The notes beneath the pieces are model-generated. The model did no database searches, had not been told where the DNA came from, and was given only the letters and a program-made list of their open reading frames with translations. A program made the translations under genes and the position numbers. A stretch of 64,000 nucleotides of DNA from Flavobacteriales bacterium (lineage in GTDB: Bacteria > Bacteroidota > Bacteroidia > UBA10329): assembly GCA_044356305.1 (NCBI GenBank), contig JBIKWM010000002.1, positions 132,053 to 196,052 of the forward strand, written 5' to 3'. Shown here one piece after another: positions 1 through 64,000 of this stretch. Positions within the stretch are counted from its first letter, which is position 1. Every line of letters begins with the position of its first letter.

Positions 1-1304
1 GTGTTGGCATCGCTGTAGGTGTTGATGTAGAACCGCATGCCCGTGCTGAACTCGGCATTGTGCCAGCCCTTGCCGCTGCTGATGGAACTGGACCCGCTGC
101 CGTCCACCGCAGCGCGATACAGGTTGCGCTGCATGGGCATCTCATCGGCCGCCTGATAGAAGATGTTCCTACCATCGGCATCGGCCCCGTAAAAGGCCGT
201 CACGTCCCAGTCGCCTCTGGTGAGCTGGCGCACCTCTTTCCCGTCCATATCGAACAGGTACAGGTGGTTGTATCCGCTCTTCTCGCTGCTGTGGATGAAG
301 TGCCTGCCATCGGGCAAAAAGGTGAGGTCGTCTGTGATGTCAATGTAGGTGGCGGCCTCCTCGGTCAGCACGGTGCGCAGCCTGCCGGTGGCGGCATCGG
401 CCAAAATGAGCTCCAACTTGTTCTGCAGCCTGTTCATGCGCTGCACGCACAGGGTGTTGGGGTCGTTGGTCCATTTGATGCGGGGGATGTAGAAATCGCC
501 CCCGTCCATGGTCAGTGCCAGCTCGGTGGTAGTGCCGGTGGCCAGGTCGTGGATGAAGATGGACACCAGCGCGTTGGCCTCGCCCGCCTTGGGGTATTTG
601 AATCGTTCGTTCTGCGGGTACAGCTCGCCCTTATAGGTGTCCATGCCGAACTCGGGCACCTTGCGCTCATCAAAGCCATAATAGGCCAGCTTCTTGCCGT
701 CAGGCGACCAGTGAAAGGCCTTGGTGAACGAGAATTCCTCCTCATACACCCAATCGGCCATGCCGTATATGAACTCGTTCTTCTTGCCCTTGGTGGTGAT
801 GGCCGAGACCTTGCCCGACCTCAGGTCCTCGACCCACAGGTTGTTGTCGCGCACAAAGGCCACGCGGTCAGCGCTCGGGGCCAGGTCGGCCAGGAACACA
901 TGGCCATCGGCCACCTTGCGCAGCGAGCGCGCCTTCATGTCAAACAGCATGTACTGGTAGGCCGATGAGTGGCGATACAGGGGCCGCTCCTCGGTGCCTA
1001 TCATGGCAAAGGCCATATCGGGCGTGAAACTGTATTCCTCCACCGCAGTGCCGCTCAGCTCCTTGGCGCTGATCAGGGTGCCTGTGCGCTCACCGGTGCG
1101 GTAGGAGTACTTCACTATCTGCTGGGCATCGCCATCGGCCTCCACGGCCGAATAGTGTTCGCCATCGGGCAGCGATTCGAGGCCGCGCACCACCTCGGCC
1201 GTGAAGCGGCCATTCTTCCAGATATCCTCGAGGGTGATCTGGGCGTGGGCGCAAAGGCTGGTAAGACTCAGGAAGTGTGCAGCAGCAAGCGTTCTGATGT
1301 TCAT
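1..1304 (-). CDS. Dipeptidyl-peptidase IV-like S9 family peptidase, N-terminal beta-propeller part (partial; C-terminus lies beyond window start)
   Basis: Reverse-complement from ATG at 1302-1304 gives MNIRTLAAAHFLSLTSLCAHAQ (signal peptide) then ITLEDIWKNGRF...AEVVRGLESLPDGEHYSAVE, typical DPP-IV N-terminus. The plus-strand ORF 60..968 is its antisense shadow. Confidence 0.65.
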   Translation of the reverse strand, partial: MNIRTLAAAHFLSLTSLCAHAQITLEDIWKNGRFTAEVVRGLESLPDGEHYSAVEADGDAQQIVKYSYRTGERTGTLISAKELSGTAVEEYSFTPDMAFAMIGTEERPLYRHSSAYQYMLFDMKARSLRKVADGHVFLADLAPSADRVAFVRDNNLWVEDLRSGKVSAITTKGKKNEFIYGMADWVYEEEFSFTKAFHWSPDGKKLAYYGFDERKVPEFGMDTYKGELYPQNERFKYPKAGEANALVSIFIHDLATGTTTELALTMDGGDFYIPRIKWTNDPNTLCVQRMNRLQNKLELILADAATGRLRTVLTEEAATYIDITDDLTFLPDGRHFIHSSEKSGYNHLYLFDMDGKEVRQLTRGDWDVTAFYGADADGRNIFYQAADEMPMQRNLYRAAVDGSGSSSISSGKGWHNAEFSTGMRFYINTYSDAN

Positions 1305-1391
1305 TCTCAATTTGATAAAGAGGGGCGCAAATCTATCGCAGCAAGGCGGGGCGCACGTGCCTTGCAAATGTTTAAGAATCAAAAAGAAACA

Positions 1392-1745
1392 TCAATACCT
1401 GCGCTGTCTGATCAAATCGCGGTCCACAACCGTGAGGCGTCCGGTCAGTTCCCGTGCATCGCGCATCAGCTCAATGAGCATGAGGCCGGGCTCTGTGGGT
1501 CTGAAATCGGGCACCCTGAAATAGACCACACCACCGCGGGGCCTGAACCCATGCCTGAAGATCAGCTCCCCGAAGTCGCTGTCGTGGGTAAGTATCGTAC
1601 GGCTGTCAACATCGGCCATGCCAATTATCTTTCTGTCAGATAAACCAGGTGCAATCTCTGCAACCCAGTTCACATCAAAGCCGTGTCCGCGCAACAGCGA
1701 GACACTCGGACCATCAAAATTCTCATCGGCAAGGAACACGGTCAC
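1392..1745 (-). CDS. DUF5615-family protein (PIN-like putative toxin)
   Basis: 117 aa starting MTVFLADENF..., characteristic DUF5615 N-terminus. Overlaps upstream DUF433 gene by 4 bp (ATGA). Confidence 0.6.
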   Translation of the reverse strand: MTVFLADENFDGPSVSLLRGHGFDVNWVAEIAPGLSDRKIIGMADVDSRTILTHDSDFGELIFRHGFRPRGGVVYFRVPDFRPTEPGLMLIELMRDARELTGRLTVVDRDLIRQRRY

Positions 1746-1981
1746 GCGGCCTTCGACCTCGGCTCAATCATCAGTCCGTCCTTCACACAGTCATTGAGAT
1801 AGGCGAACACAGCCTTCAGATCATCCATGCTCAGGTGCGGGTAACTTGTAAGCAGATCCTGCTCAGACCAACCATTGGCCATCCGCTCCAGAATAAACTC
1901 AACAGAGATACGGGTGCCACGCACAGTTGGCTTTCCCAGCAGTACTTCACGGTCAGATACAATGCGGTCGCGCCAGTTCAT
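1742..1981 (-). CDS. DUF433-family protein (putative antitoxin partner of DUF5615)
   Basis: 79 aa with LLGKPTVRGTRISVEFILERMANGWSEQDLLTSYPHLSMDDLKAVFAY, the DUF433 signature. Confidence 0.65.
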   Translation of the reverse strand: MNWRDRIVSDREVLLGKPTVRGTRISVEFILERMANGWSEQDLLTSYPHLSMDDLKAVFAYLNDCVKDGLMIEPRSKAA

Positions 1982-2052
1982 GATTACAAAGATAGACCAC
2001 CCTATCGGGTGCCCTGATGCGGCATTCTACCTTCGCGACCTTACACTGCCCG

Positions 2053-3468
2053 ATGCCAGAATTCGTCCCTAACCCGGCCCTTATCAATGCCCTCGGAGCC
2101 ATTGTAGGTCAGGATAATGTCCGCACTGACTCTGACACGCTGACCACGTGCGCCTCAGACATGACCGAGGACCATGTGTACATGCCACAGGTGGTGGTGA
2201 CGCCCGGCACGCCCGAAGAGGTGGCCGCGGTGCTGAGCGTGTGTGACGCTGCCAACATACCTGTCACACCGAGGGCCGGGGGCACCAGCCTGAGCGGAGG
2301 GGCACTGCCCGTTAAAGGCGGGGTGGTGGTGTGGATGAAGCGTTTCAACCGGATCATCAGCATCGATGAACTGAACCTACAGGCCACCGTAGAGCCGGGC
2401 GTGATCACGGAAGTGTTTCAGAACGCGGTGAAGGAGAAAGGCCTGTTCTACCCGCCCGACCCCAGCAGCCGCGGCACCTGCAACCTGGGCGGCAATCTGG
2501 CTCACAATGCCGGAGGGCCCAAGGCGGTGAAATATGGCGTCACGCGCGACTATGTGCTCAACCTGCAGGTGGCGCTGCCCAACGGACAGCTGATCTGGAC
2601 CGCGGCCAACGTGCTCAAGAACAGCACGGGCTACAACCTTACACAGCTCATGTGCGGCAGCGAGGGCACGCTGGGCATCATCACGCAGATCGTGTTCAAG
2701 CTCAGGCCCTACCCGAAGAAGGATGTCACCCTGCTCGTGCCCTTCAGCACCAGCGAGGAGGCCTGCCGCGCCATCAGTGCCATCTACATGGCCGGAGTGA
2801 CGCCCTCGGGTATGGAGTTCATGGAGCGCGATGCCATTGTGCTCACCATGGACTATCTGGACAAGGTGCTCTCGAAACCGGTCAGCATAGACCTGCCCGG
2901 ACACATCAACGCCCATCTGCTCATTGAATTGGATGGCAACGATGAGGAGATGTTGCTGCGCGATGCCGAGACCATCACGCAGGTGCTTGAAGGATTTGAG
3001 ACGGGCGAGGTCTATTTTGCCCAGACCGAGAGTGAGAAAGAGGCCCTGTGGCGGCTGCGCAGGAATGTGAGCCCCGGAGTGAACGCCTACTCGCTCACCA
3101 AGGCCGAGGATGTGGTGGTGCCACGCGGCAATCTGCCAGCGTTGGTAACCTCCATTAAGGACATTGGGGCGAAGTACAACTTCCGCAGCGTTTGTTACGG
3201 CCACGCGGGCGATGGCAATCTGCACATCAACATCATGAAAGAGCAACTCTCTGACGCATGGTGGGACAACGAGGTGAATCTTGGTATCACCGAGATATTC
3301 AGGCGGGTGGTTGAACTGGGCGGAACCCTGAGCGGTGAGCACGGCATAGGCATTGCCAAACGGCCTTACATGCACATCGCCATGCCCGATATCAACCTCG
3401 AACTGATGCGCGGCATCAAGCGGGTGTTCGACCCGAACGGAATCATGAACCCGGGCAAGGTGTTCTGA
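2053..3468 (+). CDS. FAD-binding oxidoreductase, GlcD/D-lactate dehydrogenase family
   Basis: FAD-binding PCMH motif RAGGTSLSGGALP; C-terminal FAD-linked oxidase domain (GEHGIGIAKRPYM). Start could alternatively be 2017. Confidence 0.75.
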   Translation: MPEFVPNPALINALGAIVGQDNVRTDSDTLTTCASDMTEDHVYMPQVVVTPGTPEEVAAVLSVCDAANIPVTPRAGGTSLSGGALPVKGGVVVWMKRFNRIISIDELNLQATVEPGVITEVFQNAVKEKGLFYPPDPSSRGTCNLGGNLAHNAGGPKAVKYGVTRDYVLNLQVALPNGQLIWTAANVLKNSTGYNLTQLMCGSEGTLGIITQIVFKLRPYPKKDVTLLVPFSTSEEACRAISAIYMAGVTPSGMEFMERDAIVLTMDYLDKVLSKPVSIDLPGHINAHLLIELDGNDEEMLLRDAETITQVLEGFETGEVYFAQTESEKEALWRLRRNVSPGVNAYSLTKAEDVVVPRGNLPALVTSIKDIGAKYNFRSVCYGHAGDGNLHINIMKEQLSDAWWDNEVNLGITEIFRRVVELGGTLSGEHGIGIAKRPYMHIAMPDINLELMRGIKRVFDPNGIMNPGKVF

Positions 3469-3545
3469 TCACCCAAAAAGACCCTGATCAGAATTACAGC
3501 AGCAGTAAAGGGAATTGGTCCATGCAATAGGCATGGTAGATCGCC

Positions 3546-4094
3546 ATGACCTTGGTTTACTTTGCGCAACATCCGACTTACAACATGGATAAGGAACTGA
3601 TAGGCGTGGTACCGGCATTCTATAGCCGCTATGCCGAGCGCATGGAAGGGCGCGACCTGCTCACTGAGCTCGAGTTCCAACGCGAGAATCTGCTGCGTCT
3701 ATTGGGCAATCTGCCCGAGGCCCGTGGGCTGCACCGCTATGCTGAGGGCAAATGGAGCCTTGTGACCGTGGTGCAGCACATGACCGATGCCGAGAGGGTG
3801 TTTGCATACCGCGCCCTGTGTTTCGCCCGGGGCGACCGCACCCCGCTTCCGGGATTTGAAGAGGACGATTACGCAGCCCAATCGAGGGCCGATGCCGTTG
3901 GTCTGCGGGCCGCACTCGAGGAGTTCAGTGCGGTGCGCGAGGCCACCATCTGCCTGTACCGCAATATGGACAAGGCCACCCTTGCCCGTGTGGGCACAGC
4001 TAACGGCAGCCCCATCAGCGTTGCCGCCATCGGAGTGTGCATTGTGGGCCACGCCATGCACCATACCGAGGTGCTTCGCGAGCGTTACCTCTGA
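3546..4094 (+). CDS. DinB family (DinB_2) metal-dependent protein
   Basis: 182 aa with VVQHMTDAERVFAYRAL and C-terminal GHAMHHTEVLRE His-rich motifs typical of DinB_2. Confidence 0.55.
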   Translation: MTLVYFAQHPTYNMDKELIGVVPAFYSRYAERMEGRDLLTELEFQRENLLRLLGNLPEARGLHRYAEGKWSLVTVVQHMTDAERVFAYRALCFARGDRTPLPGFEEDDYAAQSRADAVGLRAALEEFSAVREATICLYRNMDKATLARVGTANGSPISVAAIGVCIVGHAMHHTEVLRERYL

Positions 4095-4136
4095 GGCGTA
4101 CATTCGCGCTGCGCTAACGGAAAATGGCGCAGAACG

Positions 4137-6215
4137 ATGAGACGTACCCTACTTTCCTTAGTGCTGATGGCCGCAACATGCACGGCCAGCCTTGCCCAGA
4201 ACAACCACTGGTGCGCCACAGAACAGAACGCCCTGCGCCAGTTGGAGGCCGATCCGGGCCTGATTCAGACCATTGAACAGATGCAGCGGGATCAGGCTGC
4301 TGCTGGACACAATGGCCCCGTGCGCGGGGGTGGTATGCGCATCATCCCCGTGGTGTTCCATGTCATTCATATGGGTGGTGCCGAGAACATTTCCCGTGCT
4401 CAGATCCTGGATCAGGTGCAGACCCTTAACCTCGACTACAGCCGTACCAACCTCGACACGGCCAACACCCGCCCTATCTTCAAACCGGTGGCCGCAGGGG
4501 CCAATGTTGAGTTCCGTCTGGCCACGCTTGACCCCAACGGCAATTGCACCGATGGGGTGGTAAGGGTGATGAGCCCGCTGACCGAGAACGCAACCGATGC
4601 CGTTAAGGCCGTGAGCTATTGGCCTAGCAACAAATACTTCAATGTCTGGGTGGTCAAATCGATTGACAGCGATGGGGGAGGCGGCACCACGCTCGGCTAC
4701 GCACAGTTCCCTGGTTTCGGCAGCGCACAGACCGATGGGGTGGTGATCCGGCACGACTACACCGGCAGCATAGGCACTGCCGCACCCTTTGGTGGCGCGG
4801 GCCGCACGCTCACGCACGAGGCGGGCCACTGGCTGGGCCTTTTCCACACCTTCCAAGGTGGTTGCGCAGGCGGCTTTTTCGGTGAGGCGATAGATGACAC
4901 CCCGCCAGTTCTTGAAGCCAATTCCACATGCAGTTTCAGCACTAACACCTGCACAAACGATAATCCTGATCTGCCCGATCAGATTGAGAATTACATGGAT
5001 TACACTGGTGGAACATGCCAGAACATGTTCACAATCGGTCAGGTCGATGCCATGAACACGGTGCTCAATTCTACCCGCTCCAACATTCATAGTCAGGCCA
5101 ACCTCACTGCCACAGGAACAGCCCAGCTCATTGAGCCGCAGTGCGCTCCCGTGGCGGCCCTCACCGCATCTACATGGCTTGCCTGCACAGGCGATAATGT
5201 GACCTATACCGATGCATCGTACAACGGCACCGTCACCGACTACGACTGGCAATTGCCAGGGGCATCTCCCGCCAGCAGCACTTCGGCCAGCCCTACGGTC
5301 ACGTATAGTTCACCAGGGGTTTACAGTGCCACCCTCACAGCCGGTAATGCCAATGGCAGCGACAGCTACACCGCGCAGAATCTCATCACCATCATCCCTT
5401 CGACTGTTCAGCTCAGCACTTTTCAGGTACAGGAGGGGTTTGAGCAGGTCAACCCTGATATTGTTGTCTACAACCAAGGCAATCTTGGGTCTATGTGGGA
5501 GAGAGATGCAGCGGCCGCGACCGGCTCCTACGGTTATCGCATCGACACGCGCGATGGCAACCCGGCCGGGGTATTGGACGAGTTCGTTCTTCCATCTATG
5601 GATCTTACGCAGATGGGCAATAGCCCGTCCCTCACCTTCAAAGTGGCCTACCGGCAACGCAACAGCAACAACACCATTAGCCAAGAGCGGCTGCGGGTGT
5701 ATGTCAGCGTGAACTGTGGCCAGACATGGGCCGTGCGTTACAATAAGGTGGGTACCAGCCTCTCATCGGTGAGCGGTGCCGTGACCAACGACTGGGCACC
5801 GACCACAGCGGCCGACTGGAAAGAAGAGTCTGTTAGCATGACCAATTTTATAGGCGAGTCCCACGTCCTGGTCAAGTTCCAGAGCACGAGCGATGCCGGC
5901 AACAGCATCTACATTGACGATATCAATATCAGTGGCCCTTTAGGAATTGATGGTGCCCATGCCTATGGCGCAGCTTCCATCAGTCCTTTGCCTGTTGATG
6001 CCACAAGTACACTCACGCTGCAGTGCAAACAAGGTGGGCAGGTCCATTTGAGCGTGATTGATGCCGCTGGCCGTGTGGTAGTTCAGCGCACAGAACAAAC
6101 GGGTGTCGGGGAGCAGCGAATAGCGCTCGGTTCATTGGCCCAGATTCAAAACGGATGGTACTCCCTGCGCATCAGCGGTATAGATGGCGTAAGGGCCTTG
6201 CCTTTTGTGCGGTGA
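4137..6215 (+). CDS. Secreted M43 (pappalysin/ulilysin-like) zinc metalloprotease with PKD domain and T9SS C-terminal sorting domain
   Basis: Signal peptide MRRTLLSLVLMAATCTASLAQ. Metzincin motif HEAGHWLGLFHTF (HExxHxxGxxH). PKD-like segment. C-terminal Por_Secre_tail-like beta strands (LSVIDAAGRVVVQ...GWYSLRISG). Confidence 0.8.
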   Translation: MRRTLLSLVLMAATCTASLAQNNHWCATEQNALRQLEADPGLIQTIEQMQRDQAAAGHNGPVRGGGMRIIPVVFHVIHMGGAENISRAQILDQVQTLNLDYSRTNLDTANTRPIFKPVAAGANVEFRLATLDPNGNCTDGVVRVMSPLTENATDAVKAVSYWPSNKYFNVWVVKSIDSDGGGGTTLGYAQFPGFGSAQTDGVVIRHDYTGSIGTAAPFGGAGRTLTHEAGHWLGLFHTFQGGCAGGFFGEAIDDTPPVLEANSTCSFSTNTCTNDNPDLPDQIENYMDYTGGTCQNMFTIGQVDAMNTVLNSTRSNIHSQANLTATGTAQLIEPQCAPVAALTASTWLACTGDNVTYTDASYNGTVTDYDWQLPGASPASSTSASPTVTYSSPGVYSATLTAGNANGSDSYTAQNLITIIPSTVQLSTFQVQEGFEQVNPDIVVYNQGNLGSMWERDAAAATGSYGYRIDTRDGNPAGVLDEFVLPSMDLTQMGNSPSLTFKVAYRQRNSNNTISQERLRVYVSVNCGQTWAVRYNKVGTSLSSVSGAVTNDWAPTTAADWKEESVSMTNFIGESHVLVKFQSTSDAGNSIYIDDINISGPLGIDGAHAYGAASISPLPVDATSTLTLQCKQGGQVHLSVIDAAGRVVVQRTEQTGVGEQRIALGSLAQIQNGWYSLRISGIDGVRALPFVR

Positions 6216-6590
6216 CACCATTTAGTATTCTATCCTAACGGCACCCAATCATATAGCGCCCTTGAGGCTGAAGAAGTATCACGGTCATTTGAGGCAGACG
6301 TACTCTGCCTTAGAAATATCGTTCCGCAATGCTGGGGAGGGCAATCGACACCACCCAGTAGCGATCATTTTTGGCTCGCAGGGCTAATCAGTGTGGTGGC
6401 CCACCGTTACCTCTCGAAACAGACCACATTCACGTCCTTCATGACTGAGGGCGGTTGAGTCCTTCGCTTGTCAGTTCAATGCAGCCCGCGGTGCATGTCC
6501 GTCTATCGGATGTGCTTGGCCTGGCACAAGTGCCTCGCCTCGAGCCATTCAACGACCGGCAACCATAACCCGTTTGCCCACACCTTACCC

Positions 6591-6878
6591 TTACTCAGGT
6601 TTTATCCCATACTTCTTGAAATAGGCCGCCTTCTTCTCATTCAAGCGGGCCCGTTCTCCCTCATAGTCATTGATGTTGTTCTTATTCGCCTCAATCTTGG
6701 CCTCAAACTCTTTTATCGCTCTCAGTTCGCGCGCAGCCTCATTCTCCTGTTCAACTGACTGGGTGCTGGTGGTTGTGCCCTGCGAAGTGCCCTGCGAAGT
6801 GCCCTGCGATGTACTCTGCGCCACGCAAATGCCACTGAATGCGGCCACCAGTATGAATGTTAGCGTCTGCTTTTTCAT
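6591..6878 (-). CDS. Small secreted protein (95 aa), paralog of 18346..18663 and 18716..18994
   Basis: Signal peptide MKKQTLTFILVAAFSGICVAQ, STSQGT x3 linker, then charged helix AIKEFEAKIEANKNN. Similar architecture to the two other small secreted ORFs. Confidence 0.5.
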   Translation of the reverse strand: MKKQTLTFILVAAFSGICVAQSTSQGTSQGTSQGTTTSTQSVEQENEAARELRAIKEFEAKIEANKNNINDYEGERARLNEKKAAYFKKYGIKPE

Positions 6879-6910
6879 TTTCCGTTTATCTGATTTGATT
6901 TCAAATGTAT

Positions 6911-6938
6911 GGAAAAAGGAAAGGGGCCGAAGCCCCTC
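6911..6938 (-). terminator. Intrinsic terminator downstream of giant adhesin gene
   Basis: Hairpin aggggc-cgaa-gcccct at 6922-6937, followed on the minus strand by ttcctttttcc. Confidence 0.45.
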
Positions 6939-6961
6939 GCCCTTTCCCTTTCACTGCGCTC

Positions 6962-9900
6962 TCAACGCATCACTTGTATCAGGCTCGATGTCCCTCGCCC
7001 ATCATTGTTCAACACCTGCAGCAGGTATGTACCGCTGGCCACATCGAGGCTGATCTCCTGCCTGATGTCGCCCATCTGCGCAATGGTCTGCCTGAACAGC
7101 ACTCGGCCAGTGAGTTCGGTCACAATGAAGGTAAGCTCCTCTTTGGCCTCACCCACTGCCACGGTGAACTGACCGCCCGATGGGTTGGGATACACGCTGA
7201 TGTAGTCGAAGCCCACCTCCTCAATACCAATGTAGGAGAACTCAATGGTATCAGAGCTCGTTTCGCAACCATTCGGATCTGTGTAGATCACCCAGTAGTA
7301 TCCGCTCTCCACCGCGTCATACGACTGGTCATTGGCACCTGGAATCGGGTCACCGTTGTGGAACCACTGGTACCCGGTTGTCACTTGATCCACGGTCAGC
7401 GTGTTACCGTTGGCAGTGATAATGCCTGTGGTCACCGGCAGGTTAGTCACGACAACCGGTGCAGATGTGGCTATACAACCGTTTGCATCAACTGTGGTGA
7501 CCGTATAGTCTCCAGGGGCCGAAGCATGGGTGAATGATGCAGTGGCCTGATTCGGCAGCCACAGGTACTGTGAAGCGGTTGAAGAGGTCAACAATACAGC
7601 ATCTCCTGGGCAGATATCAGTAGGACCTTGTGGAGTAACAACAGGCACCACAGGTGTGACCACATTGAAGTTGACACCAGACAGGGCCAACGATGCGCAT
7701 ATGGCTCCTCCACCCTGCAGCAACTGGGCATTGACCGAAGCCACGGTAGTCACGCCATTCTGTATCGTTGCTGTGCTGAACGTGTTAGGATCATACACGA
7801 ACGTGTGAATTGTGTAAATGCCATTGGAATTCACAGCAAATGAAGGAGTGGTGTTGGTCTGCTGAATTATCCCTCCCTGAACCAAGAGATACAAAGTCTG
7901 GAAGCCTGTGGGGACAATTGAGTTACCCGAAGGTGTGGCGTCAAGTGTCACTGTCTGTCCAGGGGTGAGGCATGCGGGAGCAGCACTCGCGTTCAGTGTG
8001 CCCGCACTCACCGGGCAAGCATTGCTCGACACGGTCACAGTCTGGCAGAACTGGTCAGTTCCGCAGCTGTTCGTGACAGTGAGGCACACATTGTACGTGC
8101 CATCGGCCAGATACGTGTGGGTCGGGCTGGCGCTTGTTGAAGTACCGCTGTCACCGAAATCCCAAGCGTATGTGGTGGCATCTGTGCTAGCATCAGTGAA
8201 TGTCACAGTAAGCAGGTTGGCCGATGCCGTGAATGATGCAACCGGCAGATTGCCGCCTGTTGTAACAGTCGCTGTTCCGCTCACAGTTCCAGGGCAGCCT
8301 GAGGCGTCAGAGACGCTTATGAGTATATAATCACCAGGAACGGTCACATTCTGGCTATACGGACTGGCGGTGATTCCCGTGATTGGGAAAGGTCCGCCTG
8401 GGGTGCTGACCACAACATCCCATGGACCGACACCAGTCAAAGTCCCGGTAATATCCACACCAGCACCTGCGCAGATGGCGCCTCCACCACTGATATCGGC
8501 AGTCGGGCCTGAATTCACGGTCACATCAATCGTGTTCGATGTGGCCGAGCAGCCGTTTGCGTCCACGGTGGTAACGCTGTACGTGCCAGTAGCTGTGGCT
8601 GTGATGGTCTGTGTATTGCCCGATGGTGTCCAAGAATAACTGTTGGCCGTGCTCGATTGAATATCCACACTACCACCTTGACAGAAAGACACGGGGCCAA
8701 GGGCAGTAACGGTCGGAACGATGGCATCAACCACAGTCACAGTGGCACCTACCAGATCTAGCGAACCACAGAAAGTGCCGCCACCTTGGATCAACTGGCC
8801 ATTTACAAGTGCCACAGGCACAGGCAATGGAACGGATGTCGGATCAATGTCGGCAGGGTTGTACACAAGAGTGTGCAGCGTATAGGTGCCCGTTGCAGTT
8901 ACCGTGAATGTCGGTGTGGCCGACACCTGAACAATGTTGGTGCCTTGGCTCAGTGCATAGACTGTGGCAAATCCGCCAGGCACAACAGCATTGCCTCCAG
9001 GGGTGCCGGTCAGCGTAGCTGTTCCATTAACAAGGCAGGCTGTTGCGCTGCTGCTAATGGTTCCCGCAGCCGCAGTACAGCTCGCGCTGGTCACAGTCAC
9101 CGACTGGCATATCTGGTTCGTGCCGCAATTGTTCGTCACAGTAAGACACACGTTATATGTGCCCGCAGTTGTGTAAGTATGGGTCGGATTCTGTTGGGTC
9201 GATGTATTGCTGTCGCCAAAATCCCAGGCCCATGTTGTCGGAGAACCTGTGCTCGCATCGGTAAACACAACTGTCAGGTCTGTCGGGGCCGAGGTGAATG
9301 CAGCTGTAGGTCCATTCCCTGAAGTTACTATGGCTGAACCGCTGACAGTTCCTGGGCAGCTGGTGGCATCAGTAACCGAAACGATGGTGTAAGTGCCTGG
9401 CAACGTCACATTCTGAGTGAATGGGCTAGTGACAATCGGAGGTAGTGGAATATCGTTCAAACCATCATTCAGTACCACCGTCCAAGGGCCTGTTCCTGTA
9501 AATGTGCCTGTGATATCAACACCGACTCCGTTACATACCTGCCCGCCTCCGCTGATGGTGGCAGTCGGAGAAGTAGTAACAGTAACAGTTGCGCTACCTG
9601 AAACTGTACCAGGACATGACGAAGCATCGGCCACTGACACGAGGGAATAGTTCCCTGCTGCGCCAACAGCTTGGGTAAACGGACTACTGGTCACATTAAT
9701 TGTTGAGTTAGTGCTTCCATCGTTCATCACAACTGTCCATGGGCCAGTGCCTGTAGTGGTAATTGTCAGATCAACAGTCTGACCAGAACAGGCGGTACCT
9801 CCACCACTCAAGGTAGCGGTCGGGGCCGGGTTCACAGTGACAACAGTGGCTGTAGAAGTGGCAGAACAGTTGTTGAGGTCATTCACTGTTACAGTGTAAG

Positions 9901-12900
9901 ATCCAGCGGTTGTAATGGTTGCAGACTGAGCAGTTCCACCGCTCGGGCTCCAGTTATAGGTGTTGGCTGTGCTCGAGGTCAGAGTAACGCTGCCGCCTTG
10001 GCAAATTGCAATTGGACCGCCCGCTGTAACAGTAGGCACAGTCGGAGCAATGTCGTTGCTCAGGGTGAATGCCCCCGTGCCGGTCCCGAATCCTGTGACA
10101 TAAACAAAATACTGCGTTCCAGCTGTGGTGGCCGCTGTCACACTGCTCTGAAGGCCGCAGGCATCGTCATTACCGCCCACGCAGACCAAAGAGGTGCAAG
10201 GCCCTTCAAACACACCTATCTTACTATCGTAAGTAGTGCCAGTGCATGTGTTCAAGGTCACTGCGGCTCCTGTACCGAAGAACGAATACCATACCCCTGG
10301 AGCTGTATTGAGGGTCGTGGTACATGTGGCCGGGGCATCACTTGCATCTGCGCCCACTGTGGTCCCGTTCACTGGCGTTCCGCATGTAAGTGGCAATGCT
10401 CCACCGCACAGATCATTTACCGGAGCTGGGGTACAGGTCAACGTCAGTGTGAAGTCACCTGAATTGGTCCCGAATCCGGTCACGTAGATAAGGTACTCCT
10501 GTCCCACTATAGAAGTGAATGCCACACTGCTCTGAAGGCCGCAGGCGTCATCATTTCCAGCCACGCATCCCAAGGTGGCACAAGGACCGGTGAACACCCC
10601 GATCTTGGTGTCCCAAGCAGCACCCCCACAGGTTGATACTGTAACAGCATCGCCTGTTCCGGTGAATGTGTACCACACACCGGGTGACGTGTTCAATGTC
10701 GTGGTACATGTGGCCGGGGCATCTGCCGCATCAGCTCCGGTAGTTGTACCGTTTACCGATTGTCCACATGTAATTGCAATTGCCCCACCGCACAGGTCGT
10801 TGGGGATTGTATTCGATGTCACAGTCACGGGTTGGCAATCTTGGTCGGTACCACAGGTGTTTGTAACCGTGAGGCAAACTGTGTATGTCCCTGCCGCGGC
10901 ATAGGTATGTGCAGGGTTGGCCGTGTTGTCAGTGCCCCCATCACCAAAATCCCACGCATAGGTTGTTGGCCCACCGGTGCTGGCATCAGTGAAGGTGGCG
11001 TCCAAGTTATTGGTCACTGAAGTGAATGAAGCCGTTGGTGCTGTATTGACCGCTACAGTAGCTGTACCGCTTCCCGTGCCTGTACAAGTCGTTGCATCAG
11101 TAACGTTTGGTATTGTGTAAGTCCCAGCAGTGCTCACGGTCTGAGTGAACGGGCTTGTGGTGATGTTCAATGTCGAATTAGAAGTGCCATCATTCAGAGT
11201 AACTGTCCAAGGGCCTGTGCCGGTGAGGGTGATTGTCAGGTCGGTTGTCTGACCCTGACAGATGGTGGCCCCACCAGATAGTGTTGCGGTCGGGGCCGGG
11301 TTAACAGTGACTACAGTTGGAAGCGATGTAGCCTGGCAATTATTGACATCAACCGTTGTAACGGTATAAGAACCAGAAGTGGTCACCGTATTGGTCTGCC
11401 CTGTTCCACCTGTCGGGGCCCATGTGTAAGAAGCAGAAGTATTTGCCGAAAGGGTAACACTTCCACCCTGACAGAAGGTCGTTGGGCCTCCTGCAGTGAT
11501 GGTCGGGCCGATTGGCGTCATGTTATTGCTGAGTGTGAACGCTCCCGTTGCCGTACCGAAGCCGGTCACATACACGAAGTACTGGGTGCCGGCCGTGGTG
11601 TTTGCCGTCACACTGCTCTGTAGGCCCGAACCGCAACCTGTTGCATCATCATTTCCGGCTATACAGGTAAGTGCGGTGCACGGCCCTTGATAGACCCCTA
11701 TCTTACTGTCATATGTTGTGCCGGTGCAGGTGTTGAAGGTGACCGGGGCGCCCGTACCAAAGAAAGAGTACCACACACCACCTGCAGTATTGAGCGTTGT
11801 GGTACAAGGCGAGAGGGCGCCTGTCGTGGTGGAATTCACAGTGGTGCCGTTCACAGCCACTCCGCATGTGAGCGGAATTGCATTGCCACACAGGTCATTG
11901 GCAGGAGGGGGCGGTGCAACGCAGGTATTGCAGGTCACCGTGGTGGTGCGGCATGTGTTCTGGGTTCCGCACGCATTGCTAGTGCTGATATGCAGCCTAA
12001 CTGTTCCTGAGAATGTGGCCGTCCACGTGATTGGGGTGGTGCCAGAGGCAAGTACAGGCGTAGAGCTTGTCCCATCGGTGAGCACCAGCCAATCTGTTGC
12101 AATACTCGAGGTGAAGGTGTAGGTCTGACCGGCCACCACATTGTTTATCACAGCAAACTCACCAGCGAAATTGCAGGTTGAGATAGTGACTGTTGTCGGT
12201 GTGGTCGGTGCGTTGGCGGTACCGAATTGCGGAGTATGAATGCAGTCAACAGTCCCGACAACCGTCACATTCTGACAGATCTGGTTACTGCCGCAGCCAT
12301 TGGTGGCGGTCAGGCATACGTTATAAGTGCCTCCGGCCGCATAGGTGTATGTCGGGTTCTGAAGGGTCGAGGTGCCTCCGTCACCAAAGGTCCATGCCCA
12401 AGAGGTGGGAGTACCTGTGCTCGCATCCGTGAAGCTCGCGTCAAGTGCAGCCGTTGTCGATGTGAATGCCGCAACCGGGGTGCTGCCCGTGGTCACTGTG
12501 GCCGATCCGCTCGATGTGCCTGTGCAGCCGGTGGCATCGCTCACACTCGATACGGTGTACGTGCCGGCAGTGGTGACCGTGGTGGTGAATGGGCTGGTCA
12601 AAATCCCTGTGGTGGGTGTGCCGTTCAGCACAATACTCCACGGGGCCGTGCCTGTAAGGGCAACGCTCACCGTCACCCCCACTCCGTTGCACACCACACC
12701 ACCACCACTCACCGTGGCTGTTGGGGCCGTGTTCACTGTCACAGTGGTCGGGGCCGATGTCGCAGCGCAGTTGTTCAGATCATTCACTGCAACGGTGTAT
12801 GAACCGGCAGTGGTTATAGTAGCCGACTGAGCCGTGCCTCCACTTGGAGACCATGCATAGGTGTTGGCCGTGCTCGAAGTAAGAGTAACACTGCCGCCCT

Positions 12901-15205
12901 GACAGAAAGTGGTAGGCCCACCGGCAGTCACTGTAGGAGTCACCGCGGTCAAATCATTGCTCAAGGTAAATGCTCCCGTTGCAGTACCGAAGCCGGTCAC
13001 ATACACAAAGTACTGGGTGCCGGCAGTTGTAGCCGCATTCACTGTGCTCTGGAGGCCGCAGGCATCATCATTTCCACCTACACAGGTCAATGAGGCACAT
13101 GGGCCCTGAAACACCCCTATCTTGCTATCATAGGTGGTGCCAGTACATGTATTGAGACTAACTGTGGCACCTGTTCCAAAGAAAGAATACCAAACCCCGG
13201 CAGCTGTATTCAATGCGGTGGTGCACGTTGCAGGAGCGTCAGCAGCGGTGGCACCCACCGTGGTGCCGTTCACCGGAGTACCGCAAGTCAGGGGAATGGC
13301 TCCACCGCACAAGTCATTGGTAGGGGGAGATACGCAAGTGATGCTCATGGTGAATGCACCTGTATTTGCTCCGAACCCAGTAACATAAATGAAATAGGTG
13401 GTTCCTACTGCACTTGTGAAAGTCACGGTGCTCTGCAATCCGCATGCATCGTCATTTCCTGCAACACAGGTCAGCGCCCCGCATGCCCCACTGAATACCC
13501 CAAGTTTACTGTCGTAGGCCGTGCCAGTGCATGTGCTGACTGTAACAATGTCACCCGTTCCCACAAAACGGTACCATATACCCCCAGAAGTATTTAAGGT
13601 CGTAGTGCAGGTTGCTGGTGCATCGGCAAGGTCGGAACCAACCGTGGTACCGGTCACCGTCTGACCGCAGGTAACGGTTATCGCACCGCCACAAAGGTCA
13701 TTCACTATACCACCGGACACAGTCACATTCTGGCAGATCTGATTGCTGCCGCAACCGTTGGTCGCAGTAAGGCACACGTTATAGGTGCCACTCGCTGCGT
13801 AGGTGTAGGATGGGTTCTGCAGGGTCGAGGTGCCTCCGTCACCAAAAGTCCATGCCCAAGAGGTAGGGCTTCCTGTACTTGCATCAGTGAAACTCGCAGC
13901 AAGCGCAGCTGTGGTGGAGGTGAATGCCGCGGTAGGCGTGACTCCCGTAGTAACGACAGCTGAGCCACTCGATGTGCCCGTGCAGCCGTTAGCATCAGTC
14001 ACACTCGATACAGTGTAAGTAGCTGCGGCAGTTACGGTAGTGGTGAATGGGCTCGTAGCGATTCCGTTGAATGGCGTGCCATTAAGGACAATGTTCCAAG
14101 GGGCCGTTCCCGTAAGGGCCACTGAAACTGGCACTCCTACTCCGTTACATACCACGCCACCGCCACTAACTGTGGCTGTTGGGGCTGTGAACACAGTGAC
14201 CGCAGTGGCTGCCGAAGTTGCCGCACAACCATTGATGGTGCCGGCAACGGTGTAGCTTCCTGCAGCAGATACGGTAGCCGATTGGGCCGAACCACCGCTC
14301 GGGCTCCATGCATAGGTGCTTTGGAAAGAAGATGTGAGGGTGACGCTACCACCGGGGCAGAATGAAGTAGGACCGCCAGCTGTAACGGTCGGAGTAACCG
14401 CTGCCAGATCATTCGACATTGTGAAGTTGCCTGTATTGCCACCGAAACCGGTCACATAAACAAGGTAATTCGTCCCAAGAGTGGAGGTGAATGTCACGGT
14501 TGATTGAACCCCGCACGCATCATCATTACCTGCCACACATGTCAGTGCCCCGCATGTGCCCGTGAACACCGCAATCTGGCTGTCGTAATCAGTTCCAGTG
14601 CACGTTGACAGGGTTACAGAAGCTCCGGTTCCAACAAAGCTGTACCATACACCTCCGGCCCCGGTCAGCGCAGCCGATGTTCCACAAGCCGCCCCTGGGG
14701 CACCGGTTGTCGTGGCATTGATGGTTGACTCCGACACAGAAACACCGCAGGTCAATGGAATCGCATCAGCACACAGGTCATTGGCAGGGGGAGTGACAGC
14801 TCCGAACAGACAGCCTGCGCAAGCAGGTTCGGCAGCAGCCTCACCGGCACAGATACCGTCCCATTGGGTATTACAACAGAATGGGTCTAGGGCGCAAATG
14901 GCCGTCTCGCAAGCAGGGTCGCTCGGAAATCCAGCTGTGGCCTGGGTCTGGTCGCAGAATGCACTCCCACCTGTGCTCAAGCAGCCAGCACAAGCAGGTT
15001 CCGCGGCCGCACTCGCTGCACAAATTCCATCCCAAAGGGTGTTGCAACAAAACGGGTCTGCAGGACAAATGGCATTCTGACAGTTGATGTCTGATGGAAA
15101 TCCTGCCGTTCCCTGCGCCTGATCACAGAACTGGGCGAATGCACTTTGAAACCCGAATAGGGCGAATGCGATTGTCGCAATTGTCTGAATGGAGAAATTT
15201 CTCAT
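6962..15205 (-). CDS. Giant (2747 aa) T9SS-secreted adhesin-like repeat protein: two N-terminal 8-Cys modules, many PPC-like domains, PKD domains, Ig-like repeats, type-A sorting domain
   Basis: Signal peptide MRNFSIQTIATIAFALFGFQSAFAQ. Two copies of FCDQxQxTAGFPSD..CxxAICxxDPFCCNTxWDGICA..AAEPACAGCL. ~110-aa modules NDLCGGAIPLTCG...GVWYSF.GTG..VT.STC.GT.YDSKIGVF.G.C..L.CV.GNDDACGLQS.V...GFG..TGAFTLS repeated >8 times. WAWTFGDGGTST..NP.YTY PKD motifs. C-terminal VYPNPSGGQFTV...GTYLLQVLN CTD. Confidence 0.85.
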   Translation of the reverse strand: MRNFSIQTIATIAFALFGFQSAFAQFCDQAQGTAGFPSDINCQNAICPADPFCCNTLWDGICAASAAAEPACAGCLSTGGSAFCDQTQATAGFPSDPACETAICALDPFCCNTQWDGICAGEAAAEPACAGCLFGAVTPPANDLCADAIPLTCGVSVSESTINATTTGAPGAACGTSAALTGAGGVWYSFVGTGASVTLSTCTGTDYDSQIAVFTGTCGALTCVAGNDDACGVQSTVTFTSTLGTNYLVYVTGFGGNTGNFTMSNDLAAVTPTVTAGGPTSFCPGGSVTLTSSFQSTYAWSPSGGSAQSATVSAAGSYTVAGTINGCAATSAATAVTVFTAPTATVSGGGVVCNGVGVPVSVALTGTAPWNIVLNGTPFNGIATSPFTTTVTAAATYTVSSVTDANGCTGTSSGSAVVTTGVTPTAAFTSTTAALAASFTDASTGSPTSWAWTFGDGGTSTLQNPSYTYAASGTYNVCLTATNGCGSNQICQNVTVSGGIVNDLCGGAITVTCGQTVTGTTVGSDLADAPATCTTTLNTSGGIWYRFVGTGDIVTVSTCTGTAYDSKLGVFSGACGALTCVAGNDDACGLQSTVTFTSAVGTTYFIYVTGFGANTGAFTMSITCVSPPTNDLCGGAIPLTCGTPVNGTTVGATAADAPATCTTALNTAAGVWYSFFGTGATVSLNTCTGTTYDSKIGVFQGPCASLTCVGGNDDACGLQSTVNAATTAGTQYFVYVTGFGTATGAFTLSNDLTAVTPTVTAGGPTTFCQGGSVTLTSSTANTYAWSPSGGTAQSATITTAGSYTVAVNDLNNCAATSAPTTVTVNTAPTATVSGGGVVCNGVGVTVSVALTGTAPWSIVLNGTPTTGILTSPFTTTVTTAGTYTVSSVSDATGCTGTSSGSATVTTGSTPVAAFTSTTAALDASFTDASTGTPTSWAWTFGDGGTSTLQNPTYTYAAGGTYNVCLTATNGCGSNQICQNVTVVGTVDCIHTPQFGTANAPTTPTTVTISTCNFAGEFAVINNVVAGQTYTFTSSIATDWLVLTDGTSSTPVLASGTTPITWTATFSGTVRLHISTSNACGTQNTCRTTTVTCNTCVAPPPPANDLCGNAIPLTCGVAVNGTTVNSTTTGALSPCTTTLNTAGGVWYSFFGTGAPVTFNTCTGTTYDSKIGVYQGPCTALTCIAGNDDATGCGSGLQSSVTANTTAGTQYFVYVTGFGTATGAFTLSNNMTPIGPTITAGGPTTFCQGGSVTLSANTSASYTWAPTGGTGQTNTVTTSGSYTVTTVDVNNCQATSLPTVVTVNPAPTATLSGGATICQGQTTDLTITLTGTGPWTVTLNDGTSNSTLNITTSPFTQTVSTAGTYTIPNVTDATTCTGTGSGTATVAVNTAPTASFTSVTNNLDATFTDASTGGPTTYAWDFGDGGTDNTANPAHTYAAAGTYTVCLTVTNTCGTDQDCQPVTVTSNTIPNDLCGGAIAITCGQSVNGTTTGADAADAPATCTTTLNTSPGVWYTFTGTGDAVTVSTCGGAAWDTKIGVFTGPCATLGCVAGNDDACGLQSSVAFTSIVGQEYLIYVTGFGTNSGDFTLTLTCTPAPVNDLCGGALPLTCGTPVNGTTVGADASDAPATCTTTLNTAPGVWYSFFGTGAAVTLNTCTGTTYDSKIGVFEGPCTSLVCVGGNDDACGLQSSVTAATTAGTQYFVYVTGFGTGTGAFTLSNDIAPTVPTVTAGGPIAICQGGSVTLTSSTANTYNWSPSGGTAQSATITTAGSYTVTVNDLNNCSATSTATVVTVNPAPTATLSGGGTACSGQTVDLTITTTGTGPWTVVMNDGSTNSTINVTSSPFTQAVGAAGNYSLVSVADASSCPGTVSGSATVTVTTSPTATISGGGQVCNGVGVDITGTFTGTGPWTVVLNDGLNDIPLPPIVTSPFTQNVTLPGTYTIVSVTDATSCPGTVSGSAIVTSGNGPTAAFTSAPTDLTVVFTDASTGSPTTWAWDFGDSNTSTQQNPTHTYTTAGTYNVCLTVTNNCGTNQICQSVTVTSASCTAAAGTISSSATACLVNGTATLTGTPGGNAVVPGGFATVYALSQGTNIVQVSATPTFTVTATGTYTLHTLVYNPADIDPTSVPLPVPVALVNGQLIQGGGTFCGSLDLVGATVTVVDAIVPTVTALGPVSFCQGGSVDIQSSTANSYSWTPSGNTQTITATATGTYSVTTVDANGCSATSNTIDVTVNSGPTADISGGGAICAGAGVDITGTLTGVGPWDVVVSTPGGPFPITGITASPYSQNVTVPGDYILISVSDASGCPGTVSGTATVTTGGNLPVASFTASANLLTVTFTDASTDATTYAWDFGDSGTSTSASPTHTYLADGTYNVCLTVTNSCGTDQFCQTVTVSSNACPVSAGTLNASAAPACLTPGQTVTLDATPSGNSIVPTGFQTLYLLVQGGIIQQTNTTPSFAVNSNGIYTIHTFVYDPNTFSTATIQNGVTTVASVNAQLLQGGGAICASLALSGVNFNVVTPVVPVVTPQGPTDICPGDAVLLTSSTASQYLWLPNQATASFTHASAPGDYTVTTVDANGCIATSAPVVVTNLPVTTGIITANGNTLTVDQVTTGYQWFHNGDPIPGANDQSYDAVESGYYWVIYTDPNGCETSSDTIEFSYIGIEEVGFDYISVYPNPSGGQFTVAVGEAKEELTFIVTELTGRVLFRQTIAQMGDIRQEISLDVASGTYLLQVLNNDGRGTSSLIQVMR

Positions 15206-15236
15206 GTTGTCGAGATGTTGATGGGGCGCTGCCCGG

Positions 15237-15614
15237 TCATTTGAAGTTGAACTGTCGCCTCGCTGCTCGCGATTCCATTATCATGTCTCTGAATCCAATG
15301 GGATCAGCAGCTACTGCTCTTAGGTATTCTGGGCCTTCCTTGTTCACAAACTGAGGAAAGCGGGAATTGACATTCTTGATGGCCTCATCTATCGAGGCAG
15401 CGTTGCTTATATGGTCCGGAGTCTGATAATCAGCTGGTATTGGCGCGCCAAGTACCTCTTTCACATACCCTTTGATGGTCGGGATGTCCGCAAGTGCCAT
15501 GCGGCCAATCAAACCCTGCTCGGCCTGCGTGTAAGGACGCACTTTATTCGGGGCAATCCCAGCCTGTGCCCAGCAGGAAACGGTGAAATGACACAACAAA
15601 AATGTTGCGATCAT
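15237..15614 (-). CDS. Hypothetical secreted protein (~125 aa) immediately upstream of giant adhesin gene
   Basis: ORF 15237..15692. Best start at internal Met giving signal peptide MIATFLLCHFTVSCWAQA. 31-bp gap to the giant gene start. No recognisable domain. Confidence 0.4.
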   Translation of the reverse strand: MIATFLLCHFTVSCWAQAGIAPNKVRPYTQAEQGLIGRMALADIPTIKGYVKEVLGAPIPADYQTPDHISNAASIDEAIKNVNSRFPQFVNKEGPEYLRAVAADPIGFRDMIMESRAARRQFNFK

Positions 15615-15772
15615 AAGCTTGAAACCTTGGCCAAGAGCGTACACGTTTTCCTTCCCCTTTCTTTTTCCAGAAAAGCCGCCAATAATAAGCATTTAATCGA
15701 AATGAAGATGTCGGAACAGGGACCAATTGTCGGTAGCACAAAACAGATCTCCGTGCGGATTAAATTCCCAGA

Positions 15773-15802
15773 CCAAAAAAAAAGGGGGCCAGTGGCCCCC
15801 TT
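15773..15802 (-). terminator. Intrinsic terminator downstream of 826-aa PPC protein gene
   Basis: Perfect hairpin gggggccaGtggccccc at 15784-15800 with A-run 15773-15783 (T-run on minus strand). Confidence 0.55.
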
Positions 15803-15828
15803 TCCTTTCCGATCCAATGAAATCAGCC

Positions 15829-18261
15829 TTAACGGGAGATGGAGATCCGCTTAGATGCAATCAGACCATCGGCCCCAACAATATTCAGTAGGTAGGTGCC
15901 CGCAGCCAGATCTACATTCAGATTCTGGCGGATGTTGGCCCCGCCCTGAAGCTGATGCGCAATGAGTTTGCGACCACTAAGATCTGTAAGCTCTGCCTGA
16001 ACATTGCCCTGTGCACCTTTCACCTCTATCGTCAGCTCTCCAGCCGATGGGTTGGGGTAAACAGAAAGCGAAACAGCTTCAACTGAATTCAGGCCTGTCA
16101 CTATCACAGTTACCGATTGGCAGTCCTGGTCGCTTCCGCACGCGTTGGTGGCTGTGAGGCAAACGGTATAAGTGCCATTGGCGGTATAGGTATGCGATGG
16201 GCTGGTTGAAGTGCTCGACCCCCCATCACCGAAATCCCATGCATAGGAGGTGGCACCGCCAGTGCTCTGATTGGTGAAGTTAACTGTTGGGTCGGCATTC
16301 TGGAAAGTATAGCCAGCGGTCGGACTATTGCCTGTACCTATAGTAACCGAATTGCTGCGCTGACAGCCATTGCTATCTGTGACGGTCAATGTGTGGGTTC
16401 CAGATGACACAGAGATTGACTGTGTGGTCTGACCACCCGGTGACCACAGGTAACTGAATCCTGTTCCGGCAGGACCACCAATGGTCACGGGATTCCCGTT
16501 GCATGAAGTTGGGCTAGAAGGACTGATGGTGGCATCCGCTACGTACTGGTTGTCGGTGAGCTGAACAAAGAGGTCAGCAGCAGCACCTTGGTAGCCATCC
16601 ACTTGAACATAGTAGACCTGTCCAGCGGTGAGGCAGGTCACTGTCACTTCAGACGAGAACTCGGTTGTCACAAAATTCGGGTTGTCGTCATTGGCGCCCT
16701 CAATAACTGCACCACCACTGGTTATGGCGATGCAGCTTGCCGCACTGTAAACCGCTAGCTGTGTGTCATACGAACCATCGGTGCTGATGGTCACATTACC
16801 CGATGCTGGGGCGACAAATGTGAACCATACCGAATTGTCTACAATCAGGTCGCCACCACACCAGCCATCCTGCGACTCGCAGTTGTTTGTGGTGTTAGAG
16901 CCTTGTGGTGGTACAGGCTCGCCCGCCTCAGCCGTGGCCCCTGTGGTGACGAAAGGCCCATTGGCTCCGAAACTGAGCGGGATAGCCGAACAGACATCAT
17001 CATTGGTGGCCACGACAGCGCCATAAACGCATATATCAAAAGTGGTTGTGGCCGGAATTCCAATGTTGTAGTCATAGACACGCACAAAAATCGTAGCTCC
17101 CGGGGTTGCTCCGGTAAGTACTCCGGCCTCTGCTTCCCCAGACAATGTGTTGTCGAGACAACCCAACGAGGTTAACGCCCCACATGTTCCATCAAACACT
17201 TCCAGAACCGCATCGAACGAGGTTGAGCCGAGCACTTCAATGTTGGCAGCACCATTGGCAGGTACTACAAATGAGTACCATACATCGTCATCGGCAGTAC
17301 CTGCGCAGCCCGCCTGACTCTCAGTGGCTGTGGTCACATCGCCTGATACGGGCACACACGATGTGCCTACCGCAAGGCTCGTTGCACCGGCACACTCGTC
17401 ATTGCCTGTGGCACTCGGGTCGTATACGCATATATCGAAAGTTGTGGTCAGGGGTGCTCCAGTGTAGTAGTCGTACACGCGCAGATAGATGGTCTCACCT
17501 GGCACCCCTCCTGTAAAGGCAGCGGACTCCAACTCGCCTTCCAATGTACCGTCTACACATCCTACGGAAACCAGAGTGGCACAGTCGCCAGTGAAGGCTT
17601 CGACAACCGCATCAAAATTGGCAGAGCCTTGAACATCAATGGTCGCATTACCCGAAGGAGGAACAACAAAGCTGTACCACACATCGTCATCGGCCGTTCC
17701 AGAACAACCTGCCTGACTCTCTGTGGCATTGGTGACATCTCCACTGGTTGGGGTGCAATTGACCGTCACAGATAATGAAGTGGCAGTGGCACACTCATCA
17801 TTGGTGGCCATAGGAGTCTCGTATACGCACATCAGAAAATCTGTGGTGGCCGCCACATCAGCGTCAAAGTCATAAACTCTATAGAAGATTGTGGTACCAG
17901 CCACACCGGTCACTAATACTCCCTCAACTTCTCCATCAACTGTCGCATCAATACAACCAATAGATGTCAAGGCCCCACAAGACCCTTCAAAGAATTCGAG
18001 CACAGCGTCAAATGCCGTGTTACCAAGCACTTCCACTGTGGTAGAGCCGCTCGCTGGCATCACAAAACGGAACCAGATATCATCATTCGCTGTGCCTGCA
18101 CAACCCACTTGGGACTGGGTTGCCCCGGCCACATCGTAGGTGCCGGGCACACAGTCAGCGTTTACCGTCATCAAGATTGAACCTGAACAGTTGTCGTTCT
18201 GGGCCGAAGCGCCAAATGCCAAAAGGCTTAAGGAGGCAAGAAGCGTAAATCTATTTTTCAT
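15829..18261 (-). CDS. T9SS-secreted protein with four PPC (pre-peptidase C-terminal)-like domains, PKD domain and type-A sorting domain
   Basis: Start at MKNRFTLLASLSLLAFGASAQ (ATG 18259-18261). Four ~125-aa modules NDxC..A..L....C....GDV..ATESQAGC.GTADDDVWYSFVVP..G...I.V.G...FDAV.E.F.G.C..L.S.GC.D......E.......G...IY.RVYDY......TFDICVY. YAWDFGDGGSST PKD motif. CTD LSVYPNPSAGELTIEV...GTYLLNIV. Confidence 0.8.
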   Translation of the reverse strand: MKNRFTLLASLSLLAFGASAQNDNCSGSILMTVNADCVPGTYDVAGATQSQVGCAGTANDDIWFRFVMPASGSTTVEVLGNTAFDAVLEFFEGSCGALTSIGCIDATVDGEVEGVLVTGVAGTTIFYRVYDFDADVAATTDFLMCVYETPMATNDECATATSLSVTVNCTPTSGDVTNATESQAGCSGTADDDVWYSFVVPPSGNATIDVQGSANFDAVVEAFTGDCATLVSVGCVDGTLEGELESAAFTGGVPGETIYLRVYDYYTGAPLTTTFDICVYDPSATGNDECAGATSLAVGTSCVPVSGDVTTATESQAGCAGTADDDVWYSFVVPANGAANIEVLGSTSFDAVLEVFDGTCGALTSLGCLDNTLSGEAEAGVLTGATPGATIFVRVYDYNIGIPATTTFDICVYGAVVATNDDVCSAIPLSFGANGPFVTTGATAEAGEPVPPQGSNTTNNCESQDGWCGGDLIVDNSVWFTFVAPASGNVTISTDGSYDTQLAVYSAASCIAITSGGAVIEGANDDNPNFVTTEFSSEVTVTCLTAGQVYYVQVDGYQGAAADLFVQLTDNQYVADATISPSSPTSCNGNPVTIGGPAGTGFSYLWSPGGQTTQSISVSSGTHTLTVTDSNGCQRSNSVTIGTGNSPTAGYTFQNADPTVNFTNQSTGGATSYAWDFGDGGSSTSTSPSHTYTANGTYTVCLTATNACGSDQDCQSVTVIVTGLNSVEAVSLSVYPNPSAGELTIEVKGAQGNVQAELTDLSGRKLIAHQLQGGANIRQNLNVDLAAGTYLLNIVGADGLIASKRISISR

Positions 18262-18345
18262 GTATTGGTTTTTAATGGTAGTTGGGATGAAAAAGGGAAA
18301 ACCGCCCATCGGTCAGAGGGGCGGTTGATTTTGTTAAGAAACAGG

Positions 18346-18663
18346 TCATTTCTTCTCAGCCAAAACGCCCTTGATCTCACCGATGAGTTTATTCAACTCA
18401 GCTTTTGCGGCTTCGGTGGCGTTCTGATTCGCGGCCAACTTGGCCTCATATCGCTCAAGATGTTTCTGAAGGTCCTCCTTTGTCATGGCCCGGTAACGGG
18501 ACATGCGTGCATCAGATTCGTTCACCACTGTTTTGGTCACGGGACCTTGGCTCTCCACCTTGGTCGTGGTCTTTTGGGCAGGAGCTGCCGTGCTGTTGTT
18601 CTGTGCGCTTGCTGACAAGCTGAAAAGCATCAGCGCAACGGGTACGAAAAAAGTCTTCTTCAT
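18346..18663 (-). CDS. Small secreted coiled-coil protein (105 aa), LTXXQ-like (Spy/CpxP-like) candidate
   Basis: Signal peptide MKKTFFVPVALMLFSLSASAQ. S/T-rich linker. MTKEDLQKHLERYEAKLAANQ helix. Terminator-like hairpin accgccc...gggcggt at 18299-18325, downstream of this gene's stop codon. Confidence 0.5.
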   Translation of the reverse strand: MKKTFFVPVALMLFSLSASAQNNSTAAPAQKTTTKVESQGPVTKTVVNESDARMSRYRAMTKEDLQKHLERYEAKLAANQNATEAAKAELNKLIGEIKGVLAEKK

Positions 18664-18715
18664 CTCGATTTCGTTAAGGTTTGTGTGGTTCTCGGAGTTC
18701 GTTCAAGTAGGTTTA

Positions 18716-18994
18716 TCACTCATCAGACGCACGGAGGCCCTTCAGGTGGCCCAGTCTGCGTTCGTAAGCAGCACTGTCAAAATTTGCGTCATTCCTATGT
18801 TCCTCAATGTGGGCCTCCAATTGTTTGATGGCCTTATTGATCTGTTCGCGTGTCATGCCCGAATGTCGCGGCTGAGGCGATTCCTCGGTCACCGCTACCT
18901 TGGCCTCGTTTGGGGCTGCAGAGCTGCCTTCCGATTGTGCAATGGCGCAAAACGAGATAAACACAAGGCTCGAAGAAAGAATCAGTTTCCGCAT
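18716..18994 (-). CDS. Small secreted coiled-coil protein (92 aa), paralog of 18346..18663
   Basis: Signal peptide MRKLILSSSLVFISFCAIAQ. Linker. MTREQINKAIKQLEAHIEEHRND. Confidence 0.5.
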   Translation of the reverse strand: MRKLILSSSLVFISFCAIAQSEGSSAAPNEAKVAVTEESPQPRHSGMTREQINKAIKQLEAHIEEHRNDANFDSAAYERRLGHLKGLRASDE

Positions 18995-19038
18995 GAGATT
19001 CGGATTAAGCGCCCAAATGTAGGACGAATTAGAGATGA

Positions 19039-20280
19039 TCAGGAAACTACCCTTCGCAAAGAGTCAGCTTGGGCGTTGTTGCGCGAAACGACTTGCTTGA
19101 ATCTCTCAATCAGGTCGGCAGGTATGGGCTCCGACCTTGGGGGCACCTCTTTTCTGTGATCAATCTGTTTGCCATTCTTCCAGAAGCGGAAACAGACATG
19201 AGGCCCGGTTGCAAGACCGGTGCTACCGACATATCCGATAACCTCGCCCTGCCGTACACGCACACCCTTACTTATGCCGCTCCTGAACTTGGACATGTGC
19301 AGATACTGGGTCTCGTATGTCTTGTTGTGCCTGATCTTCACATAGTTCCCGTTGCCCGAGGTGTAGCGTGCCTCTGATACTGTGCCATCGCCAACGGCCA
19401 TGATTGGCGTTCCGTGCGGGGCTGCGTAATCGGTGCCGAGGTGTGGCCGTAGGGTCTTGAGCACTGGATGGAGACGTCCCTTTGAAAAGGCACTGCTGAT
19501 GCGAGAGAATTTTAGAGGGGCCTGCAGAAAAGCCTTTTTGAGGCTCTGGCCATCGCTGGCGTAGTATCCCTTCAGCCCGTCAACTTCAAAATAATGTGCA
19601 TCGTTGGCCTTGCCACCGCTCTCAAAATTGGCGGCCCTAATCCTGCCAATGCCTACGCTCTGACCTTCCACCACATCCTCCTCGTACAGGGCAAAGAACC
19701 GGTCGCCTTTCTGTATGCGGTAAAAATCAACAGTCCATGCAAAAATCTCCGATAGCTCGACCGCGAGGGCGGGGCTGTGCCCGAGTTTCTCCAACTCGGC
19801 ATAGAGCGATGACCGTATCTCACCTTCAATGAGCCGCAACTTCCGCTCTACGGGTCTTTGTACCACATAGACATTCAGGCTGTCGCGTAAATCGAACACA
19901 ACGTACTCCTTATCGCTCGACTCATAAACAAAGCACTTGGCCACTCCTTCGGCATCCTTTGAGCAGAACACCGTTAGAGGCCTGCCTGCGGCCAATTTCC
20001 GCACATCCCAAACATCCTTTGATGCTTCGGCAATCTCATGCACGGTCTTGCCCTGAACACCGTACTTCTGTAAAATCTGAGAAAGGCTCTGGTTCTTCTG
20101 GACGTGGCCTTTAATGACAGTAAAGGAGTCGGTGCTTATCCCATACTCAAGTTGAGGCTCGGCCGCGAGCGTGTCACTTACCGGCACATTGTCCGGGTCA
20201 GGGGCCAAACAGCCCTGCCACGGTACCATAAGAAACAGCATGCTCAGGACGCTGCCGCAGGCAACAAGGGCTCTCAGCAT
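19039..20280 (-). CDS. M23 family peptidoglycan DD-metalloendopeptidase
   Basis: HLGTDYAAPHGTPIMAVGDGTV ... YLHMSKF ... GYVGSTGLATGPHVCFRF (HxxxD and HxH motifs of LytM/M23). Confidence 0.8.
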   Translation of the reverse strand: MLRALVACGSVLSMLFLMVPWQGCLAPDPDNVPVSDTLAAEPQLEYGISTDSFTVIKGHVQKNQSLSQILQKYGVQGKTVHEIAEASKDVWDVRKLAAGRPLTVFCSKDAEGVAKCFVYESSDKEYVVFDLRDSLNVYVVQRPVERKLRLIEGEIRSSLYAELEKLGHSPALAVELSEIFAWTVDFYRIQKGDRFFALYEEDVVEGQSVGIGRIRAANFESGGKANDAHYFEVDGLKGYYASDGQSLKKAFLQAPLKFSRISSAFSKGRLHPVLKTLRPHLGTDYAAPHGTPIMAVGDGTVSEARYTSGNGNYVKIRHNKTYETQYLHMSKFRSGISKGVRVRQGEVIGYVGSTGLATGPHVCFRFWKNGKQIDHRKEVPPRSEPIPADLIERFKQVVSRNNAQADSLRRVVS

Positions 20281-20281
20281 A

Positions 20282-21952
20282 TCAACGCAGAAGTGTCAGA
20301 AATCCCTGTCGGCTCTGGGTAGACCCATCCAGACCAGTCAAATTGAGCAGATAGTAGTATGTTCCCTGTTCCGCCTCGGCATTGCCATTTATTCGGCCGT
20401 CCCATCCCCAGTCACTCCCAGCGGTCAAAGTTCCTTCCATCTCATGCACCTTCAGCCCCCACCTGTTGTAGATCTTCATTGCGGCAGCAGTGTAACCATA
20501 GACGAAAGGTTCCCACAACCTGTTCATATCATCACCATTCGGGGTGAACACATTCGGCACTTCCAACATGGGCATGCCCTCAATATGAATGGATTGCATG
20601 GCCGTGTCGGCACATCCGAACTCATTGGTAACGATCAGGGTCACCACATAGGTGCCGCTGTCTGGAAAAACGTACTCGGCATCTTGACCATTAAGTATGG
20701 TGTCTCCCACCATCCACTGGTAGGTCGTGGCCTGGCCCTGGGCCGAAAACGAACCATTTAGGTAGGCGGCATCAATCAAAGCAGTGGCCGTGGGCACCGG
20801 ATTCACCGTGACTGACTGTGTCACGGTGTCTGTGCAGCCATCGGCCGTTATGAGCAATAGCGCTGCATCGTATTCACCAGCTTCGGCAAATAAATGGAAA
20901 TGGTCAATGGTGGAGGCCGTGGACCCATCACCATGATCCCAAGAATAGGTGGTCCCCTGTCCGAGAGCATTGCCCGTGAAGTCAAATGCTGTGGTATCGC
21001 CCGCACAGACCGGCCCGGTATTAAAGGCAGCGGTCGGCAGCGGGTCTATCACCACATCAAAACTGTCGGTGGCCGTGCACCCTGCCATGTCTGTTATGGT
21101 CTGAACTATGGTGTAGGTGCCAGGGGCGGCATAGGTCACATCCCCAGGGTCAATCTGGTCGGAGGTCTGGCCGTTGCCCAGATCCCAGTTCACTGCCGTC
21201 ACAGCTCCCAGAGCGCTATAGGACGCATCTGCAATGTTGATGGCCTCGCCAAGGCACACCTCATCATCGCTCAATGTGGCATCGGGCAGCATGGCCAGGC
21301 AAAACCTGTGCTCGTTGTTCAAACCGCCAGTACTGGCCGTGAATCCCCAATAGACCTCAGGATTGCCCGAAAAAAGGTCATTGACAATATCTGTGTTGAG
21401 TTCAACCCTCAGGTCGCTATCCATGTAGACGGAGAATGTGTTCGTGCCGGGCGCCCAGACCACGCGCATGAGATGTTCAGCCGCATCTTCAATATTGCCT
21501 CCGCTGGCAAGGGCTGTGACAGGCCCCATCAGGTTATTGGCCGTGCCATGGTCCACCACCCCATTGCTCATCAGTGCAATGTGGTCATAGACAGGGTCCC
21601 ATCCGTTCTGATAGGTGTCGACCTCCACGGCCAGAGACGGACTGATGCCCTCATAGCCCAGCCCACCACCTGTGCTGCCGATGCTGGTGCTTATAGGTTG
21701 CAACATGAATGCGATGCCATCGGCCCCGCCATCATTGGCCCCCAGGTACACATTGAATGTGAAATCAAAAGGGTCGGTCAGGTCTATCAGGTTCTCGTTC
21801 CAGACCGAGCCCCCCTGAGTGTTGATGGCCTGGGTGAGTCGGTAACAGTTGCATGAGAGCTGCACGGCATTCCCGTTCACAACGTATTGGGCCGTGCCTA
21901 TCAACGGAAGGGAAGAGAGGAGGACAAGCAGGAGTCTTTGCATATCATTCAC
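20282..21952 (-). CDS. T9SS type-B cargo: L-type (legume-like) lectin domain + PKD domains + gliding-motility-associated C-terminal domain
   Basis: Signal peptide. N-terminal lectin-like beta-sandwich (GGADGIAFMLQP..., VYWGFTASTGGLNNEHRFC). C-terminal VPNVFTPNGDDMNRLWEPF...GTYYYLL type-B CTD. Confidence 0.7.
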   Translation of the reverse strand: MNDMQRLLLVLLSSLPLIGTAQYVVNGNAVQLSCNCYRLTQAINTQGGSVWNENLIDLTDPFDFTFNVYLGANDGGADGIAFMLQPISTSIGSTGGGLGYEGISPSLAVEVDTYQNGWDPVYDHIALMSNGVVDHGTANNLMGPVTALASGGNIEDAAEHLMRVVWAPGTNTFSVYMDSDLRVELNTDIVNDLFSGNPEVYWGFTASTGGLNNEHRFCLAMLPDATLSDDEVCLGEAINIADASYSALGAVTAVNWDLGNGQTSDQIDPGDVTYAAPGTYTIVQTITDMAGCTATDSFDVVIDPLPTAAFNTGPVCAGDTTAFDFTGNALGQGTTYSWDHGDGSTASTIDHFHLFAEAGEYDAALLLITADGCTDTVTQSVTVNPVPTATALIDAAYLNGSFSAQGQATTYQWMVGDTILNGQDAEYVFPDSGTYVVTLIVTNEFGCADTAMQSIHIEGMPMLEVPNVFTPNGDDMNRLWEPFVYGYTAAAMKIYNRWGLKVHEMEGTLTAGSDWGWDGRINGNAEAEQGTYYYLLNLTGLDGSTQSRQGFLTLLR

Positions 21953-22051
21953 TTTTCGGGTGGCTAAATTAGACCTGTCAATCCTTCAAACGTTCATTTT
22001 ACCGAGATTGGCGGGGGGTGCCGCTAGGTCCATGGGTCTACCTTTGGCCCC

Positions 22052-22708
22052 ATGTGGAGGCAGGTGAGCACACTGTTCGTCAAGGAGATGAGTCTTGAGT
22101 GGCGCAACAGATATGCCCTCAACGCCATTGCGCTCTATGTGGTGAGCACCGTCTTCGTTTGTTACCTGTCGTTCAAGCAAGTGGTTGAGGCGCCTGTTTG
22201 GAACGCCCTGTTTTGGGTGATCATGTTATTCGCATCGGTAAATGCCGTAGGCAAGAGCTTCATTACCGAGCGGTCTGGCCGCATGTTGTATTACCATCTG
22301 CTGTTCGGCCCGCAGGCGTTCATATTGGCCAAACTGCTGTACAATGCCCTGTTGCTGTTGGCGTTGGCCCTGGTCTGCTCGGGTGCATACATGCTTCTTA
22401 TAGGTGACCTCGTGCAGGACCACCTCATGTTCTATGTGGCGCTGGTGCTTGGCAGCCTGGGGTTCAGCGGCATTTTCACGCTCATGTCGGCCATAGCCGC
22501 CAAGACCGAGAACAACCTGAGCCTCATGGCCATCCTGAGTTTCCCGGTGCAGCTGCCATTCCTCATCACTCTTATCAAACTGTCAAAGAACGCAGTGGAC
22601 GGCCTCGACCGCTCCCTGAGCCTGGATCTGGTGGTGGTGCTGGTGCTGATCAACGTCATCGTTGTGGCATTGGCCTACCTGCTGTTCCCGTACCTTTGGC
22701 GCGACTGA
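22052..22708 (+). CDS. ccmB: Heme exporter permease CcmB (cytochrome c maturation system I)
   Basis: 218-aa six-TM protein directly upstream of ccmC/ccmD/ccmE homologs. Size and hydrophobicity profile fit CcmB. Confidence 0.6.
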   Translation: MWRQVSTLFVKEMSLEWRNRYALNAIALYVVSTVFVCYLSFKQVVEAPVWNALFWVIMLFASVNAVGKSFITERSGRMLYYHLLFGPQAFILAKLLYNALLLLALALVCSGAYMLLIGDLVQDHLMFYVALVLGSLGFSGIFTLMSAIAAKTENNLSLMAILSFPVQLPFLITLIKLSKNAVDGLDRSLSLDLVVVLVLINVIVVALAYLLFPYLWRD

Positions 22709-22738
22709 GCGGAATGGCCCGCCCCGCCTATCAGAGGG

Positions 22739-23434
22739 ATGTTCAAAACCGGAAACGATTCGCCTGCTCTATTCGGCCTTGCCTGGTGGAAATGGCTCGG
22801 AGCCGCCCTGGTACTCTATTCGGTGCTTGCGGGGCTGATCATCCCCGTGCCCGCACTGCCCATATTGCACGAGACTATCCGCAATCTCTTTTACCACGTC
22901 ACCCAGTGGTTCGCCATGATGTTGCTGCTCACCGTGGCCCTGTGGCACAGCATCATGCATCTGGCCAAGGGAGACAGACGGTCGGATATCATAGCGGCCG
23001 AGGCGGTTAACGTAGGGCTGTTCCAGGGCATCCTCGGCCTGCTTACAGGCATGCTGTGGGCGCGATACACCTGGGGCGCCTGGTGGGTCGGAGATGCCAA
23101 GCTGAACGGAGTGGCAGTGGCAATGCTCATTTACCTTGCATACAATGTGCTGCGCGGCAGCTTGGACGATGTGCAGAAACGGGGGCGTGTAGCCGCTGTG
23201 TTCAACATATTCGCCTATGTCATGTTCATGGTGATGGTAATGGTGATGCCACGGTTGGCTGATAGCCTGCACCCCGGCAACGGTGGCAACCCGGGCTTTG
23301 GCGGTTACGACCTCGATAATACCATGAAACTCGTGTTCTATCCGGCCGTGATAGGTTGGATTCTCATGGGCCTGTGGATAGTTGACATCAGGGTGCGGCT
23401 GGCATCCATCTTAGAGAAACGGAACAATGACTGA
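22739..23434 (+). CDS. ccmC: Heme exporter / cytochrome c assembly protein CcmC
   Basis: Trp-rich WWD-like loop TWGAWWVGDAKLN flanked by conserved His (ILHETIRN, LHPGNGG). Multi-TM. Confidence 0.75.
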   Translation: MFKTGNDSPALFGLAWWKWLGAALVLYSVLAGLIIPVPALPILHETIRNLFYHVTQWFAMMLLLTVALWHSIMHLAKGDRRSDIIAAEAVNVGLFQGILGLLTGMLWARYTWGAWWVGDAKLNGVAVAMLIYLAYNVLRGSLDDVQKRGRVAAVFNIFAYVMFMVMVMVMPRLADSLHPGNGGNPGFGGYDLDNTMKLVFYPAVIGWILMGLWIVDIRVRLASILEKRNND

Positions 23435-23648
23435 ACTGCTCAGACGTACGGCCCTGTGCCTCATCCTGCTCATGGGGCCACTTGCCCTGCACGCGCAAGA
23501 TGCCGTAGATATGGCCGACACCATGCGGGCCAACGGCAAGCTCTATGTGGTGGTGGGTGTTATGGCCATCATTTTCATCGGTCTGTTCATATACCTGCTC
23601 ATCATAGATAGGAAGCTGAGCCGCATGGAACGGGGCTCCAAGGACTGA
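23427..23648 (+). CDS. CcmD-family small membrane protein (Bacteroidota-type CcmD)
   Basis: 73 aa, single TM (VVVGVMAIIFIGLFIYLLII), overlapping the ccmC stop. Matches position and shape of the alternative CcmD family. Confidence 0.55.
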   Translation: MTELLRRTALCLILLMGPLALHAQDAVDMADTMRANGKLYVVVGVMAIIFIGLFIYLLIIDRKLSRMERGSKD

Positions 23649-23651
23649 ACC

Positions 23652-24059
23652 ATGAAGAAGACCCACATCATAGGCATAGTGGTGATAGCCGTGGCCATTG
23701 GGGCCATACTGGCCACTGTGAGCGATAGCAGCACATACGCCTCGTTTAATCAGGCAGTGGCCAATCCGGGCAGCGAGTACCACGTGGTGGGCCGATTGAA
23801 TAAGGCAAAGGAGATGGTGTACGACCCCCAGGTGAGCACCAACCTGTTTACCTTTTATATGACCGACAATGAGGGCACCGAGACCAAGGTGCATTTCAAA
23901 GGGTCAAAGCCTCAGGATTTTGAAAAGTCTGAGCAGGTTGTCCTTATCGGCAATTACAACGGTCAGGTGTTCGTGGCCGAAAAGATCCTTATGAAGTGCC
24001 CATCGAAGTACAATGATGGTCAACAGGGCGAGATGCAGGAGTTCAAGGCTCAAGGATAG
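23652..24059 (+). CDS. ccmE: Cytochrome c-type biogenesis heme chaperone CcmE, cysteine (CxxxY) variant
   Basis: N-terminal membrane anchor, OB-fold region (FYMTDNEGTETKVHFKGSKPQDF..VVLIGNY). C-terminal KCPSKY in place of the canonical HxxxY heme-binding motif. Confidence 0.7.
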   Translation: MKKTHIIGIVVIAVAIGAILATVSDSSTYASFNQAVANPGSEYHVVGRLNKAKEMVYDPQVSTNLFTFYMTDNEGTETKVHFKGSKPQDFEKSEQVVLIGNYNGQVFVAEKILMKCPSKYNDGQQGEMQEFKAQG

Positions 24060-24100
24060 AAACTGAGGTCATAATGACTGGGCCGCTGCCCATCCTCAGA

Positions 24101-26695
24101 TCAGTCTCCCTCTAAACCCAGATAGTTCTTGCGGAAAAAACGCATGTACTCTGGTACATCCTGGCGCTGATAGAACTTGGCAAAGTTGCCGACCGCTATA
24201 AGGAAACGGAACGCATCAGTCTCGTTGAGGCCGTTGAATACAGTGGAATCGGCCTTGATCAGCTCGTAATAATCGCGCGCTTTGGCCGGAGTACTGAATC
24301 CCTGCACAAATACAAGGTCCTTGTCACGGCCCATCTTCATGTCCTTCACCATCAAGGTCTCGTTGCTGTAGTTAACGGCATTGAAGTCCGAGAGGCGCGC
24401 CTTCATATCTGCCGGACGGAATCCCGGACGGTTGACCACCACCATGAAATACTGCACGGTATCGGCATTGTGGCGATAGAGGATGAGCGGTTCGGCAGGC
24501 AGCACCTCATCGGGCATCTTCTCGCCCGTCAGGTCATTCACATAGGCCAGCAGTTCCACAGCCATGGCCTTTTCCTCATCCTTCGGATATTTCTTGATGA
24601 ACTCATCCAGGGCGGCCTTGTACACATCGAGGCGTTGGGTGCGGCCTATGCACATGGCCTTCAGCAGCGCGAACTTGGGTATCAGCTTGTGCTTGTCCAC
24701 CTTTCCAACAACACTGTCTATAGTGGCCAGGGCGTCCTCAAACCGGTCTTCGCGGTAAGATGTCATTGCGCGCTCATACATCCCGCTCAGGCGGTTGCGC
24801 ATGGCCTCCATTTTCTTGAGGTGGTTGGGGTCGGTCAGTATCTTGGCATAATCGCTCTCAGGGAACTCTCGCACAATGCGCTGCTTGCAACGCTCGGCAT
24901 TGGCCATATCGTTCTTCTGTGTGTAGAGACGGTGAAGCTGATAGAGCGATTCGAGGGTCCAGATGCCTTTCGGATACTTCTGCAACAGGTCCTCATAGGT
25001 CTTTATGGACCGGTCAATGTCCGACAGTTGGTCCTTGTAGATGCCACCAAGGTCGTAATAGGCGTTCTGCACCAGGCGCAGCGAGCTGTCGCGTTGGGCC
25101 TCGGTGAGGGGCAGGCCCTTGCGGTAGAACTCTGGGTCGAGTAATACCGAATCCTTATTGGAGGCGGTGTCCGCATCGGCCGTGGTCGACATCTCAAGGC
25201 TGCGCTTGTTGCTCCTGCGCCAGTTGTCCTCCAGTTTCCTGTCGCCCCATTTGCGAAGGAAGTCGCTCACACCGAAACTGAGTGCGGTGGGGTTGTAGAA
25301 ATACCAACTGCCTGCTGCCGAACCGCTGGGGGTCTGAGCCGCGGGCTGGTTGCCGGCAGCCATGGCGGCCTGACGGTCGGCCTCGGCCTGACGGGCCGCT
25401 TCCTGCCTATCGAACTCCTTGCGGATCACATCAGCGATGAAACGGTCTATCTCATTCGGGCTCATGGCCGCTATGCGCAGCAGGCTGTCCTGCGTGCGTA
25501 TGATGTTCACATTCTTGATCAGCTCCGCGAGACTCTCCTTGCGGGTCTTCACATGGTCATATTTCTCGTGACGTTCGCTTATGACGGCCAATGAGCTGTC
25601 GTAATACAGGCCGCTCTCCTCGTACTCGGGAATATCGAACAGTATATCGGCTATGGTGAAGTAAGACTCGGCCTTCTGTGCCGTATTGCCGGTATTGGCG
25701 GCAATGGACTTCTTAAAATAGTCCATGGCCACAGGCTGGTCCTTTTCCTCGTAGGCAATCTTACCCAGGGCGAAATAGATGCGGTCAAGGAAATCAACGT
25801 TCTTCTCATCCTTGGCCATCTTCTCCAGCTCCTTCTTTATGCTGGCCAGCTCGCCCGATGTGCTGTTGGTCATCAGCGCCCTGTTGATGCGGGCGTTGAA
25901 CTCCATGTCATACGGTGTGCTCCTGCGCAGCACCTGGGTGTAGAAGTATGCCGCGCTGTCGCGGTTGTTCATCTCCTCATGCAGCTGTGCCTCAATGAAG
26001 GTGTAGCGCGTCTTCTTCCTGCGGGCCTTGGTATAGGCTATGGCCTTACGTATCTCCTCCAAAGCCTTGGGGTAGTCCTGTTTCTCAATCCAGTGGTCGG
26101 CCATCACGGCCCCATATTCTCCTTTCTTCTTCTTCGGGAATTTCTCCTCAGCCTCCAGCGCGGTGATTATCAGTTCGGCATCTTTGAACCGGGCCGATCG
26201 CGAATAGGTGCGCACCAGCCACAGGTAACCATCAATGCGGATGGGCTTGGTGGCATACTGTTTCACCACATAATTGAACACCTCGATGGCCGGCAGGTAG
26301 TCGCGCTTGTAATAGTTGGCCTGCCCTATCAGCATATACGAGTCATCTATCCAGTTGCAGTACTCCCGGCCTTTTATCAGCATAGAGTGGCGGTCTATCA
26401 CAAATGCGCCCTTTTGCAGGGCGCGGTCCATCTGTGGATAAACCGCCCTCGATTCCTCTTCGCCACCGGCAGGGAAAACGGGGATTATCCGCGTGAAATC
26501 GTCCTTATTGGCAACGCCTAGGGCAGCAACACCCTCTTTCAGGCTCTCGCGTCCGTTCCAATAGCCGTTGTAGTGCGAGGTCACATTATGATACGCGCGG
26601 TTCAAGATGCCCTTCTTCTTGGTAGAGCATCCGGCCAGCAGAAGTACCGAGGCACAGAGGGCTGCGAGAATGAGATATGGCCGCGTGGGTGTCAA
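24101..26695 (-). CDS. TPR-repeat lipoprotein, candidate SprE/PorW-type T9SS component
   Basis: 864 aa. Lipobox LLLAGCS. NRAYHNVTSHYNGYWNG N-terminal motif. Multiple TPR-like helical repeats. Size and lipoprotein character match SprE (~870 aa). Confidence 0.5.
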   Translation of the reverse strand: MTPTRPYLILAALCASVLLLAGCSTKKKGILNRAYHNVTSHYNGYWNGRESLKEGVAALGVANKDDFTRIIPVFPAGGEEESRAVYPQMDRALQKGAFVIDRHSMLIKGREYCNWIDDSYMLIGQANYYKRDYLPAIEVFNYVVKQYATKPIRIDGYLWLVRTYSRSARFKDAELIITALEAEEKFPKKKKGEYGAVMADHWIEKQDYPKALEEIRKAIAYTKARRKKTRYTFIEAQLHEEMNNRDSAAYFYTQVLRRSTPYDMEFNARINRALMTNSTSGELASIKKELEKMAKDEKNVDFLDRIYFALGKIAYEEKDQPVAMDYFKKSIAANTGNTAQKAESYFTIADILFDIPEYEESGLYYDSSLAVISERHEKYDHVKTRKESLAELIKNVNIIRTQDSLLRIAAMSPNEIDRFIADVIRKEFDRQEAARQAEADRQAAMAAGNQPAAQTPSGSAAGSWYFYNPTALSFGVSDFLRKWGDRKLEDNWRRSNKRSLEMSTTADADTASNKDSVLLDPEFYRKGLPLTEAQRDSSLRLVQNAYYDLGGIYKDQLSDIDRSIKTYEDLLQKYPKGIWTLESLYQLHRLYTQKNDMANAERCKQRIVREFPESDYAKILTDPNHLKKMEAMRNRLSGMYERAMTSYREDRFEDALATIDSVVGKVDKHKLIPKFALLKAMCIGRTQRLDVYKAALDEFIKKYPKDEEKAMAVELLAYVNDLTGEKMPDEVLPAEPLILYRHNADTVQYFMVVVNRPGFRPADMKARLSDFNAVNYSNETLMVKDMKMGRDKDLVFVQGFSTPAKARDYYELIKADSTVFNGLNETDAFRFLIAVGNFAKFYQRQDVPEYMRFFRKNYLGLEGD

Positions 26696-26747
26696 ATCGG
26701 GGCCGCCCGAACGGACGGGTCGCGAATTTATTGCTTTCGCGGGGATT

Positions 26748-27677
26748 CTAGGTGGTCTTATCGGCTTTCGACCCGCGAAGCCTCCCCCAGGCCGCCATGA
26801 GGTACAGCAACATCATCACCATGGCCAACGAGAACAGGGCCTGCAAGGGGTTGTCGCGGCCGGTTGAATCAATGCCCTCGCGAATCGTGCCGTCAGCCTG
26901 ACCGTACACCAGCACCACAGCCATGGCATTGTTGACAAAGTGCGCCACAACCGGATAGGCCAACCTCCCACCGAATGCGAAAAGATAACCCAATCCGGCA
27001 CCCAGCATCAACCTCGGGACAAAGCCGAAGAACTGCATGTGTATGGCGCTGAAAAGTGCGGCCGACACCCACACCGCCACATGCACGTTGCCCAACCGCT
27101 GCGCCAGACTGCGCTGAATCAACCTGCGGAAAATGAGCTCCTCGCCCACTGCGGGCACCACCCCGAACATTAACAGGTTGAACACCAGGTGCCACACGGT
27201 GGGCATGTGCAGGAATGCCTCGGTCAGCTTCTGGGCCTCATCCTCGCTGGCGCGCATCCAATCATGTACTGCCTCCACGGGGAACACGAGGCCCTCGTTT
27301 ATGCCGGCCAGCCAATTGACCAGCGGCAGGGCCACAGGCATCAGCACGAAACTGATGAGCAGCGGTTGGCGCTCCAGTCCGCGCCATGTGGGCAGCGGCT
27401 CGGCCCTGAGCCACAGCCACAGCAACGGGGCCGCCACCAGCAGGCCCGCCCCGCCCAACAGCTGCACCATGCGCAGGGCAGGCACCGCGGCCCCCACATC
27501 GGTGCCATTGAGCAGCTCAGGGTGCGTGAGCACGGGTATGCCCAGCCCGAAATGCACAACCATCTGCGCTATCAGTGTGGCCACCGAACCACACACGAAC
27601 ATGAGCAGCACCAGCACGGCACCCGAACGGGCCGCTGAGCGGTGCATGAACTGACGTACGGCCTCTACGGCTTGCAT
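26748..27677 (-). CDS. CPBP family intramembrane glutamic metalloprotease (CAAX protease/Abi-like)
   Basis: EELIFRRLIQ (EExxxR), FSAIHMQ (FxxxH) and HFVNNAMAV (HxxxN) motifs. Start set at the ATG complementary to 27675-27677, because the longer ORF would overlap dusB. Confidence 0.7.
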   Translation of the reverse strand: MQAVEAVRQFMHRSAARSGAVLVLLMFVCGSVATLIAQMVVHFGLGIPVLTHPELLNGTDVGAAVPALRMVQLLGGAGLLVAAPLLWLWLRAEPLPTWRGLERQPLLISFVLMPVALPLVNWLAGINEGLVFPVEAVHDWMRASEDEAQKLTEAFLHMPTVWHLVFNLLMFGVVPAVGEELIFRRLIQRSLAQRLGNVHVAVWVSAALFSAIHMQFFGFVPRLMLGAGLGYLFAFGGRLAYPVVAHFVNNAMAVVLVYGQADGTIREGIDSTGRDNPLQALFSLAMVMMLLYLMAAWGRLRGSKADKTT

Positions 27678-27741
27678 GGAGGGTATCTTTGCCGGGCCGC
27701 GAAGTTCGGGCCAATGAGGGTCCGTGGCGGCATTGCCCCTC

Positions 27742-28734
27742 ATGCCCTCCATTGGCGACATACTTCTGCCCGATTTCCCACTGCTGCTGGCTCCCATGGA
27801 GGATGTGAGCGACCCGCCTTTCCGCGCGGTGTGCAAGCGCAACGGGGCCGATGTGATGTACACCGAGTTCATTTCGAGCGAGGCCCTTATCCGCGATGCG
27901 GCCAAGAGTGTCAAGAAGCTCGACATCTTTGAATACGAAAGGCCCATCGGCATCCAGATATTCGGGAGCAACATTCCCGCCATGGCCGAGAGCACACGCA
28001 TTAGCACCGCTGCCGGGCCCGACCTGATTGACATCAACTACGGCTGCCCGGTGAAAAACGTGGCCTGCAAAGGGGCCGGGGCCGGTATATTGCAGGATGT
28101 GCCCAAAATGGTGGCTATGACCAAGGCCGTGGTCGAAAGCACCCACCTGCCCGTTACCGTAAAGACACGCCTTGGCTGGGACGACAGCACCAAGAACATC
28201 CTGGAGGTGGCCGAACGGCTGCAGGATGTAGGCATCAAGGCCCTTACCGTGCACGGCCGCACCCGCAGCCAGATGTACAAGGGCAGTGCCGATTGGACAT
28301 TGATAGGCCGCCTCAAAGAGAACCCGCGCATCACCATTCCCATTTTCGGCAATGGCGATGTGGACAGCCCCGAAAAGGCCGTGCGCATGCGCGACACCTA
28401 TGGGGTGGACGGCATCATGATCGGCCGCGCCAGCATCGGCTACCCGTGGATCTTCAACGAGGTGAAGCACTACCTGGCCACGGGCCTCAGACTGGCACCG
28501 CCTACCATTGACGACCGCGTCAACACATGCCTCGACCACCTGCGTTTCAGCCTCGAATGGAAGGGAGAGCGGGTGGGCCTTTTCGAGATGCGCGTGCATT
28601 ACGCCAATTATTTCAAGGGCTTTGAGGGGTTCAAGGAGTTCCGCACCACCTTGGTCACGGCCGATTCGGCCCAGGCCGTGACCGACACCTTAGAGCTCGT
28701 GCGCCAACATTACCAACAGGTGGTCGCCCACTGA
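27742..28734 (+). CDS. dusB: tRNA-dihydrouridine synthase
   Basis: LLLAPMEDVSDPPFR..., INYGCPVKNVACKGAGAGILQD, HGRTRSQMYKG: Dus family TIM-barrel motifs. Confidence 0.8.
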   Translation: MPSIGDILLPDFPLLLAPMEDVSDPPFRAVCKRNGADVMYTEFISSEALIRDAAKSVKKLDIFEYERPIGIQIFGSNIPAMAESTRISTAAGPDLIDINYGCPVKNVACKGAGAGILQDVPKMVAMTKAVVESTHLPVTVKTRLGWDDSTKNILEVAERLQDVGIKALTVHGRTRSQMYKGSADWTLIGRLKENPRITIPIFGNGDVDSPEKAVRMRDTYGVDGIMIGRASIGYPWIFNEVKHYLATGLRLAPPTIDDRVNTCLDHLRFSLEWKGERVGLFEMRVHYANYFKGFEGFKEFRTTLVTADSAQAVTDTLELVRQHYQQVVAH

Positions 28735-28782
28735 ACCTATCCTACATTCGGCTGTTCAATCCGCCACAATCAAAACCATAAG

Positions 28783-29319
28783 ATGAGAACATTCCTTACC
28801 CTTGCCGCCATGACCATAGCGCTTGCCTCCTCCGCCCAGACCAAGTCGTTCTACGATTTCAAGGTGCAGACTTTGGACGGGGCCGAGTTCGATTTCGCTT
28901 CGCTGAAAGGGAAAAAAGTCATGATAGTGAACACCGCCAGCAAGTGCGGCTACACCCCGCAGTACACCAACCTCGAGAAACTTTACAAGGAAAAGGGCGG
29001 AAAGGACTTCGTGATCATCGGTTTCCCGGCCAACAACTTTGCCGGTCAGGAACCGGGCAGCAACAAGGAGATCGCAGATTTCTGCCAGAAGAATTACGGG
29101 GTCACCTTCCCCATGATGGGCAAGGTGAGCGTGAAAGGCAGCGACCAGCACGCGCTTTACCAATGGCTGACACAGAAGGCCCAGAACGGGGTGGGCGATG
29201 CCAAAGTGGGTTGGAACTTCCACAAGTTCCTCATCGATGAGAACGGTAAGTGGGTCAAGTCGCTTTCGTCCAATGTGGACCCCATGAGTGCCGAGGTGCT
29301 CACCTGGCTCGGTAAATGA
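28783..29319 (+). CDS. Glutathione peroxidase (secreted/periplasmic)
   Basis: Signal peptide. VNTASKCGYTPQY, WNFHKFLIDENGKWV: GPx signature motifs. Confidence 0.85.
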   Translation: MRTFLTLAAMTIALASSAQTKSFYDFKVQTLDGAEFDFASLKGKKVMIVNTASKCGYTPQYTNLEKLYKEKGGKDFVIIGFPANNFAGQEPGSNKEIADFCQKNYGVTFPMMGKVSVKGSDQHALYQWLTQKAQNGVGDAKVGWNFHKFLIDENGKWVKSLSSNVDPMSAEVLTWLGK

Positions 29320-29332
29320 GCCTCCCCACAGC

Positions 29333-30049
29333 ATGAAGCTTGATATTCTGGCCTTTGGGGCACACCCCGATGATGTGGAGATATCGTGCAGTGGCACGTT
29401 GCTCAAGCACATCGCATTGGGCCAAACGGTGGGGGTTATAGACCTCACGCAGGGCGAGCTGGGCACCCGTGGCAACGGCACCCTGCGCATGCAGGAAGCT
29501 GACAGGTCGGCCGCCATCCTCGGGCTTTCAGTGAGGCAGAACCTCGGGCTGCGCGATGGTTTTTTCAGGGTCGATGAAGAGTCGCTCCACGCGGTCATCA
29601 GCGCAATACGGCACTTCAGGCCTGACGTAGTTCTGGCCAACGCCACCACCGACCGCCACCCCGACCACGGCCGTGCGAGCCAATTGGTGGCCGAGGCCTG
29701 CTTCCTCTCAGGGCTGCCAAAGGTGCTCACCGAGCGCGGGGGCGCACAACAGGAGGCCTGGCGCCCAAGGTTGGTGCTCCATTACATTCAGGACTACCAC
29801 CAGCGGCCCGATGTGGTGATGGACATCACACCCCATTTTGAGCGGAAACTTGAGGCTCTCAGGGCCTTTTCATCACAGTTCTTCGACCCCGCCAGCACCG
29901 AGCCCGCCACGCCCATCTCAGGCCAGGACTTCTTCGACTTTCTGCGTGGCCGCGCCAAGGAGATGGGCCGACCCATCGGGGCCGCCTATGCCGAGGGCTT
30001 CACTGCTTCGCGCCACCTCGGGGTCGAGCGGTTCGATCACCTGGTCTGA
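29333..30049 (+). CDS. LmbE/PIG-L family N-acetylglucosaminyl deacetylase, BshB1-like
   Basis: MKLDILAFGAHPDDVEISCSGT ... HPDHGRASQL (His/Asp zinc motifs of LmbE-like deacetylases). Confidence 0.65.
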   Translation: MKLDILAFGAHPDDVEISCSGTLLKHIALGQTVGVIDLTQGELGTRGNGTLRMQEADRSAAILGLSVRQNLGLRDGFFRVDEESLHAVISAIRHFRPDVVLANATTDRHPDHGRASQLVAEACFLSGLPKVLTERGGAQQEAWRPRLVLHYIQDYHQRPDVVMDITPHFERKLEALRAFSSQFFDPASTEPATPISGQDFFDFLRGRAKEMGRPIGAAYAEGFTASRHLGVERFDHLV

Positions 30050-30873
30050 ACCGCCCGGGCCGCCTCCGGCACCGCTGACAGCTCGTGCCTCAGTCCTTTG
30101 GCACCCGTCAGCTCGGCCCGTACACGGCCCACACGCAGCGGTGCCTCTATCAGCACCGGCACCCGGTTGTCATCGGCCGTGAACCACACGGTCATCTCGG
30201 CATCCTTGTCAAAAACACTCCCGGCTATCACCTCGGTCACCACGCGGTGGCACCGGTAGCGCGACCTTTTCAGCTTCACCTCCTCTAGCCCCACATAACG
30301 CACCATCAGGTCATACACCTTCTCATCCAGATACACCGACAGGCCCAGCCGCTCACCCTTTGCCAGGCTGTCCATGTCTATGCTGCGGGCGTTGTAGAAC
30401 ATGCTCACCGCATCGTACGTGCAGGCATGTATGGCTATGGTGTCCTTCACGCGCTCCACGCCATCGCGTCTGCGCCACGCCACTGCCCTCAGGGCCCTGT
30501 GGTCAAAGAAGTTGTTGTTGTACACCTTGAAACCCCCATCGTCCGTGTCGCGCAGATACTGCACAGGGCGCAGGTCCACTCTGCGCGCAAGGCTCTCAAA
30601 CCGGTCGCGCACCCTGTACACGATGTCGTAGCGCGGGGTGGTGCGCCCTATGGCCACAAAATGATACAGCGGCTGTCCGTTACGCGTCAGAGTGTCGGCC
30701 GTCAGGCTCACCGCCCCGGCATTGGCCCGTACTATTCCCCATCGGTAGCTTACCCGGTAGTACAGTTCCTCGCCAGCGCTGAACGCGGTCGGAAGCTGCG
30801 CACACACCTGCTGACCCAATGCCCTGACCGAGATGAGGGGCAACAGGGCCAGAAAGAAAAGAAGACGCATCAA
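30037..30873 (-). CDS. DUF3108 domain-containing protein
   Basis: Signal peptide MMRLLFFLALLPLISVRALGQ. YRVSYRWGIVRANAGAVSL... pattern typical of DUF3108. Converges on and overlaps the 3' end of the deacetylase gene. Confidence 0.5.
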   Translation of the reverse strand: MMRLLFFLALLPLISVRALGQQVCAQLPTAFSAGEELYYRVSYRWGIVRANAGAVSLTADTLTRNGQPLYHFVAIGRTTPRYDIVYRVRDRFESLARRVDLRPVQYLRDTDDGGFKVYNNNFFDHRALRAVAWRRRDGVERVKDTIAIHACTYDAVSMFYNARSIDMDSLAKGERLGLSVYLDEKVYDLMVRYVGLEEVKLKRSRYRCHRVVTEVIAGSVFDKDAEMTVWFTADDNRVPVLIEAPLRVGRVRAELTGAKGLRHELSAVPEAARAVQTR

Positions 30874-31763
30874 TGCAGCACAGGCCGCAATGCACGGCCA
30901 TCGGCAAATCGCAGCGAATACACACCCTGCCGAAGTCCACCAAGGTCAATGACATCTGCGCCCCCTTTCAGTTCAAACTGCGCCACGGTGCGCCCATGCA
31001 TGTCTGCAAGAGTGGCCATCCCGGCCGGGGCACCGTGCACATGCAGCACACCGTCAGTCGGGTTGGGGCCCATGCTCAGCGCCTGTGCGGCACGTGCATC
31101 ATCAATGCCCACCTGCAGCACGCAGGTCGACCCCTGCGTGGGCACATAGCTCACATCGCCCAGACCGAAACACACCAGATCATATCCGCACTCCAATATG
31201 GGCGGCACAGGCTCTATCAGACCCCCCGTGAAACCGATCCCCTCATACAGATATCCCGCATAGGACCCCTCTAGCGTAAACCGCCTGCGCATCGTCCCGC
31301 CCACCGAGAAACTGTCCACGGCCGTCACCAGAATATCAGTCCAATTGTTATTGTGGGTCAGTGGCAGATGGTCGCCCACCTGCAGGTCAAAGTCGTAGAG
31401 CAGCGTGTCTACTGTCCCGTTCCAGGTATACAGCCTACGCCCCTCCTGTCTGAGTAGGAAAGACGGCAACGGGTCGCTGAAGGTGAACGAACCGCTGCAC
31501 GATGGCGGCACCGGAGGCCCACCGAAATACTCGTAGGTCCCTATCCCCGAGCGGTACATCTTGTGGTACAGGTGGCCTCCTACAGTGCTGTCGCCTACAG
31601 GCATGTAGTTGTAATCAGAATTCAGGATGCACGGGTATGGCACTGCGCACATCGCACTTATGGTCCACACCGGACTGCCCTCAAAGTAGTCGGGTATCTG
31701 AGCCATGGCATGCGCAGACATGAGCAGCCAGGCCGAAAAGGTGACAAGCTTTTTCATCAGCAT
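30870..31763 (-). CDS. Hypothetical T9SS type-A cargo protein
   Basis: Signal peptide MLMKKLVTFSAWLLMSAHAMAQ. C-terminal MGPNPTDGVLHVHG...GVYSLRFADG sorting domain. Confidence 0.6.
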   Translation of the reverse strand: MLMKKLVTFSAWLLMSAHAMAQIPDYFEGSPVWTISAMCAVPYPCILNSDYNYMPVGDSTVGGHLYHKMYRSGIGTYEYFGGPPVPPSCSGSFTFSDPLPSFLLRQEGRRLYTWNGTVDTLLYDFDLQVGDHLPLTHNNNWTDILVTAVDSFSVGGTMRRRFTLEGSYAGYLYEGIGFTGGLIEPVPPILECGYDLVCFGLGDVSYVPTQGSTCVLQVGIDDARAAQALSMGPNPTDGVLHVHGAPAGMATLADMHGRTVAQFELKGGADVIDLGGLRQGVYSLRFADGRALRPVLH

Positions 31764-31772
31764 CTCAGATCA

Positions 31773-31940
31773 TGAATTGAACACAATGTTAAGGATGAAT
31801 GCCAGCAGCCCACCATAACCTATTACAGCCATGATGAACGACCGTGCAAAACCATGACCCCTGCTGCGCTGCACCAGGGCAGTGAGCAGCGCCAGCATCA
31901 CTACACCCACCGCCATCAGCCACCATTGCCATGCACCCAT
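31773..31940 (-). CDS. Possible small (55 aa) two-helix membrane protein
   Basis: Manual translation MGAWQWWLMAVGVVMLALLTALVQRSRGHGFARSFIMAVIGYGGLLAFILNIVFNS. Below the ORF-track length cutoff. Confidence 0.2.
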
Positions 31941-32206
31941 CCCCGACTGCGCAAATCGTACCCGACAAAACTATGAGGTATATGTTAAGCAGATCTCCCA
32001 CCGCCATTCCTCTAAGCGAACAGCCCATGGAATATCCGCACTGATTCTGAAATGACAGAAGCCGCTGTATCGATTGCCTTTATCCATGACCACCGCACTT
32101 GCGCGGTCTGCATCTCTTATGAAGTCACAGAGACTTCGAGCGTCATGTTCCGCACGGGTTATCCCGTGGAACGCATGAGCGAACGGGGGTTTATTAACCC
32201 ATTGCC

Positions 32207-33388
32207 CTAATTTTTTAGTAACCGGCTCCTTACCACCGAACCATCTCTCAATTTGACCGAAACAACATATACCCCCGAGTACAGGTGCTCAACATGGATT
32301 GTACTCTTCAAACCACTCACCTTCTGAACAGCCACCACTTTGCCCAATTGGTCTTGGATGGTGACATGTTCTATTTCAGAATTTGAGCCTGTAACATTGA
32401 ACTGTACTTGATCATTTGCTGGGTTTGGATAAAGTTCAAGGGTGTATTCCTCCGATTCTCGAATGCCGATGCTATTATCCTCACGCAATTCAACGGCATC
32501 GATGAAGTAAGAACTTGCTTCCCAACTATTGATAAGGGGTGGGTTGGAACTGACACGTTGAAAACTCAGTTCATCCTCTGAGCGGAAAACACCAATGGTC
32601 ATGAACTTCTCGCCACCATGAGCAATAAATTGCCCACTGATCTCAACCCAATTCACCCTGTCCTCCAACAAAAAACTATCCGGGCTCTCCACCTGTGGTT
32701 TGGCCACAATAAAACTATCAATAGGAAGAAAGCGGGTGGTATTCTCAGTAAACAGGGCCCCAATGTTGGCTACAGCGAAATTCACACTATCAGCAAGATT
32801 CACACGGCATTTGAACAGATAACCGTGGCCACTATTTAGGCTTTCAGGCAGTTCCATCCACAGGTATTCTCGGGCATTTGCCCAAAATGGGGTGTAGCAG
32901 GCAAAGTGGCCATAGGCTACCCCATCATATGCATCTTGATAACCATATTGATTGTTTGGCACCCCAAACTTTGGCCAATCCTCGTTGCTGCATGCATTGA
33001 AGTAATCAACTGACCCATAGGCTGAGCCCCAATACTCTGACACAGTTATCCAGCCTGGGCTAGAAGGGCATGCCGGGTCACCGTTTACATCCAATTCTAT
33101 CTCTTCAAAACTATAGTTCGGAATAATATTAGGCCCTAACTGGGCAATTGCGTTTTGTACATTAAACAATGTGACCCAAAGAAAGAAATATGTAGTGGTG
33201 GTTCTCCCCCTTTCGCTCGCGTCTCGCGAGTGAGAATTTCTCTGCCTCTGGCATTCTGAGAAAATTCTTTTCCATTGACGCGCCCGAGCGAGGCTGTGCG
33301 GTGTGCTGGCGCGTAGGGTCTTTCCCTCGCGCCTTTTATTCGGTGGTCTCCAGCCCACCCAGTGGCCAGTGTTCTCATGCCTCATCAT
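32207..33388 (-). CDS. Low-GC T9SS type-A cargo protein; 5' end runs into repeat unit, start codon uncertain (possible pseudogene)
   Basis: C-terminal ELYPNPANDQVQFNV...GVYVVSVKL sorting domain. Signal-peptide-like ...YFFLWVTLFNVQNAIAQ has no in-frame ATG/GTG. The ORF-track N-terminus MMRHENTGH... is repeat-derived. GC ~44% vs ~60% flanks. Confidence 0.55.
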   Translation of the reverse strand: MMRHENTGHWVGWRPPNKRREGKTLRASTPHSLARARQWKRIFSECQRQRNSHSRDASERGRTTTTYFFLWVTLFNVQNAIAQLGPNIIPNYSFEEIELDVNGDPACPSSPGWITVSEYWGSAYGSVDYFNACSNEDWPKFGVPNNQYGYQDAYDGVAYGHFACYTPFWANAREYLWMELPESLNSGHGYLFKCRVNLADSVNFAVANIGALFTENTTRFLPIDSFIVAKPQVESPDSFLLEDRVNWVEISGQFIAHGGEKFMTIGVFRSEDELSFQRVSSNPPLINSWEASSYFIDAVELREDNSIGIRESEEYTLELYPNPANDQVQFNVTGSNSEIEHVTIQDQLGKVVAVQKVSGLKSTIHVEHLYSGVYVVSVKLRDGSVVRSRLLKN

Positions 33389-33470
33389 CAGTTCCGTTCA
33401 CCAAAGGTCAACAATTATCTGAGTCACACACCATTCCGGCTCATCCAGATCCTTCCATTACGACCCCCTC
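33205..33470. repeat. Tandem repeat unit A copy 1 (~265 bp, hairpin-rich)
   Basis: ccccct-ttcgctcgcgtctcgcgagtgagaatttctctgcctctggcattctga...cattacgaccccctcc. ~90% identical to copies 2 and 3. Confidence 0.85.
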
Positions 33471-33736
33471 CCCCCCCTTCGCTCGCGTCTCGCGAGTGAG
33501 AATTTCTCTGCCTCTGGCATTCTGAAAAAATTCTTTTCCATTGGCGCGCCCGAGCGAGGCTGTGCGGTGTGCTGGCGCGTAGGGTCCTTCCCTCGCGCCA
33601 TTTATTCGGTGGGCTCCAGCCCACCCGGTGGCCAGTGTTCTCATGCCTGCTCATCATTCCGATTCACCAAAGGTCAACAATTATCTGATTCACACACCAT
33701 TCCAGCTCATCCAGATCCTTCCATTACGACCCCCTC
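33471..33736. repeat. Tandem repeat unit A copy 2
   Basis: Directly abuts copy 1 head-to-tail. Same internal palindromes (ctcgcgag, gagaatttctc, ggtgggctccagcccacc). Confidence 0.85.
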
Positions 33737-33900
33737 CTCACAAACAGCCAACAGCCATCTGTAAATCTGTACTCATCCATAATCCACATCAGCCTTAACA
33801 CCCGGTACCTTCCACCACACCCCTCCTCGCAAATAGCCATCAATCATTTGTATATCCGTACTCATCTGTAATTCGCATCAGCCCCTAACAGAAAACCCCG

Positions 33901-34167
33901 ACCCCCCCCTTCGCTCGCGTCTCGCGAGTGAGAATTTCTCTGCCTCTGGCATTCTGAAAAAATTCTTTTCCATTGGCGCGCCCGAGCGAGGCTGTGCGAT
34001 GTGCTGGCGCGTAGGGTCCTTCCCTCGCGCCATTTATTCGGTGGGCTCCTGCCCTCCCAGTGACCCGTGTTCTCATGCCTCATCATCAGTTCAATTCACC
34101 AAAGGTCAACAATTATCTGAGTCACACACCATTCCGGCTCATCCAGATCCTTCCATTACGACCCCCT
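33901..34167. repeat. Tandem repeat unit A copy 3
   Basis: Separated from copy 2 by a 164-bp spacer made of sub-repeat B. Confidence 0.85.
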
Positions 34168-34480
34168 CCTCGCAAATAGCCATCAATCATTTGTATATCC
34201 GTACTCATCTGTAATTCGCATCAGCCCCTAACAGAAAACCCCGACCATACCGGCCGGGGCCTTCCCTTTCACTCTCACCCTCACTTTCACTCTCACCCTA
34301 CCAAATGGCCAACAGCCAACGGCTATCAACCATTTGTATATCCGTACTCATCTGTAATTCGCATCAGCCCTAAACAGAAAACCCTCACCACACCGGCCAG
34401 GGCCTTCCCTTTCACTCTCACCCTCACTTTCACTCTAACAAATGGCCAACAGCCAACGGCTATCAACCATCTGTGTCTCC
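34168..34480. repeat. Mosaic of sub-repeats B/C (70-90 bp units)
   Basis: tcgcaaatagccatcaatcatttgtatatccgtactcatctgtaattcgcatcagcccctaacagaaaaccccgacc occurs at 33825 and 34159. ggccttccctttcactctcaccctcactttcactct...aaatggccaacagccaacggctatcaaccat occurs at 34258 and 34401. Confidence 0.8.
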
Positions 34481-34637
34481 GCCAACCCCACAAATCCCTG
34501 CCCCATCACCATAGGGCAACGGGTATTTGACGGGCCTCGGGCCATCAAAACCAGCATTATCCTCCTTTTTGGTAGCCCCTCTTCACAGAAAACTGTCGGA
34601 GGGCACCAGATTGCTGAAAGCCGCGCCATCACTGCTT

Positions 34638-34770
34638 TCGTACGATCCATAATTGCTATCGCACGATCCATAATTGCTGTCGCACGTCTCATAATTGCTG
34701 TCGTACGATCCATGATCGCTGTCGTACGTATCGCACATTGCTGTCGCTTGCTTCCCGAATGCTGTCGTTC
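34638..34770. repeat. Six degenerate 21-bp direct repeats (iteron-like) upstream of the sensor-phosphatase gene
   Basis: cgtacgatccataattgctat / cgcacgatccataattgctgt / cgcacgtctcataattgctgt / cgtacgatccatgatcgctgt / cgtacgtatcgcacattgctgt ... spaced 21 bp, ~70-200 bp upstream of 34839. Confidence 0.7.
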
Positions 34771-34838
34771 TCCGCATCTCCCCTGACACTCTACTCCGCA
34801 CAATCATTGACTCTCGCCCCGGCCCCGGCCTACATCGC

Positions 34839-37800
34839 ATGCAGCGCGTGGCGCAGCCCAAGGAGACCCATAACCTAAAGCGCAGCGGTGCCGTATCAGC
34901 GCGCTGCCCTGACCAGGCCCTCTTCATCCGCGCCTTGCGAAACCTACACGGCATAGCGGCCCTTGTGGCCGCCCTTCTGCTGGCCCCATCGGTCACCGCA
35001 CAGACATACGACATCCGCACCTTCGGCATTGACGAGGGTCTGCCGCAGGCCGAGGTCAACCACATGATCCAAGACAGCCGCGGCCACCTCGTAGTGGCCA
35101 CCAACGGGGGCGGTGCGGCCCTCTTTGACGGGTCAGGGTTTGCCGTGATAGGAATGGCCGAAGGACTGCCTGACGTCAAGGTGACCCACGTGGCCGCAGG
35201 CCCTGACGGCTCCCTTTGGCTTGCACACCCGGGGCACGGCCTGAGCAGGGGTACCGGCCAGGCCCCGCTCAGCTTCAGTGCTCTGGCCGGCCTTCCGAGC
35301 CAACAGGTGAACACCCTACTGGCCGATGGCGACAGCGTGCTCTGGGCCGGAACCTTTGGTGGGCTGTGCGCTGTGCGCGGCAAGGACCTGCGCCTACTGA
35401 CCAAGGCCGATGGTCTTCCGTCTGACGACATACGCGCCATATGCCGCGACCGGGCGGGTGCGCTCTGGGTGGGCACTTACGGGGGCGGTGTGGCCCGCCT
35501 CGACAACGGCACGTTCGTGCCCTTCGGCATCGAGGCCGGACTCACTGACGGCTTCATCTCCGATCTGTTCCTGGCCCGTGACGGCCGCATGCTGGTGGCC
35601 ACTGCCTCGGGCGTGCTGGTGTGGGACGGCCAATCGTTCGCACCCCTGCGCAATGCAGGGGCCGTGCGTGTCAATGCCATGGCCGAGGATGCACAGGGCA
35701 ACATCTGGCTCGCCACCCCCGAAGGGGCCCTCATGGTGGGCGACCTGGGCCGCGAACTGCTCTCTGACCGCAACGGACTGCCCCACCCCGAGGTGCTCAG
35801 CATCTGTATAGACCGCGAACAGAACATCTGGTTCGGCACGCGCAAGGGCCTGGCCCGGCTCGCACACAGGGCCATGGCCCACTTTGCCCCGCAGGGCCGC
35901 CCCGCCCTCGAGCCGAGCGCCTTTGGCCGGTTGCCCGATGGCACGCTGGTGCTCACCGACCGCACTGGCGGGGCGCTGCGTATTGACGGCAATGCATTTA
36001 TTCCCATTGTCAACGATGCCGATGTGGCCAGCCACCCGTTCAGCAGCCTCGCCACCGGGGCCGATGGCAGGCTATGGCTGGGCACCTCCGATTTCGGTGG
36101 TCTCTTCAGCATCAGCGATGGCAAGGTGAGCATCTATTCTGATGAGCCCGGGCTGATGGACAACAGCATCTCGGCCCTGGTCACTGGGGCCGACAGCCGC
36201 CTCATCATCGGTACCCCGGGCGGACTGAGCTATTTCGATGGCGACCGGTTTGTGCCCGGCCCGTCCGATCTGGGCCACATCACCGCCCTCACTCCCACCG
36301 TGGGGTCCGATGTGCTTGTAGGGACACTTTCGGGGGCCGTTCTGCACCTGCATGCCGACCGCGCAGACACGGTACACAGCGCCAAGGTGCCCATCACGGC
36401 CCTGGTGGCCATGCCCGATGGGCGCAAGGCCATAGGCACCGATGGCGAGGGCGTGGTGGTAATTGGCAAAGAGAGCCGTTTCGCAGTGACCGAGGCCGAT
36501 GGCCTCACCTCGCGGTTTGTGCGCAGCCTTGTGTGGGACGGCCGCCACCTGTGGGCAGGCACGGCCAAAGGCGTGTCGCGGCTTCTCCTCGGTGCCGATT
36601 CGGCCCAAGTGCTCGCCATCACCCAGGCGCACGGATTCAGCGGCAGCGAGTGTCTGCCGGGCGCACTGATGACCGATGGCGATATGCTGTGGGTGGGCAC
36701 CATCAAGGGCGTCACACGCATCAACAAATCGCTGGTCGGGCGCGATACCGTCCAGCCTGTGGTGTTCCTCACATCGGTTCAGCTATTGCTGCAGGAGGTG
36801 AACAGCGGGGCCGGCACCTCCGCCCTACCCCACAGCCTCGACCTCGGCCACGATGACAACCACCTGCGATTCAGTTTCAAGGCCATCTCCCTTACCAATC
36901 CGGAGCTTATCACCTATCGTTGGCGACTGGTGGGGTATGATGTCGAATGGAACGAGGGCAGCAGCGGGGTGGCCAATTATCCGAACCTGCCTCACGGAGA
37001 GTATGTGTTTGAAGTGGTGGCCTGCAACAGCGATGGCGTGTGTACCGAGGCTCCGGTGCAATTCAGCTTCCGCATCCGCCCTCCCTTCTGGAAAACGGTC
37101 TGGTTCTATGTCGTTGTGGCCTTTGCCGTCATGACCACCGTGGTGCTGTGGGTGCGCTGGCGCGAGCGCAGGCTGCTGGCCCTCAACCGCGAACTGGAGG
37201 ATAAGGTGGACCTGCGCACCCGCGAGCTGAAGGAACAGCGCGACCTGGTGGAGGAGAAGAACAGGCACATCACCGAAGGGATAGAGTATGCCCGCAACAT
37301 CCAGATGGCCATTCTGCCCTCGGCTTCCGAGCTCGATAGGGCGTTCAGTGAACATTTCGTGATCTACATGCCCAAAGACACCGTGGGGGGCGACTTCTAT
37401 TGGGCCTATACCAGCGGCACGGTCACATGGGCCGTGGCAGCCGACTGCACCGGACATGGTGTGGCAGGGGCATTCATGAGCATGATAGGCAGCGACCTGC
37501 TCAACCAGCTCATCATTGAGCAGGGGGCCACATCGCCTGCTGCGGTGCTGCGAGAGCTCGACCGCGGCATCAAACTGGCCTTTGCCCAGAGCGCCAAGGA
37601 GTTTGAGAACGATCAGGGCATGGACGTGGCCATGGTGCGCCTTGACCGCGCCTCCCGACACATCACATTTGCAGGGGCCATGCGGCCATTGCTGGTGGTG
37701 GGCCAAGAGGTGAACGAGACCGAGGGCGACCGGCACACCATCTCCAGTGCCGAACATGGGCCGGTCGCCTTCACCGACCGCTCCATCACTCTGGCCGAAG

Positions 37801-38015
37801 GCGAGACCGTTTATATCTATTCCGATGGGCTCTGCGACCAGTTCGGTGGGCCAAGGGGTAAGAAATTCGGGTCGAAACAGCTGCGCGAGCTGATCGCTGC
37901 CATGAACGGACAGCCCCTTGCGGCACAGCACGATGCCCTGCTCAGCGCCATCACCGCATGGAAAGGCCAAGAGCCTCAACAGGACGACATCATGATCCTC
38001 GCATTCAGACCTTGA
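34839..38015 (+). CDS. Membrane sensor: periplasmic two-component-regulator beta-propeller + Y_Y_Y domain, TM helix, cytoplasmic PP2C/SpoIIE serine phosphatase
   Basis: Repeated propeller blades (WFGT.KGL, LWVGTYGGGVARLD etc.). TM VWFYVVVAFAVMTTVVLWV. Coiled coil. SpoIIE core VGGDFYWAYT...AVAADCTGHGVAGAFMSMIG...DGLCDQFGG...QDDIMILAFR. Confidence 0.8.
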   Translation: MQRVAQPKETHNLKRSGAVSARCPDQALFIRALRNLHGIAALVAALLLAPSVTAQTYDIRTFGIDEGLPQAEVNHMIQDSRGHLVVATNGGGAALFDGSGFAVIGMAEGLPDVKVTHVAAGPDGSLWLAHPGHGLSRGTGQAPLSFSALAGLPSQQVNTLLADGDSVLWAGTFGGLCAVRGKDLRLLTKADGLPSDDIRAICRDRAGALWVGTYGGGVARLDNGTFVPFGIEAGLTDGFISDLFLARDGRMLVATASGVLVWDGQSFAPLRNAGAVRVNAMAEDAQGNIWLATPEGALMVGDLGRELLSDRNGLPHPEVLSICIDREQNIWFGTRKGLARLAHRAMAHFAPQGRPALEPSAFGRLPDGTLVLTDRTGGALRIDGNAFIPIVNDADVASHPFSSLATGADGRLWLGTSDFGGLFSISDGKVSIYSDEPGLMDNSISALVTGADSRLIIGTPGGLSYFDGDRFVPGPSDLGHITALTPTVGSDVLVGTLSGAVLHLHADRADTVHSAKVPITALVAMPDGRKAIGTDGEGVVVIGKESRFAVTEADGLTSRFVRSLVWDGRHLWAGTAKGVSRLLLGADSAQVLAITQAHGFSGSECLPGALMTDGDMLWVGTIKGVTRINKSLVGRDTVQPVVFLTSVQLLLQEVNSGAGTSALPHSLDLGHDDNHLRFSFKAISLTNPELITYRWRLVGYDVEWNEGSSGVANYPNLPHGEYVFEVVACNSDGVCTEAPVQFSFRIRPPFWKTVWFYVVVAFAVMTTVVLWVRWRERRLLALNRELEDKVDLRTRELKEQRDLVEEKNRHITEGIEYARNIQMAILPSASELDRAFSEHFVIYMPKDTVGGDFYWAYTSGTVTWAVAADCTGHGVAGAFMSMIGSDLLNQLIIEQGATSPAAVLRELDRGIKLAFAQSAKEFENDQGMDVAMVRLDRASRHITFAGAMRPLLVVGQEVNETEGDRHTISSAEHGPVAFTDRSITLAEGETVYIYSDGLCDQFGGPRGKKFGSKQLRELIAAMNGQPLAAQHDALLSAITAWKGQEPQQDDIMILAFRP

Positions 38016-38040
38016 AAAGCCGCATTACTTTCAGGCCCGC

Positions 38041-40404
38041 ATGTTCCGCCCGCTCATACTGCTCCTCTCTTTCACCGCCCTGATCGGTCAGGCATGGGCG
38101 CAGCAGGCCGAGATTGACCGGCTCAACGACCGCCTGCGGGCCGAGCTTGCCCCCAAGGGTACCAAGGCCGACACGGCCAGGGCTGAGGTGATGGTGCAAC
38201 TGGCCGAGCTCTACGTGAAGGTGGACCCCGACCGCGCACTTGACCTGTGTAAGGATGCGCTCGGTATAAGTATCCGCCACGCCAACAACCGCCTTGTGTC
38301 GCGCATCTACAACTGCACGGGCACCGTTAACCGCATCAAGGGCGACTATGAGAAGGCGATCCAGTTTCACGAACGCGCACTTGAGACTGACCGGAAGTCC
38401 GCTGACCGAATGGGCATCGCCCTGTCGCTCAACAACCTTGGCAACGCCTATCTGGGACAGGGCCGACTGAATGAGGCCAGGCAGCGCTATGCCGAATCGT
38501 TGGCCATCAGGCAGGATCTGGGCGATCAGGCTCCTATTGCCGCATCGCTCAATAACCTTGGAATGGTATACCGCAACATGGGCGACCATGACAAGGCCCT
38601 TGTCTATTACCAGAATGCCCTTAGGATATTCCAACAGCAGAATGACCAGCTCGGCACGGCCAATGCGCTGAACAACATCGGCATCGTTCAGCGCAATCAG
38701 GGAAATCTTGACCGGGCCATGGAGAGTTTCCAATCGGCACTGAAGGTGTTCGAGAAGGAGTACAATAAGGTGGGAATGGCTTTCACCCTCAACAACATTG
38801 GCAACATATACCAGCAGCAGGGCAATCAGGGGCAGGCCCTGAGCCTGTATGACCAATCGTTGAAGCTCAGTGAGGAGCTGGGCGACCGCGCCTCGGCTGC
38901 GGGCAAGTACAACAACATGGGGGCCGTTTATCACGACAAGGGCGATATGAGTTCGGCCCTCGATATGACCCAACGGGCTCTGCGCATACAACGGGAGCTG
39001 GGCGACCAGAGCGGTCAGGCCAACACGCTTAACAATCTGGGGGCCTATTACCGCGAACAGGGCGATGCCGACCGCGCGCTGGAGAGTTTCCTTGAGGCAG
39101 AGCGCATACAGAGGCGCACAGGCGACAACAACTACACCGTGGAGACCCTCACTTCCATTGGCGAACTGTATAGCAAGAAGGGCGAAGGCGGCAAGGGCCT
39201 CCGCTACCTCGAAGGGGCCATGGAGGCTGCCAAAGAGAAGCGGTCAGGACAAGAGCTGCAGCGTGTATACACCGCCATGAGCGAGGCCTATGCGCAGGCA
39301 GGCGACTTTGAACGCAGCTATAGGTACCAAAAACTCAATGCCAATCTCAAAGACTCGCTCGAAAGGACAGTGAATGTGCGCCAATTGGCAGAGATGCAGG
39401 CCAAATTTGAGACCGAGCGCAAACAGCGCGAGATAGACCAGCTGAACCGCGACCGCGAGGTGAAGGACCTTGTCATGGGCCGCCAGCGCATGGTGCGTAA
39501 CCTGATGATCGTGTTGGCGGTGCTGATAATGGCGCTGGCCGTGGTGCTGTTTCAGCGCTACAGGGCCAAGCAGCGGGCCAATGAGGAACTGGGGCGGAAA
39601 AACGAGGAGATAGAGGCCCAACGCTCCATCCTGAAAGAGAAGAACGAGGAGATAACCGATAGCATTGAGTACGCCAAGCGCATTCAGGATGCCATCCTGC
39701 CATCACTTGATGAGGTGACGCGGGTGCTGCCCCAGAGTTTCATCTATTTCCGCCCAAAGGCCATTGTTAGTGGCGATTTCTATTGGTTCAATGAGGTGAA
39801 CGGAACTGCTTTCCTCGCAGCCGTTGACTGTACCGGCCACGGGGTGCCCGGGGCTTTTATGAGTATGATAGGCAACGACCACCTCAACCAGGTGGTTCTG
39901 GTAGAGGGGTGCAAACGCCCCGATGAGATCCTCAACCGCCTGCATGCCGAGGTGCAGCACACCCTGCGCCAGCGCCACGGCCTCACTGAGACCCACGTGG
40001 GCATGGACATTGCCCTTTGCGCCATTGACCTTGAGAGCGGACTTCTGCAATTTGCCGCTGCCAATAGGTATCTGATGCTTTTCCGTGGAGAGGAACTCAC
40101 CGAACTGAAGGGCGACCATCTCAATGTGGGCGGCATCATGCACGAGGATGTGCGCAACTATACACTCCACGAGCTTCAACTCAACCCGGGCGACTGCCTT
40201 TATATGTTCAGCGATGGAGTCACTGATCAGTTCGGTGGACCAGACGACCGCAAGTTCGGTTACCGCAGATTGCGCGAGATGCTGCGCGACATACGCCACC
40301 TGCCCATGCAGGATCAGCGCGCCACTGTTGAACGCGGTCTGCTCTCATGGATGGGCCAACGTGACCAGATTGATGATTTCGTACTGATCGGGGTGCGGGT
40401 GTGA
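38041..40404 (+). CDS. Membrane sensor: TPR-repeat periplasmic domain, TM helix, PP2C/SpoIIE serine phosphatase
   Basis: Signal peptide MFRPLILLLSFTALIGQAWAQ. ~9 TPRs (LNNLGNAYLGQGRLNEA...). TM LMIVLAVLIMALAVVLF. SpoIIE core SGDFYWFNEV...AAVDCTGHGVPGAFMSMIGN...DGVTDQFGG...DDFVLIGVRV. Confidence 0.8.
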   Translation: MFRPLILLLSFTALIGQAWAQQAEIDRLNDRLRAELAPKGTKADTARAEVMVQLAELYVKVDPDRALDLCKDALGISIRHANNRLVSRIYNCTGTVNRIKGDYEKAIQFHERALETDRKSADRMGIALSLNNLGNAYLGQGRLNEARQRYAESLAIRQDLGDQAPIAASLNNLGMVYRNMGDHDKALVYYQNALRIFQQQNDQLGTANALNNIGIVQRNQGNLDRAMESFQSALKVFEKEYNKVGMAFTLNNIGNIYQQQGNQGQALSLYDQSLKLSEELGDRASAAGKYNNMGAVYHDKGDMSSALDMTQRALRIQRELGDQSGQANTLNNLGAYYREQGDADRALESFLEAERIQRRTGDNNYTVETLTSIGELYSKKGEGGKGLRYLEGAMEAAKEKRSGQELQRVYTAMSEAYAQAGDFERSYRYQKLNANLKDSLERTVNVRQLAEMQAKFETERKQREIDQLNRDREVKDLVMGRQRMVRNLMIVLAVLIMALAVVLFQRYRAKQRANEELGRKNEEIEAQRSILKEKNEEITDSIEYAKRIQDAILPSLDEVTRVLPQSFIYFRPKAIVSGDFYWFNEVNGTAFLAAVDCTGHGVPGAFMSMIGNDHLNQVVLVEGCKRPDEILNRLHAEVQHTLRQRHGLTETHVGMDIALCAIDLESGLLQFAAANRYLMLFRGEELTELKGDHLNVGGIMHEDVRNYTLHELQLNPGDCLYMFSDGVTDQFGGPDDRKFGYRRLREMLRDIRHLPMQDQRATVERGLLSWMGQRDQIDDFVLIGVRV

Positions 40405-40421
40405 TGGCACATCACATGGAC

Positions 40422-40453
40422 CGGAAAAAAGAAAACCCCGCCAAATGACGGGG
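40422..40453 (-). terminator. Intrinsic terminator downstream of tRNA-Cys (possibly bidirectional)
   Basis: Hairpin ccccg-ccaaatga-cgggg 40436-40453. On the minus strand it is followed by ttttcttttttcc. Confidence 0.5.
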
Positions 40454-40461
40454 TCTCTTAC

Positions 40462-40535
40462 TGGAGGTCACGAGCGGATTTGAACCGCTGTACGAGGTTT
40501 TGCAGACCTCTGCCTAACCGCTCGGCCACGTGACC
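40462..40535 (-). tRNA. tRNA-Cys (anticodon GCA)
   Basis: Reverse complement GGTCACGTGGCCGAGCGGTTAGGCAGAGGTCTGCAAAACCTCGTACAGCGGTTCAAATCCGCTCGTGACCTCCA. 7-bp acceptor stem, D-arm GCCGAGCGGTTAGGC, anticodon loop CTGCAAA, T-arm GGTTCAAATCC, U73 discriminator, encoded CCA. Confidence 0.85.
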
Positions 40536-40569
40536 GTTAGGGCGGCCAAAAGTAATCAAACTGCGCTGA

Positions 40570-40932
40570 TCAGGGCCTTGCCCATGTCCATTCCACCACA
40601 CTGCTCTCTAAAGGGCCATTGACAGGGGGCGAGAATTTGGTGAGCCGCACCGATATCACCTCCGCCTGACCAAAGGTGGCAACCAAGGATCCAACTATCC
40701 TATTCGCCACATTCTCAATAAGTTTAGCTCTAACTGCCATTTCGGCCCGTACCACCTCAACCACGCGCACGTAGTCAATGGCGTGCTCCAGTTCATCTGT
40801 TGATGCGGCCATGTCCATATCCACTGAGAAGCGCACATCGATGCGATAACGGCCACCGATCACCGCCTCTTCGGAAAGGCAGCCATGGTAAGCCCACAGC
40901 TCTATGCCGTTCACCTCGAGGGTCTGGGTCAT
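40570..40932 (-). CDS. folB: Dihydroneopterin aldolase
   Basis: 120 aa with GIELWAYHGCLSEEAVIGGRYRIDVRF typical of FolB. Confidence 0.75.
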   Translation of the reverse strand: MTQTLEVNGIELWAYHGCLSEEAVIGGRYRIDVRFSVDMDMAASTDELEHAIDYVRVVEVVRAEMAVRAKLIENVANRIVGSLVATFGQAEVISVRLTKFSPPVNGPLESSVVEWTWARP

Positions 40933-42455
40933 GGCAGTTTTGACAATGCTAGGGCTATCCGCTCAACGGTCTCGTCATGGCCCAATAGCACCAGCACCTC
41001 AAAAAGCACCGGCCCTCCCGCCTGCCCGGTGGTGAGTACGCGGAAAAGCTGCATCACCTGACCCGGTTTCATGCCAACGGCCCCTGCTGTGGCGTTGAAA
41101 CACTCCTCTATGGCAGCACCGTTCCATTCGCAGGTGCATAGGGCTGTATGCAGTTTCTCGAAGAATGACTTCGCCTCCGGATTCCAGCGTTTGCCTATCA
41201 CCCCCTCATCATACTCGGCAGGGCGCTCAAAAAAGAATGTGCTCAAGCCCCAGAACTCGTTGGCAAAGTGCGCTTTCTCCTTGACAAGGGCACAGATACT
41301 GGCGGCCCGGTCTTTATCGATGCTGTGCCCGTTAGCTGCCACTTGCGCCATATAGCCGGTGGCCAGCTCTGCCTCAGGGCGCTGACGCAGATACTGCTGA
41401 TTGAACCACTTGGCCTTCTCTGGGTCAAACTTGGCTCCCGACTTGCCCACGCGCTCCAACGAAAATGCATCGACCAGTTCATCGAGCGAGAATATCTCCT
41501 GATTGGTGCCAGGGTTCCAGCCCAACAATGCGAGCATGTTCACAAATGCCTCCGGGTAATAGTCGCGCTCGCGGTATCCGCTGCTCTGTTCGCCCGTGTG
41601 CGGGTCTTTCCAATTGAGAGGGAAGACCGGGAAACCGAGCCTGTCGCCATCCCGTTTGCTCAGTTTTCCGTTTCCATCTGGCCGCAACAGCAGAGGCAGG
41701 TGGGCAAACTGCGGCATGGTGGCCTCCCAACCCAGGTAGCGGTAAAGCAGCACATGCAGCGGGGCCGATGGTAGCCATTCCTCACCCCGTATTACATGGG
41801 TTATCTCCATAAGATGGTCGTCAACAATGTTGGCCAGGTGATAGGTGGGCATGCCATCGCTCTTAAACAACACCTTATCGTCCATCTGTGCGGTCTGCAC
41901 CACCACCCAACCCCGTATCAGATCGTGCACGCGCACCTCTTCCTTGCGCGGAATCTTTATCCGTATCACATAAGGATCTCCGCTATCGATGCGTCTGCGC
42001 ACCTCATCCTCGCTCAGTGTGAGGCTGTTGCGCATCGTCTGCCGGGTCACCGCGTTGTACTGTGGGCTGGCCACCTTGGCGCGGGTCAGGCGTTCGCGCA
42101 TCTCCTCCAACTCCTCGGGTGTGTCAAAGGCATAGTAGGCATGGCCTGCGGCAATCAGCTGCTCGGCATATTGGCGGTACATGGGTTTGCGCTCGCTCTG
42201 GCGATAGGGGCCGTACGGGCCACCCACCCAAGGGCTCTCAACCGGGCTGATGCCACACCACTCCAAAGCTTCGCGTATGTAGTCCTCGGCTCCGGGCACA
42301 AAACGGCCCTGATCGGTATCTTCAATGCGGAGCACGAAATCGCCACCGTTCTTCTTGGCAAACAGATAGTTGTACAGCGCGGTTCGCACACCGCCCATGT
42401 GCAACGGGCCTGTGGGGCTGGGTGCAAAGCGCACGCGGACACGTCTCTCGGTCAT
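40929..42455 (-). CDS. gltX: Glutamate--tRNA ligase
   Basis: RVRFAPSPTGPLHMGG (HIGH-type motif), KLSKR (KMSKS). 508 aa. Confidence 0.9.
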   Translation of the reverse strand: MTERRVRVRFAPSPTGPLHMGGVRTALYNYLFAKKNGGDFVLRIEDTDQGRFVPGAEDYIREALEWCGISPVESPWVGGPYGPYRQSERKPMYRQYAEQLIAAGHAYYAFDTPEELEEMRERLTRAKVASPQYNAVTRQTMRNSLTLSEDEVRRRIDSGDPYVIRIKIPRKEEVRVHDLIRGWVVVQTAQMDDKVLFKSDGMPTYHLANIVDDHLMEITHVIRGEEWLPSAPLHVLLYRYLGWEATMPQFAHLPLLLRPDGNGKLSKRDGDRLGFPVFPLNWKDPHTGEQSSGYRERDYYPEAFVNMLALLGWNPGTNQEIFSLDELVDAFSLERVGKSGAKFDPEKAKWFNQQYLRQRPEAELATGYMAQVAANGHSIDKDRAASICALVKEKAHFANEFWGLSTFFFERPAEYDEGVIGKRWNPEAKSFFEKLHTALCTCEWNGAAIEECFNATAGAVGMKPGQVMQLFRVLTTGQAGGPVLFEVLVLLGHDETVERIALALSKLP

Positions 42456-42528
42456 GGTATCGGGTTAATGAAAAGGGGGGGCAAATGTAGAAGGGGCCAC
42501 CCAAGGGAGGCAGGGCCTCGGCCCAGCT

Positions 42529-43398
42529 TCACCAATCGTAAGTGACGCCCAGCCCGAATTCGGGCCCGATGGCCACTCTGCGGCCGTAGCGGGCCATGAT
42601 CTGCGCATTGATGCCAAGACCCTTGAAACGCTGCTCGAAGCGCATACCGAACTCGGCATACTGCGCCCCATTGGCAAAAAGACCTGTGTGCATCGCCCGC
42701 TCGTAAGTGTAACCGAGCGTGTCGGTTACAGTCTGGTTGACAGCGGGGTCCACTTTTGTGATCGGCAACCTGCCACCAACAAGGACAGCGATGTGGGTCT
42801 TCTTGTTCCACGACACATCTAACACGTAGCGGATGTCAAGGTCACCTGTGTAGCCTTTGAAACGGATACGGTAACCGCCATCGATCCAACTTTCTATCAT
42901 TCCCTTTCGGTAGCCCAGCCTCAGACCAGGATGTATCACAAAGGTCGATGGGCCCGAGCGCAGAGCTGTCACAGAGTCAGTAGTGGGCACATTCGCCTCT
43001 CCGTTTAAGAAGAAACTCAGCCCGAAAGGTCTATTTACAAGATTGTAATTGACGCCCAGCATGATATTGGCAAGACCGAACACCTCGCCCTGAGCCAATG
43101 TGTCAGGGAAATAGGGCGCTGCCTGTATGGCGCTGCCTGTGCCCGCCCACGTCAAGGGCACCGAGCCCATGAAAGTCAGCCGGTCGGTAAGTCCGTATCG
43201 ACCATTTAGGTAGATGTTGACCTGATTCACCTTGCGGTGCAGCGCAACAGTGCTGCCATCGGCCCCTAATATGCTCCCATATCCCAGATAACTGAACCCT
43301 GCACCGACACGTCCACCTCCCTTGCGCACGGGCCACGGTTCCTGTGCCTGAGCCACAAAGCCGAATGAAATGAGGCAGAACAGTACAACCGCTCGCAT
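42529..43398 (-). CDS. Hypothetical outer-membrane beta-barrel protein
   Basis: Start at MRAVVLFCLISFGFVAQAQE. Alternating amphipathic beta-strands. C-terminal GVTYDW aromatic terminus. Confidence 0.5.
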   Translation of the reverse strand: MRAVVLFCLISFGFVAQAQEPWPVRKGGGRVGAGFSYLGYGSILGADGSTVALHRKVNQVNIYLNGRYGLTDRLTFMGSVPLTWAGTGSAIQAAPYFPDTLAQGEVFGLANIMLGVNYNLVNRPFGLSFFLNGEANVPTTDSVTALRSGPSTFVIHPGLRLGYRKGMIESWIDGGYRIRFKGYTGDLDIRYVLDVSWNKKTHIAVLVGGRLPITKVDPAVNQTVTDTLGYTYERAMHTGLFANGAQYAEFGMRFEQRFKGLGINAQIMARYGRRVAIGPEFGLGVTYDW

Positions 43399-43455
43399 GG
43401 CACAAATGTATCGGCTGCCGGTCGGGCTGTAAGAGCGGGTCAGCGAACCCATGTA

Positions 43456-44067
43456 TCAGTAAGACATCATCTTACTGATCTTATTCATGTGGCTCAATTT
43501 CTCGAAGAAACGCCCCAGATTGCCGGCCACCATGATGTGGTGCGAGTTGTAGCCCAACTCGCCCGCCATATTGAAATGGAACATATAGCGAATGGTGATG
43601 GAGGAGTTCTTGATGAACCAGGAACGGGCGGCCGCACTGAAAACGATGCCGTGGCCAAAGCCCTTGTCGGTGTACTCGCCACCATATCCGGCCGCGACAC
43701 CCAAACCGATGGGCTGAAAGAACCGTTTGGTGCTGTAATGACCGAAGCTGCCTTCAATGAGCACAGGAAAATGGCCATAGAAAAAGGTAGAGGGCAAGAA
43801 ACTGGTCTCGATGTGAGCCCCGACAGTCAGTGGCACATCGACCGCGAATGAGAAATCGGGGCCGATCTCTACGAAGGTGAACATGGGGTTGTAGTATGCC
43901 CCGAACGCGGGCGAAACGCCATCTTTCAGCGGATTATGGATAAGCACGATGCTCACACCCACCTCGTTGCGGAAACGGTCTGAAAATTCCAGTTTCCTTT
44001 TGCCCTGGGCTGACGCACTATTGCATATCAGCAGCAACAGGGCTAAGACCATCAGGCGTTGTCTCAT
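43456..44067 (-). CDS. Hypothetical outer-membrane beta-barrel protein (PorT/OmpA-like fold)
   Basis: Start at MRQRLMVLALLLLICNSASAQ. Gly/aromatic-rich strands (GVAAGYGGEY, GHGIVFSAAARSWF). Confidence 0.45.
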   Translation of the reverse strand: MRQRLMVLALLLLICNSASAQGKRKLEFSDRFRNEVGVSIVLIHNPLKDGVSPAFGAYYNPMFTFVEIGPDFSFAVDVPLTVGAHIETSFLPSTFFYGHFPVLIEGSFGHYSTKRFFQPIGLGVAAGYGGEYTDKGFGHGIVFSAAARSWFIKNSSITIRYMFHFNMAGELGYNSHHIMVAGNLGRFFEKLSHMNKISKMMSY

Positions 44068-44180
44068 TGGGCGTGGCTTCATCGATGAACGACCGCGTGT
44101 AACGGATTTTGTGCAAACATGTTTCCGCAAATCGCTGTTGTCGCGCTTCAAAGCCTAACGCCCTTATTTTGCACCTTGCC

Positions 44181-44948
44181 ATGGATGCCTTCTTTCTGAT
44201 AAAAAAGCTGAATTTCCTCCTTCAGCCATGGATCTGGATTCTTGGTCTGATTGTGGCTGCACTACTTGTGCGCGACCAGCGGAAAAGCCGTAGAATCTTG
44301 GCCCTGACATTGGCTATGGCAATCTTTCTTAGCAACAACTTCATTGTGGACGAGCTGCTGCGTGCTTGGGAAGTGCCCGTGCATCCTACTTCAGAATATC
44401 GGAATAAGGTGCAGACCGCCATTTTGTTAGGTGGCGGTCTATCCTATGACAAAGACGTGGACCGGGTCAACTATGGAACCAATGCCGACCGGTACATTCA
44501 GGTGTTAGAGCCATTGCGAAATGGTCTTGCAAAACGGGTGGTGGTGAGCGGTGGTGCTGCAAACCTGCTCGAGCCATGGACCTTCGAGGCAGAGATGTTG
44601 CGCAGGTTCCTGATCAATGCCGGCATAGACAGCTCCCGAATACTCACGGAGCGCAACAGCCGTACCACACACGAGAATGCTGTCTATTGCAAGGCACTGC
44701 TCGATAGTATAGAACCGGGCGGCTCATTTCTGCTGGTCACATCAGCCGTTCACATGCGCAGGGCCATGGCGTGTTTCAGCGCCCAGGGCCTCAATGTGCG
44801 GCCCTACACTGTACAGAAGATGGTTGGCCACCGCAGGTATGATTTATCCTATCTGCTGGTGCCGAGCATGGCCGCCATAGGCCGTTGGGAGCAGCTGATG
44901 CACGAGCTTTTCGGCTATGCATACTACTTCGCCACAGGCCGCGTCTGA
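44181..44948 (+). CDS. YdcF/ElyC family (DUF218) protein
   Basis: TM anchor, then DUF218 core AILLGGGLS...RVVVSGGAANLLEPWTFEAEMLRRFL...LLVTSAVHMRRA. Confidence 0.65.
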   Translation: MDAFFLIKKLNFLLQPWIWILGLIVAALLVRDQRKSRRILALTLAMAIFLSNNFIVDELLRAWEVPVHPTSEYRNKVQTAILLGGGLSYDKDVDRVNYGTNADRYIQVLEPLRNGLAKRVVVSGGAANLLEPWTFEAEMLRRFLINAGIDSSRILTERNSRTTHENAVYCKALLDSIEPGGSFLLVTSAVHMRRAMACFSAQGLNVRPYTVQKMVGHRRYDLSYLLVPSMAAIGRWEQLMHELFGYAYYFATGRV

Positions 44949-45098
44949 TCAGACAATTCGGGGGGTTCATCGATCACTCATAAGGGTTCAGATGGATTGT
45001 CCGCACCTCTATCAGGACTTAAAGCATTGATGATCAGCAACTACGGGTGTTGGGTGGGTGGCAACAGCACACTAAGCACAAAAAGCAGCCTGTGGCCC

Positions 45099-45130
45099 TT
45101 GCAGGTGTGGTGAATTTTTCCTTAATTTTG
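45099..45130 (+). promoter_or_regulatory. Bacteroidota sigma-A-type promoter (-33 TTG / -7 TAATTTTG) for glycogen-synthase-like gene
   Basis: TAATTTTG (TAnnTTTG consensus) at 45123-45130, 28 bp upstream of ATG 45159. cTTG at 45098-45101 with ~21-bp spacing. Confidence 0.35.
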
Positions 45131-45158
45131 CATGTTCTTAACCAAACCCACAGGCCAA

Positions 45159-45989
45159 ATGACGCGTAAAGAAAGAGTCCTGTTCATATCTCAAGAAATA
45201 ACCCCATACCTGCCAGAGAGCCACATTGGGAAGATCGGACGTCAATTGCCGCAGGGAATCCAAGAGCGGGGGAGAGAGATTAGGACCTTCATGCCGCGTT
45301 TCGGCTGTGTTAATGAAAGGAGAAATCAGCTGCACGAAGTGATTAGGCTGAGCGGTATGAACCTGATCATTGACGACAATGACCATCCACTTATCATCAA
45401 GGTGGCGAGCATTCAAAGTGCGCGAATGCAGGTGTATTTCATTGACAATGATGAGTATTTCCTGCGCAAGTTCACCACACACGATAAGGATAACAAGGTG
45501 TTCAAAGACAACGATGAGCGTCTCATCTTCTTCTGTCGCGGTGTTATCGAGACCGTAAAGAAGCTGAACTGGACTCCTGATGTGATTCATTGCCACGGTT
45601 GGATGACTTCGCTGATACCACTGCTCATCAAGAAAGTGTATCACGAGGATCCTGTGTTTGAGAATGCACGCGTGGTATATTCAGTCTATAACGATGGGTT
45701 CAAGGGTTCTCTCGACAAGAAACTGGCCTCGAAACTGCGCATGGACGGGATGAGCGAAGAGGATCTGGCCATGTTCACAGAGCCCACACATGCAGGTCTC
45801 ACTGGGGCTGCATTACGCTATGCCGATGCGGTGGTGAAAGGAGATGAGACCCTTGACCCGAAATTGGCCGAACTGCTCACCACCTTTGACGGCCCGTTAC
45901 TGGGTTCTCACGATCAGGAAAACTACGTTGATGCGTATTCTTCTTTCTATGACGAGGTCTTGGCCACTGAAGGCCTGCTTGCTGAATAA
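45159..45989 (+). CDS. Glycogen/starch synthase-like GT5 N-terminal-domain protein (short form)
   Basis: Start MTRKERVLFISQEITPY (typical glycogen synthase N-terminus). HCHGWMTSL motif. ~275 aa lacking the C-terminal GT1 domain. Confidence 0.65.
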   Translation: MTRKERVLFISQEITPYLPESHIGKIGRQLPQGIQERGREIRTFMPRFGCVNERRNQLHEVIRLSGMNLIIDDNDHPLIIKVASIQSARMQVYFIDNDEYFLRKFTTHDKDNKVFKDNDERLIFFCRGVIETVKKLNWTPDVIHCHGWMTSLIPLLIKKVYHEDPVFENARVVYSVYNDGFKGSLDKKLASKLRMDGMSEEDLAMFTEPTHAGLTGAALRYADAVVKGDETLDPKLAELLTTFDGPLLGSHDQENYVDAYSSFYDEVLATEGLLAE

Positions 45990-46014
45990 CTGCCTCGGTT
46001 TCCCATTTGTTGGA

Positions 46015-47370
46015 ATGACTCTTTTAACCAGCGTCCCTCGGGCCGTTTGCGCCCGCTTTGGGGCCGTGGCCATAGCCGCTATGATAGTCCTTCTGGCTGC
46101 ATCTTGCCAGAAGCCTGAGCTGGCTGGAGAGGGTCTATTACCCGAGTTCGAACACGACAACTTGTTTCAGTCAGACACCTTCACTATTGTGGCTGAGACT
46201 GAGCTTTGGGACTCCATTGATGCCACGGCAGGAGACAACATCTATCTTCTCGGAGATTTTAACGACCCGTTTTTCGGGCGCACTTCGGCAGGGTTCTACA
46301 CCCAGTTCACATATTCTTCGGTTCCGAGTTTCCCAACGGGGTCGGTTGTCGACTCAGTGGTAATGACCCTGAAGTATGCCGGAATCTATGGTAACGCTGA
46401 TAAGTTGACAGGCACTCAGAAGGTTAAGGTGTTTGAACTGAGCGAAAAGCTGACGGACTCCAAGACCTATTTCACCACCGACCAGCATACTTACCACCCG
46501 CAAGAGCTCGGCTCAAAGACATTCTGGCCCGACCTGAGCCATGATGTTGTCCTTGATGGCAACTACTACTCCCCTCACTTAAGGATAAAGCTGAACAACG
46601 ACTTCGGGCAACGTCTGCTCAACATCAACGCCTATGGTAGCGAAGCCACTTTCAAAGAGAATTTCTGGGGCTTTGCTGTGATGCCAGATAACAGCGGTGT
46701 GCCGGTGGATCAGGGTGGTATTGCCTATTTCAAGCTCAGTGATGCCGTATCGGGTGTCACCCTCTACCTGCACACAAGCTCAGACACACTGTCATTCAGT
46801 TATCCAATTAAGACCACCTGCGTGTCGCACAGTTGGTTCAGCCACGAATACGTGTCTGACCTGTTGGCCCACATCGGAAATCCTGATCTGGGACGCCACA
46901 AATTATTTGTTCAGGGCACAGCGGGTACAAGGGTTAAAATCCGTTTCCCATATCTGAGTCAGATGGCTAAGGACGGCCCGATCGCTATAAGTAAAGCTCA
47001 GCTAATCTGTCCGGTTGAGGAGTTCTCTGATGCCCGATACACTGCCTCGCCCGGACTTTTTCTACAGCGTTACATCATGCGCGTATCCTCATCGGGCAAT
47101 GCTGATAGCCTGTCCTTGGCCCTGCTTACCGATATGACTGACAATCAAGTGGGTGGTCTGGCAAATTTTAATGAGGAAGATCGACAGTATGTGCTCGACC
47201 TGCCCCTATTTGCCCAACGGGTGGTGAACGGAGACTTCGGTGCTGATACCGCCATTTACATCACCACATCAGGATATATCCAAGCCGCATACCGCTCGGT
47301 CCTTGTTGGCCCGGGAGACCCGGTGCGGCCCATGAAACTGAGGATTCTTTACACCAAGCTCGAACCCTGA
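46015..47370 (+). CDS. DUF4270-family lipoprotein
   Basis: Start MTLLTSVPRAV...LLAASCQ (lipobox). Sits in the conserved Bacteroidota glycogen synthase - DUF4270 - glmS arrangement. Confidence 0.6.
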   Translation: MTLLTSVPRAVCARFGAVAIAAMIVLLAASCQKPELAGEGLLPEFEHDNLFQSDTFTIVAETELWDSIDATAGDNIYLLGDFNDPFFGRTSAGFYTQFTYSSVPSFPTGSVVDSVVMTLKYAGIYGNADKLTGTQKVKVFELSEKLTDSKTYFTTDQHTYHPQELGSKTFWPDLSHDVVLDGNYYSPHLRIKLNNDFGQRLLNINAYGSEATFKENFWGFAVMPDNSGVPVDQGGIAYFKLSDAVSGVTLYLHTSSDTLSFSYPIKTTCVSHSWFSHEYVSDLLAHIGNPDLGRHKLFVQGTAGTRVKIRFPYLSQMAKDGPIAISKAQLICPVEEFSDARYTASPGLFLQRYIMRVSSSGNADSLSLALLTDMTDNQVGGLANFNEEDRQYVLDLPLFAQRVVNGDFGADTAIYITTSGYIQAAYRSVLVGPGDPVRPMKLRILYTKLEP

Positions 47371-47373
47371 ACC

Positions 47374-49212
47374 ATGTGCGGAATAGTAGGTTACATCGGG
47401 AAGCGCGAAGCCTATCCCATTTTGATAAAAGGCCTTAAAAGGCTTGAATACAGAGGATATGACAGCGCAGGGATATGCCTGCTGAAGGACGGACTGCATG
47501 TGCACAAATGCAAAGGCAAGGTGAGCGAGTTGGAGGCTCATGCCAAAGGCAATGACCTGAGTGCCACAATCGGCATAGGTCATACACGTTGGGCCACACA
47601 TGGCGAACCGAACGATATAAATGCCCACCCACACATTTCAGGCGATGGCAGGTTGGCATTGATTCACAACGGGATCATTGAGAACTATGCCACCCTGAAA
47701 GCTGAACTCAGCCAGCGAGGACATAGCTTTAAGAGCGACACAGATACCGAAGTGTTGACACATCTGATCGAAGAGATCAGAAAGAATGCCAAGGTCGAAC
47801 TTGCTGAGGCGGTGCGTCTCGCATTGACACAGGTAATAGGTGCGTATGCCATTGTTGTTGTGAGTCAAGATGACCCTGATGTGCTAATCGGGGCGAAGAA
47901 GGGCAGTCCGATGGTGGTTGGCATCGGTCGCGATGAGTATTATATAGCCAGTGATGCCACACCCATTGTTGAGTACACCAAAAACGTGGTGTACCTTGAA
48001 GATGAAGAGGTAGTGGAGGTTCGCCCGGGTAAGGAGCTTCGCATCCGTAGCATTCAGAACGAGGAGAAGACCCCCTATGTGCAAGAGCTGGAGATGCAGC
48101 TTGAAGCATTGGAGAAAGGAGGATATCCTCATTTCATGCTCAAAGAGATATATGAGCAGCCGCGCTCAATTGCCGACAGCATGCGTGGACGGATTCATCC
48201 TGACACGGGCACAGTGAGTCTTGGTGGCATACTTGATTACGAACAGAAAATTCTGAACGCCAAGCGCATCATCATCATCGGCTGCGGCACCTCGTGGCAT
48301 GCCGGGCTGGTGGGCGAATATTTGATTGAGGATCTGGCGCGCATTCCCGTAGAGGTGGAGTATGCCTCTGAGTTCCGCTATCGCAACCCTATTATAAACG
48401 AAGACGATGTGGTGCTTGCCATATCGCAAAGTGGCGAAACGGCTGATACCCTGGCCGCCATTGAATTGGCCAAATCAAAGGGTGCTACCATTCTCGGCAT
48501 CTGCAATGTAGTAGGCAGTAGCATTCCCCGCGCCACCCACGCTGGCAGCTACACCCATGCCGGGCCCGAGATAGGTGTGGCATCGACCAAGGCTTTCACT
48601 GCACAGGTAACGGTACTAACGCTCATCGCTCTTCGTCTGGCCCATCGCAAAGGAACCCTCACCGAGTCACGTTACCACCAGATCCTAAACGGGCTTGCCG
48701 GAATTCCGGCCATGGTGAAGGACATGCTGAAAAGCGATGCCCAGACCCGCTACATAGCCCAGACATTTAAGGATGCACGCAACTTCCTTTATCTGGGCCG
48801 TGGCTACAATTTCCCAGTGGCTCTTGAGGGTGCCCTTAAGTTGAAGGAGATTTCGTACATCCACGCAGAAGGATACCCTGCGGCCGAGATGAAGCACGGC
48901 CCCATAGCATTGATTGATGAGGAGATGCCTGTGGTGGTAATAGCCACCAAGCGCGGCAGCTATGAAAAGGTGCTCTCGAACATTCAGGAGGTGAAAGCCC
49001 GCAAAGGGCGCATCATCGCAATCGTATCCGAAGGCGATGAACACGCAGCCGCACTGGCTGACCACATCATTGAGATACCTGAGACCGAGGAGGAACTGGT
49101 GCCACTGTTGGCGTCAATCCCATTGCAACTGTTGGCCTACCATATAGCTGTACTGCGCGGCTGCAATGTCGATCAGCCTCGCAACCTGGCAAAGAGTGTC
49201 ACAGTTGAGTGA
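47374..49212 (+). CDS. glmS: Glutamine--fructose-6-phosphate aminotransferase
   Basis: N-terminal MCGIVGYIG (Ntn Cys). Two SIS domains. C-terminal ...KSVTVE. 612 aa. Confidence 0.9.
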   Translation: MCGIVGYIGKREAYPILIKGLKRLEYRGYDSAGICLLKDGLHVHKCKGKVSELEAHAKGNDLSATIGIGHTRWATHGEPNDINAHPHISGDGRLALIHNGIIENYATLKAELSQRGHSFKSDTDTEVLTHLIEEIRKNAKVELAEAVRLALTQVIGAYAIVVVSQDDPDVLIGAKKGSPMVVGIGRDEYYIASDATPIVEYTKNVVYLEDEEVVEVRPGKELRIRSIQNEEKTPYVQELEMQLEALEKGGYPHFMLKEIYEQPRSIADSMRGRIHPDTGTVSLGGILDYEQKILNAKRIIIIGCGTSWHAGLVGEYLIEDLARIPVEVEYASEFRYRNPIINEDDVVLAISQSGETADTLAAIELAKSKGATILGICNVVGSSIPRATHAGSYTHAGPEIGVASTKAFTAQVTVLTLIALRLAHRKGTLTESRYHQILNGLAGIPAMVKDMLKSDAQTRYIAQTFKDARNFLYLGRGYNFPVALEGALKLKEISYIHAEGYPAAEMKHGPIALIDEEMPVVVIATKRGSYEKVLSNIQEVKARKGRIIAIVSEGDEHAAALADHIIEIPETEEELVPLLASIPLQLLAYHIAVLRGCNVDQPRNLAKSVTVE

Positions 49213-49221
49213 CTCTCTGCA

Positions 49222-49878
49222 TCAATTCCCTCCTTCCTTTTTCTCCTCAGATTTCGGCAACGGTGTATTGGGCCGTTTCGGTTCCCGGCCCCGCTTGCCT
49301 ATCGTGCCGCCCCACAGTCCCATCTGAGGGTCGCGCGGAGGCGGTTGGGGCAGCCGTTGGAATTGGAACGGTTGTGGCTCATGTTTCTTCAGATTCCTAT
49401 TCCTTCGAGTCTGTCTGAAGTGATCCTTGCCTTTTGCCGCACCAGTACCGTTGCGGCCAGAAGTGTTGCCAAAAGCCGAAATCTCGGTATCAATAGCGTG
49501 GCGGTAACGATGATTTCCGAACCCGCTATCGGCTCTATAGCGAGGCGATCGGCCCTTACTGCTCAGAAAATGGTCAGCGCCATCGAATAGGCTACCGCGG
49601 GTGCGCTTGGTGGAAAAAGCGTCCTGGTCGCGGAACCTACCGACTCCGCGTCTGACAACAAATGCATCGGCCATGGCGCCTCGGTTCCGAACCGAAACAG
49701 GCCTCACAAAAAGGTCGGCCTTTGCCGATCCTTTATGATCACCCACCCGCACCATGAACCCTCCCTTGCGTGCCTTGGTTCGAACCCGCTCGTTGGTAAT
49801 GCCCATACTCGGGCACTCTACCTGTGCTGCCGTCACAAGTGGTGTGAAAAGACAGACGAGCATGGCAAATAGTATCAT
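49222..49878 (-). CDS. Hypothetical secreted, highly basic low-complexity protein
   Basis: Signal peptide MILFAMLVCLFTPLVTAAQ followed by an R/K/G-rich, probably disordered sequence. No domain recognised. Confidence 0.35.
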   Translation of the reverse strand: MILFAMLVCLFTPLVTAAQVECPSMGITNERVRTKARKGGFMVRVGDHKGSAKADLFVRPVSVRNRGAMADAFVVRRGVGRFRDQDAFSTKRTRGSLFDGADHFLSSKGRSPRYRADSGFGNHRYRHAIDTEISAFGNTSGRNGTGAAKGKDHFRQTRRNRNLKKHEPQPFQFQRLPQPPPRDPQMGLWGGTIGKRGREPKRPNTPLPKSEEKKEGGN

Positions 49879-49913
49879 TCCTGCTTACTTGTCAGCAACC
49901 AAGGATAATGGCA

Positions 49914-50975
49914 TCATCTCTTGATGTCGCGCTTATTCAGGTTGCGCTGAAACGCACGGGCAAAAGCCAAGTGCTGGTCAAAGGTGACGGAGAAATCATG
50001 ATAACCCGTTCCATCGGGGCGGGCGCAGAAATAAATGTAGCTGTGACGCGGGGCCGATAACACCGCATCGACCGATGTGGGCGAGGGCACACAGATAGGG
50101 CCAGGTGGCAACCCTGTGTATTTGTATGTGTTATAGGGCGATTCAATCTCCTTGTGCCAATTGAGCACCCTGCGGGCATCGAAATCTCGATTGGCATACA
50201 CTAATGTGGGGTCGGCCTGAAGCGCCATTCCCTTCCGAAGCCTGTTGAGATACACACCGGCAATGGTCGGTTTCTCGCTCTCGCGATTGGTCTCTCTCTC
50301 CACAATAGCTGCAAGGATTACGGCCTCGGTGGGCGTGAGGCCCTGCGCCTGCGATTTTCTAATCCTATCAGCATCCCAAAAAAGACGGTGCTCCTTCTCC
50401 ATGCGGTCAAAGAACCCATCGGCATCGGTGTTCCACCACATCTCGTAGGTGTTGGGCACCATCATGGTAAGTATGGTTTCTGGGTTAAGACCGTACCGGG
50501 CTGAATAGCTCGGGTCATTGAGCCTTTCCATGACGGCAACGCTGTCTGTTTCGAGCAAACGGCCTATCCGCGCAGCGAAATCCTCCTTCAACCTGATGTT
50601 GTTGAATGTCACCTTCACCGGTTCCTGAAGCCCGGCCCTGAGAATGTTGACCAACTCGTTGTTGCCCATGCCTTTGCGCAGGCGATATCTGCCCGGACGT
50701 ACATTCCGGTCATACTTCTTCAGTTGGGCCAAAAGGACGAAACGGGCGCGGTCCATCAGTAGTCCATCGGCCTCAAGCCCCGTCACAACATTATCAAAAT
50801 CAGACCCCGTGGCTATGTAAAAAAGCACCGAGGGCTTATCCGTACTGATGTTGGGCGCATACACCAGTCTGTACGCCTGCCACGCCACCAGAGCCCCAAC
50901 GGCAACTAAGGCGAGGACGGTGATCAGAGCCACACGTTTCCAATTCCTCTTTGGCTTGCCTTTCCCCTTGCCCAT
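49914..50975 (-). CDS. mltG: Endolytic murein transglycosylase MltG (YceG family)
   Basis: N-terminal TM anchor. YceG-like domain (NVRPGRYRLRKGMGNNELVNIL, YNTYKYTGLPPGPICVPS). Confidence 0.75.
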   Translation of the reverse strand: MGKGKGKPKRNWKRVALITVLALVAVGALVAWQAYRLVYAPNISTDKPSVLFYIATGSDFDNVVTGLEADGLLMDRARFVLLAQLKKYDRNVRPGRYRLRKGMGNNELVNILRAGLQEPVKVTFNNIRLKEDFAARIGRLLETDSVAVMERLNDPSYSARYGLNPETILTMMVPNTYEMWWNTDADGFFDRMEKEHRLFWDADRIRKSQAQGLTPTEAVILAAIVERETNRESEKPTIAGVYLNRLRKGMALQADPTLVYANRDFDARRVLNWHKEIESPYNTYKYTGLPPGPICVPSPTSVDAVLSAPRHSYIYFCARPDGTGYHDFSVTFDQHLAFARAFQRNLNKRDIKR

Positions 50976-51496
50976 CAGTCGTTGCGATGTGGGTTGAGCA
51001 GTTGCATGAATTCGGCATCGATAAAAGTGTTGCCCCTGCGCATCCATGCCTTACAGGTACCCACACTTTTGTAACCAGCATTGATAAAGGCCCGCAGGCT
51101 GGGCGCATTATCAACAGCAATATGGCAGTATAGCTGACGCAAAGCCAAATTGCCGAATGCCATGGTGCTGAGGCTATTGAGCACCCCCACGGCCAAGCCC
51201 TGTCCGCGCCTCTTGCTGTCAATAAGAATGCCGACCCCGGCCCTCTGATTGACGGGGCAGAAATCGAACAGGTCAATGGTGCCAAAAGCCAGGCCTTGGG
51301 CATCGACCGCCATAAGCCTGAGCTGGCGGTCAATGTAAATGTCGTGGTGCGATGTGCTGATGAAGTCGTTGATGGCCTTGCGAGAGTACGGATGAACCGA
51401 ACCGCTGAGAGGCCACACCTCGGGGTCGTTCTCCCAGAGATGTATCAGGTCGGCATCGGAAGGCTCAACGGCCCGGAGTTGGATGGGTCCTGACAT
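50975..51496 (-). CDS. GNAT family N-acetyltransferase
   Basis: 173 aa with RRGQGLAVGVLNSL (acetyl-CoA binding loop Q/RxxGxG/A). Stop overlaps the mltG start. Confidence 0.65.
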   Translation of the reverse strand: MSGPIQLRAVEPSDADLIHLWENDPEVWPLSGSVHPYSRKAINDFISTSHHDIYIDRQLRLMAVDAQGLAFGTIDLFDFCPVNQRAGVGILIDSKRRGQGLAVGVLNSLSTMAFGNLALRQLYCHIAVDNAPSLRAFINAGYKSVGTCKAWMRRGNTFIDAEFMQLLNPHRND

Positions 51497-51526
51497 CAGC
51501 CCATAAAAAAATCGTTCCTTATGACC

Positions 51527-52864
51527 TCATCGGGCCATGAAGGTCTCCACAAACTTGGTGGTGTAGTTGCCCGAGAGAAACTCTGGGCTTTCCATGATCC
51601 TGACATGAAAAGGTATAGTGGTCTTCACTCCCTCTATCACAAATTCTGAAAGGGCCCTGCGCATCTTGTGTATGGCCTCTTCGCGGGTCTGGGCAACTGT
51701 GATCAGCTTACCGATCATGCTGTCGTAGTGAGGTGGAATGGTGTAGCCCGCATACACGTGGCTATCTATTCGCACTCCGTGGCCGCCCGGTATGTGCAGC
51801 GTGGTGATGGTGCCAGGGCTCGGCCTGAAGTTGTTGTCCGGGTCCTCGGCATTGATACGGCATTCAATGGCGTGCAACTGTGGTGTATAGTTCTTGCCTG
51901 AAATGGGGATGCCGGCCGCCACTTTTATCTGTTCCTGTATCAGATCATAGTCTATCACCTCCTCGGTAATGGGATGCTCCACCTGAATACGGGTGTTCAT
52001 CTCCATGAAATAAAAGTTGCGGTGCTTGTCTACAAGGAACTCAACCGTGCCCACACCTTCATAATTGACTGCCGCAGCAGCTTTGATGGCGGCCTGGCCC
52101 ATGGCCTCGCGCAGCGCATCGGTCATGAATGGGGAGGGTGTCTCTTCGAGCAGTTTCTGGTGCCTGCGCTGAATGGAGCAGTCGCGCTCGCTCAGGTGAC
52201 ATACGGTGCCGTACTGGTCGCCCACCACCTGAATCTCAATATGGCGAGGTTCCTCTATGAACTTCTCCATATACATACCATCGTTACCAAATGCTGCGCC
52301 AGCCTCCTTGCGGGCGGTATCCCAAGCGTTCTGAAGTTCATCCTCGGCATACACTATACGCATGCCCTTGCCCCCGCCCCCGGCCGTGGCCTTGAGCATG
52401 ACCGGGTACTTTATCTTTTTGGCCACTTTACGCGCCTCATCAAGGCTTTCGAGCAACCCTCCTGAACCGGGCACGGTCGGCACCCCGGCACGCTCCATGG
52501 TCTGTTTGGCAGAGCTCTTGTCGCCCATGGCCATTATCATCTCTGGAGACGCACCGATGAACTTAATACCGTTCTCTTTGCAAATGCGCGAAAAGGTGGC
52601 GTTCTCGCTAAGAAAACCATAGCCAGGGTGAATGGCATCAGCATTGGTGATCTCGGCCGCGCTGATGATGTTGGGCATGTTCAGGTAGCTCAGCGCGCTT
52701 GTGGGTGGGCCGATGCATACCGCCTCATCAGCGAATTTCACATGCAGGCTGTCCTTGTCGGCTGTGCTGTACACGGCCACAGTACTTATGCCCATTTCGC
52801 GGCAGGTACGTAACACACGCAGTGCTATCTCGCCCCTATTTGCAATGAGTATCTTCTTGAACAT
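51527..52864 (-). CDS. accC: Acetyl-CoA carboxylase, biotin carboxylase subunit
   Basis: [29 protein letters not shown]-grasp motifs. 445 aa. Confidence 0.9.
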
Positions 52865-52946
52865 CAGTGGTGACTGGTAACGAAGAGGTAACAGCTAAAG
52901 GGATAAAACGCGGAATGGGCAGCCACGACATGGGCTGATTCCGCCC

Positions 52947-53450
52947 TCAGTTCGGCTCAATAAGGAACAGGGGCTGGTCGTATTCGACTGGCGAGGAATC
53001 GTCAGCCAACACTTTAACCAAGCGTCCATCGTATTCACTCTCAATCTCATTGAAGAGTTTCATGGCTTCGATGATGCAAAGGGTCTGACCCTTTTTCACC
53101 TCATCGCCCACCGATACAAAGGGTGGCTTGTCTGGCGATGGGCTACGGTAAAATGTTCCGATCATGGGCGAACGCTGCTGTATTCCACTGGCCTGTTCGG
53201 CCTTGGGAGCAGCGGCCGTAGGGGCTGCCACGGGCTGCGCAGGTGCCGCGGCAGCCGCTGGGGCTGCGGGGGCGGGTGCAGCCATCATTGCTGGCATCAT
53301 CATAGGCTGTGGAATAGCCACAGCCTCGGCACTTTTCTTACCGTTGCCCGTGCGTATAACCAGTTTGAAGCCCTTGGTCTCAAGTTCTACCTCGCTCACG
53401 CCAGCGCGCGACACGAACCGTATGAGTTCCTGTATCTCTTTTACGTCCAT
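52947..53450 (-). CDS. accB: Acetyl-CoA carboxylase biotin carboxyl carrier protein
   Basis: Ala/Pro-rich linker. Biotinylation motif [13 protein letters not shown]. Confidence 0.85.
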
Positions 53451-53495
53451 CTTTATTTAATGTGAGGGATGAGTAGGGGTGTAAATGTAAGTGGA

Positions 53496-54503
53496 TCAGA
53501 CTTGGGCCGGGGTGGGGTCGTAGGCCCATTTCACATAAAGCGCGCCCCATGTGAATCCACCACCGAAGGCCGATATGATGAGGTTGTCGCCACGGTGCAG
53601 CCTGTCCTCCCACTCGTGCAGGCACAATGGGATGGTTCCGTTGGTGGTGTTTCCATAGCGGTCAATGTTCTTCATCACCTTATCATCGCTCAGACCCATG
53701 CGCTCTGCAGCGGCCTGTATGATGCGCTCGTTGGCCTGATGTGGCACGAGGTAAGCGATATCCTTTGCGGACAGATGGTTGCGCTCCATCACTTTGGCAC
53801 TCACCTCGGCCATGCGGGTCACCGCAAACTTGAAAACCGCTTGACCTTCCTGATACACATAATGCTCTCTCCGGTCAACAGTCTCATGTGTGGCAGGTCT
53901 GCGGCTGCCACCGGCTTTCTGATGCAGGTGCACGGCTCCTGCACCATCGGTATGCAGGCTGTGGTCAAGCAGGCCGTAGCCTTCAGTGTTGGGTTCCAAT
54001 AAAACGGCCCCGCCACCGTCACCGAAAATGACGCACGTTTTGCGGTCGGTGTAGTCAATGATGCTCGACATCTTATCCGCTCCAACCACAACCACCTTGC
54101 GGTACTGGCCACTCTCTATGAACTTACTTGCTGTCACCAAGGCATATATGAAACCCGAGCAGGCTGCATTCAGGTCATAGCTGAAGGCATTTACTGCGCC
54201 CACCTGATCGCAGATAATATTGGCCGTGGCCGGAAACTGCATATCGGGGGTCACGGTGGCACATATCAGCAGGTCTATCTCCTTAGCATCGGTGCCGGTC
54301 TTGCGCAACAGGCCGTTAACGGCATGAACGGCCATGACCGATGTGCCCTGGTCCTCGCCTTTCAAAATACGCCTCTCGCTAATGCCGGTGCGGCTGCGTA
54401 TCCATTCATCGTTGGTCTCAACCAGACGCTCAAGCTCAGCATTTGTGAGCCGATACTCCGGTGCCCAGGCGTGTACCCCTGTTATGGCTGCGGTCATTTT
54501 CAT
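53496..54503 (-). CDS. fabH: 3-oxoacyl-ACP synthase III
   Basis: Active-site NAACSGFIYAL (Cys). C-terminal HQAN and GFGGGFTWGA motifs. Confidence 0.85.
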   Translation of the reverse strand: MKMTAAITGVHAWAPEYRLTNAELERLVETNDEWIRSRTGISERRILKGEDQGTSVMAVHAVNGLLRKTGTDAKEIDLLICATVTPDMQFPATANIICDQVGAVNAFSYDLNAACSGFIYALVTASKFIESGQYRKVVVVGADKMSSIIDYTDRKTCVIFGDGGGAVLLEPNTEGYGLLDHSLHTDGAGAVHLHQKAGGSRRPATHETVDRREHYVYQEGQAVFKFAVTRMAEVSAKVMERNHLSAKDIAYLVPHQANERIIQAAAERMGLSDDKVMKNIDRYGNTTNGTIPLCLHEWEDRLHRGDNLIISAFGGGFTWGALYVKWAYDPTPAQV

Positions 54504-54580
54504 GCGCTACGTGGTGCCATAAGCACAGAAAGCGGCCCATAGGCCGCTTCTGGATGTGAACGATGTTACAAGCAGCCCTA

Positions 54581-54769
54581 TCAAGCGGCCTGCTTCTCCA
54601 TCACCACTTTACCCTTGTAGTAAAGCTTGCCCTCATACCAATGGGCCCGGTGATACAGATGCGGTTCGCCCGTGGTGGGGCATATGGCGATAGTGGGAAG
54701 CTCGGCCTTGTAGTGGGTCCTGCGCTTATCCCTACGGGTGCTGCTCTGTCTGCGTTTAGGATGTGCCAT
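54581..54769 (-). CDS. rpmF: 50S ribosomal protein L32
   Basis: [21 protein letters not shown], 62 aa. Confidence 0.85.
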
Positions 54770-54781
54770 GACGTATCGATG

Positions 54782-55315
54782 TCAGTCTTTGAAACGGTCT
54801 TTCATTTTTCCAAGGGCGTCCCACATGGGATTGGCCTCATTTGCCTTGTTCTGCACTTCGAGCATCTGTAGCACCTCTTGGTCGCATAACCCAGTCATGC
54901 CCAGATCTTCGCACGGCACCTTGCGCAATGGCAATGAGAGTGCGATATTCTCGAACACGAACCGGGCCACATCCACCTCATGCGCTTCGGGTGAAAGGAT
55001 GATCATGTCATCATCCACGGCTTCACCGTCAACACCTTCCGCAAACTTCACATACAGCATGTGCCTGCCCATGATGGGCTGAGCGAATGCTGCCGAGCAA
55101 CGGTCGCACTGACTGTCAATCCCGCCATTCATGGTAAATGCGAGCTCGAGCATGTGCGGCCGCTTGGTAAGGATCAGATTGATCTTTACCGAGCCGGTGA
55201 AGTCGGGCGCGTGCCCCAAAGCCTCAAAGAACCGGTCGTCCGCTTCAAGCTCAAAATCGTGGTCTCCGATCTTCAGACCGGAGAACTGGATCTTGAAATC
55301 GTCCAGAACTCCCAT
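54782..55315 (-). CDS. YceD/DUF177 family protein (23S rRNA accumulation protein)
   Basis: Cys cluster CDRC...C.DL....C in a 177-aa protein directly upstream of rpmF, the classical yceD-rpmF arrangement. Confidence 0.7.
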   Translation of the reverse strand: MGVLDDFKIQFSGLKIGDHDFELEADDRFFEALGHAPDFTGSVKINLILTKRPHMLELAFTMNGGIDSQCDRCSAAFAQPIMGRHMLYVKFAEGVDGEAVDDDMIILSPEAHEVDVARFVFENIALSLPLRKVPCEDLGMTGLCDQEVLQMLEVQNKANEANPMWDALGKMKDRFKD

Positions 55316-55399
55316 TTTTTCAGAACAAGGGCCGCAAAAGTAACATTTTTTCCGAAGCGGGGAAGACCCTTTTTCCGGTCTATTTTCGGAGCCGGAGCG

Positions 55400-56875
55400 A
55401 TGGGCACTCTTACCTCAGAAAGCATGCAGAGATGGGCCATTTTCCTTGCCTTTCTGATCCTCACCGGCTTCAATATTTTCTACAAGCTCGATGGCCCCTC
55501 GGTGCGCATGTGGGACGAGAGCCGCAGCGGCATCAATGCATTGGAGATGCTGGAAACGGGCGATTTCATTGTTACCCGATTTGAGGGCGAACCTGACCTC
55601 TGGTACACAAAACCGCCCCTTGTGGCGTGGATGCAGGCGGGGTTCTTTTTGGTGCTCGGCCCCACAGAGCTGGCCCTGAGGCTGCCCTCCGCCCTTGCCG
55701 GGTTGTTCACCTGTCTTCTGCTCCTATGGTTCAGCGCCACGAGACTGGGCAGTTGGCGACCGGGATTCATAGCGGGTTTCGCCCTTGTCGGCATGAAAGG
55801 CTACATAACCCACCATGTGACCCGAACGGGCGACAGCGACAGTGTGCTCATATTCTTTGTCACCGCCTATGCGCTGACATTCTTCAATGCCCTTGAAACG
55901 GAAGGAAGGGAACGGCTGCGCTGGTTGCTGCTATCCACGCTGGAATTGGGTATTGCGGCCATGGCCAAGTCGAGTGCCGCGCTGCTCATGCTGCCGGGCG
56001 TTTTCTTCTTCACCCTTCTACAGCCACGCCCCACCTTGTTTCAGAAGCTCTTGATGCTCGTGGTGCTCACTTCGGGTGCAGGTCTGCTGTTTGTCTACTA
56101 TCTGATCAGAGAGGCTGCCGAACCTGGACTTCTTTCCCTGCTTTGGAACCTCGAGTGGGGCGGTAGGTACATGGGTGGATTCCCTCATCACCACGAGCCC
56201 TGGGACTTCTTCATACATGCCCTGTTCCGCATCGATCTGTTCCCGCATCTGTGGTGGGTGCCGCTAATCCTGTACACATTACTTCAGGTAAGAAAGGAGG
56301 CCGTGGGCAGGGCAGGCCTATACGGCCTGTTATTGGCGGCCATGTATCTTGTCATCATATCTGTCCCCGCCACCAAACTCGAATGGTACGATGCACAGAT
56401 GTGCCCATTCTTCGCCCTATCCATAGGGTGCGCTTTGCATATATTGATAGGATGGGCAGAAAGGAATGTGCCGGAGAAGAACAGCCGAACTGTTGCTGCC
56501 CTGATTGCCGTTTCTCTGCTCGGCCCCAGTTATTATCTCATCTACAGACAGAATATCAGCTGTGCCGACCCCAAGAAACTCGAATATGAGCGGGCCGGAT
56601 ATGCTGTTATGGAGTTATTGCGGCAGCGGCCCGAAATGATTGACTATTCGCTGCTGAGCCCTGGTTTCAACCAAAGTGCGCACTTTTACAAGAAACGGCT
56701 GGCAGCCGGGCACGGGGTGCAGCTGCGCAATCTCGATTCGAACCATCACACACCCGACCCAGGCCTTCCGCTGCTGATCTGCCACGACACCCTGAATCAG
56801 GCATTCAGCCCCGGCACTCGCCCACTGCTGTGGTCCACCAAATATGGCTGCCGCCTCTACGGCCCTGAACCATAG
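55400..56875 (+). CDS. Glycosyltransferase family 39 (ArnT/PMT-like) membrane protein
   Basis: Start MGTLTSESMQRWAIFLAFL. Multi-TM with DES..GINALEM...WYTKPPLVAWMQAGFF loop motifs of GT39. The longer ORF 55061.. would overlap yceD. Confidence 0.65.
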   Translation: MGTLTSESMQRWAIFLAFLILTGFNIFYKLDGPSVRMWDESRSGINALEMLETGDFIVTRFEGEPDLWYTKPPLVAWMQAGFFLVLGPTELALRLPSALAGLFTCLLLLWFSATRLGSWRPGFIAGFALVGMKGYITHHVTRTGDSDSVLIFFVTAYALTFFNALETEGRERLRWLLLSTLELGIAAMAKSSAALLMLPGVFFFTLLQPRPTLFQKLLMLVVLTSGAGLLFVYYLIREAAEPGLLSLLWNLEWGGRYMGGFPHHHEPWDFFIHALFRIDLFPHLWWVPLILYTLLQVRKEAVGRAGLYGLLLAAMYLVIISVPATKLEWYDAQMCPFFALSIGCALHILIGWAERNVPEKNSRTVAALIAVSLLGPSYYLIYRQNISCADPKKLEYERAGYAVMELLRQRPEMIDYSLLSPGFNQSAHFYKKRLAAGHGVQLRNLDSNHHTPDPGLPLLICHDTLNQAFSPGTRPLLWSTKYGCRLYGPEP

Positions 56876-56919
56876 GTGTGCGGTGGTGTTGCCCTACCTT
56901 CATCCCCAAAAACAGAAAC

Positions 56920-58554
56920 ATGACCAAAGTCGGCACACCCCTCAAACGCATTGATGACCTGAGCGGGTACGATGCCATCGTAATCGGTTCAGGGCTTGGC
57001 GGGCTTTGCAGCGGGGCCCTTCTCTCAAAACTTGGCAAGAAAGTACTGGTGCTCGAGAAGCACTACGTGCCCGGGGGATTCACCCATGTATTTAAGCGTA
57101 AGGACTACGAATGGGACGTGGGAATCCATTATATAGGCGAGGTGCACAAGGAGTTCACCTTTATCCGGCAGCTTTTTGATTACATCACCGAGGGGCGGTT
57201 GGAATGGCAGGAGATGGACCCTGTCTATGACAGGGTTATTCTCGGTGAGAACTCTTACGACTTTGAGGCCGGTGAGGAGAAGTTCGTGTCAATGCTCAAG
57301 GAGCGTTTCCCAAAAGAGCATGAAGCCATAGACCGCTATGTGCAACTGGTCAAGGAAAGCGGAAAACAGGGCAAGAACTTCTTTAAGGAGCGGGCATTCA
57401 ACCCGTTCATGTCGGCCCTATTCGGATGGTACATGCGGGGCAGCTACCACAAGTACAGCGACCGCACCACAAAGGAGGTGCTGGATGAACTGACCGATGA
57501 CCCCGAACTGAAGGCTGTTCTGGCCGGACAGTATGGCGACTACGGCCTGCCTCCGAGCGAGAGCAGCTTTGCCATGCAGGCGGTGGTGAACAAGCACTAT
57601 TGGCGTGGAGGGGCCTTCCCTGTTGGCGGCTGCGAGCGCATAGCGCAGAGCATAGCGCCCACCATAGAGGCCGCTGGCGGCCTGATCGCCCTGAGGGCCG
57701 GTGTGATGAGGATTATCACAGACGGTATGCGCGCCACCGGGGTTGAACTGGAGGACGGTCGGACAGTGATGGCGCCAATCATCATCAGCAATGCCGGTTA
57801 CCTCAACACGTTCGGGCATCTGTTGGACAATAAGGTCAGGCAAACCGCAGGCTACAGCCCGGTCACAGCACCCAGGCCATCGGTGGCACACGTGTGCCTC
57901 TACATCGGGCTGAAGCACGACCTGCGCAGTCTGGGCATCGGAAGCACCAATTATTGGGTCTACCCGCACAACGACCACGACCGGGGCGTGCGCGAGTACC
58001 TCAACGACCGCGACAGACCATTCCCCATCACCTACATCTCCTTCCCCAGCACCAAGGACCCCGAGTGGGCAAAGCGCTATCCGGGCAAGGGCACCATAGA
58101 GATGATCACACTTGCGCCCTACGAGTGGTTCTCGAAATGGGAAGATGCGCGTTGGCAGCACCGTGGCGAAGAGTACGAGGCTCTGAAGAAATACTACGCC
58201 CAGCGACTGCTCAAGGAGCTTTATCGCCAATTCCCTCAATTGGAGGGTAAGATTGATTACTACGAACTATCGACTCCGCTCAGCACCAAGGAATTTGTCA
58301 ATTACAGCAAAGGCGAGATCTACGGGCTCGATCATGGCCCGACCCGTTTCCGCAATAGGAATCTGCGCGCCCATACATCAGTGAAGGGGCTGTATCTGAC
58401 GGGGCAGGACATAGTGACCTGTGGCATCGGTGGCGCGCTGATGGGCGGCCTAATAACCGCAGCTGCCATCAGCCGCAAGATGACCATCATTGAGACCATA
58501 CGGGCTGAGGCCGAGAAGATACAGCACGCCAAGAGGGACAGATCCGCGAATTGA
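56920..58554 (+). CDS. FAD-dependent oxidoreductase, phytoene desaturase (CrtI) family
   Basis: Rossmann GxGxxG: YDAIVIGSGLGGLCSGALLSKLGKKVLVLEKH. ~540 aa CrtI-like. Confidence 0.65.
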   Translation: MTKVGTPLKRIDDLSGYDAIVIGSGLGGLCSGALLSKLGKKVLVLEKHYVPGGFTHVFKRKDYEWDVGIHYIGEVHKEFTFIRQLFDYITEGRLEWQEMDPVYDRVILGENSYDFEAGEEKFVSMLKERFPKEHEAIDRYVQLVKESGKQGKNFFKERAFNPFMSALFGWYMRGSYHKYSDRTTKEVLDELTDDPELKAVLAGQYGDYGLPPSESSFAMQAVVNKHYWRGGAFPVGGCERIAQSIAPTIEAAGGLIALRAGVMRIITDGMRATGVELEDGRTVMAPIIISNAGYLNTFGHLLDNKVRQTAGYSPVTAPRPSVAHVCLYIGLKHDLRSLGIGSTNYWVYPHNDHDRGVREYLNDRDRPFPITYISFPSTKDPEWAKRYPGKGTIEMITLAPYEWFSKWEDARWQHRGEEYEALKKYYAQRLLKELYRQFPQLEGKIDYYELSTPLSTKEFVNYSKGEIYGLDHGPTRFRNRNLRAHTSVKGLYLTGQDIVTCGIGGALMGGLITAAAISRKMTIIETIRAEAEKIQHAKRDRSAN

Positions 58555-58665
58555 TGTCTTGTCTTGGTCAGGCTTATTTTTACTTCGCAACTGATGAGGT
58601 CCTGACCTCGGTCATTTATTGCCGGTCGCAGGCCCCTTTACCTTTGGCCCTCATTCCATCCGAAC

Positions 58666-59823
58666 ATGCCCATCTATCACGCACTCGGTAACATTCCACA
58701 CAAGAGGCACACGGTCTTCAAGAAGGCCGATGGCAGCCATCACTACGAGCAACTTTTCGGCACCGTGGGGTTCGATGGCATGAGCAGCCTGCTGTACCAT
58801 CTGCAACGGCCAACACAGATCAGCGAGATCCTTGAACCTTACGATGTGGCGCCCAAAGTGGCCGTGGCGAACAACATGCATCCGCTGCGCCTGCACGGTT
58901 TCAAGGTGGCGCCCGAGGCGGATTTTCTCGACAGCCGCAAGGCGATTCTTGTCAACAGCGATGTGCGCATCGTGCTGGCCTCACCGCAGCAGAGCCTGCG
59001 CGATTACTTTTACAAGAATGCCGACTCTGACGAGATCCTGTTCGTTCATAAAGGCAGCGGCACCCTGCGCACGCTTGTGGGTAACCTTAAGTTCGCATAT
59101 GGCGACTATCTGCTCATCCCTCGGGGAATGATCTATCAGATTGATTTTGACACCAGTGATAACCGACTGTTCATAGTAGAGAGCCACCGCCCGGTGTACA
59201 CGCCCAAGCGTTACCGCAACTGGTTCGGGCAGCTGCTTGAGCATTCGCCTTTCTGCGAACGTGACATACGAAGGCCATCTGAACTGGAGACCCACGATGA
59301 GAAGGGCCGTTTTCTGGTTAAGGTAAAGAAGCAGGACATGATGCACCAGCTGGTGTATGCAACCCACCCTTTTGATGTTGTGGGCTGGGACGGCTACAAC
59401 TATCCCTACGCTTTCAGCATACACGACTTTGAGCCCATCACCGGCAGGGTGCACCAGCCACCGCCCGTACATCAGACCTTCGAGACCGATGCCTTTGTGC
59501 TCTGCTCGTTCGTGCCAAGGCTGTACGACTATCATCCTGATGCCATCCCTGCACCATACAACCACAGTAACATCGATTCTGACGAGGTGCTCTACTACGT
59601 GGATGGCGATTTCATGAGCCGCAACGACATAGGTCCCGGCCACATCTCGTTGCACCCTGCCGGCATACCCCACGGCCCGCACCCGGGCGCCATGGAGCGC
59701 AGCATCGGAAAGAAGGAGACCAATGAGTTGGCCGTGATGGTCGACACTTTCAAGCCCTTGCAGCTGACCGAGGCTGCCCTTCAGATCAATGATGGGAAGT
59801 ATTGGCGGTCTTGGATAGAATGA
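58666..59823 (+). CDS. hmgA: Homogentisate 1,2-dioxygenase
   Basis: 385 aa cupin-fold HGD (HSNIDSDEVLYYVDGDFMSR, HPAGIPHGPHPG). Confidence 0.8.
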   Translation: MPIYHALGNIPHKRHTVFKKADGSHHYEQLFGTVGFDGMSSLLYHLQRPTQISEILEPYDVAPKVAVANNMHPLRLHGFKVAPEADFLDSRKAILVNSDVRIVLASPQQSLRDYFYKNADSDEILFVHKGSGTLRTLVGNLKFAYGDYLLIPRGMIYQIDFDTSDNRLFIVESHRPVYTPKRYRNWFGQLLEHSPFCERDIRRPSELETHDEKGRFLVKVKKQDMMHQLVYATHPFDVVGWDGYNYPYAFSIHDFEPITGRVHQPPPVHQTFETDAFVLCSFVPRLYDYHPDAIPAPYNHSNIDSDEVLYYVDGDFMSRNDIGPGHISLHPAGIPHGPHPGAMERSIGKKETNELAVMVDTFKPLQLTEAALQINDGKYWRSWIE

Positions 59824-59874
59824 CCGATTCCTTCATTTCAATCTTGATTCAAAAACTTTCAATCCATCCTACAG

Positions 59875-61035
59875 ATGCAACAGACATTGAAAAGCGTTGA
59901 CTACGGCCTCGAGAAGATATTCGATGGCGCACAGGATTTCCTTCCGCTGCTGGGCACCGACTATGTAGAACTTTATGTGGGCAATGCCAAGCAGAGCGCC
60001 CATTTCTACAAGACAGCATTCGGTTTCCAGTCATTGGCCTATGCCGGCCTCGAGACCGGGGTGCGCGACCGCACCTCGTATGTCCTCAAACAGGACAAGA
60101 TCCGGCTCGTGCTGACCTCCCCGCTGACCAGCGATTCGCCCATAAATGACCATCTGCGCAAACATGGCGATGGGGTGAAGGTGATAGCACTTTGGGTGGA
60201 GGATGCCACCAAGGCATGGCAAGAGACCACTGCCCGCGGGGCCAAGAGCTATATGGAACCCACCACCGAGCGCGACAGCAACGGTGAGGTGGTGCGCTCT
60301 GGCATATACACATATGGTGAGACGGTGCACATGTTCGTGGAGCGTAAGCGTTACGATGGCCCGTTCCTTCCAGGCTACCAGGTGTGGAAGAGCGACTACA
60401 ACCCATCGCCCGTTGGCCTCAAGTTTATTGACCACATGGTGGGCAACGTGGGCTGGGGCGAGATGAACACCTGGGTGAAGTGGTATGAGGAGGTGATGGG
60501 ATTTGTCAACTTCCTCTCGTTCGATGATAAGCAGATTCATACCGAGTACTCAGCCCTGATGAGCAAGGTGATGAGCAACGGCAACGGCCGCATCAAATTC
60601 CCGATCAATGAGCCGGCCGTGGGCAAGAAAAAGAGTCAGATCGAGGAATATCTCGATTTTTACGAGGGCCCCGGCTGTCAGCACATCGCTGTGGCCACGG
60701 ACGACATCATCAGCACCGTGCGGCAGTTGCGCGAGCGTGGGGTGGAGTTCCTTTCGGCCCCGCCACAGGCCTATTACGATGAGATCCCGGCCCGGCTGGG
60801 CGCGCACATGTCCATTGTAAAGGAGGACCTGAAAGAAGTGGCCAAACTTGCCATCCTTGTCGATGCCGATGAGGAAGGTTATCTCCTACAGATCTTCACC
60901 AAACCCGTGCAGGACCGCCCCACGCTGTTCTTCGAGATCATTCAGCGCATGGGCGCACGTGGCTTCGGTGCAGGCAACTTCAAGGCGTTGTTCGAGAGCA
61001 TAGAGCGGGAGCAGGAGCTGAGAGGAACGTTGTAA
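59875..61035 (+). CDS. hpd: 4-hydroxyphenylpyruvate dioxygenase
   Basis: Two VOC domains. GPGCQHIAVATDDI...GVEFL and FFEIIQR...GFGAGNFKALFESIE C-terminus typical of HPPD. Confidence 0.85.
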   Translation: MQQTLKSVDYGLEKIFDGAQDFLPLLGTDYVELYVGNAKQSAHFYKTAFGFQSLAYAGLETGVRDRTSYVLKQDKIRLVLTSPLTSDSPINDHLRKHGDGVKVIALWVEDATKAWQETTARGAKSYMEPTTERDSNGEVVRSGIYTYGETVHMFVERKRYDGPFLPGYQVWKSDYNPSPVGLKFIDHMVGNVGWGEMNTWVKWYEEVMGFVNFLSFDDKQIHTEYSALMSKVMSNGNGRIKFPINEPAVGKKKSQIEEYLDFYEGPGCQHIAVATDDIISTVRQLRERGVEFLSAPPQAYYDEIPARLGAHMSIVKEDLKEVAKLAILVDADEEGYLLQIFTKPVQDRPTLFFEIIQRMGARGFGAGNFKALFESIEREQELRGTL

Positions 61036-61176
61036 TATTTGGCCCCGCTGGGTAGCAGATGTCTGGGCGGATGGGCCGCCCGGTAGTAGTCCGCTTGGCC
61101 CGTTTTGCAAATGGTCCATGCATCACTTTCACGCACAATGCGTTACCTTTCGCCCTTCAAACATCGATTACTGCAC

Positions 61177-62436
61177 ATGAGAAAGACACTTACCTCCGTA
61201 TTCATCCTGGCCTCTCTCTCCACGACTGCGCAGTCGCCCGTTTCCATCATCGGGCTCGACAGCACCAGCATCCAGACTGCCATCAGCAACCTCATTTTCG
61301 GTGGCTGCGTGCAGGTAAGCAACGTGACGTACACTGGCCACGCCCGTTCTTTTGGGGTGATGCTCGACCCGTCCGGTCAGTTTGGGATGGATACGGCTTT
61401 GGTTATCAGTACCGGAGTGGCAGATTCTATAGAAGGAGCAGCCACAGATTTCATCGGAAGCAACATGGGTACATCTGGCGATGCAGACCTTAGTTCAATA
61501 GCTTCCTTCTCAACCTATGATGCGGCCATTCTTGAGTTCGATTTTACCCCTGCATCTGACACCATATATGCCAGCACCTTCTTTTTCGGCTCTGAAGAAT
61601 ATCCTGAGTTCGTGAATAGTTCCTTTAACGATGTGTTCGCTTTTCACATCAGTGGACCGGGCATTTCGGGTGGTCCGCTGAACATCGCTTATTTGCCCGG
61701 AAGCACGACTCCAATTACCATTAACAACGTGAACGACCAGCTGAATAGCCAGTACTACATTGATAACCAGTCTGGTACTGTGCTGAGGTTGGATGGCCTT
61801 ACAGTGCCCGTGCAACTCGAATACCCCGTAGAACCTGGCCAGACCTATCACTTCAAAGTTGCCATAGCCGATGCCGGAGATGGCGTCTATGACTCAGGTG
61901 TATTCCTCCGCGCACAGAGTTTCTGTGGCAGTTTCTGGGTGCAGCAGGCAGAGTTTGTGCCGATGGACAATGGCGACCTGAGTTTCCAGTTCATGAACAA
62001 CGTGGCCAGTGGCAGCACTTCGTATGTGTGGGATTTCGGAGACGGCACCACCAGCACCGAGGCCAGCCCCACACACATGTATGCGCTGCCCGGCCAGTAC
62101 ACAGTGACCCTCACGGCCAGCAACGCCTGCCAGCAGGTGAGCCAGCAACAGGTGGTTAATGCAAGCCTTGTGGGGATGGATATTGCCTCGCAGCCCGGCA
62201 CCTTGCAGGTGCTGAACGGGGCCGATGGTCAGGTACGGGTCAACTACTCCGCTCCATCTGCGCACCGTCTTGGTCTGAGCGTTCTGGCCCTCGATGGTCG
62301 CGAGGTGATGAACATGCCCCTGGGCACTGCATCAGAGGTGAGCCGGTCCATTGATCTGAGCGGCCTGCCCACAGGTGTTTACCTCATCAGCCTGATGGCC
62401 GATGACCACCGCCACATGGCGCGGGTGGTGCGCTGA
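61177..62436 (+). CDS. T9SS type-A cargo with choice-of-anchor-L-like N-terminal domain and PKD domain
   Basis: Start MRKTLTSVFILASLSTTAQS. FGSEEYPEFVNSSFNDVFAFHISGPGISG / AIADAGDGVYDSGVFL motifs. YVWDFGDGTTST PKD. CTD ...GVYLISLMADD. Confidence 0.65.
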   Translation: MRKTLTSVFILASLSTTAQSPVSIIGLDSTSIQTAISNLIFGGCVQVSNVTYTGHARSFGVMLDPSGQFGMDTALVISTGVADSIEGAATDFIGSNMGTSGDADLSSIASFSTYDAAILEFDFTPASDTIYASTFFFGSEEYPEFVNSSFNDVFAFHISGPGISGGPLNIAYLPGSTTPITINNVNDQLNSQYYIDNQSGTVLRLDGLTVPVQLEYPVEPGQTYHFKVAIADAGDGVYDSGVFLRAQSFCGSFWVQQAEFVPMDNGDLSFQFMNNVASGSTSYVWDFGDGTTSTEASPTHMYALPGQYTVTLTASNACQQVSQQQVVNASLVGMDIASQPGTLQVLNGADGQVRVNYSAPSAHRLGLSVLALDGREVMNMPLGTASEVSRSIDLSGLPTGVYLISLMADDHRHMARVVR

Positions 62437-62515
62437 GCCTTTTGTCGACAAACGACATGCGCGACTGGTTAAACGCTGGACGGAGAAGTATGTCCATGAC
62501 CGAAACAGCATCGCC

Positions 62516-64000
62516 ATGTACCTTAGAATCGCCATCCTGCTCATCAGCATCAGTCCTGCTACTTTGGCAACGAACTATTATGTCGCAGCCAACGGCAATG
62601 ATCTGGTGCCGACCCCATCCATATCTACACCTTGGCAGTCACTCGCCCCATTGGCAGGAGTCACATTCATGCCTGGCGACACAGTCTTTCTGCGAAGTGG
62701 CGATACTTTCAGAGGGACATTGACCATCAATCAGGGGGGCAGCTCCTTGGCCCCATTGGTGATCACCGCATACGGATCGGGTGCCAGACCAGTCATCAGC
62801 GGTGCGGTGGAGGTGACTGGCTGGAGCAGTACAGGGGCGGTTCGTACCGCCACGTTAGGGCTTGAGGCGCACGGACTCTTTGCCAATGGCAACGAACAAC
62901 CGCTGGCCCGGTACCCAGATGATGGACAGTACCTATGGCTAGACAGTGCCCAGACCGGATACCTACACGATAATGACGTTGCAGCCCTTGACCCTTCGTA
63001 TCTTAATGGTTCGCGCCTCTGCATCCATACCGCACAATGGTGCTGGGAGATGACCGGTGTGACAACAGTTCAGGGCGATAAGGTCAATTATTCATTGGCC
63101 ACCCAGATACCGGCCATTGCAGGCTACGCCTATTTTCTGTTCGACAATGTCAATCTCATAAGTATTTCTGGCGAGTGGAAGTATGACCTCCCCGGTCAGA
63201 CCGTTCATTACATGCCCCCTGTCGGCATTGAACCTGCCGAGATGCTGATGGAGGCAAGTGTGTTCAACCACGGGATCGAATTCGCACAGAATGCCAGCCA
63301 CGTGAAAGTCATGGGTGTCGCATTTGAGAAGCAGGCCAACTCGGGTATCTACATTGGCACATCCGACAATCGAAACATAGAAGTACGCAACTGCAGTTTC
63401 GCCCATCAGAATCAGCACGGGGTCCAAGACCGTGGAAGGCACAATACCATTGCTGACTGCACCTTCAGACAGGTCAATGGAATTGCTGTGTACGTTACCG
63501 GTACAGGCGGTGCGACTGAGGTGCATCACAACACATTCAAGCGAATTGGCGAGTATCGTAATCGCGGAATCGGCACCCAGGTAAACCTCTCAGCCATCAA
63601 GGCTGCCTTTGTTGACAGTTGCCATATACATCACAATGACATCGATACCACAGGTTACTGTGGTATCTCGGCCGATGGTGGCCATCACACCATTGAGCGC
63701 AATATTGTCCGCCATGCCATGCGGCTCAACAACGATGGGGCGGCACTTAAGAGTTACGGGCCACTGACGCACCATACTGTGTTCAGGAACAACTTCGTGA
63801 GCGAATCAGACGGAAACACGGAGGGTACTGCAAATGGGAATTTCTTCACCCCGGGCATCTACTTCGATTTTCAGGTAAACAATTGTGAGATCAGCAACAA
63901 CACGGTCTTTGACATGGGCGGGGGCAGAGGGGTTTTCCTTAATAGCGGCACGAGCGACAATCTTGTGAGCGGCAACATTATTCACGGTGGCGATTACCTG
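62516..64000 (+). CDS. Right-handed parallel beta-helix repeat protein (partial, continues past window end)
   Basis: Start MYLRIAILLISISPATLATNYYVAANGND...PGDTVFLRSGDTF. Repeated N..H/I.N.F beta-helix rungs. Open reading frame runs to position 64000. Confidence 0.6.
   Translation, partial: MYLRIAILLISISPATLATNYYVAANGNDLVPTPSISTPWQSLAPLAGVTFMPGDTVFLRSGDTFRGTLTINQGGSSLAPLVITAYGSGARPVISGAVEVTGWSSTGAVRTATLGLEAHGLFANGNEQPLARYPDDGQYLWLDSAQTGYLHDNDVAALDPSYLNGSRLCIHTAQWCWEMTGVTTVQGDKVNYSLATQIPAIAGYAYFLFDNVNLISISGEWKYDLPGQTVHYMPPVGIEPAEMLMEASVFNHGIEFAQNASHVKVMGVAFEKQANSGIYIGTSDNRNIEVRNCSFAHQNQHGVQDRGRHNTIADCTFRQVNGIAVYVTGTGGATEVHHNTFKRIGEYRNRGIGTQVNLSAIKAAFVDSCHIHHNDIDTTGYCGISADGGHHTIERNIVRHAMRLNNDGAALKSYGPLTHHTVFRNNFVSESDGNTEGTANGNFFTPGIYFDFQVNNCEISNNTVFDMGGGRGVFLNSGTSDNLVSGNIIHGGDYL

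What the first reader, a model, noticed from the sequence alone, without database searches (positions are those of the whole stretch)
6591..21952. Dense T9SS cargo island with adhesin-like giants and interleaved small secreted paralogs
On the minus strand, in order of transcription, are: a lectin/PKD type-B cargo, an M23 peptidase, two small secreted proteins, a 4xPPC-PKD cargo, a 125-aa secreted ORF, the 2747-aa giant, and a third small secreted protein. A convergent M43 protease cargo lies at 4137-6215. Dedicated terminators separate the units (6911-6938, 15773-15802, 18299-18325). Four T9SS cargo genes in about 18 kb, with the same three accessory gene types recurring, suggests a functional module for surface adhesion or polymer degradation with its own processing and chaperone factors, not a random collection.
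Basis: partly seen in the sequence, partly recalled or inferred. Interest (0 to 1): 0.5.

Follow-up and report, generated by a model that had tools for sequence, protein, structure and literature searches.

The report
Conserved T9SS surface-protein gene cluster
A block of genes for large sticky surface proteins, a cell-wall enzyme and several tiny secreted helical proteins keeps the same order across a whole group of uncultured Bacteroidota, so it is a real inherited unit, but nothing shows that the tiny proteins or the enzyme are helpers for the surface proteins.

Summary

In about 14 species-level relatives the order lectin type-B cargo | M23 | small secreted protein | type-A cargo | small secreted protein | larger type-A cargo | small secreted protein recurs. 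M23 in these relatives is only 52-65% identical. None of the window's flanking genes is shared with them.

Three parts of the interpretation fail or are unsupported:
- The M23 gene is a phylum-wide MepM-like housekeeping gene. The locus grew around it, so it is not a dedicated processing factor.
- The M43 cargo is not part of the conserved unit.
- Only one accessory type recurs. It is a clade-restricted family of Sec-exported alpha-hairpin proteins (g92, g105, g95) with no known relatives. A chaperone role is pure inference.

The cargo proteins contain only binding modules, with no catalytic domain, so surface adhesion or glycan binding is the likeliest role. The giant grew by tandem duplication of a ~1.45 kb super-module.

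Verdict: a new, clade-specific variant of a T9SS surface-protein locus. Interest is moderate to low.

The parts
20282..21952 (-). Type-B T9SS cargo: signal peptide, L-type lectin domain, 3 PKD domains, CHU_C/type-B CTD. The likely start is the ATG at 21943 (553 aa).
   Evidence: Domains. Full-length orthologs (46-79% identity) lie directly upstream of M23 in L009, L010, L012-L015, L089 and L091-L097. The gene is absent in L003/L004 and L011.
19039..20280 (-). MepM/ShyC-like M23 endopeptidase (Csd3_N2 + Peptidase_M23), a probable lipoprotein. It starts 1 nt after the lectin stop codon. It is the housekeeping anchor of the locus.
   Evidence: Domains. Orthologs at 45-62% identity across Bacteroidota. 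HxxxD is present, and the HxH motif reads GPHVCF in nearly all (about 96%) of the orthologs checked. dN/dS is 0.02-0.05.
19014..19021 (-). TACATTTG, a Bacteroidota -7 promoter motif (TAnnTTTG) 20 nt upstream of the g92 start codon
   Evidence: The same motif lies 20-45 nt upstream of the position-1 small gene in 8 relatives.
18716..18994 (-). g92: small Sec-exported alpha-hairpin protein in position 1, directly after M23
   Evidence: Signal peptide ending AQ|S. AF2 gives a disordered N-terminal tail (~residues 1-28) then helix 29-45, a loop and helix 54-71, with block-mean pLDDT about 90 or above over the hairpin. Positional orthologs follow M23 in L003, L007, L009, L011, L013, L091, L094 and L097. 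dN/dS is 0.12-0.19.
18346..18663 (-). g105: paralog of g92, a duplicate found only in the window's own genus-level group
   Evidence: Orthologs occur only in L003-L008 and L097.
18299..18325 (-). Intrinsic terminator ending the lectin-M23-g92-g105 unit
   Evidence: -15.8 kcal/mol, z = -4.0
15829..18261 (-). Type-A T9SS cargo A1: 3x GBD_T9SS_assoc, PPC, PKD and Por_Secre_tail. The ORF extends to 18309, but the Met at 18261 gives the signal peptide.
   Evidence: Relatives have a modular type-A cargo of 559-1010 aa in this slot, only partly alignable (56% over 298 aa to L014).
15773..15802 (-). Intrinsic terminator after cargo A1
   Evidence: -22.2 kcal/mol
15237..15644 (-). g125/135: small secreted protein 31 nt upstream of the giant, in position 2. 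It belongs to an unannotated family of small signal-peptide proteins and lipoproteins.
   Evidence: 69 clusters with E < 1e-3 among 1.84 billion representatives, all 109-226 aa. No Pfam or NCBIfam hit. The AF2 model is unusable (pLDDT 43). Relatives carry a different small signal-peptide protein in this slot.
6962..15205 (-). Type-A T9SS cargo A2, the 2747-aa giant: two N-terminal Cys-rich repeats, about 6 Cys-containing GBD-like modules, Ig-like domains, 6 PKD domains and a CTD
   Evidence: Direct repeats with 1419-1482 nt spacing at 60-80% identity. The counterpart in relatives is 1102-1406 aa.
6911..6938 (-). Intrinsic terminator after the giant
   Evidence: -19.2 kcal/mol, z = -3.5
6902..6909 (-). 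TACATTTG promoter motif 24 nt upstream of g95
6591..6878 (-). g95: alpha-hairpin family member in position 3, after the large cargo
   Evidence: Orthologs at the same position in L014, L089, L091 and L095. It is called as a 95-aa gene in other assemblies.
4137..6215 (+). Convergent M43 metalloprotease with PKD, choice-of-anchor J and a probable type-A CTD. It is a neighbour, not part of the conserved cluster.
   Evidence: No homolog within 10 kb of the cluster in 14 clade loci.

Best explanation
This is a vertically inherited, clade-specific cell-surface locus that grew around the housekeeping mepM-like M23 gene in an uncultured Flavobacteriales-like lineage.

**Shown**
- The gene order is conserved across deep divergence while the flanks are not.
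- Three cargo genes carry T9SS sorting domains.
- All their other domains are non-catalytic binding modules.
- The small genes encode signal-peptide proteins without a CTD.
- Three of them form one alpha-hairpin family under purifying selection.
- Terminators and promoter motifs split the locus into units: [lectin-M23 (P) g92-g105]T, [A1]T, [g125-giant]T, (P)[g95].

**Inferred**
- The cargo proteins are exported by Sec, fold in the periplasm, pass the T9SS translocon and are displayed on the cell surface. Type A would be linked after CTD cleavage, and type B held by a PorP-like protein encoded elsewhere.
- On the surface, arrays of lectin, GBD-like, PKD and Ig modules bind glycans or particles.
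- The alpha-hairpin proteins stay in the periplasm, probably as small helical-bundle dimers, and act on products of the locus. Whether their partner is the cargo or M23 cannot be decided.
- M23 itself does ordinary peptidoglycan remodelling and is a passenger or anchor of the locus, not a cargo-processing enzyme.
For: **Synteny.** The order lectin-B | M23 | small | A1 | small | A2 | small is seen in L009, L012-L014, L089, L091, L095/96 and L097, and partly on shorter contigs. M23 identity within the clade is 52-65%, against 40-52% to other orders.

**Flank control.** 0 of 14 clade loci share any of the window's flanking genes.

**Lectin-M23 link.** Lectin paralogs at 43% identity or less are never next to M23.

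**Cargo content.** All 9 relatives' cargo proteins pass the Por_Secre_tail threshold and contain only GBD, PPC, PKD or Ig-type modules. The window's cargo are the same.

**Small proteins.** The family profile hits only cluster genes in about 170 loci. The hairpin model is. dN/dS is 0.07-0.19.

**Transcription signals.** Terminators are and promoter motifs.

**M23 as a core gene.**
Against: - No expression, localisation or interaction data exist.
- The cargo proteins in the A1 and A2 slots are only partly homologous between species. What is conserved is a slot, not a specific protein.
- The locus is not uniform. L091 lacks A1, L009 lacks the position-3 gene, L095 lacks position 2, and L003 lacks the lectin.
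- Some position-1 proteins are truncated to one helix (L014, L089, L095).
- Position-2 proteins are not homologous across the clade.
- No T9SS machinery gene or PorP-like partner is in the window.
Confidence: 0.55

Rival explanations
1. Neutral hitch-hiking. The genes are adjacent only because surface-protein genes accumulated once beside a stable core gene (M23) and have not yet been separated. There is no functional coupling between cargo, M23 and the small proteins.
For: - M23 is a core gene with different neighbours elsewhere.
- Strong terminators and separate promoter motifs divide the locus into at least four units.
- Cargo in each slot is modular and turns over.
- Members are individually dispensable in some lineages.
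Against: - Order and orientation are kept across M23 divergence of 52-65%, while both flanks have been replaced.
- Three near relatives have three different upstream junctions but the same internal order.
- The hairpin family occurs nowhere else in about 2.5 Mb of other Bacteroidota loci.
Confidence: 0.22
2. The small secreted proteins are private periplasmic chaperones or escorts for the neighbouring T9SS cargo, and M23 processes the cargo or the wall for them.
For: - Small CTD-less signal-peptide genes flank each type-A cargo in most clade members.
- g125 is 31 nt upstream of the giant with no terminator between them.
- The only T9SS chaperone I found in the literature is the general SkpA (PMC10994853), so the niche is open.
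Against: - There is no similarity to Spy/CpxP, Skp or any other chaperone family.
- The position-1 gene persists without cargo A1 (L091) and without the lectin (L011).
- g92 and g95 have their own promoter motifs and sit behind terminators.
- M23 is phylum-wide and so not dedicated.
- Outside the clade, type-A cargo genes have no such neighbours (4/35 against 47/912, and none of the four is hairpin-like).
Confidence: 0.13
3. The alpha-hairpin proteins are partners, either regulators or inhibitors, of the M23 endopeptidase. The T9SS cargo genes were later inserted between duplicated copies.
For: - The position-1 gene always follows M23 within 10-120 nt in the clade, including loci without the lectin (L011) or without A1 (L091).
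- Positions 1 and 3 are homologous.
- From general knowledge, M23/LytM enzymes are commonly controlled by coiled-coil or helical partners such as EnvC with FtsEX, and ShyA and Csd3 are autoinhibited.
Against: - Outside the clade the equally conserved M23 has no such neighbour.
- Some position-1 proteins have lost the second helix.
- The position-3 copy lies up to 12 kb from M23 under its own promoter.
- No interaction evidence exists.
Confidence: 0.1

Closest known systems
Flavobacterium johnsoniae adhesin loci (sprC-sprD-sprB-sprF; remA and its neighbours), which combine T9SS cargo with locus-encoded accessory proteins
   Same: Large repetitive cell-surface adhesins or lectins with T9SS CTDs are encoded together with smaller genes that lack a CTD. 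Type-B cargo depend on a nearby partner (PMC9143113; RemA is cited as a mobile surface lectin in PMC10994853).
   Different: The known accessory is a PorP/SprF-type outer-membrane beta-barrel. No such gene is in this window. Here the type-B cargo is instead followed by a housekeeping M23 gene, and the accessory candidates are 90-135 aa soluble helical proteins.
MepM (YebA) / ShyA-ShyC / Csd3 family of M23 DD-endopeptidases
   Same: Csd3_N2 + Peptidase_M23 architecture. The best NCBIfam matches are ShyC, MepM and ShyA over nearly the full length. The HxxxD motif is present.
   Different: Scores are far below the equivalog cut-offs (240 against 700; 181 against 341). The HxH motif reads HxC throughout the Bacteroidota orthogroup. 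The protein appears to be a lipoprotein.
Small helical periplasmic chaperones (Spy/CpxP/ZraP LTXXQ family; SkpA of the T9SS extended translocon)
   Same: Small, Sec-exported, all-helical proteins without enzymatic motifs. Several position-1 proteins contain an LTxEQ-like string.
   Different: No sequence or profile match to LTXXQ, Skp or any Pfam or PDB entry. The fold is a bare 43-residue hairpin behind a ~28-residue disordered tail. Foldseek gives only generic hairpins with E > 0.8.
Multi-domain T9SS cargo built from GBD_T9SS_assoc, PPC, PKD and Ig-like modules, common in environmental Bacteroidota
   Same: Identical module repertoire and a type-A CTD.
   Different: Nothing essential. The giant is unusual only in size, through tandem super-module duplication, and in its two unannotated N-terminal Cys-rich repeats.

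Membership tests
T9SS type-A CTD cargo (TIGR04183 / PF18962) | C-terminal Por_Secre_tail domain above the curated threshold | tested here: met
   g826 scores 41.5 bits against 23 (TIGR04183) and 37.4 against 27 (Pfam). The giant scores 29.3 against 23, and 30.4 against 27 when its C-terminal segment is scanned alone. The M43 neighbour scores 22.1 against 23 and 17.4 against 27, so it is borderline and supported only by my local model.
T9SS type-A CTD cargo (TIGR04183 / PF18962) | N-terminal Sec signal peptide | tested here: met
   Read directly from the sequences: MKNRFTLLASLSLLAFGASAQ (g826), MRNFSIQTIATIAFALFGFQSAFAQ (giant) and MRRTLLSLVLMAATCTASLAQ (M43). No signal-peptide predictor was available.
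T9SS type-A CTD cargo (TIGR04183 / PF18962) | The organism has the T9SS machinery, and secretion depends on it | not testable with these tools
   No core T9SS gene lies in the 64 kb window. The rest of the genome was not available.
T9SS type-B CTD cargo (TIGR04131 / PF13585 CHU_C) | C-terminal type-B sorting domain above threshold | tested here: met
   TIGR04131 scores 43.3 against 35 and PF13585 scores 60 against 27, over residues 464-556.
T9SS type-B CTD cargo (TIGR04131 / PF13585 CHU_C) | A cognate PorP/SprF-like outer-membrane partner encoded next to the cargo (usual but not obligatory) | tested here: not met
   The downstream gene is M23 in every clade member. No PorP/SprF-like match was found among the window's proteins.
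MepM/ShyC-type M23 peptidoglycan DD-endopeptidase | Peptidase_M23 catalytic domain preceded by a Csd3_N2-type domain | tested here: met
   PF01551 scores 105.8 bits and PF19425 scores 50.8 bits.
MepM/ShyC-type M23 peptidoglycan DD-endopeptidase | Score above the NCBIfam equivalog cut-off | tested here: not met
   ShyC 240 against 700, MepM 181 against 341, ShyA 176 against 700. It is a homolog, not an assigned equivalog.
MepM/ShyC-type M23 peptidoglycan DD-endopeptidase | Canonical zinc and catalytic motifs HxxxD and HxH | tested here: inconclusive
   HLGTD is present. The second motif is GPHVCF (H-x-C) here and in nearly all (about 96%) of the Bacteroidota orthologs examined. Cys may replace His as a ligand, but activity was not tested.
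Conserved gene cluster (functionally linked neighbourhood) | Same genes in the same order and orientation in divergent genomes whose surrounding gene order differs | tested here: met
   About 14 species-level loci keep the order at M23 identity of 52-65%. 0 of 14 share any flanking gene with the window.
Conserved gene cluster (functionally linked neighbourhood) | Co-transcription or co-regulation | not testable with these tools
   Only sequence signals are available. There is a 1-nt lectin-M23 junction, gaps of 44 and 52 nt, three terminators, and two TAnnTTTG motifs.
Spy/CpxP (LTXXQ) periplasmic chaperones | Match to the LTXXQ / Spy family profile or fold | tested here: not met
   No such hit with E up to 10 in Pfam for 13 family members. 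There is none in the PDB by profile or by fold.

The most novel reading that the evidence does not exclude
The alpha-hairpin proteins (g92/g105/g95 family), perhaps together with the position-2 small proteins, are a previously unrecognised class of locus-encoded periplasmic partners. They would either escort specific giant T9SS cargo or tune the MepM-like endopeptidase. In addition, the whole cassette, including the essential-looking M23 gene, would be exchanged between lineages as a hypervariable surface locus. That would explain why synonymous divergence jumps at the cluster edge (third-position identity 46-58% inside against 65-71% in the flanks).
Probability: 0.15. Interest if true: 0.65.

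Novelty: new variant of a known kind. Interest (0 to 1): 0.36.

Why it matters
T9SS cargo are usually treated as independent genes recognised only through their CTD. The only cargo-linked helpers known are PorP/SprF-type barrels for type-B cargo and the general SkpA.

A locus that keeps small CTD-less secreted proteins interleaved with giant cargo across family-level divergence gives a concrete, testable candidate for cargo-specific or wall-linked periplasmic factors in environmental Bacteroidota.

It also adds two unannotated small-protein families to the list of things worth naming:
- the alpha-hairpin family;
- the g125 family, with 69 clusters at 50% identity.

If the small proteins turn out to be irrelevant, the locus is just one more adhesin cluster next to a core gene.

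Tried and rejected
1. **CpxP/Spy idea.** The 'LTxEQ' strings in position-1 proteins prompted it. It was rejected after Pfam, PDB-profile and Foldseek searches gave nothing.
2. **Falcipain-2 hit.** The best PDB profile hit was the N-terminal extension of falcipain-2 (E = 0.02, 25 residues, 'NFDxAAY'). I treat it as a chance motif match.
3. **JGI names.** 'CwlO-like' and 'FliH' for the small proteins are coiled-coil noise.
4. **AF2 of g125.** pLDDT was 43, so it was unusable and no fold search was done.
5. **Word-indexed homolog searches.** For g92, g105 and g125 they found only 2-3 clusters each.
7. **Unrestricted iterative HMM.** On the loci it drifted into an unrelated 270-450 aa family. It was redone with a length filter and with the helical region only.
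8. **General Bacteroidota pattern.** I tested whether small signal-peptide ORFs next to type-A cargo are general. They are not.
9. **g125 family in fetched loci.** It occurs only in the window's own group.
10. **Mobile island.** There is no integrase and no tRNA at the borders (the only tRNA is at 40462-40535). GC is only slightly lower than in the flanks, and the locus sits next to M23 in every clade member. Rejected.
11. **Rfam.** There is nothing in the region.
12. **Giant's Cys-rich N-terminal repeats.** No NCBIfam or PDB hit.
13. **Exact-sequence look-up of the giant.** It failed because public assemblies break inside it.

Full report
**1. What is there**

- Lectin cargo: L-type lectin + 3 PKD + type-B CTD (20282-21952).
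- M23 peptidase with a Csd3_N2 domain, best matching ShyC, MepM and ShyA (19039-20280).
- Two small signal-peptide proteins, g92 (18716-18994) and g105 (18346-18663).
- Type-A cargo with 3 GBD_T9SS_assoc + PPC + PKD + Por_Secre_tail (15829-18309, true start probably 18261).
- A small secreted ORF (15237-15692). It is 125 aa from the ATG at 15614. It is more likely 135 aa from the GTG at 15644, which gives a proper signal peptide and matches ortholog P0007.
- The 2747-aa giant (6962-15205).
- A third small signal-peptide protein, g95 (6591-6878).
- The convergent gene at 4137-6215: M43 + PKD + choice-of-anchor J with a borderline type-A CTD.

The three terminators are genuine hairpin and T-run structures, at -19.2, -22.2 and -15.8 kcal/mol.

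Cargo genes are enriched here relative to the rest of the window: 4 of 9 genes against 2-3 of about 45, Fisher p = 0.005-0.011. The flanks are ordinary housekeeping genes: ccmB-E, a TPR protein, an Rce1-like protein, an FAD oxidase and a DinB-family protein.

**2. The synteny test**

*Nearest relative.* The nearest other species (L003/L004, 83-87% protein identity) has ccmB | M23 | g92 | g105 | cargo | g125 | giant. It lacks the lectin gene.

*Genome scan with M23.* A scan of 185,579 species genomes showed that M23 is a core gene. It is 45-62% identical in 582 matching stretches across Flavobacteriales, Chitinophagales, Saprospirales, Cytophagales and Sphingobacteriales.

*Closest MAGs.* In the seven closest MAGs (L009-L015), the genes around M23 follow the window's order wherever the contig allows:
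- a full-length ortholog of the lectin cargo (47-52% identity) directly upstream;
- a small signal-peptide protein directly downstream;
- then a type-A cargo of 560-950 aa;
- another small signal-peptide protein;
- a larger type-A cargo of 1100-1400 aa;
- often a third small signal-peptide protein.

*Metagenome scan with the lectin alignment.* It added eight more loci (L089, L091-L097). Every orthologous lectin (46% identity or more), on contigs long enough to show it, is followed by M23 within 1-25 nt. About 70 paralogous lectin cargo (43% or less) are not.

*Cargo in relatives.* All nine relatives' cargo proteins that I scanned pass the Por_Secre_tail threshold. They contain only GBD-like, PPC, PKD, Ig or fn3-type modules.

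*Depth.* M23 identity between sub-groups of the cluster-bearing clade is 52-65%. That is not much above the 40-52% seen between orders.

*Internal control.* None of the window's flanking genes, including the M43 cargo, occurs within 10 kb of the cluster in any of 14 clade loci. Those loci have kynurenine-pathway genes upstream and ispG downstream instead.

The cluster is a conserved unit. M43 is not part of it.

**3. How the locus was built**

In many Flavobacteriales outside the clade, M23 sits immediately after a tryptophan-2,3-dioxygenase-like gene (gap 0-75 nt). It is followed by a convergent gene. L011, a clade member, still has TDO | M23 | small protein without the lectin.

The lectin gene was therefore inserted into a pre-existing TDO-M23 pair. 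The small-protein and cargo genes accreted downstream.

M23 is thus an anchor, not a dedicated processing enzyme. It is under strong purifying selection, with dN/dS of 0.02-0.05.

Its HxH motif reads HxC, but that holds for nearly all Bacteroidota orthologs examined. It is a feature of the lineage, not of this locus.

**4. The small proteins**

*One family.* g92, g105 and g95 are weakly but significantly similar. A profile of their helical region finds only cluster genes among about 10,700 ORFs from about 170 loci. One hit, right after M23 in L094 (E = 1e-9), was not used to build the profile.

*Two conserved positions.*
- Position 1 follows M23. Its motif runs [LM]TxE..I..LE....N/K...FD...Y..R.
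- Position 3 follows the large cargo. Its motif runs ..KVEANKDN..VDYEAE....KWE.LTGK.W.
- g105 is a recent duplicate found only in the window's own group.

*Structure.* AF2 predicts a disordered N-terminal tail (~residues 1-28) followed by a 43-residue helix-loop-helix, with block-mean pLDDT about 90 or above over the hairpin.

*No known relatives.* Pfam, NCBIfam, PDB-profile and Foldseek searches give nothing meaningful.

*Real genes.* dN/dS is 0.11-0.19. g95 is called as a gene in other assemblies.

*Own promoters.* g92 and g95 each have TACATTTG, the Bacteroidota -7 promoter motif, 20-24 nt upstream. The motif recurs upstream of position-1 genes in eight relatives.

*Position 2.* It holds a small signal-peptide protein in most relatives, but not a homologous one.
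- Several have AEKxxWIxANPExY repeats.
- The window has g125, a member of a separate unannotated family of small signal-peptide proteins and lipoproteins. That family has 69 clusters among 1.84 billion representatives.

*Not a general pattern.* Outside the clade, type-A cargo genes are not accompanied by such small proteins.

**5. The cargo**

The giant is built of four to six copies of a ~1.45 kb super-module: a Cys-containing GBD-like domain, two Ig-like domains and a PKD domain. The copies are 60-80% identical at the nucleotide level. This explains why it is twice the size of its counterparts.

It starts with two Cys-rich 55-residue repeats that match nothing.

No cargo in the cluster, here or in relatives, has a catalytic domain. 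Binding or adhesion is therefore the better functional guess than polymer degradation.

The type-B lectin lacks the usual adjacent PorP/SprF-like partner.

**6. Mechanism: shown and inferred**

*Shown.*
- A conserved order with non-conserved flanks.
- CTD-bearing, binding-module cargo.
- CTD-less alpha-hairpin proteins under constraint.
- Unit structure from terminators and promoter motifs.

*Inferred from established T9SS biology* (PMC9143113; PMC10994853).
- Sec export, periplasmic folding, T9SS translocation and surface display of the cargo.
- The hairpin proteins lack a CTD and so remain periplasmic.

*Undecided.* Their partner cannot be determined.
- The cargo-escort reading is favoured by their positions around cargo.
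- The M23-partner reading is favoured by the invariable M23 to position-1 adjacency, even where the lectin or cargo A1 is missing.
- Both are weakened by truncated position-1 variants and by lineage-specific losses.

**7. An unexplained extra**

Against the nearest species, nucleotide identity drops from 84.9% in the flank (22037-30051) to 75.6-75.8% in the cluster. Third-codon-position identity falls from 65-71% to 46-58%. This holds even for the slow-evolving M23.

Three near relatives have three different upstream junctions.

This could mean the cassette is exchanged by recombination like other surface-antigen loci. It could also simply reflect faster evolution. It cannot be settled with the contigs at hand.

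**8. Verdict**

'Own processing and chaperone factors' is not supported for M23 and is untested for the small proteins. M43 is a bystander.

The locus is a new, clade-specific variant of a T9SS surface-protein cluster, containing two unannotated small-protein families. It is a moderately interesting lead, not a surprise.

Noticed in passing
window 19039-20280 and M23 orthologs in L009-L097: The MepM-like M23 proteins of Bacteroidota carry GPH[VL]C[FY] in place of the canonical HxH motif in nearly all (about 96%) of the orthologs examined. HxxxD is intact.
   Followed up: partly
window 13875-30051 compared with L003: There is a sharp step in divergence at the ccmB/cluster boundary. Nucleotide identity is 84.9% in the flank against 75.6-75.8% in the cluster, and third-codon-position identity is 65-71% against 46-58%. 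Near relatives have three different upstream junctions. This may indicate cassette exchange.
   Followed up: partly
window 14800-15130 (giant residues 25-135): Two 55-residue Cys-rich repeats (FCDQxQxTAGFPSDxxCxxAICxxDPFCCNTxWDGICA..AAAEPACAGC) have no Pfam, NCBIfam or PDB match.
   Followed up: partly
window 15237-15644: g125 belongs to an unannotated family of small signal-peptide proteins and lipoproteins. It has 69 clusters at 50% identity and a conserved ~95-aa domain (..LPxDY..RYPEF.GK.G.EYL.AVA..P.RYR.LI..RA.R).
   Followed up: partly
window 32000-34000: A low-GC (0.49), strongly C-skewed stretch lies in a genome region of 0.55-0.62 GC. It contains a 393-aa type-A T9SS cargo at 32207-33388(-).
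   Followed up: no
window 34839-38015 and 38041-40404: Two adjacent SpoIIE-type phosphatase proteins. One has Reg_prop/Y_Y_Y sensor repeats and the other has TPR repeats.
   Followed up: no
window 30870-31763 and 61105-62436: Further probable type-A cargo. The 443-aa PKD protein is a weak Pfam CTD hit. The 297-aa ORF is hit only by my local CTD model.
   Followed up: no
L001 and L169 (same organism as the window): Public short-read assemblies of this organism break inside the giant gene, so its full product is not on record.
   Followed up: yes
L017, L020, L037, L058 (~2.2-2.8 kb downstream of M23): Another Flavobacteriales group keeps a ~1880-aa type-B cargo at a fixed distance downstream of M23. 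This is a second, independent case of a T9SS cargo gene lying near this core gene.
   Followed up: no

What the first reader, a model, noticed from the sequence alone, without database searches (positions are those of the whole stretch)
6962..15205. Giant adhesin built from near-identical DNA repeats, with a novel N-terminal tandem 8-Cys module
Between ~7900 and 14800 the gene consists of repeated ~110-aa PPC-like modules, PKD domains and Ig-like domains. Their nucleotide identity is high enough that spurious plus-strand ORFs recur with near-identical translations (for example ...WFVPQLFVTVRHTLYVP... at 7908 and 8964). Such repeats are prone to recombination, which would allow expansion or contraction of the protein length. 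The N-terminus (nt 14800-15130) holds two consecutive ~52-aa modules, each with 8 cysteines (FCDQ.Q.TAGFPSD..C..AIC..DPFCCNT.WDGICA...AAEPACAGCL). The spacing does not match any named motif I can place from the sequence alone.
Basis: seen in the sequence. Interest (0 to 1): 0.5.

Follow-up and report, generated by a model that had tools for sequence, protein, structure and literature searches.

The report
Giant secreted surface protein, cysteine-knot tip
This is one 2747-residue surface protein of a Bacteroidota bacterium, exported by the type IX secretion system; its repeats are old and diverged rather than near-identical, and its two N-terminal cysteine-rich modules belong to a large, widespread domain family that nobody has characterised.

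Summary
The ORF is real: 6962..15205 on the minus strand, 2747 aa, with a signal peptide, 29 modules and a T9SS type A sorting domain.

The claim of near-identical DNA repeats fails. Copies are 45-81% identical in nucleotides. The longest exact direct repeat is 26 nt. At positions where two copies keep the same amino acid, 44-73% of the codons still differ. Short-read contigs from one metagenome match the window at 100% and together cover the whole gene. Recombination-driven length variation is therefore not supported.

The tandem 8-Cys module is real (aa 25-77 and 82-134) but not unique. A profile finds it in 3919 representative proteins, with up to 32 copies per protein. These come from Planctomycetota, Myxococcota and Flavobacteriales.

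The only curated family that touches it is Pfam DUF8252 (PF26780), and only faintly. There is no literature and no match to any solved structure, by sequence or by fold. The AlphaFold model is confident (pLDDT 94) and shows four short helices.

The window's eight Cys are the conserved core; an accessory fifth disulfide is missing. This 8-Cys variant was seen in eight proteins. All eight are T9SS cargo that carry it directly after the signal peptide.

Overall: an ordinary giant T9SS protein carrying a widespread, uncharacterised domain.

The parts
6962..15205 (-). Complete ORF, 2747 aa. ATG start; the stop codon is 6962-6964. Composition: 112 Cys, 20% Thr, 133 Asp+Glu against 15 Lys+Arg.
15134..15205 (-). 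Sec-type signal peptide, aa 1-24 (MRNFSIQTIATIAFALFGFQSAFA|Q).
   Evidence: read from the translation; no signal-peptide predictor was available
14975..15133 (-). Cys module 1 (aa 25-77): QFCDQAQGTAGFPSDINCQNAICPADPFCCNTLWDGICAASAAAEPACAGCLS. It has 8 Cys and belongs to the DUF8252-like family.
   Evidence: domain E 6e-22; AF2 pLDDT 94.3
14804..14962 (-). Cys module 2 (aa 82-134). It is 75% aa and 66% nt identical to module 1.
   Evidence: (domain E 3e-23)
14405..14791 (-). PPC-fold module B1 (aa 139-267).
13712..14404 (-). Ig-like (aa 268-340), POM152-type Ig-like (341-424) and PKD1 (425-498).
12950..13711 (-). PPC-fold modules B2 (aa 499-624) and B3 (aa 627-752). B3 is the copy that was modelled.
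12254..12949 (-). Ig-like, POM152-type Ig-like and PKD2 (aa 753-984).
11909..12253 (-). Single-copy module 'F' (aa 985-1099), 6 Cys, no family match.
10811..11908 (-). B4, Ig-like, POM152-type Ig-like and PKD3 (aa 1100-1465).
9086..10810 (-). B5, B6, Ig-like, two POM152-type Ig-like domains and PKD4 (aa 1466-2040).
7436..9085 (-). Module G1, Ig-like, POM152-type Ig-like, PKD5, module G2 and Ig-like (aa 2041-2590). G1 and G2 are 49% identical and match no family.
7202..7435 (-). Module 'H' (aa 2591-2668), unassigned.
6965..7201 (-). T9SS type A C-terminal sorting domain (aa 2669-2747).
   Evidence: TIGR04183 29.3 bits, cut-off 23; PF18962 26.4 bits, cut-off 27
6921..6938 (-). Terminator-like GC-rich hairpin followed by a T-run, 24 nt after the stop codon.

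Best explanation
The gene encodes a type IX secretion system (T9SS) cargo protein of a Bacteroidota bacterium, probably Flavobacteriales-like.

Inferred route, from established T9SS biology:
- The Sec signal peptide takes the protein to the periplasm.
- Its 112 cysteines are oxidised there, giving disulfide-stapled modules.
- The type A C-terminal domain directs it through the T9SS translocon.
- That domain is then removed, and the protein is released or attached to the cell surface by its C-terminus.

This would leave a long, very acidic, Thr-rich chain of Ig-like and PKD spacer domains. Interspersed among them are six modules with the collagenase collagen-binding/PPC fold, the likeliest ligand-binding parts. 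The two Cys modules sit at the distal N-terminal tip.

Each Cys module is predicted to be a compact bundle of four short helices. This is the minimal core of a large family seen in Planctomycetota, Myxococcota and Flavobacteriales.

As I read the model, the invariant Asp residues precede predicted helices, so they look like helix caps. By inference, the invariant Trp and Phe pack in the core. The conservation therefore looks structural. I take the module to be a rigid, protease-resistant cap or presentation unit whose variable loops may bind a ligand.

The internal repeats arose by old duplications. They are now too diverged to recombine readily.

Shown here: ORF, domain content, divergence of the repeats, family size, predicted folds, and conserved placement of the module. 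Inferred: export route, surface anchoring, adhesion, and the role of the Cys module.
For: - T9SS type A domain above the NCBIfam cut-off. Neighbouring genes are also T9SS cargo.
- Signal peptide visible in the translation.
- Five PKD domains and POM152-type Ig-like domains.
- Cys module: both copies match the family profile at E about 1e-22. There are 3919 representative proteins at E<=1e-3 and 415 at E<=1e-30. The AF2 model has pLDDT 94.3 and four short helices.
- Core Cys positions are conserved in 1028 modules. C12 co-varies with an accessory Cys: 941 of 987 modules with C12 have one, against 4 of 41 without. The window's 8 Cys are therefore the core set.
- All eight proteins seen with the 8-Cys variant have a signal peptide, the module at the N-terminus, and a Por_Secre_tail match. 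Five of those matches are above the Pfam cut-off and three, including the window's, fall below it.
- Repeat divergence.
- Short-read contigs match the window at 100% and together span the whole gene.
Against: - No experiment or characterised homologue supports adhesion or any ligand.
- The full-length protein has no close orthologue among 5.8 billion proteins. The best hits are about 30% identical over a third of the query.
- Pfam Por_Secre_tail scores 26.4 bits, just under its cut-off of 27.
- T9SS machinery genes were not looked for in the window.
- The structural-cap reading rests on a predicted model and on conservation patterns only. Arrays of up to 32 copies in other phyla would equally fit a multivalent binding role.
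Confidence: 0.7

Rival explanations
1. One reading: a contingency-type adhesin. Near-identical DNA repeats recombine or slip, so the protein lengthens and shortens between strains.
For: The protein is highly modular, with a higher-order repeat of about 480 aa. blastn self-hits lie at offsets of 1431-1470 and about 2900 nt.
Against: - Nucleotide identity between copies is 45-81%, and the longest exact repeat is 26 nt.
- No tandem array is detected in the gene.
- Between 44% and 73% of codons for identical residues differ, so the duplications are old.
- Two short-read contigs from SRR11638223 match the window at 100% and together cover the whole gene. That would be unlikely with near-identical repeats.
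- No strain series exists to compare.
Confidence: 0.05
2. The Cys modules are the functional binding head. They would be a new class of small disulfide-rich ligand-binding module, for example for a glycan, a metal ion or a partner protein. They would work together with the PPC-fold modules with which they repeatedly co-occur.
For: - They sit at the distal N-terminus in all eight proteins with the 8-Cys variant.
- They co-occur with the PPC-fold module in 21 of 155 top family members and in 24 of 109 ORFs at genomic loci.
- In several proteins the PPC-fold match is split in two (P0014, P0047, P0087, P0155). Read by eye, P0010 carries a Cys module inside that module.
- Arrays of up to 32 copies suggest multivalency.
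Against: - The invariant non-Cys residues look structural (my reading of the model and the conservation). No conserved surface site is evident.
- Fold searches with a 57-residue, loop-rich model have low power.
- No catalytic or binding partner is known.
Confidence: 0.2
3. The protein is a released extracellular polymer-binding or degradation accessory protein rather than a cell-anchored adhesin. The PPC-fold modules would target an insoluble substrate for neighbouring secreted enzymes.
For: - The PPC and collagen-binding domains that the model resembles are substrate-targeting modules of secreted proteases; this is established knowledge of clostridial collagenases.
- Neighbouring genes encode an M43 peptidase with a PKD domain and a lectin-PKD T9SS protein.
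Against: - The protein has no catalytic domain.
- Its size and its Ig/PKD stalk are typical of surface fibrils.
- Type A T9SS sorting domains are compatible with either fate.
Confidence: 0.1

Closest known systems
Giant T9SS-secreted Ig/PKD-repeat surface proteins of Flavobacteriia. Examples are the Fluviicola FG-GAP/Ig_7 proteins and 'PKD domain-containing protein' P0110 from a Flavobacteriales MAG. SprB-type gliding adhesins serve as the functional archetype.
   Same: - Signal peptide, thousands of residues of Ig-like and PKD modules, and a C-terminal T9SS sorting domain.
- P0110 also starts with two 8-Cys modules directly after its signal peptide.
   Different: - Only about 30-40% identity over parts of the query, so there is no orthologue.
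- It has a type A sorting domain, not the CHU_C type B domain of SprB.
- It has no SprB repeats and no FG-GAP domains.
- It carries six PPC-fold modules.
Pfam DUF8252 (PF26780)
   Same: It is the only curated family recorded on proteins that consist of little else but this Cys module (P0156-P0161). It is also recorded on P0110, which carries the 8-Cys variant.
   Different: - The recorded hits are only 'faint', for P0110 and also for the canonical P0157.
- The model is missing from the local Pfam copy, so the window's modules could not be scored against it.
- It is a domain of unknown function, and no paper mentions it.
Collagen-binding domains of clostridial collagenases ColG/ColH, and the pre-peptidase C-terminal (PPC) domain
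   Same: - A weak profile hit to the PDB entry 2luw_A, deposited as 'Metalloprotease' (E 0.02).
   Different: - Only 14-16% sequence identity.
- No Pfam PPC hit.
- The B modules carry 7-8 Cys each and an NDD.CG.QS motif.
- No evidence for calcium or collagen binding.
Pfam GBD_T9SS_assoc (PF23759), as found in the neighbouring gene 15829..18309
   Same: Profile-profile homology with that protein's modules: probability 98.8%, E 7e-17. These lie in the region where Pfam matches GBD_T9SS_assoc.
   Different: The window's B modules do not themselves reach the Pfam model. They form a separate, Cys-rich branch.
Surface proteins with truly identical tandem repeats, such as streptococcal alpha C/Rib and staphylococcal Bap; this comparison rests on my own knowledge
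   Same: Modular repeat architecture of a surface protein.
   Different: Those repeats are more than 95% identical in DNA and vary in number between strains. Here the copies are 45-81% identical.

Membership tests
T9SS type A cargo | C-terminal sorting domain matching TIGR04183 / PF18962 | tested here: met
   TIGR04183 scores 29.3 bits against a cut-off of 23. PF18962 scores 26.4 bits against a cut-off of 27, which is borderline.
T9SS type A cargo | N-terminal Sec signal peptide | tested here: met
   MRNFSIQTIATIAFALFGFQSAFA|Q, read. This was by inspection only; no predictor was run.
T9SS type A cargo | The host genome encodes the T9SS machinery | not tested
   Only other cargo genes were seen in the window. 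Machinery genes were not searched for, and only 64 kb is available.
Pfam DUF8252 (PF26780) | Score above the family's gathering threshold | not testable with these tools
   The model is absent from the local Pfam copy. Relatives carry only 'faint' precomputed hits.
Cys-module family as defined here (profiles A1 and A2) | Core Cys at profile positions 3, 17, 22, 28, 29, 37, 45 and 48, plus the D-P-F-C-C and W-D motifs | tested here: met
   Both copies match, with domain E 6e-22 and 3e-23. The Cys pattern is shown.
Cys-module family as defined here (profiles A1 and A2) | Accessory disulfide (C12 paired with C4, C18 or C20), present in about 95% of modules | tested here: not met
   The window has Phe at position 12 and no accessory Cys. 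This defines the 8-Cys subfamily.
PPC / collagenase collagen-binding domain superfamily | Sequence match to Pfam PPC (PF04151) | tested here: not met
   No hit at E<=10 for a B module.
PPC / collagenase collagen-binding domain superfamily | Beta-sandwich fold superimposable on solved PPC and collagen-binding domains | tested here: met
   [not shown]
PPC / collagenase collagen-binding domain superfamily | Ca2+-dependent collagen binding | not testable with these tools
   This needs biochemistry.
Pfam GBD_T9SS_assoc (PF23759) | Match to the family model | tested here: inconclusive
   There is no direct Pfam hit. hhalign gives 98.8% probability to the neighbouring protein's modules, which lie in its PF23759-matching region.
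PKD domain | Match to PF18911 / PF00801 above cut-off | tested here: met
   Five stretches; 265 and 139 bits.
Recombining or phase-variable repeat adhesins | Near-identical (over about 95%) DNA repeats long enough for homologous recombination | tested here: not met
   The maximum is 81% over 222 nt. The longest exact repeat is 26 nt. There is no tandem array in the gene.
Recombining or phase-variable repeat adhesins | Repeat number varies between strains | not testable with these tools
   No orthologue from another strain exists in the collections. The only other copies are 100% identical contigs from SRR11638223; JGI sample 3300059473 also holds this locus, but its DNA could not be read.

The most novel reading that the evidence does not exclude
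The Cys module would be a previously undescribed small fold: four short helices held by four disulfides, with no detectable analogue among solved structures. It would act as a ligand-binding head, used across Planctomycetota, Myxococcota and Bacteroidota. It repeatedly works with, and is sometimes nested inside, a Cys-rich PPC-fold module. The Flavobacteriales 8-Cys variant would then be a dedicated tip domain of T9SS surface fibrils.
Probability: 0.2. Interest if true: 0.55.

Novelty: new member of a known kind. Interest (0 to 1): 0.3.

Why it matters
The protein as a whole is an ordinary example of the very large, modular T9SS surface proteins common in Flavobacteriia. Correcting the "near-identical repeats" claim removes the suggestion of a rapidly varying contingency locus.

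The useful residue is the Cys module:
- It is abundant: about 3900 clusters at 50% identity, with up to 32 copies per protein.
- It is modelled with high confidence.
- It has no function, no solved structure and no literature.
- It shows a clear association with a Cys-rich PPC-fold module.
- In Flavobacteriales it takes a fixed place at the outer tip of secreted proteins.

That makes it a well-defined target for structural and binding studies. It is not a surprise to specialists.

Tried and rejected
- **Curated libraries and PDB sequences.** Pfam-A, NCBIfam and PDB sequence searches gave nothing usable for the Cys module, alone or in tandem, or as a 62-sequence profile. The weak EGF_Pikachurin (E 0.1) and aldolase (E 1.4) matches were rejected as chance.
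- **Word-indexed homology search.** It returned only 5 and then 8 hits for this short query. The exhaustive profile search was needed to see the family.
- **Genome scan.** It was redone with the 8-Cys alignment A4.
- **Exact look-up of the giant protein.** It is not on record. Neighbouring genes led to the Logan contigs instead.
- **Literature.** Searches for PF26780, DUF8252 and the DPFCC motif found nothing relevant.
- **Myxococcus cysteine-rich repeat.** I considered this from memory as a possible identity. NCBIfam, which should hold that model, gave no hit.
- **Local blastp of the protein against itself.** It returned only the identity hit. Modules were delimited by motif anchors and HMMs instead.
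- **Disulfide connectivity.** It could not be read, because model coordinates are not exposed. Presence/absence co-variation of Cys was used instead.

Full report
**1. What is there**

The minus strand carries one uninterrupted ORF at 6962..15205, 2747 aa, starting at ATG. It begins with a typical signal peptide, MRNFSIQTIATIAFALFGFQSAFA|Q. It ends with a T9SS type A sorting domain: TIGR04183 scores 29.3 bits against a cut-off of 23, and Pfam Por_Secre_tail scores 26.4 against 27.

Pfam finds five PKD domains and POM152-type Ig-like domains. Using motif anchors and HMMs built from the copies, I divided the protein into these modules:
- signal peptide
- Cys1-Cys2
- B1-Ig-Ig-PKD1
- B2-B3-Ig-Ig-PKD2
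- F
- B4-Ig-Ig-PKD3
- B5-B6-Ig-Ig-Ig-PKD4
- G1-Ig-Ig-PKD5
- G2-Ig
- H
- C-terminal sorting domain

The protein has 112 Cys, spread over every module except the sorting domain. It is 20% Thr and has 133 Asp+Glu against 15 Lys+Arg. A terminator-like hairpin follows the stop codon.

Several neighbouring genes also encode secreted modular proteins. Gene 15829..18309 has GBD_T9SS_assoc, PKD and Por_Secre_tail. Gene 20282..21952 has a lectin domain, PKD and CHU_C. Gene 4137..6215 has an M43 peptidase domain and PKD; no sorting domain was listed for it.

**2. The repeats are not near-identical**

- blastn of the gene against itself yields nine pairs at 71-81% identity, and the longest exact direct repeat is 26 nt.
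- Tandem Repeats Finder reports no array inside the gene. The repeat finder reports families at 60-80% identity.
- Module by module, nucleotide identity is 45-81%. The best pair is PKD1/PKD2, at 81% nt and 92% aa. Among positions where two copies share the same amino acid, 44-73% of the codons differ.
- The duplications are therefore old, and the similarity is held at the protein level.
It is the reverse reading of the conserved core of two PKD domains.
- Two short-read contigs from SRR11638223 are 100% identical to window 1-12827 and 12806-28309. Together they cover the whole gene. Near-identical repeats would be expected to break such an assembly at many more places.
- No orthologue from another strain exists in the collections, so variation in copy number cannot be tested directly. 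The substrate for homologous recombination is nevertheless poor.

**3. The Cys module**

The two modules (aa 25-77 and 82-134) are 75% identical in protein and 66% in DNA. They have no hit in the local Pfam-A, in NCBIfam or among PDB sequences.

A word-indexed search found five relatives. A seven-module profile searched exhaustively found many more:
- 3919 representative proteins at E<=1e-3
- 1721 at E<=1e-10
- 415 at E<=1e-30
- up to 32 matched stretches in one protein

In 1028 full-length modules from the top hits, Cys is nearly invariant at profile positions 3, 12, 17, 22, 28, 29, 37 and 45. The D-P-F-C-C and W-D motifs and Ala41 are also conserved. A further Cys follows C45 within 8 residues in 940 of 1003 modules.

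C12 co-varies with an accessory Cys at position 4, 18 or 20. An accessory Cys is present in 941 of 987 modules that have C12, and in only 4 of 41 that lack it. I infer that these form an accessory fifth disulfide.

The window's modules have Phe at position 12 and no accessory Cys. Their eight Cys are therefore the conserved core set.

The exact 8-Cys pattern occurs in 38 modules, counting the window's two. The other 36 lie in seven other proteins. All seven begin with a signal peptide followed closely by the first module. All seven also match Por_Secre_tail, two of them below the Pfam cut-off.

A scan of one genome per species found at least 434 confirmed loci. The best matches are Cryomorphaceae and Flavobacteriales MAGs, at 57-67% identity. 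Nannocystaceae, Paraliomyxa, Phycisphaerae and other Planctomycetota, Saprospiraceae and Polyangiaceae follow.

**4. Is the module known?**

Proteins that are little more than this module (P0156-P0161, 87-97 aa) carry a precomputed hit to PF26780. So does P0110, a Flavobacteriales protein with the 8-Cys variant. PF26780 is named DUF8252.

The hits are flagged 'faint' in P0110 and also in the canonical P0157. The model is absent from the local Pfam copy, so the window's modules could not be scored against it. No paper in the library mentions PF26780, DUF8252 or the motif.

The module is therefore catalogued at most as a domain of unknown function.

**5. Predicted structures**

hhalign links the B modules to the neighbouring gene's modules, with probability 98.8% and E 7e-17. 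Those modules lie in the region Pfam names GBD_T9SS_assoc. "PPC-like" is therefore right at the level of fold.

**6. Association of the two modules**

- 21 of the 155 top Cys-module proteins also carry the B module.
- So do 24 of 109 Cys-module ORFs at the genomic loci.
- In several proteins the B-module match is split in two (P0014, P0047, P0087, P0155).
- Read by eye, P0010 carries a Cys module inside its B-like module.

**7. Interpretation**

The best-supported reading is a T9SS-exported, probably surface-attached fibrillar protein. The Ig-like and PKD domains would act as spacers. The PPC-fold modules are the likeliest ligand binders. The two Cys modules form the distal N-terminal tip.

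The export route, the anchoring and adhesion are inferred from established T9SS biology. The role of the Cys module, as a rigid cap or as a binding head, is open. I favour a structural or presentation role, at moderate confidence.

**8. Verdict**

The ORF and its modular build are confirmed. The "near-identical repeats" claim and its recombination consequence are not. The Cys module is real and uncharacterised. It is also a member of a large family that Pfam already touches with a DUF, so it is not new as a kind.

Noticed in passing
window 15829-18309 (-): The upstream neighbour is another T9SS cargo protein (826 aa). It has three GBD_T9SS_assoc modules and a fourth PPC-like one, all homologous to the giant protein's B modules (hhalign 98.8%), then PKD and Por_Secre_tail. 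The two genes look like diverged relatives that share a module repertoire.
   Followed up: partly
window 6591-6878 (-), including the 12-nt tandem repeat at 6775-6820: A small 95-aa ORF just downstream of the giant gene. It has a signal peptide, an (SQGT)x3 repeat encoded by the only tandem repeat that TRF found, and a charged helical tail. It has no Pfam hit and is also called as a gene in the Logan and JGI contigs.
   Followed up: partly
window 15237-15692 (-): A 151-aa ORF with no family match. It ends 31 nt upstream of the giant gene's start codon, between the two T9SS cargo genes, and may be co-transcribed with them.
   Followed up: no
window 11909-12253, 8729-9085, 7664-8023 and 7202-7435 (-): Four stretches of the giant protein match no Pfam or NCBIfam family. 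They are module F (aa 985-1099, 6 Cys), modules G1 and G2 (about 119 aa each, 49% identical) and module H (aa 2591-2668).
   Followed up: partly
window 12806-12827; loci L081 and L082: In the Logan assembly of SRR11638223 the gene is split into two contigs that overlap by 22 nt at this point. The 31-mer that ends at the contig break occurs only once in the window. The cause of the break (coverage, strain variation or graph branching) is unknown.
   Followed up: partly
P0010 (JGI, 948 aa); also P0014, P0047, P0087, P0155: In these proteins, probably from Planctomycetota or Myxococcota, a Cys module appears to be inserted inside the PPC-fold module, between the YDGC and CNDD segments. This would be a nested-domain arrangement. 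It was read directly in P0010 and inferred from split HMM matches in the others.
   Followed up: partly
P0003 (JGI, 186 aa): An N-terminal PqqD-like domain (PF05402, E 8e-8) is followed by a hydrophobic segment and a single C-terminal Cys module. This is an unusual context for the module.
   Followed up: no
P0001 (JGI, 187 aa): Two canonical Cys modules are followed by an IPTL-CTERM sorting signal. The module therefore also occurs in proteins that carry a different C-terminal sorting signal.
   Followed up: no
window 20282-21952 (-) and 4137-6215 (+): Further secreted modular proteins lie nearby. One combines a legume-lectin domain, three PKD stretches and a CHU_C (type B T9SS) domain. The other is an M43 metallopeptidase with a PKD domain.
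   Followed up: no
L083 18613-18927: A gene with a Piwi domain (678 aa, prokaryotic Argonaute-like) lies about 6 kb from the P0110 gene in the Flavobacteriales MAG GCA_022402535.1.
   Followed up: no
window 40462-40535 (-): A tRNA-Cys (GCA) gene is the only RNA gene found in the window by Rfam and ARAGORN.
   Followed up: no

What the first reader, a model, noticed from the sequence alone, without database searches (positions are those of the whole stretch)
22052..24059. Partial cytochrome c maturation cluster with a cysteine-type (CxxxY) CcmE and a Bacteroidota-type CcmD
The cluster has ccmB, ccmC, a small ccmD-like gene and ccmE in a row. There is no ccmA upstream (a divergent lectin gene lies there instead), and no ccmF or ccmH follows (the convergent TPR lipoprotein gene lies there). 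CcmE carries KCPSKY where canonical CcmE has the heme-binding HxxxY. The CxxxY variant was described for archaea and a few bacteria, in systems lacking CcmH. Its presence here suggests the variant system I in this lineage, with the remaining genes elsewhere.
Basis: partly seen in the sequence, partly recalled or inferred. Interest (0 to 1): 0.5.

Follow-up and report, generated by a model that had tools for sequence, protein, structure and literature searches.

The report
Cysteine-type cytochrome c maturation genes, Bacteroidota
Four adjacent genes encode the haem-export and haem-chaperone half of the known "System I*" cytochrome c maturation pathway, with a cysteine replacing the usual haem-binding histidine in CcmE; it is real and under selection, but it is the standard version found across Bacteroidota, so it is ordinary.

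Summary
Window 22052-24059 (+) holds a tight ccmB-ccmC-ccmD(alt)-ccmE operon. It lies between a divergent T9SS lectin gene and the convergent T9SS lipoprotein gene porW/sprE. CcmE Cys116 and Tyr120 (KCPSKY) align with E. coli His130 and Tyr134 and with the Cys of Desulfovibrio CcmE. CPSKY is the published consensus of System I* CcmE. It is invariant in all 120 best homologues and in all 74 CcmE ORFs from Bacteroidota genomes, so it is a phylum-wide trait, not a local oddity.

The 64 kb window contains no ccmA, ccmF, ccmH, CcsBA or c-type cytochrome gene. Relatives at 66-76% CcmE identity have ccmF (about 805 aa) directly after ccmE. This clade has split it off. No ccmA was adjacent in any of the 80 genome loci scanned for ATPase motifs.

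The four genes are under strong purifying selection (dN/dS 0.02-0.12). A stand-alone ccmF (P0173/P0273) matches the window in composition and in its divergence pattern, so it probably belongs to this clade. This is not proven.

Verdict: a new member of a known kind, of low to moderate interest.

The parts
22052..22708 (+). ccmB: ABC-2-type permease of the haem-release ABC complex (218 aa)
   Evidence: PF03379 CcmB, E 4e-8, 33.3 bits against a cutoff of 24.9. There was no NCBIfam CcmB hit and no PDB sequence hit. dN/dS is 0.033 against sister lineage L093.
22739..23434 (+). ccmC: haem-handling WWD protein that loads haem onto CcmE (231 aa). His53, W112-D119 (WGAWWVGD) and His178 are the key residues.
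   Evidence: PF01578 43.1 bits and TIGR01191 E 7e-18. Alignment to E. coli CcmC 7f02_C gives FYHV on YLHV (H60), WGAWWVGD on WGTWWVWD, and SLHPG on TLHQG (H184). dN/dS is 0.038.
23427..23648 (+). ccmD (CcmD_alt family): small membrane protein (73 aa) with a signal-like N-terminal hydrophobic stretch, one TM helix and a basic C-terminus
   Evidence: PF20077 CcmD_alt, E 2e-23, 82.7 bits. TIGR04391 scores 22.5 bits, just under its cutoff of 24. The gene overlaps the end of ccmC by 8 nt. dN/dS is 0.12.
23652..24059 (+). ccmE: membrane-anchored OB-fold haem chaperone, Cys type (135 aa)
   Evidence: PF03100, E 2e-13. The AlphaFold model has mean pLDDT 78 (above 89 for residues 31-110) and an OB fold. 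It matches CcmE structures 1lm0 and 1j6q at rmsd 2.2-2.4 A, and 8ce8_E. There are 6578 homologues, named CcmE by NCBI and JGI in Flavobacteriales/Bacteroidota MAGs. dN/dS is 0.024.
23994..24011 (+). Codons for KCPSKY (residues 115-120). Cys116 is the predicted covalent haem-binding residue and Tyr120 the predicted haem-iron ligand.
   Evidence: C116 aligns with E. coli H130 and Y120 with Y134 (1sr3, 8ce8), and the motif aligns with KCP of D. vulgaris 2kct. CPSKY is invariant in 120/120 best homologues and in 74/74 genome-locus ORFs. It is the published majority motif of System I* CcmE (PMC3601427).

Best explanation
This is the haem-delivery half of a Bacteroidota System I* (cysteine-type CcmE) cytochrome c maturation pathway, and it is functional.

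Inferred mechanism, by homology with E. coli, Desulfovibrio and Methanosarcina:
- CcmC, helped by CcmD, presents haem at its periplasmic WWD site between His53 and His178.
- The membrane-anchored OB-fold chaperone CcmE takes the haem, probably through a thioether from Cys116 with Tyr120 as the iron ligand.
- CcmB, together with an unlinked ABC ATPase (CcmA, not identified), releases holo-CcmE.
- Holo-CcmE then hands haem to a CcmF-type synthetase, which attaches it to CXXCH apocytochromes without an adjacent CcmH.

In this clade ccmF has been separated from the operon by rearrangement. It is most likely the stand-alone gene represented by P0173/P0273 on another contig.

What is shown: gene identities, motif equivalence, conservation, selection, and the gene arrangement in relatives.

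What is inferred: haem chemistry, the partnership with CcmA, and the assignment of the unlinked ccmF to this genome.
For: CPSKY is invariant and equals the System I* consensus. Covalent haem binding by the Cys has been demonstrated experimentally in Desulfovibrio and in M. acetivorans (PMC3601427; PMC9084895).

The CcmC ligands and WWD region are conserved. The CcmE model has an OB fold.

Contiguous ccmB-C-D-E-F clusters occur in L004, L005, L007, L096, L098 and in about 44 of 80 GTDB loci.

dN/dS is 0.02-0.12 at dS 0.6-1.0 between the window and L093. Both lack an adjacent ccmF and have different downstream neighbours.

The stand-alone ccmF contig L102 has GC 0.564 and tetranucleotide r = 0.962 with the window. 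That is within the window's own chunk range of 0.91-0.97. Its 90% cluster contains an NCBI+JGI+Logan member on a 196-kb contig. The CcmF identity pattern is 63-65% to L005/L007, 73% between L005 and L007, and 96% between the two cluster members. This mirrors the CcmB/C/E pattern of 68-76%, 77-81% and 94-96%.
Against: The whole genome could not be read. No ccmA, ccmF, thiol-reduction gene (CcmG, CcdA) or c-type cytochrome is in the 64 kb.

The link between L102/P0273 and this genome rests only on composition and parallel divergence. L102 comes from samples (SRR13076594/5) other than those where the window's operon was seen.

No ccmA is adjacent to ccmB in any of the 80 loci scanned for ATPase motifs, so the ATPase partner is unknown for the whole phylum.

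The third Trp of the CcmC WWD motif is replaced (G118 here, mostly N in relatives). The functional effect of this is unknown.

NCBIfam equivalog scores for CcmC and CcmE are far below cutoff, so these are divergent members.
Confidence: 0.75

Rival explanations
1. The clade has really lost ccmF. It keeps CcmBCDE, with some ATPase, as a stand-alone periplasmic haem export and chaperone module that serves another acceptor, not CcmF-dependent cytochrome c synthesis.
For: ccmF is absent from the window and from every contig of the window clade: L001-L003, L009, L010, L093-L095. The four genes are nevertheless under strong purifying selection. Many Bacteroidales and Lentimicrobiaceae loci also have ccmBCDE with no ccmF within 10 kb; there it is followed by UbiD and aminotransferase genes. 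Two database-wide CcmF searches returned no hit that is provably from this genome.
Against: A compositionally matching stand-alone ccmF with the expected divergence pattern exists. Stand-alone ccmF genes also occur in a related contig, L092, and in an unrelated low-GC Bacteroidota contig, L097. ccmE-ccmF pairs without ccmBCD occur as well. The ccm genes are therefore simply dispersed in this phylum. No alternative acceptor is suggested by the neighbourhood.
Confidence: 0.08
2. The cluster is a decaying remnant left after a rearrangement removed ccmF, and it no longer functions.
For: The operon ends abruptly 41 nt before the convergent porW gene. The GSHPx/PIG-L pair that flanks ccmB in relatives has moved 4.7 kb downstream, which shows a local rearrangement.
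Against: All four ORFs are intact. dN/dS is 0.02-0.12 over dS 0.6-1.0 between two lineages that both lack an adjacent ccmF. All catalytic and ligand residues are retained.
Confidence: 0.02
3. The Cys-type CcmE-like protein does not bind haem covalently through Cys116. The cysteine may be structural or redox-active, or the protein may have another ligand or role.
For: No experiment exists for any Bacteroidota CcmE. Sequence identity to characterised CcmEs is low (PDB E-values 0.006-0.4). Foldseek E-values are only about 0.01.
Against: The motif position is exactly equivalent, and Tyr+4 is conserved too. CPSKY is identical to the majority motif of experimentally validated System I*. The motif is strictly invariant across all sequences examined. 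The gene keeps a constant position between ccmD and ccmF.
Confidence: 0.05

Closest known systems
System I* of Desulfovibrio (CcmE with CPxxY; structure 2KCT; Allen et al. 2006 and Goddard et al. 2010 as summarised in PMC3601427)
   Same: CcmE has Cys in place of the haem-binding His, in the same CPSKY-type motif, with Tyr at +4. A CcmD is present. No CcmH is adjacent. 2kct is the best PDB sequence match.
   Different: The phylum is different: the 2011 survey lists delta-proteobacteria, Chloroflexi and Firmicutes, not Bacteroidetes. CcmD is of the CcmD_alt family. ccmA is not linked to ccmB. ccmF is about 805 aa, and in this clade it is unlinked. The third Trp of the CcmC WWD motif is replaced.
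Streamlined archaeal Ccm system (CcmABCEF of Methanosarcina acetivorans, PMC9084895)
   Same: It has a CXXXY CcmE whose Cys is required for haem attachment. It has no CcmH/I. The genes are dispersed over several loci.
   Different: Archaea lack CcmD altogether, whereas a CcmD_alt is present here and is conserved. The archaeal CcmF is split into two proteins.
Canonical System I CcmABCDE of E. coli (structures 7F02, 8CE8, 1SR3)
   Same: The gene order B-C-D-E is the same. The CcmC His ligands and WWD region, and the membrane-anchored OB-fold CcmE with a (H/C)xxxY tail, are shared.
   Different: His130 is replaced by Cys116. There is no ccmA before ccmB, and no ccmF, ccmG or ccmH after ccmE. NCBIfam equivalog scores are far below cutoff.
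System II (CcsBA) of Bacteroides
   Same: It occurs in the same phylum and belongs to the same WWD superfamily (PF01578). There is a weak TIGR03144 hit.
   Different: System II has no CcmE chaperone and no CcmB or CcmD. The protein here is a 231-aa CcmC type, not a CcsBA fusion.

Membership tests
System I* (variant Ccm system with Cys-type CcmE) | CcmE has Cys at the position of the haem-binding His of the HxxxY motif, with Tyr kept at +4 | tested here: met
   C116 aligns with H130 and Y120 with Y134 in the profile alignment to 1sr3 and 8ce8, and the motif aligns with KCP of 2kct. CPSKY is the published majority motif.
System I* (variant Ccm system with Cys-type CcmE) | CcmE is an N-terminally membrane-anchored OB-fold protein | tested here: met
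   Residues 6-23 form a hydrophobic N-terminus. The AlphaFold OB barrel has pLDDT above 89 for residues 31-110. Foldseek hits are 1lm0 and 1j6q (rmsd 2.2-2.4 A) and 8ce8_E, although E is only about 0.01.
System I* (variant Ccm system with Cys-type CcmE) | CcmC has a WWD domain and two periplasmic His haem ligands | tested here: met
   H53, WGAWWVGD (112-119) and H178 align with E. coli H60, WGTWWVWD and H184. The third Trp is replaced by Gly.
System I* (variant Ccm system with Cys-type CcmE) | CcmA-CcmB ABC release complex | tested here: inconclusive
   CcmB is present (PF03379 above cutoff). The 64 kb has no ABC ATPase, and none is adjacent to ccmB in any of the 80 related loci scanned.
System I* (variant Ccm system with Cys-type CcmE) | A CcmF haem lyase is present in the genome | tested here: inconclusive
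   It is absent from the window and adjacent in relatives. The candidate unlinked copy P0173/P0273 is supported by composition (r = 0.962) and by its divergence pattern, but it is not tied to this assembly.
System I* (variant Ccm system with Cys-type CcmE) | Absence of CcmH. This feature is often cited, but per PMC3601427 it is not strictly defining. | tested here: inconclusive
   The window has no LRCxxC-type ORF in a real gene, and none is adjacent to the ccm genes in the 80 loci. Genome-wide absence cannot be tested with these tools.
System I* (variant Ccm system with Cys-type CcmE) | Covalent haem-Cys adduct on CcmE and production of holocytochrome c | not testable with these tools
   This needs haem staining, mass spectrometry and genetics. 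It has been shown only for Desulfovibrio and M. acetivorans.
Canonical System I (E. coli type) | Haem-binding His in the CcmE HxxxY motif | tested here: not met
   Cys116 occupies that position.
Canonical System I (E. coli type) | Contiguous ccmABCDEFGH operon | tested here: not met
   Only ccmB, C, D and E are present, flanked by a T9SS lectin gene and porW.
CcmD_alt (PF20077 / TIGR04391) | Small membrane protein encoded between ccmC and ccmE that matches the family profile | tested here: met
   PF20077 scores 82.7 bits against a cutoff of 23.5. TIGR04391 scores 22.5 against 24, just below. The position between ccmC and ccmE is conserved in relatives.

The most novel reading that the evidence does not exclude
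The window's clade, and perhaps the many Bacteroidales and Lentimicrobiaceae genomes whose ccmBCDE is not followed by ccmF, may maintain CcmBCDE under selection without any CcmF. The Cys-type CcmE would then act as a periplasmic haem chaperone for an acceptor other than the classical haem lyase.

A weaker but likelier novelty is that Bacteroidota form a very large and so far undescribed reservoir of System I* with its own hallmarks. These are CcmD_alt, a CcmC WWD motif lacking the third Trp, a CcmF of about 805 aa, and a ccmA that is never linked.
Probability: 0.08. Interest if true: 0.7.

Novelty: new member of a known kind. Interest (0 to 1): 0.25.

Why it matters
System I* raises an unsolved chemical question: how is a haem that is thioether-bound to a CcmE cysteine released again for transfer to apocytochrome (PMC3601427)? 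Experiments so far come from Desulfovibrio operons expressed in E. coli and from one methanogen.

The exact CPSKY form of the system is universal among the homologues seen here. There were 6578 hits, and the motif was invariant in every sequence examined. It also occurs in cultured aerobes such as Pontibacter. This adds a third major lineage and potential new model organisms.

The finding also flags that the CcmA partner and the thiol-reduction components of this phylum's pathway are unidentified.

For this particular window, the practical value is correct annotation. The four genes are one functional half of a dispersed pathway, not a broken operon.

Tried and rejected
1. The genome-contig scan with CcmE did not recover the window's own genome (best hit 69%). 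The rest of the genome could therefore not be searched for ccmA, ccmF or ccmH.
It gave no sample co-occurrence test.
3. Several CcmF candidates were looked up and rejected as this clade's copy.
   - P0164 has L007-type synteny and a low-quality assembly.
   - P0168 and P0239 are in ordinary ccmBCDEF clusters with low GC.
   - P0206 is stand-alone but has GC 0.335.
   - P0156-P0163 all belong to the L005 clade.
4. An early argument that no CcmF exists at the expected identity, and so it was lost, was dropped. CcmE at 71% identity can pair with CcmF at only 60% (P0054/P0191). The 90% clustering also hides cluster members.
5. The ABC ATPase upstream of the Pontibacter ccm clusters is PstB, with PstA and PhoU. 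Others are ABC-F or FtsE. None is CcmA.
6. The 627-aa gene after ccmE in Bacteroidales loci is UbiD, not a short CcmF.
7. Sigma-70 promoter and intrinsic-terminator scans, and folding of the ccmE-porW spacer, were at chance level: z = -1.25, and counts equalled those of shuffles. Bacteroidota promoters are not covered by that scan.
8. No CXXC motif occurs in the long CcmF C-terminal region that could stand in for CcmH.
9. Literature searches for CPSKY, for CcmE with Bacteroidetes or Flavobacteria, and for TIGR04391 or PF20077 found no paper describing this system in Bacteroidota.
Full report
**1. What is there**

The region 22052-24059 carries four closely spaced ORFs on the + strand.
- 22052-22708 (218 aa) is CcmB (PF03379, 33.3 bits, cutoff 24.9).
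- 22739-23434 (231 aa) belongs to the cytochrome c assembly/WWD family (PF01578, 43.1 bits). Its best NCBIfam hit is CcmC TIGR01191 (E 7e-18, below the curated cutoff).
- 23427-23648 (73 aa) is CcmD_alt (PF20077, 82.7 bits, cutoff 23.5).
- 23652-24059 (135 aa) is CcmE (PF03100, 51 bits, cutoff 24.6).

ccmD overlaps the end of ccmC by 8 nt, and ccmE starts 3 nt after the ccmD stop.

Upstream and divergent is an L-type lectin/PKD/CHU_C protein, which is T9SS cargo. Downstream and convergent, 41 nt away, is an 864-aa TPR lipoprotein. NCBIfam identifies it as the T9SS component PorW/SprE (691 bits).

The window is clearly Bacteroidota. It has PorW, many Por_Secre_tail/CHU_C cargo genes and DUF4270, and the homologues are named Flavobacteriales or Bacteroidota bacterium.

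**2. The cysteine**

CcmE residues 115-120 are KCPSKY (nt 23994-24011). A single-sequence search of the PDB hits only the Desulfovibrio vulgaris CcmE 2kct. It aligns query KCPSKY with KCPLEH, which is the construct's native KCP followed by its tag.

A profile of 15 family members also finds E. coli CcmE (1sr3, 8ce8). It aligns "ILMKCPSKYNDG" with "VLAKHDENYTPP". This places C116 on H130 and Y120 on Y134.

An AlphaFold model has mean pLDDT 78, above 89 across residues 31-110. It gives an OB barrel preceded by a hydrophobic N-terminal anchor. Its best specific Foldseek matches are the CcmE structures 1lm0 and 1j6q (rmsd 2.2-2.4 A over 77 columns) and 8ce8_E. The E-values are weak (about 0.01), as is usual for small OB folds.

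**3. How particular is it?**

It is not particular.
- The CcmE search returned 6578 homologues. The best 120 are 62-100% identical and were annotated as CcmE by NCBI or JGI in Flavobacteriales/Bacteroidota MAGs. All 120 carry CPSKY.
- In 80 loci from GTDB species representatives (Flavobacteriales, Bacteroidales, Lentimicrobiaceae, Sphingobacteriales, Saprospiraceae, Chitinophaga, Chryseobacterium, Pontibacter), all 74 recovered CcmE ORFs carry CPSKY.
- The 2011 System I review states that the majority of variant (System I*) CcmEs have exactly CPSKY. It lists delta-proteobacteria, Chloroflexi and Firmicutes as carriers. It notes that about a third of those bacteria do have CcmH (PMC3601427).
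- Covalent haem binding by the Cys is experimentally established for Desulfovibrio and for Methanosarcina acetivorans C120.

I found no paper that mentions this system in Bacteroidota. The curated CcmD_alt models and the database names show that annotators have recognised it.

**4. The other components**

The window's CcmC aligns over residues 18-228 with E. coli CcmC (7f02_C). His53 corresponds to H60, and His178 to H184. WGAWWVGD corresponds to WGTWWVWD, so the third Trp of the WWD signature is Gly here. It is mostly Asn in relatives that match the pattern.

CcmB is divergent. It scores above the Pfam cutoff but has no NCBIfam or PDB sequence hit.

The 64 kb contains none of the following:
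- an ABC-ATPase signature, or a CXXCH motif in a genuine gene;
- a CcmF (tblastn with a relative's CcmF);
- a CcmH- or CcmG-like motif in a genuine gene;
- any relevant Pfam family among 43 further ORFs scanned.

**5. Is the cluster "partial"?**

Relatives at 66-76% CcmE identity (L004, L005, L007/L008) have ccmB-C-D-E followed directly by a ccmF of about 802-808 aa (PF01578 + PF16327). Its best NCBIfam hits are the CcmF/NrfE haem-lyase models, below cutoff. No ccmA lies before ccmB and no ccmH lies after ccmF.

Among the 80 GTDB loci there are three arrangements:
- About 44 have ccmF right after ccmE.
- Many Bacteroidales and Lentimicrobiaceae loci have ccmBCDE followed by UbiD and an aminotransferase, with no ccmF within 10 kb.
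- Several have ccmE-ccmF without ccmBCD.

No locus has a CcmA-like ATPase next to ccmB. The ATPases found nearby are PstB, ABC-F and FtsE types. Unlinked ccmA is therefore the rule in this phylum, and dispersal of ccmF is common.

Every contig of the window's own clade ends the block at ccmE.
- Six contigs encode an identical CcmE: L001-L003, L009, L010 and one JGI+NCBI record held without DNA. Where anything lies beyond ccmE, it is a convergent gene; in L001 this is the same 864-aa gene as in the window.
- In the sister lineage at 95-96% identity (L093-L095), a Peptidase_M24 gene follows instead.
- The GSHPx/PIG-L pair sits divergently upstream of ccmB in L007, L091, L098 and L099; PIG-L alone does so in 13 GTDB loci. 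In the window the pair lies 4.7 kb downstream, which indicates a local rearrangement.

**6. Is the module alive?**

Between the window and L093, Nei-Gojobori dN/dS values are:

| Gene | dN/dS |
|---|---|
| ccmB | 0.033 |
| ccmC | 0.038 |
| ccmD | 0.12 |
| ccmE | 0.024 |

dS is 0.6-1.0. Both lineages lack an adjacent ccmF and have different downstream neighbours. The four-gene block is therefore maintained by strong purifying selection, which excludes a decaying remnant.

**7. Where is ccmF?**

Two database-wide searches were run, with the L007 CcmF and with P0195. Together with contig look-ups they sorted the closest CcmFs into four groups:
- the L007 clade (79-100% identical to the L007 CcmF);
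- the L005 clade (70-73%);
- ordinary clustered copies;
- a small group of stand-alone ccmF genes, P0195/L092 and P0173/L102.

L102 is an 18-kb contig. It has GC 0.564 (window 0.556) and a tetranucleotide correlation of 0.962 with the window. For comparison, the values are 0.91-0.97 for the window's own 11-kb chunks, 0.94 for L093, 0.88 for L005 and 0.61 for L007.

The 90% cluster of P0173 includes P0273. It is 806 aa, is found in NCBI+JGI+Logan on a 195,898-bp contig, and is 96% identical to P0173.

The divergence patterns of the two gene sets run in parallel:

| Comparison | CcmB/C/E, window clade | CcmF, P0173 group |
|---|---|---|
| To L005 and L007 | 68-76% | 63-65% |
| L005 versus L007 | 77-81% | 73% |
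| Within the clade | 94-96% (window vs L093) | 96% (P0173 vs P0273) |

I therefore consider it likely (about 75%) that this clade carries an unlinked ccmF of the P0173/P0273 type. This is inference from composition and parallel divergence.

**8. Mechanism**

By homology, CcmC with CcmD presents haem between His53 and His178 at the WWD site. CcmE captures it through Cys116, presumably as a thioether, with Tyr120 as the ligand. CcmB with an unidentified ATPase releases holo-CcmE. A CcmF encoded elsewhere then transfers the haem to CXXCH apocytochromes.

Gene identities, motif equivalence, conservation and selection are shown. The chemistry and the partner assignments are inferred.

**9. Comparison and novelty**

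The module works like, and by sequence criteria belongs to, System I*. It fails the canonical System I criterion of a haem-binding His.

It differs from the Desulfovibrio prototype in five respects:
- phylum;
- CcmD family;
- unlinked ccmA;
- a long CcmF;
- an altered WWD motif.

It differs from the archaeal system in possessing a CcmD.

This is a new member of a known kind, or more precisely a large and little-noticed clade of members. Interest is low to moderate at 0.25. A specialist would not be surprised by the chemistry. They might find it useful that cultured aerobic Bacteroidota such as Pontibacter carry a complete CPSKY-type cluster.

The most novel reading not excluded is a CcmBCDE module that functions without CcmF. 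I put this at about 8%.

Noticed in passing
window 24101-26695 (-): The "TPR lipoprotein" downstream of ccmE is the type IX secretion component PorW/SprE (NF052312, 691 bits). It is unrelated to cytochrome maturation and is not a CcmI/CcmH-like TPR protein.
   Followed up: yes
window 4137-6215, 6962-15205, 15829-18309, 20282-21952, 30870-31763, 32207-33388, 61105-62436: There is a dense set of T9SS cargo genes with Por_Secre_tail or CHU_C C-terminal domains. They include a 2747-aa PKD/Ig-like giant, an 826-aa protein with three GBD_T9SS_assoc repeats, an M43 peptidase and an L-type lectin.
   Followed up: partly
window 34839-38015 (+) and 38041-40404 (+): Two adjacent large proteins both end in a SpoIIE/PP2C phosphatase domain. 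One has Reg_prop beta-propeller and Y_Y_Y sensor domains, the other has TPR arrays. This looks like a paired signalling module.
   Followed up: no
window 30001-36000: GC skew is strongly negative (-0.15 to -0.19), and GC dips to 0.49 at 32-34 kb against about 0.55-0.6 elsewhere. About 1 kb (33389-34434) has no long ORF. No Rfam or tRNA hit lies there.
   Followed up: partly
window 28783-30049 (+); L007 6964-8310; L091; L098; L099: The GSHPx/PIG-L gene pair lies divergently just upstream of ccmB in several relatives, and PIG-L alone does so in 13 GTDB loci. In the window the pair lies 4.7 kb downstream of ccmE in the same orientation as the operon. This marks the rearrangement that also separated ccmF.
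   Followed up: partly
CcmC, window 23072-23095 (residues 112-119); family 1 in the GTDB loci: In Bacteroidota CcmC the WWD signature reads WG.WWV[N/G/S/A/D]D. The third Trp of E. coli WGTWWVWD is never Trp among the 34 ORFs that matched the pattern; the other 36 did not match my regular expression.
   Followed up: partly
L025, L027, L028, L030, L031, L033, L047, L051 and other Bacteroidales/Lentimicrobiaceae loci: In these loci ccmBCDE is followed by a UbiD-family decarboxylase (627 aa) and a class III aminotransferase instead of ccmF. Whether these genomes have ccmF elsewhere is unknown.
   Followed up: partly
CcmE residues 121-135 (window 24012-24056): The tail after CPSKY is conserved across the family as G-E-M/F-x-E-F/V-x-A, with A133 invariant. 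The model predicts a short beta-strand at residues 128-132, whereas E. coli CcmE is described as having a flexible tail.
   Followed up: no
window 18346-18663 (-) and 18716-18994 (-): Two small tandem ORFs (105 and 92 aa) have signal-peptide-like N-termini and similar helical, charged C-terminal halves. Neither has a Pfam hit. They are also called as genes in L001.
   Followed up: no
window 40462-40535 (-): A single tRNA-Cys (GCA) is the only RNA gene detected in the 64 kb.
   Followed up: yes
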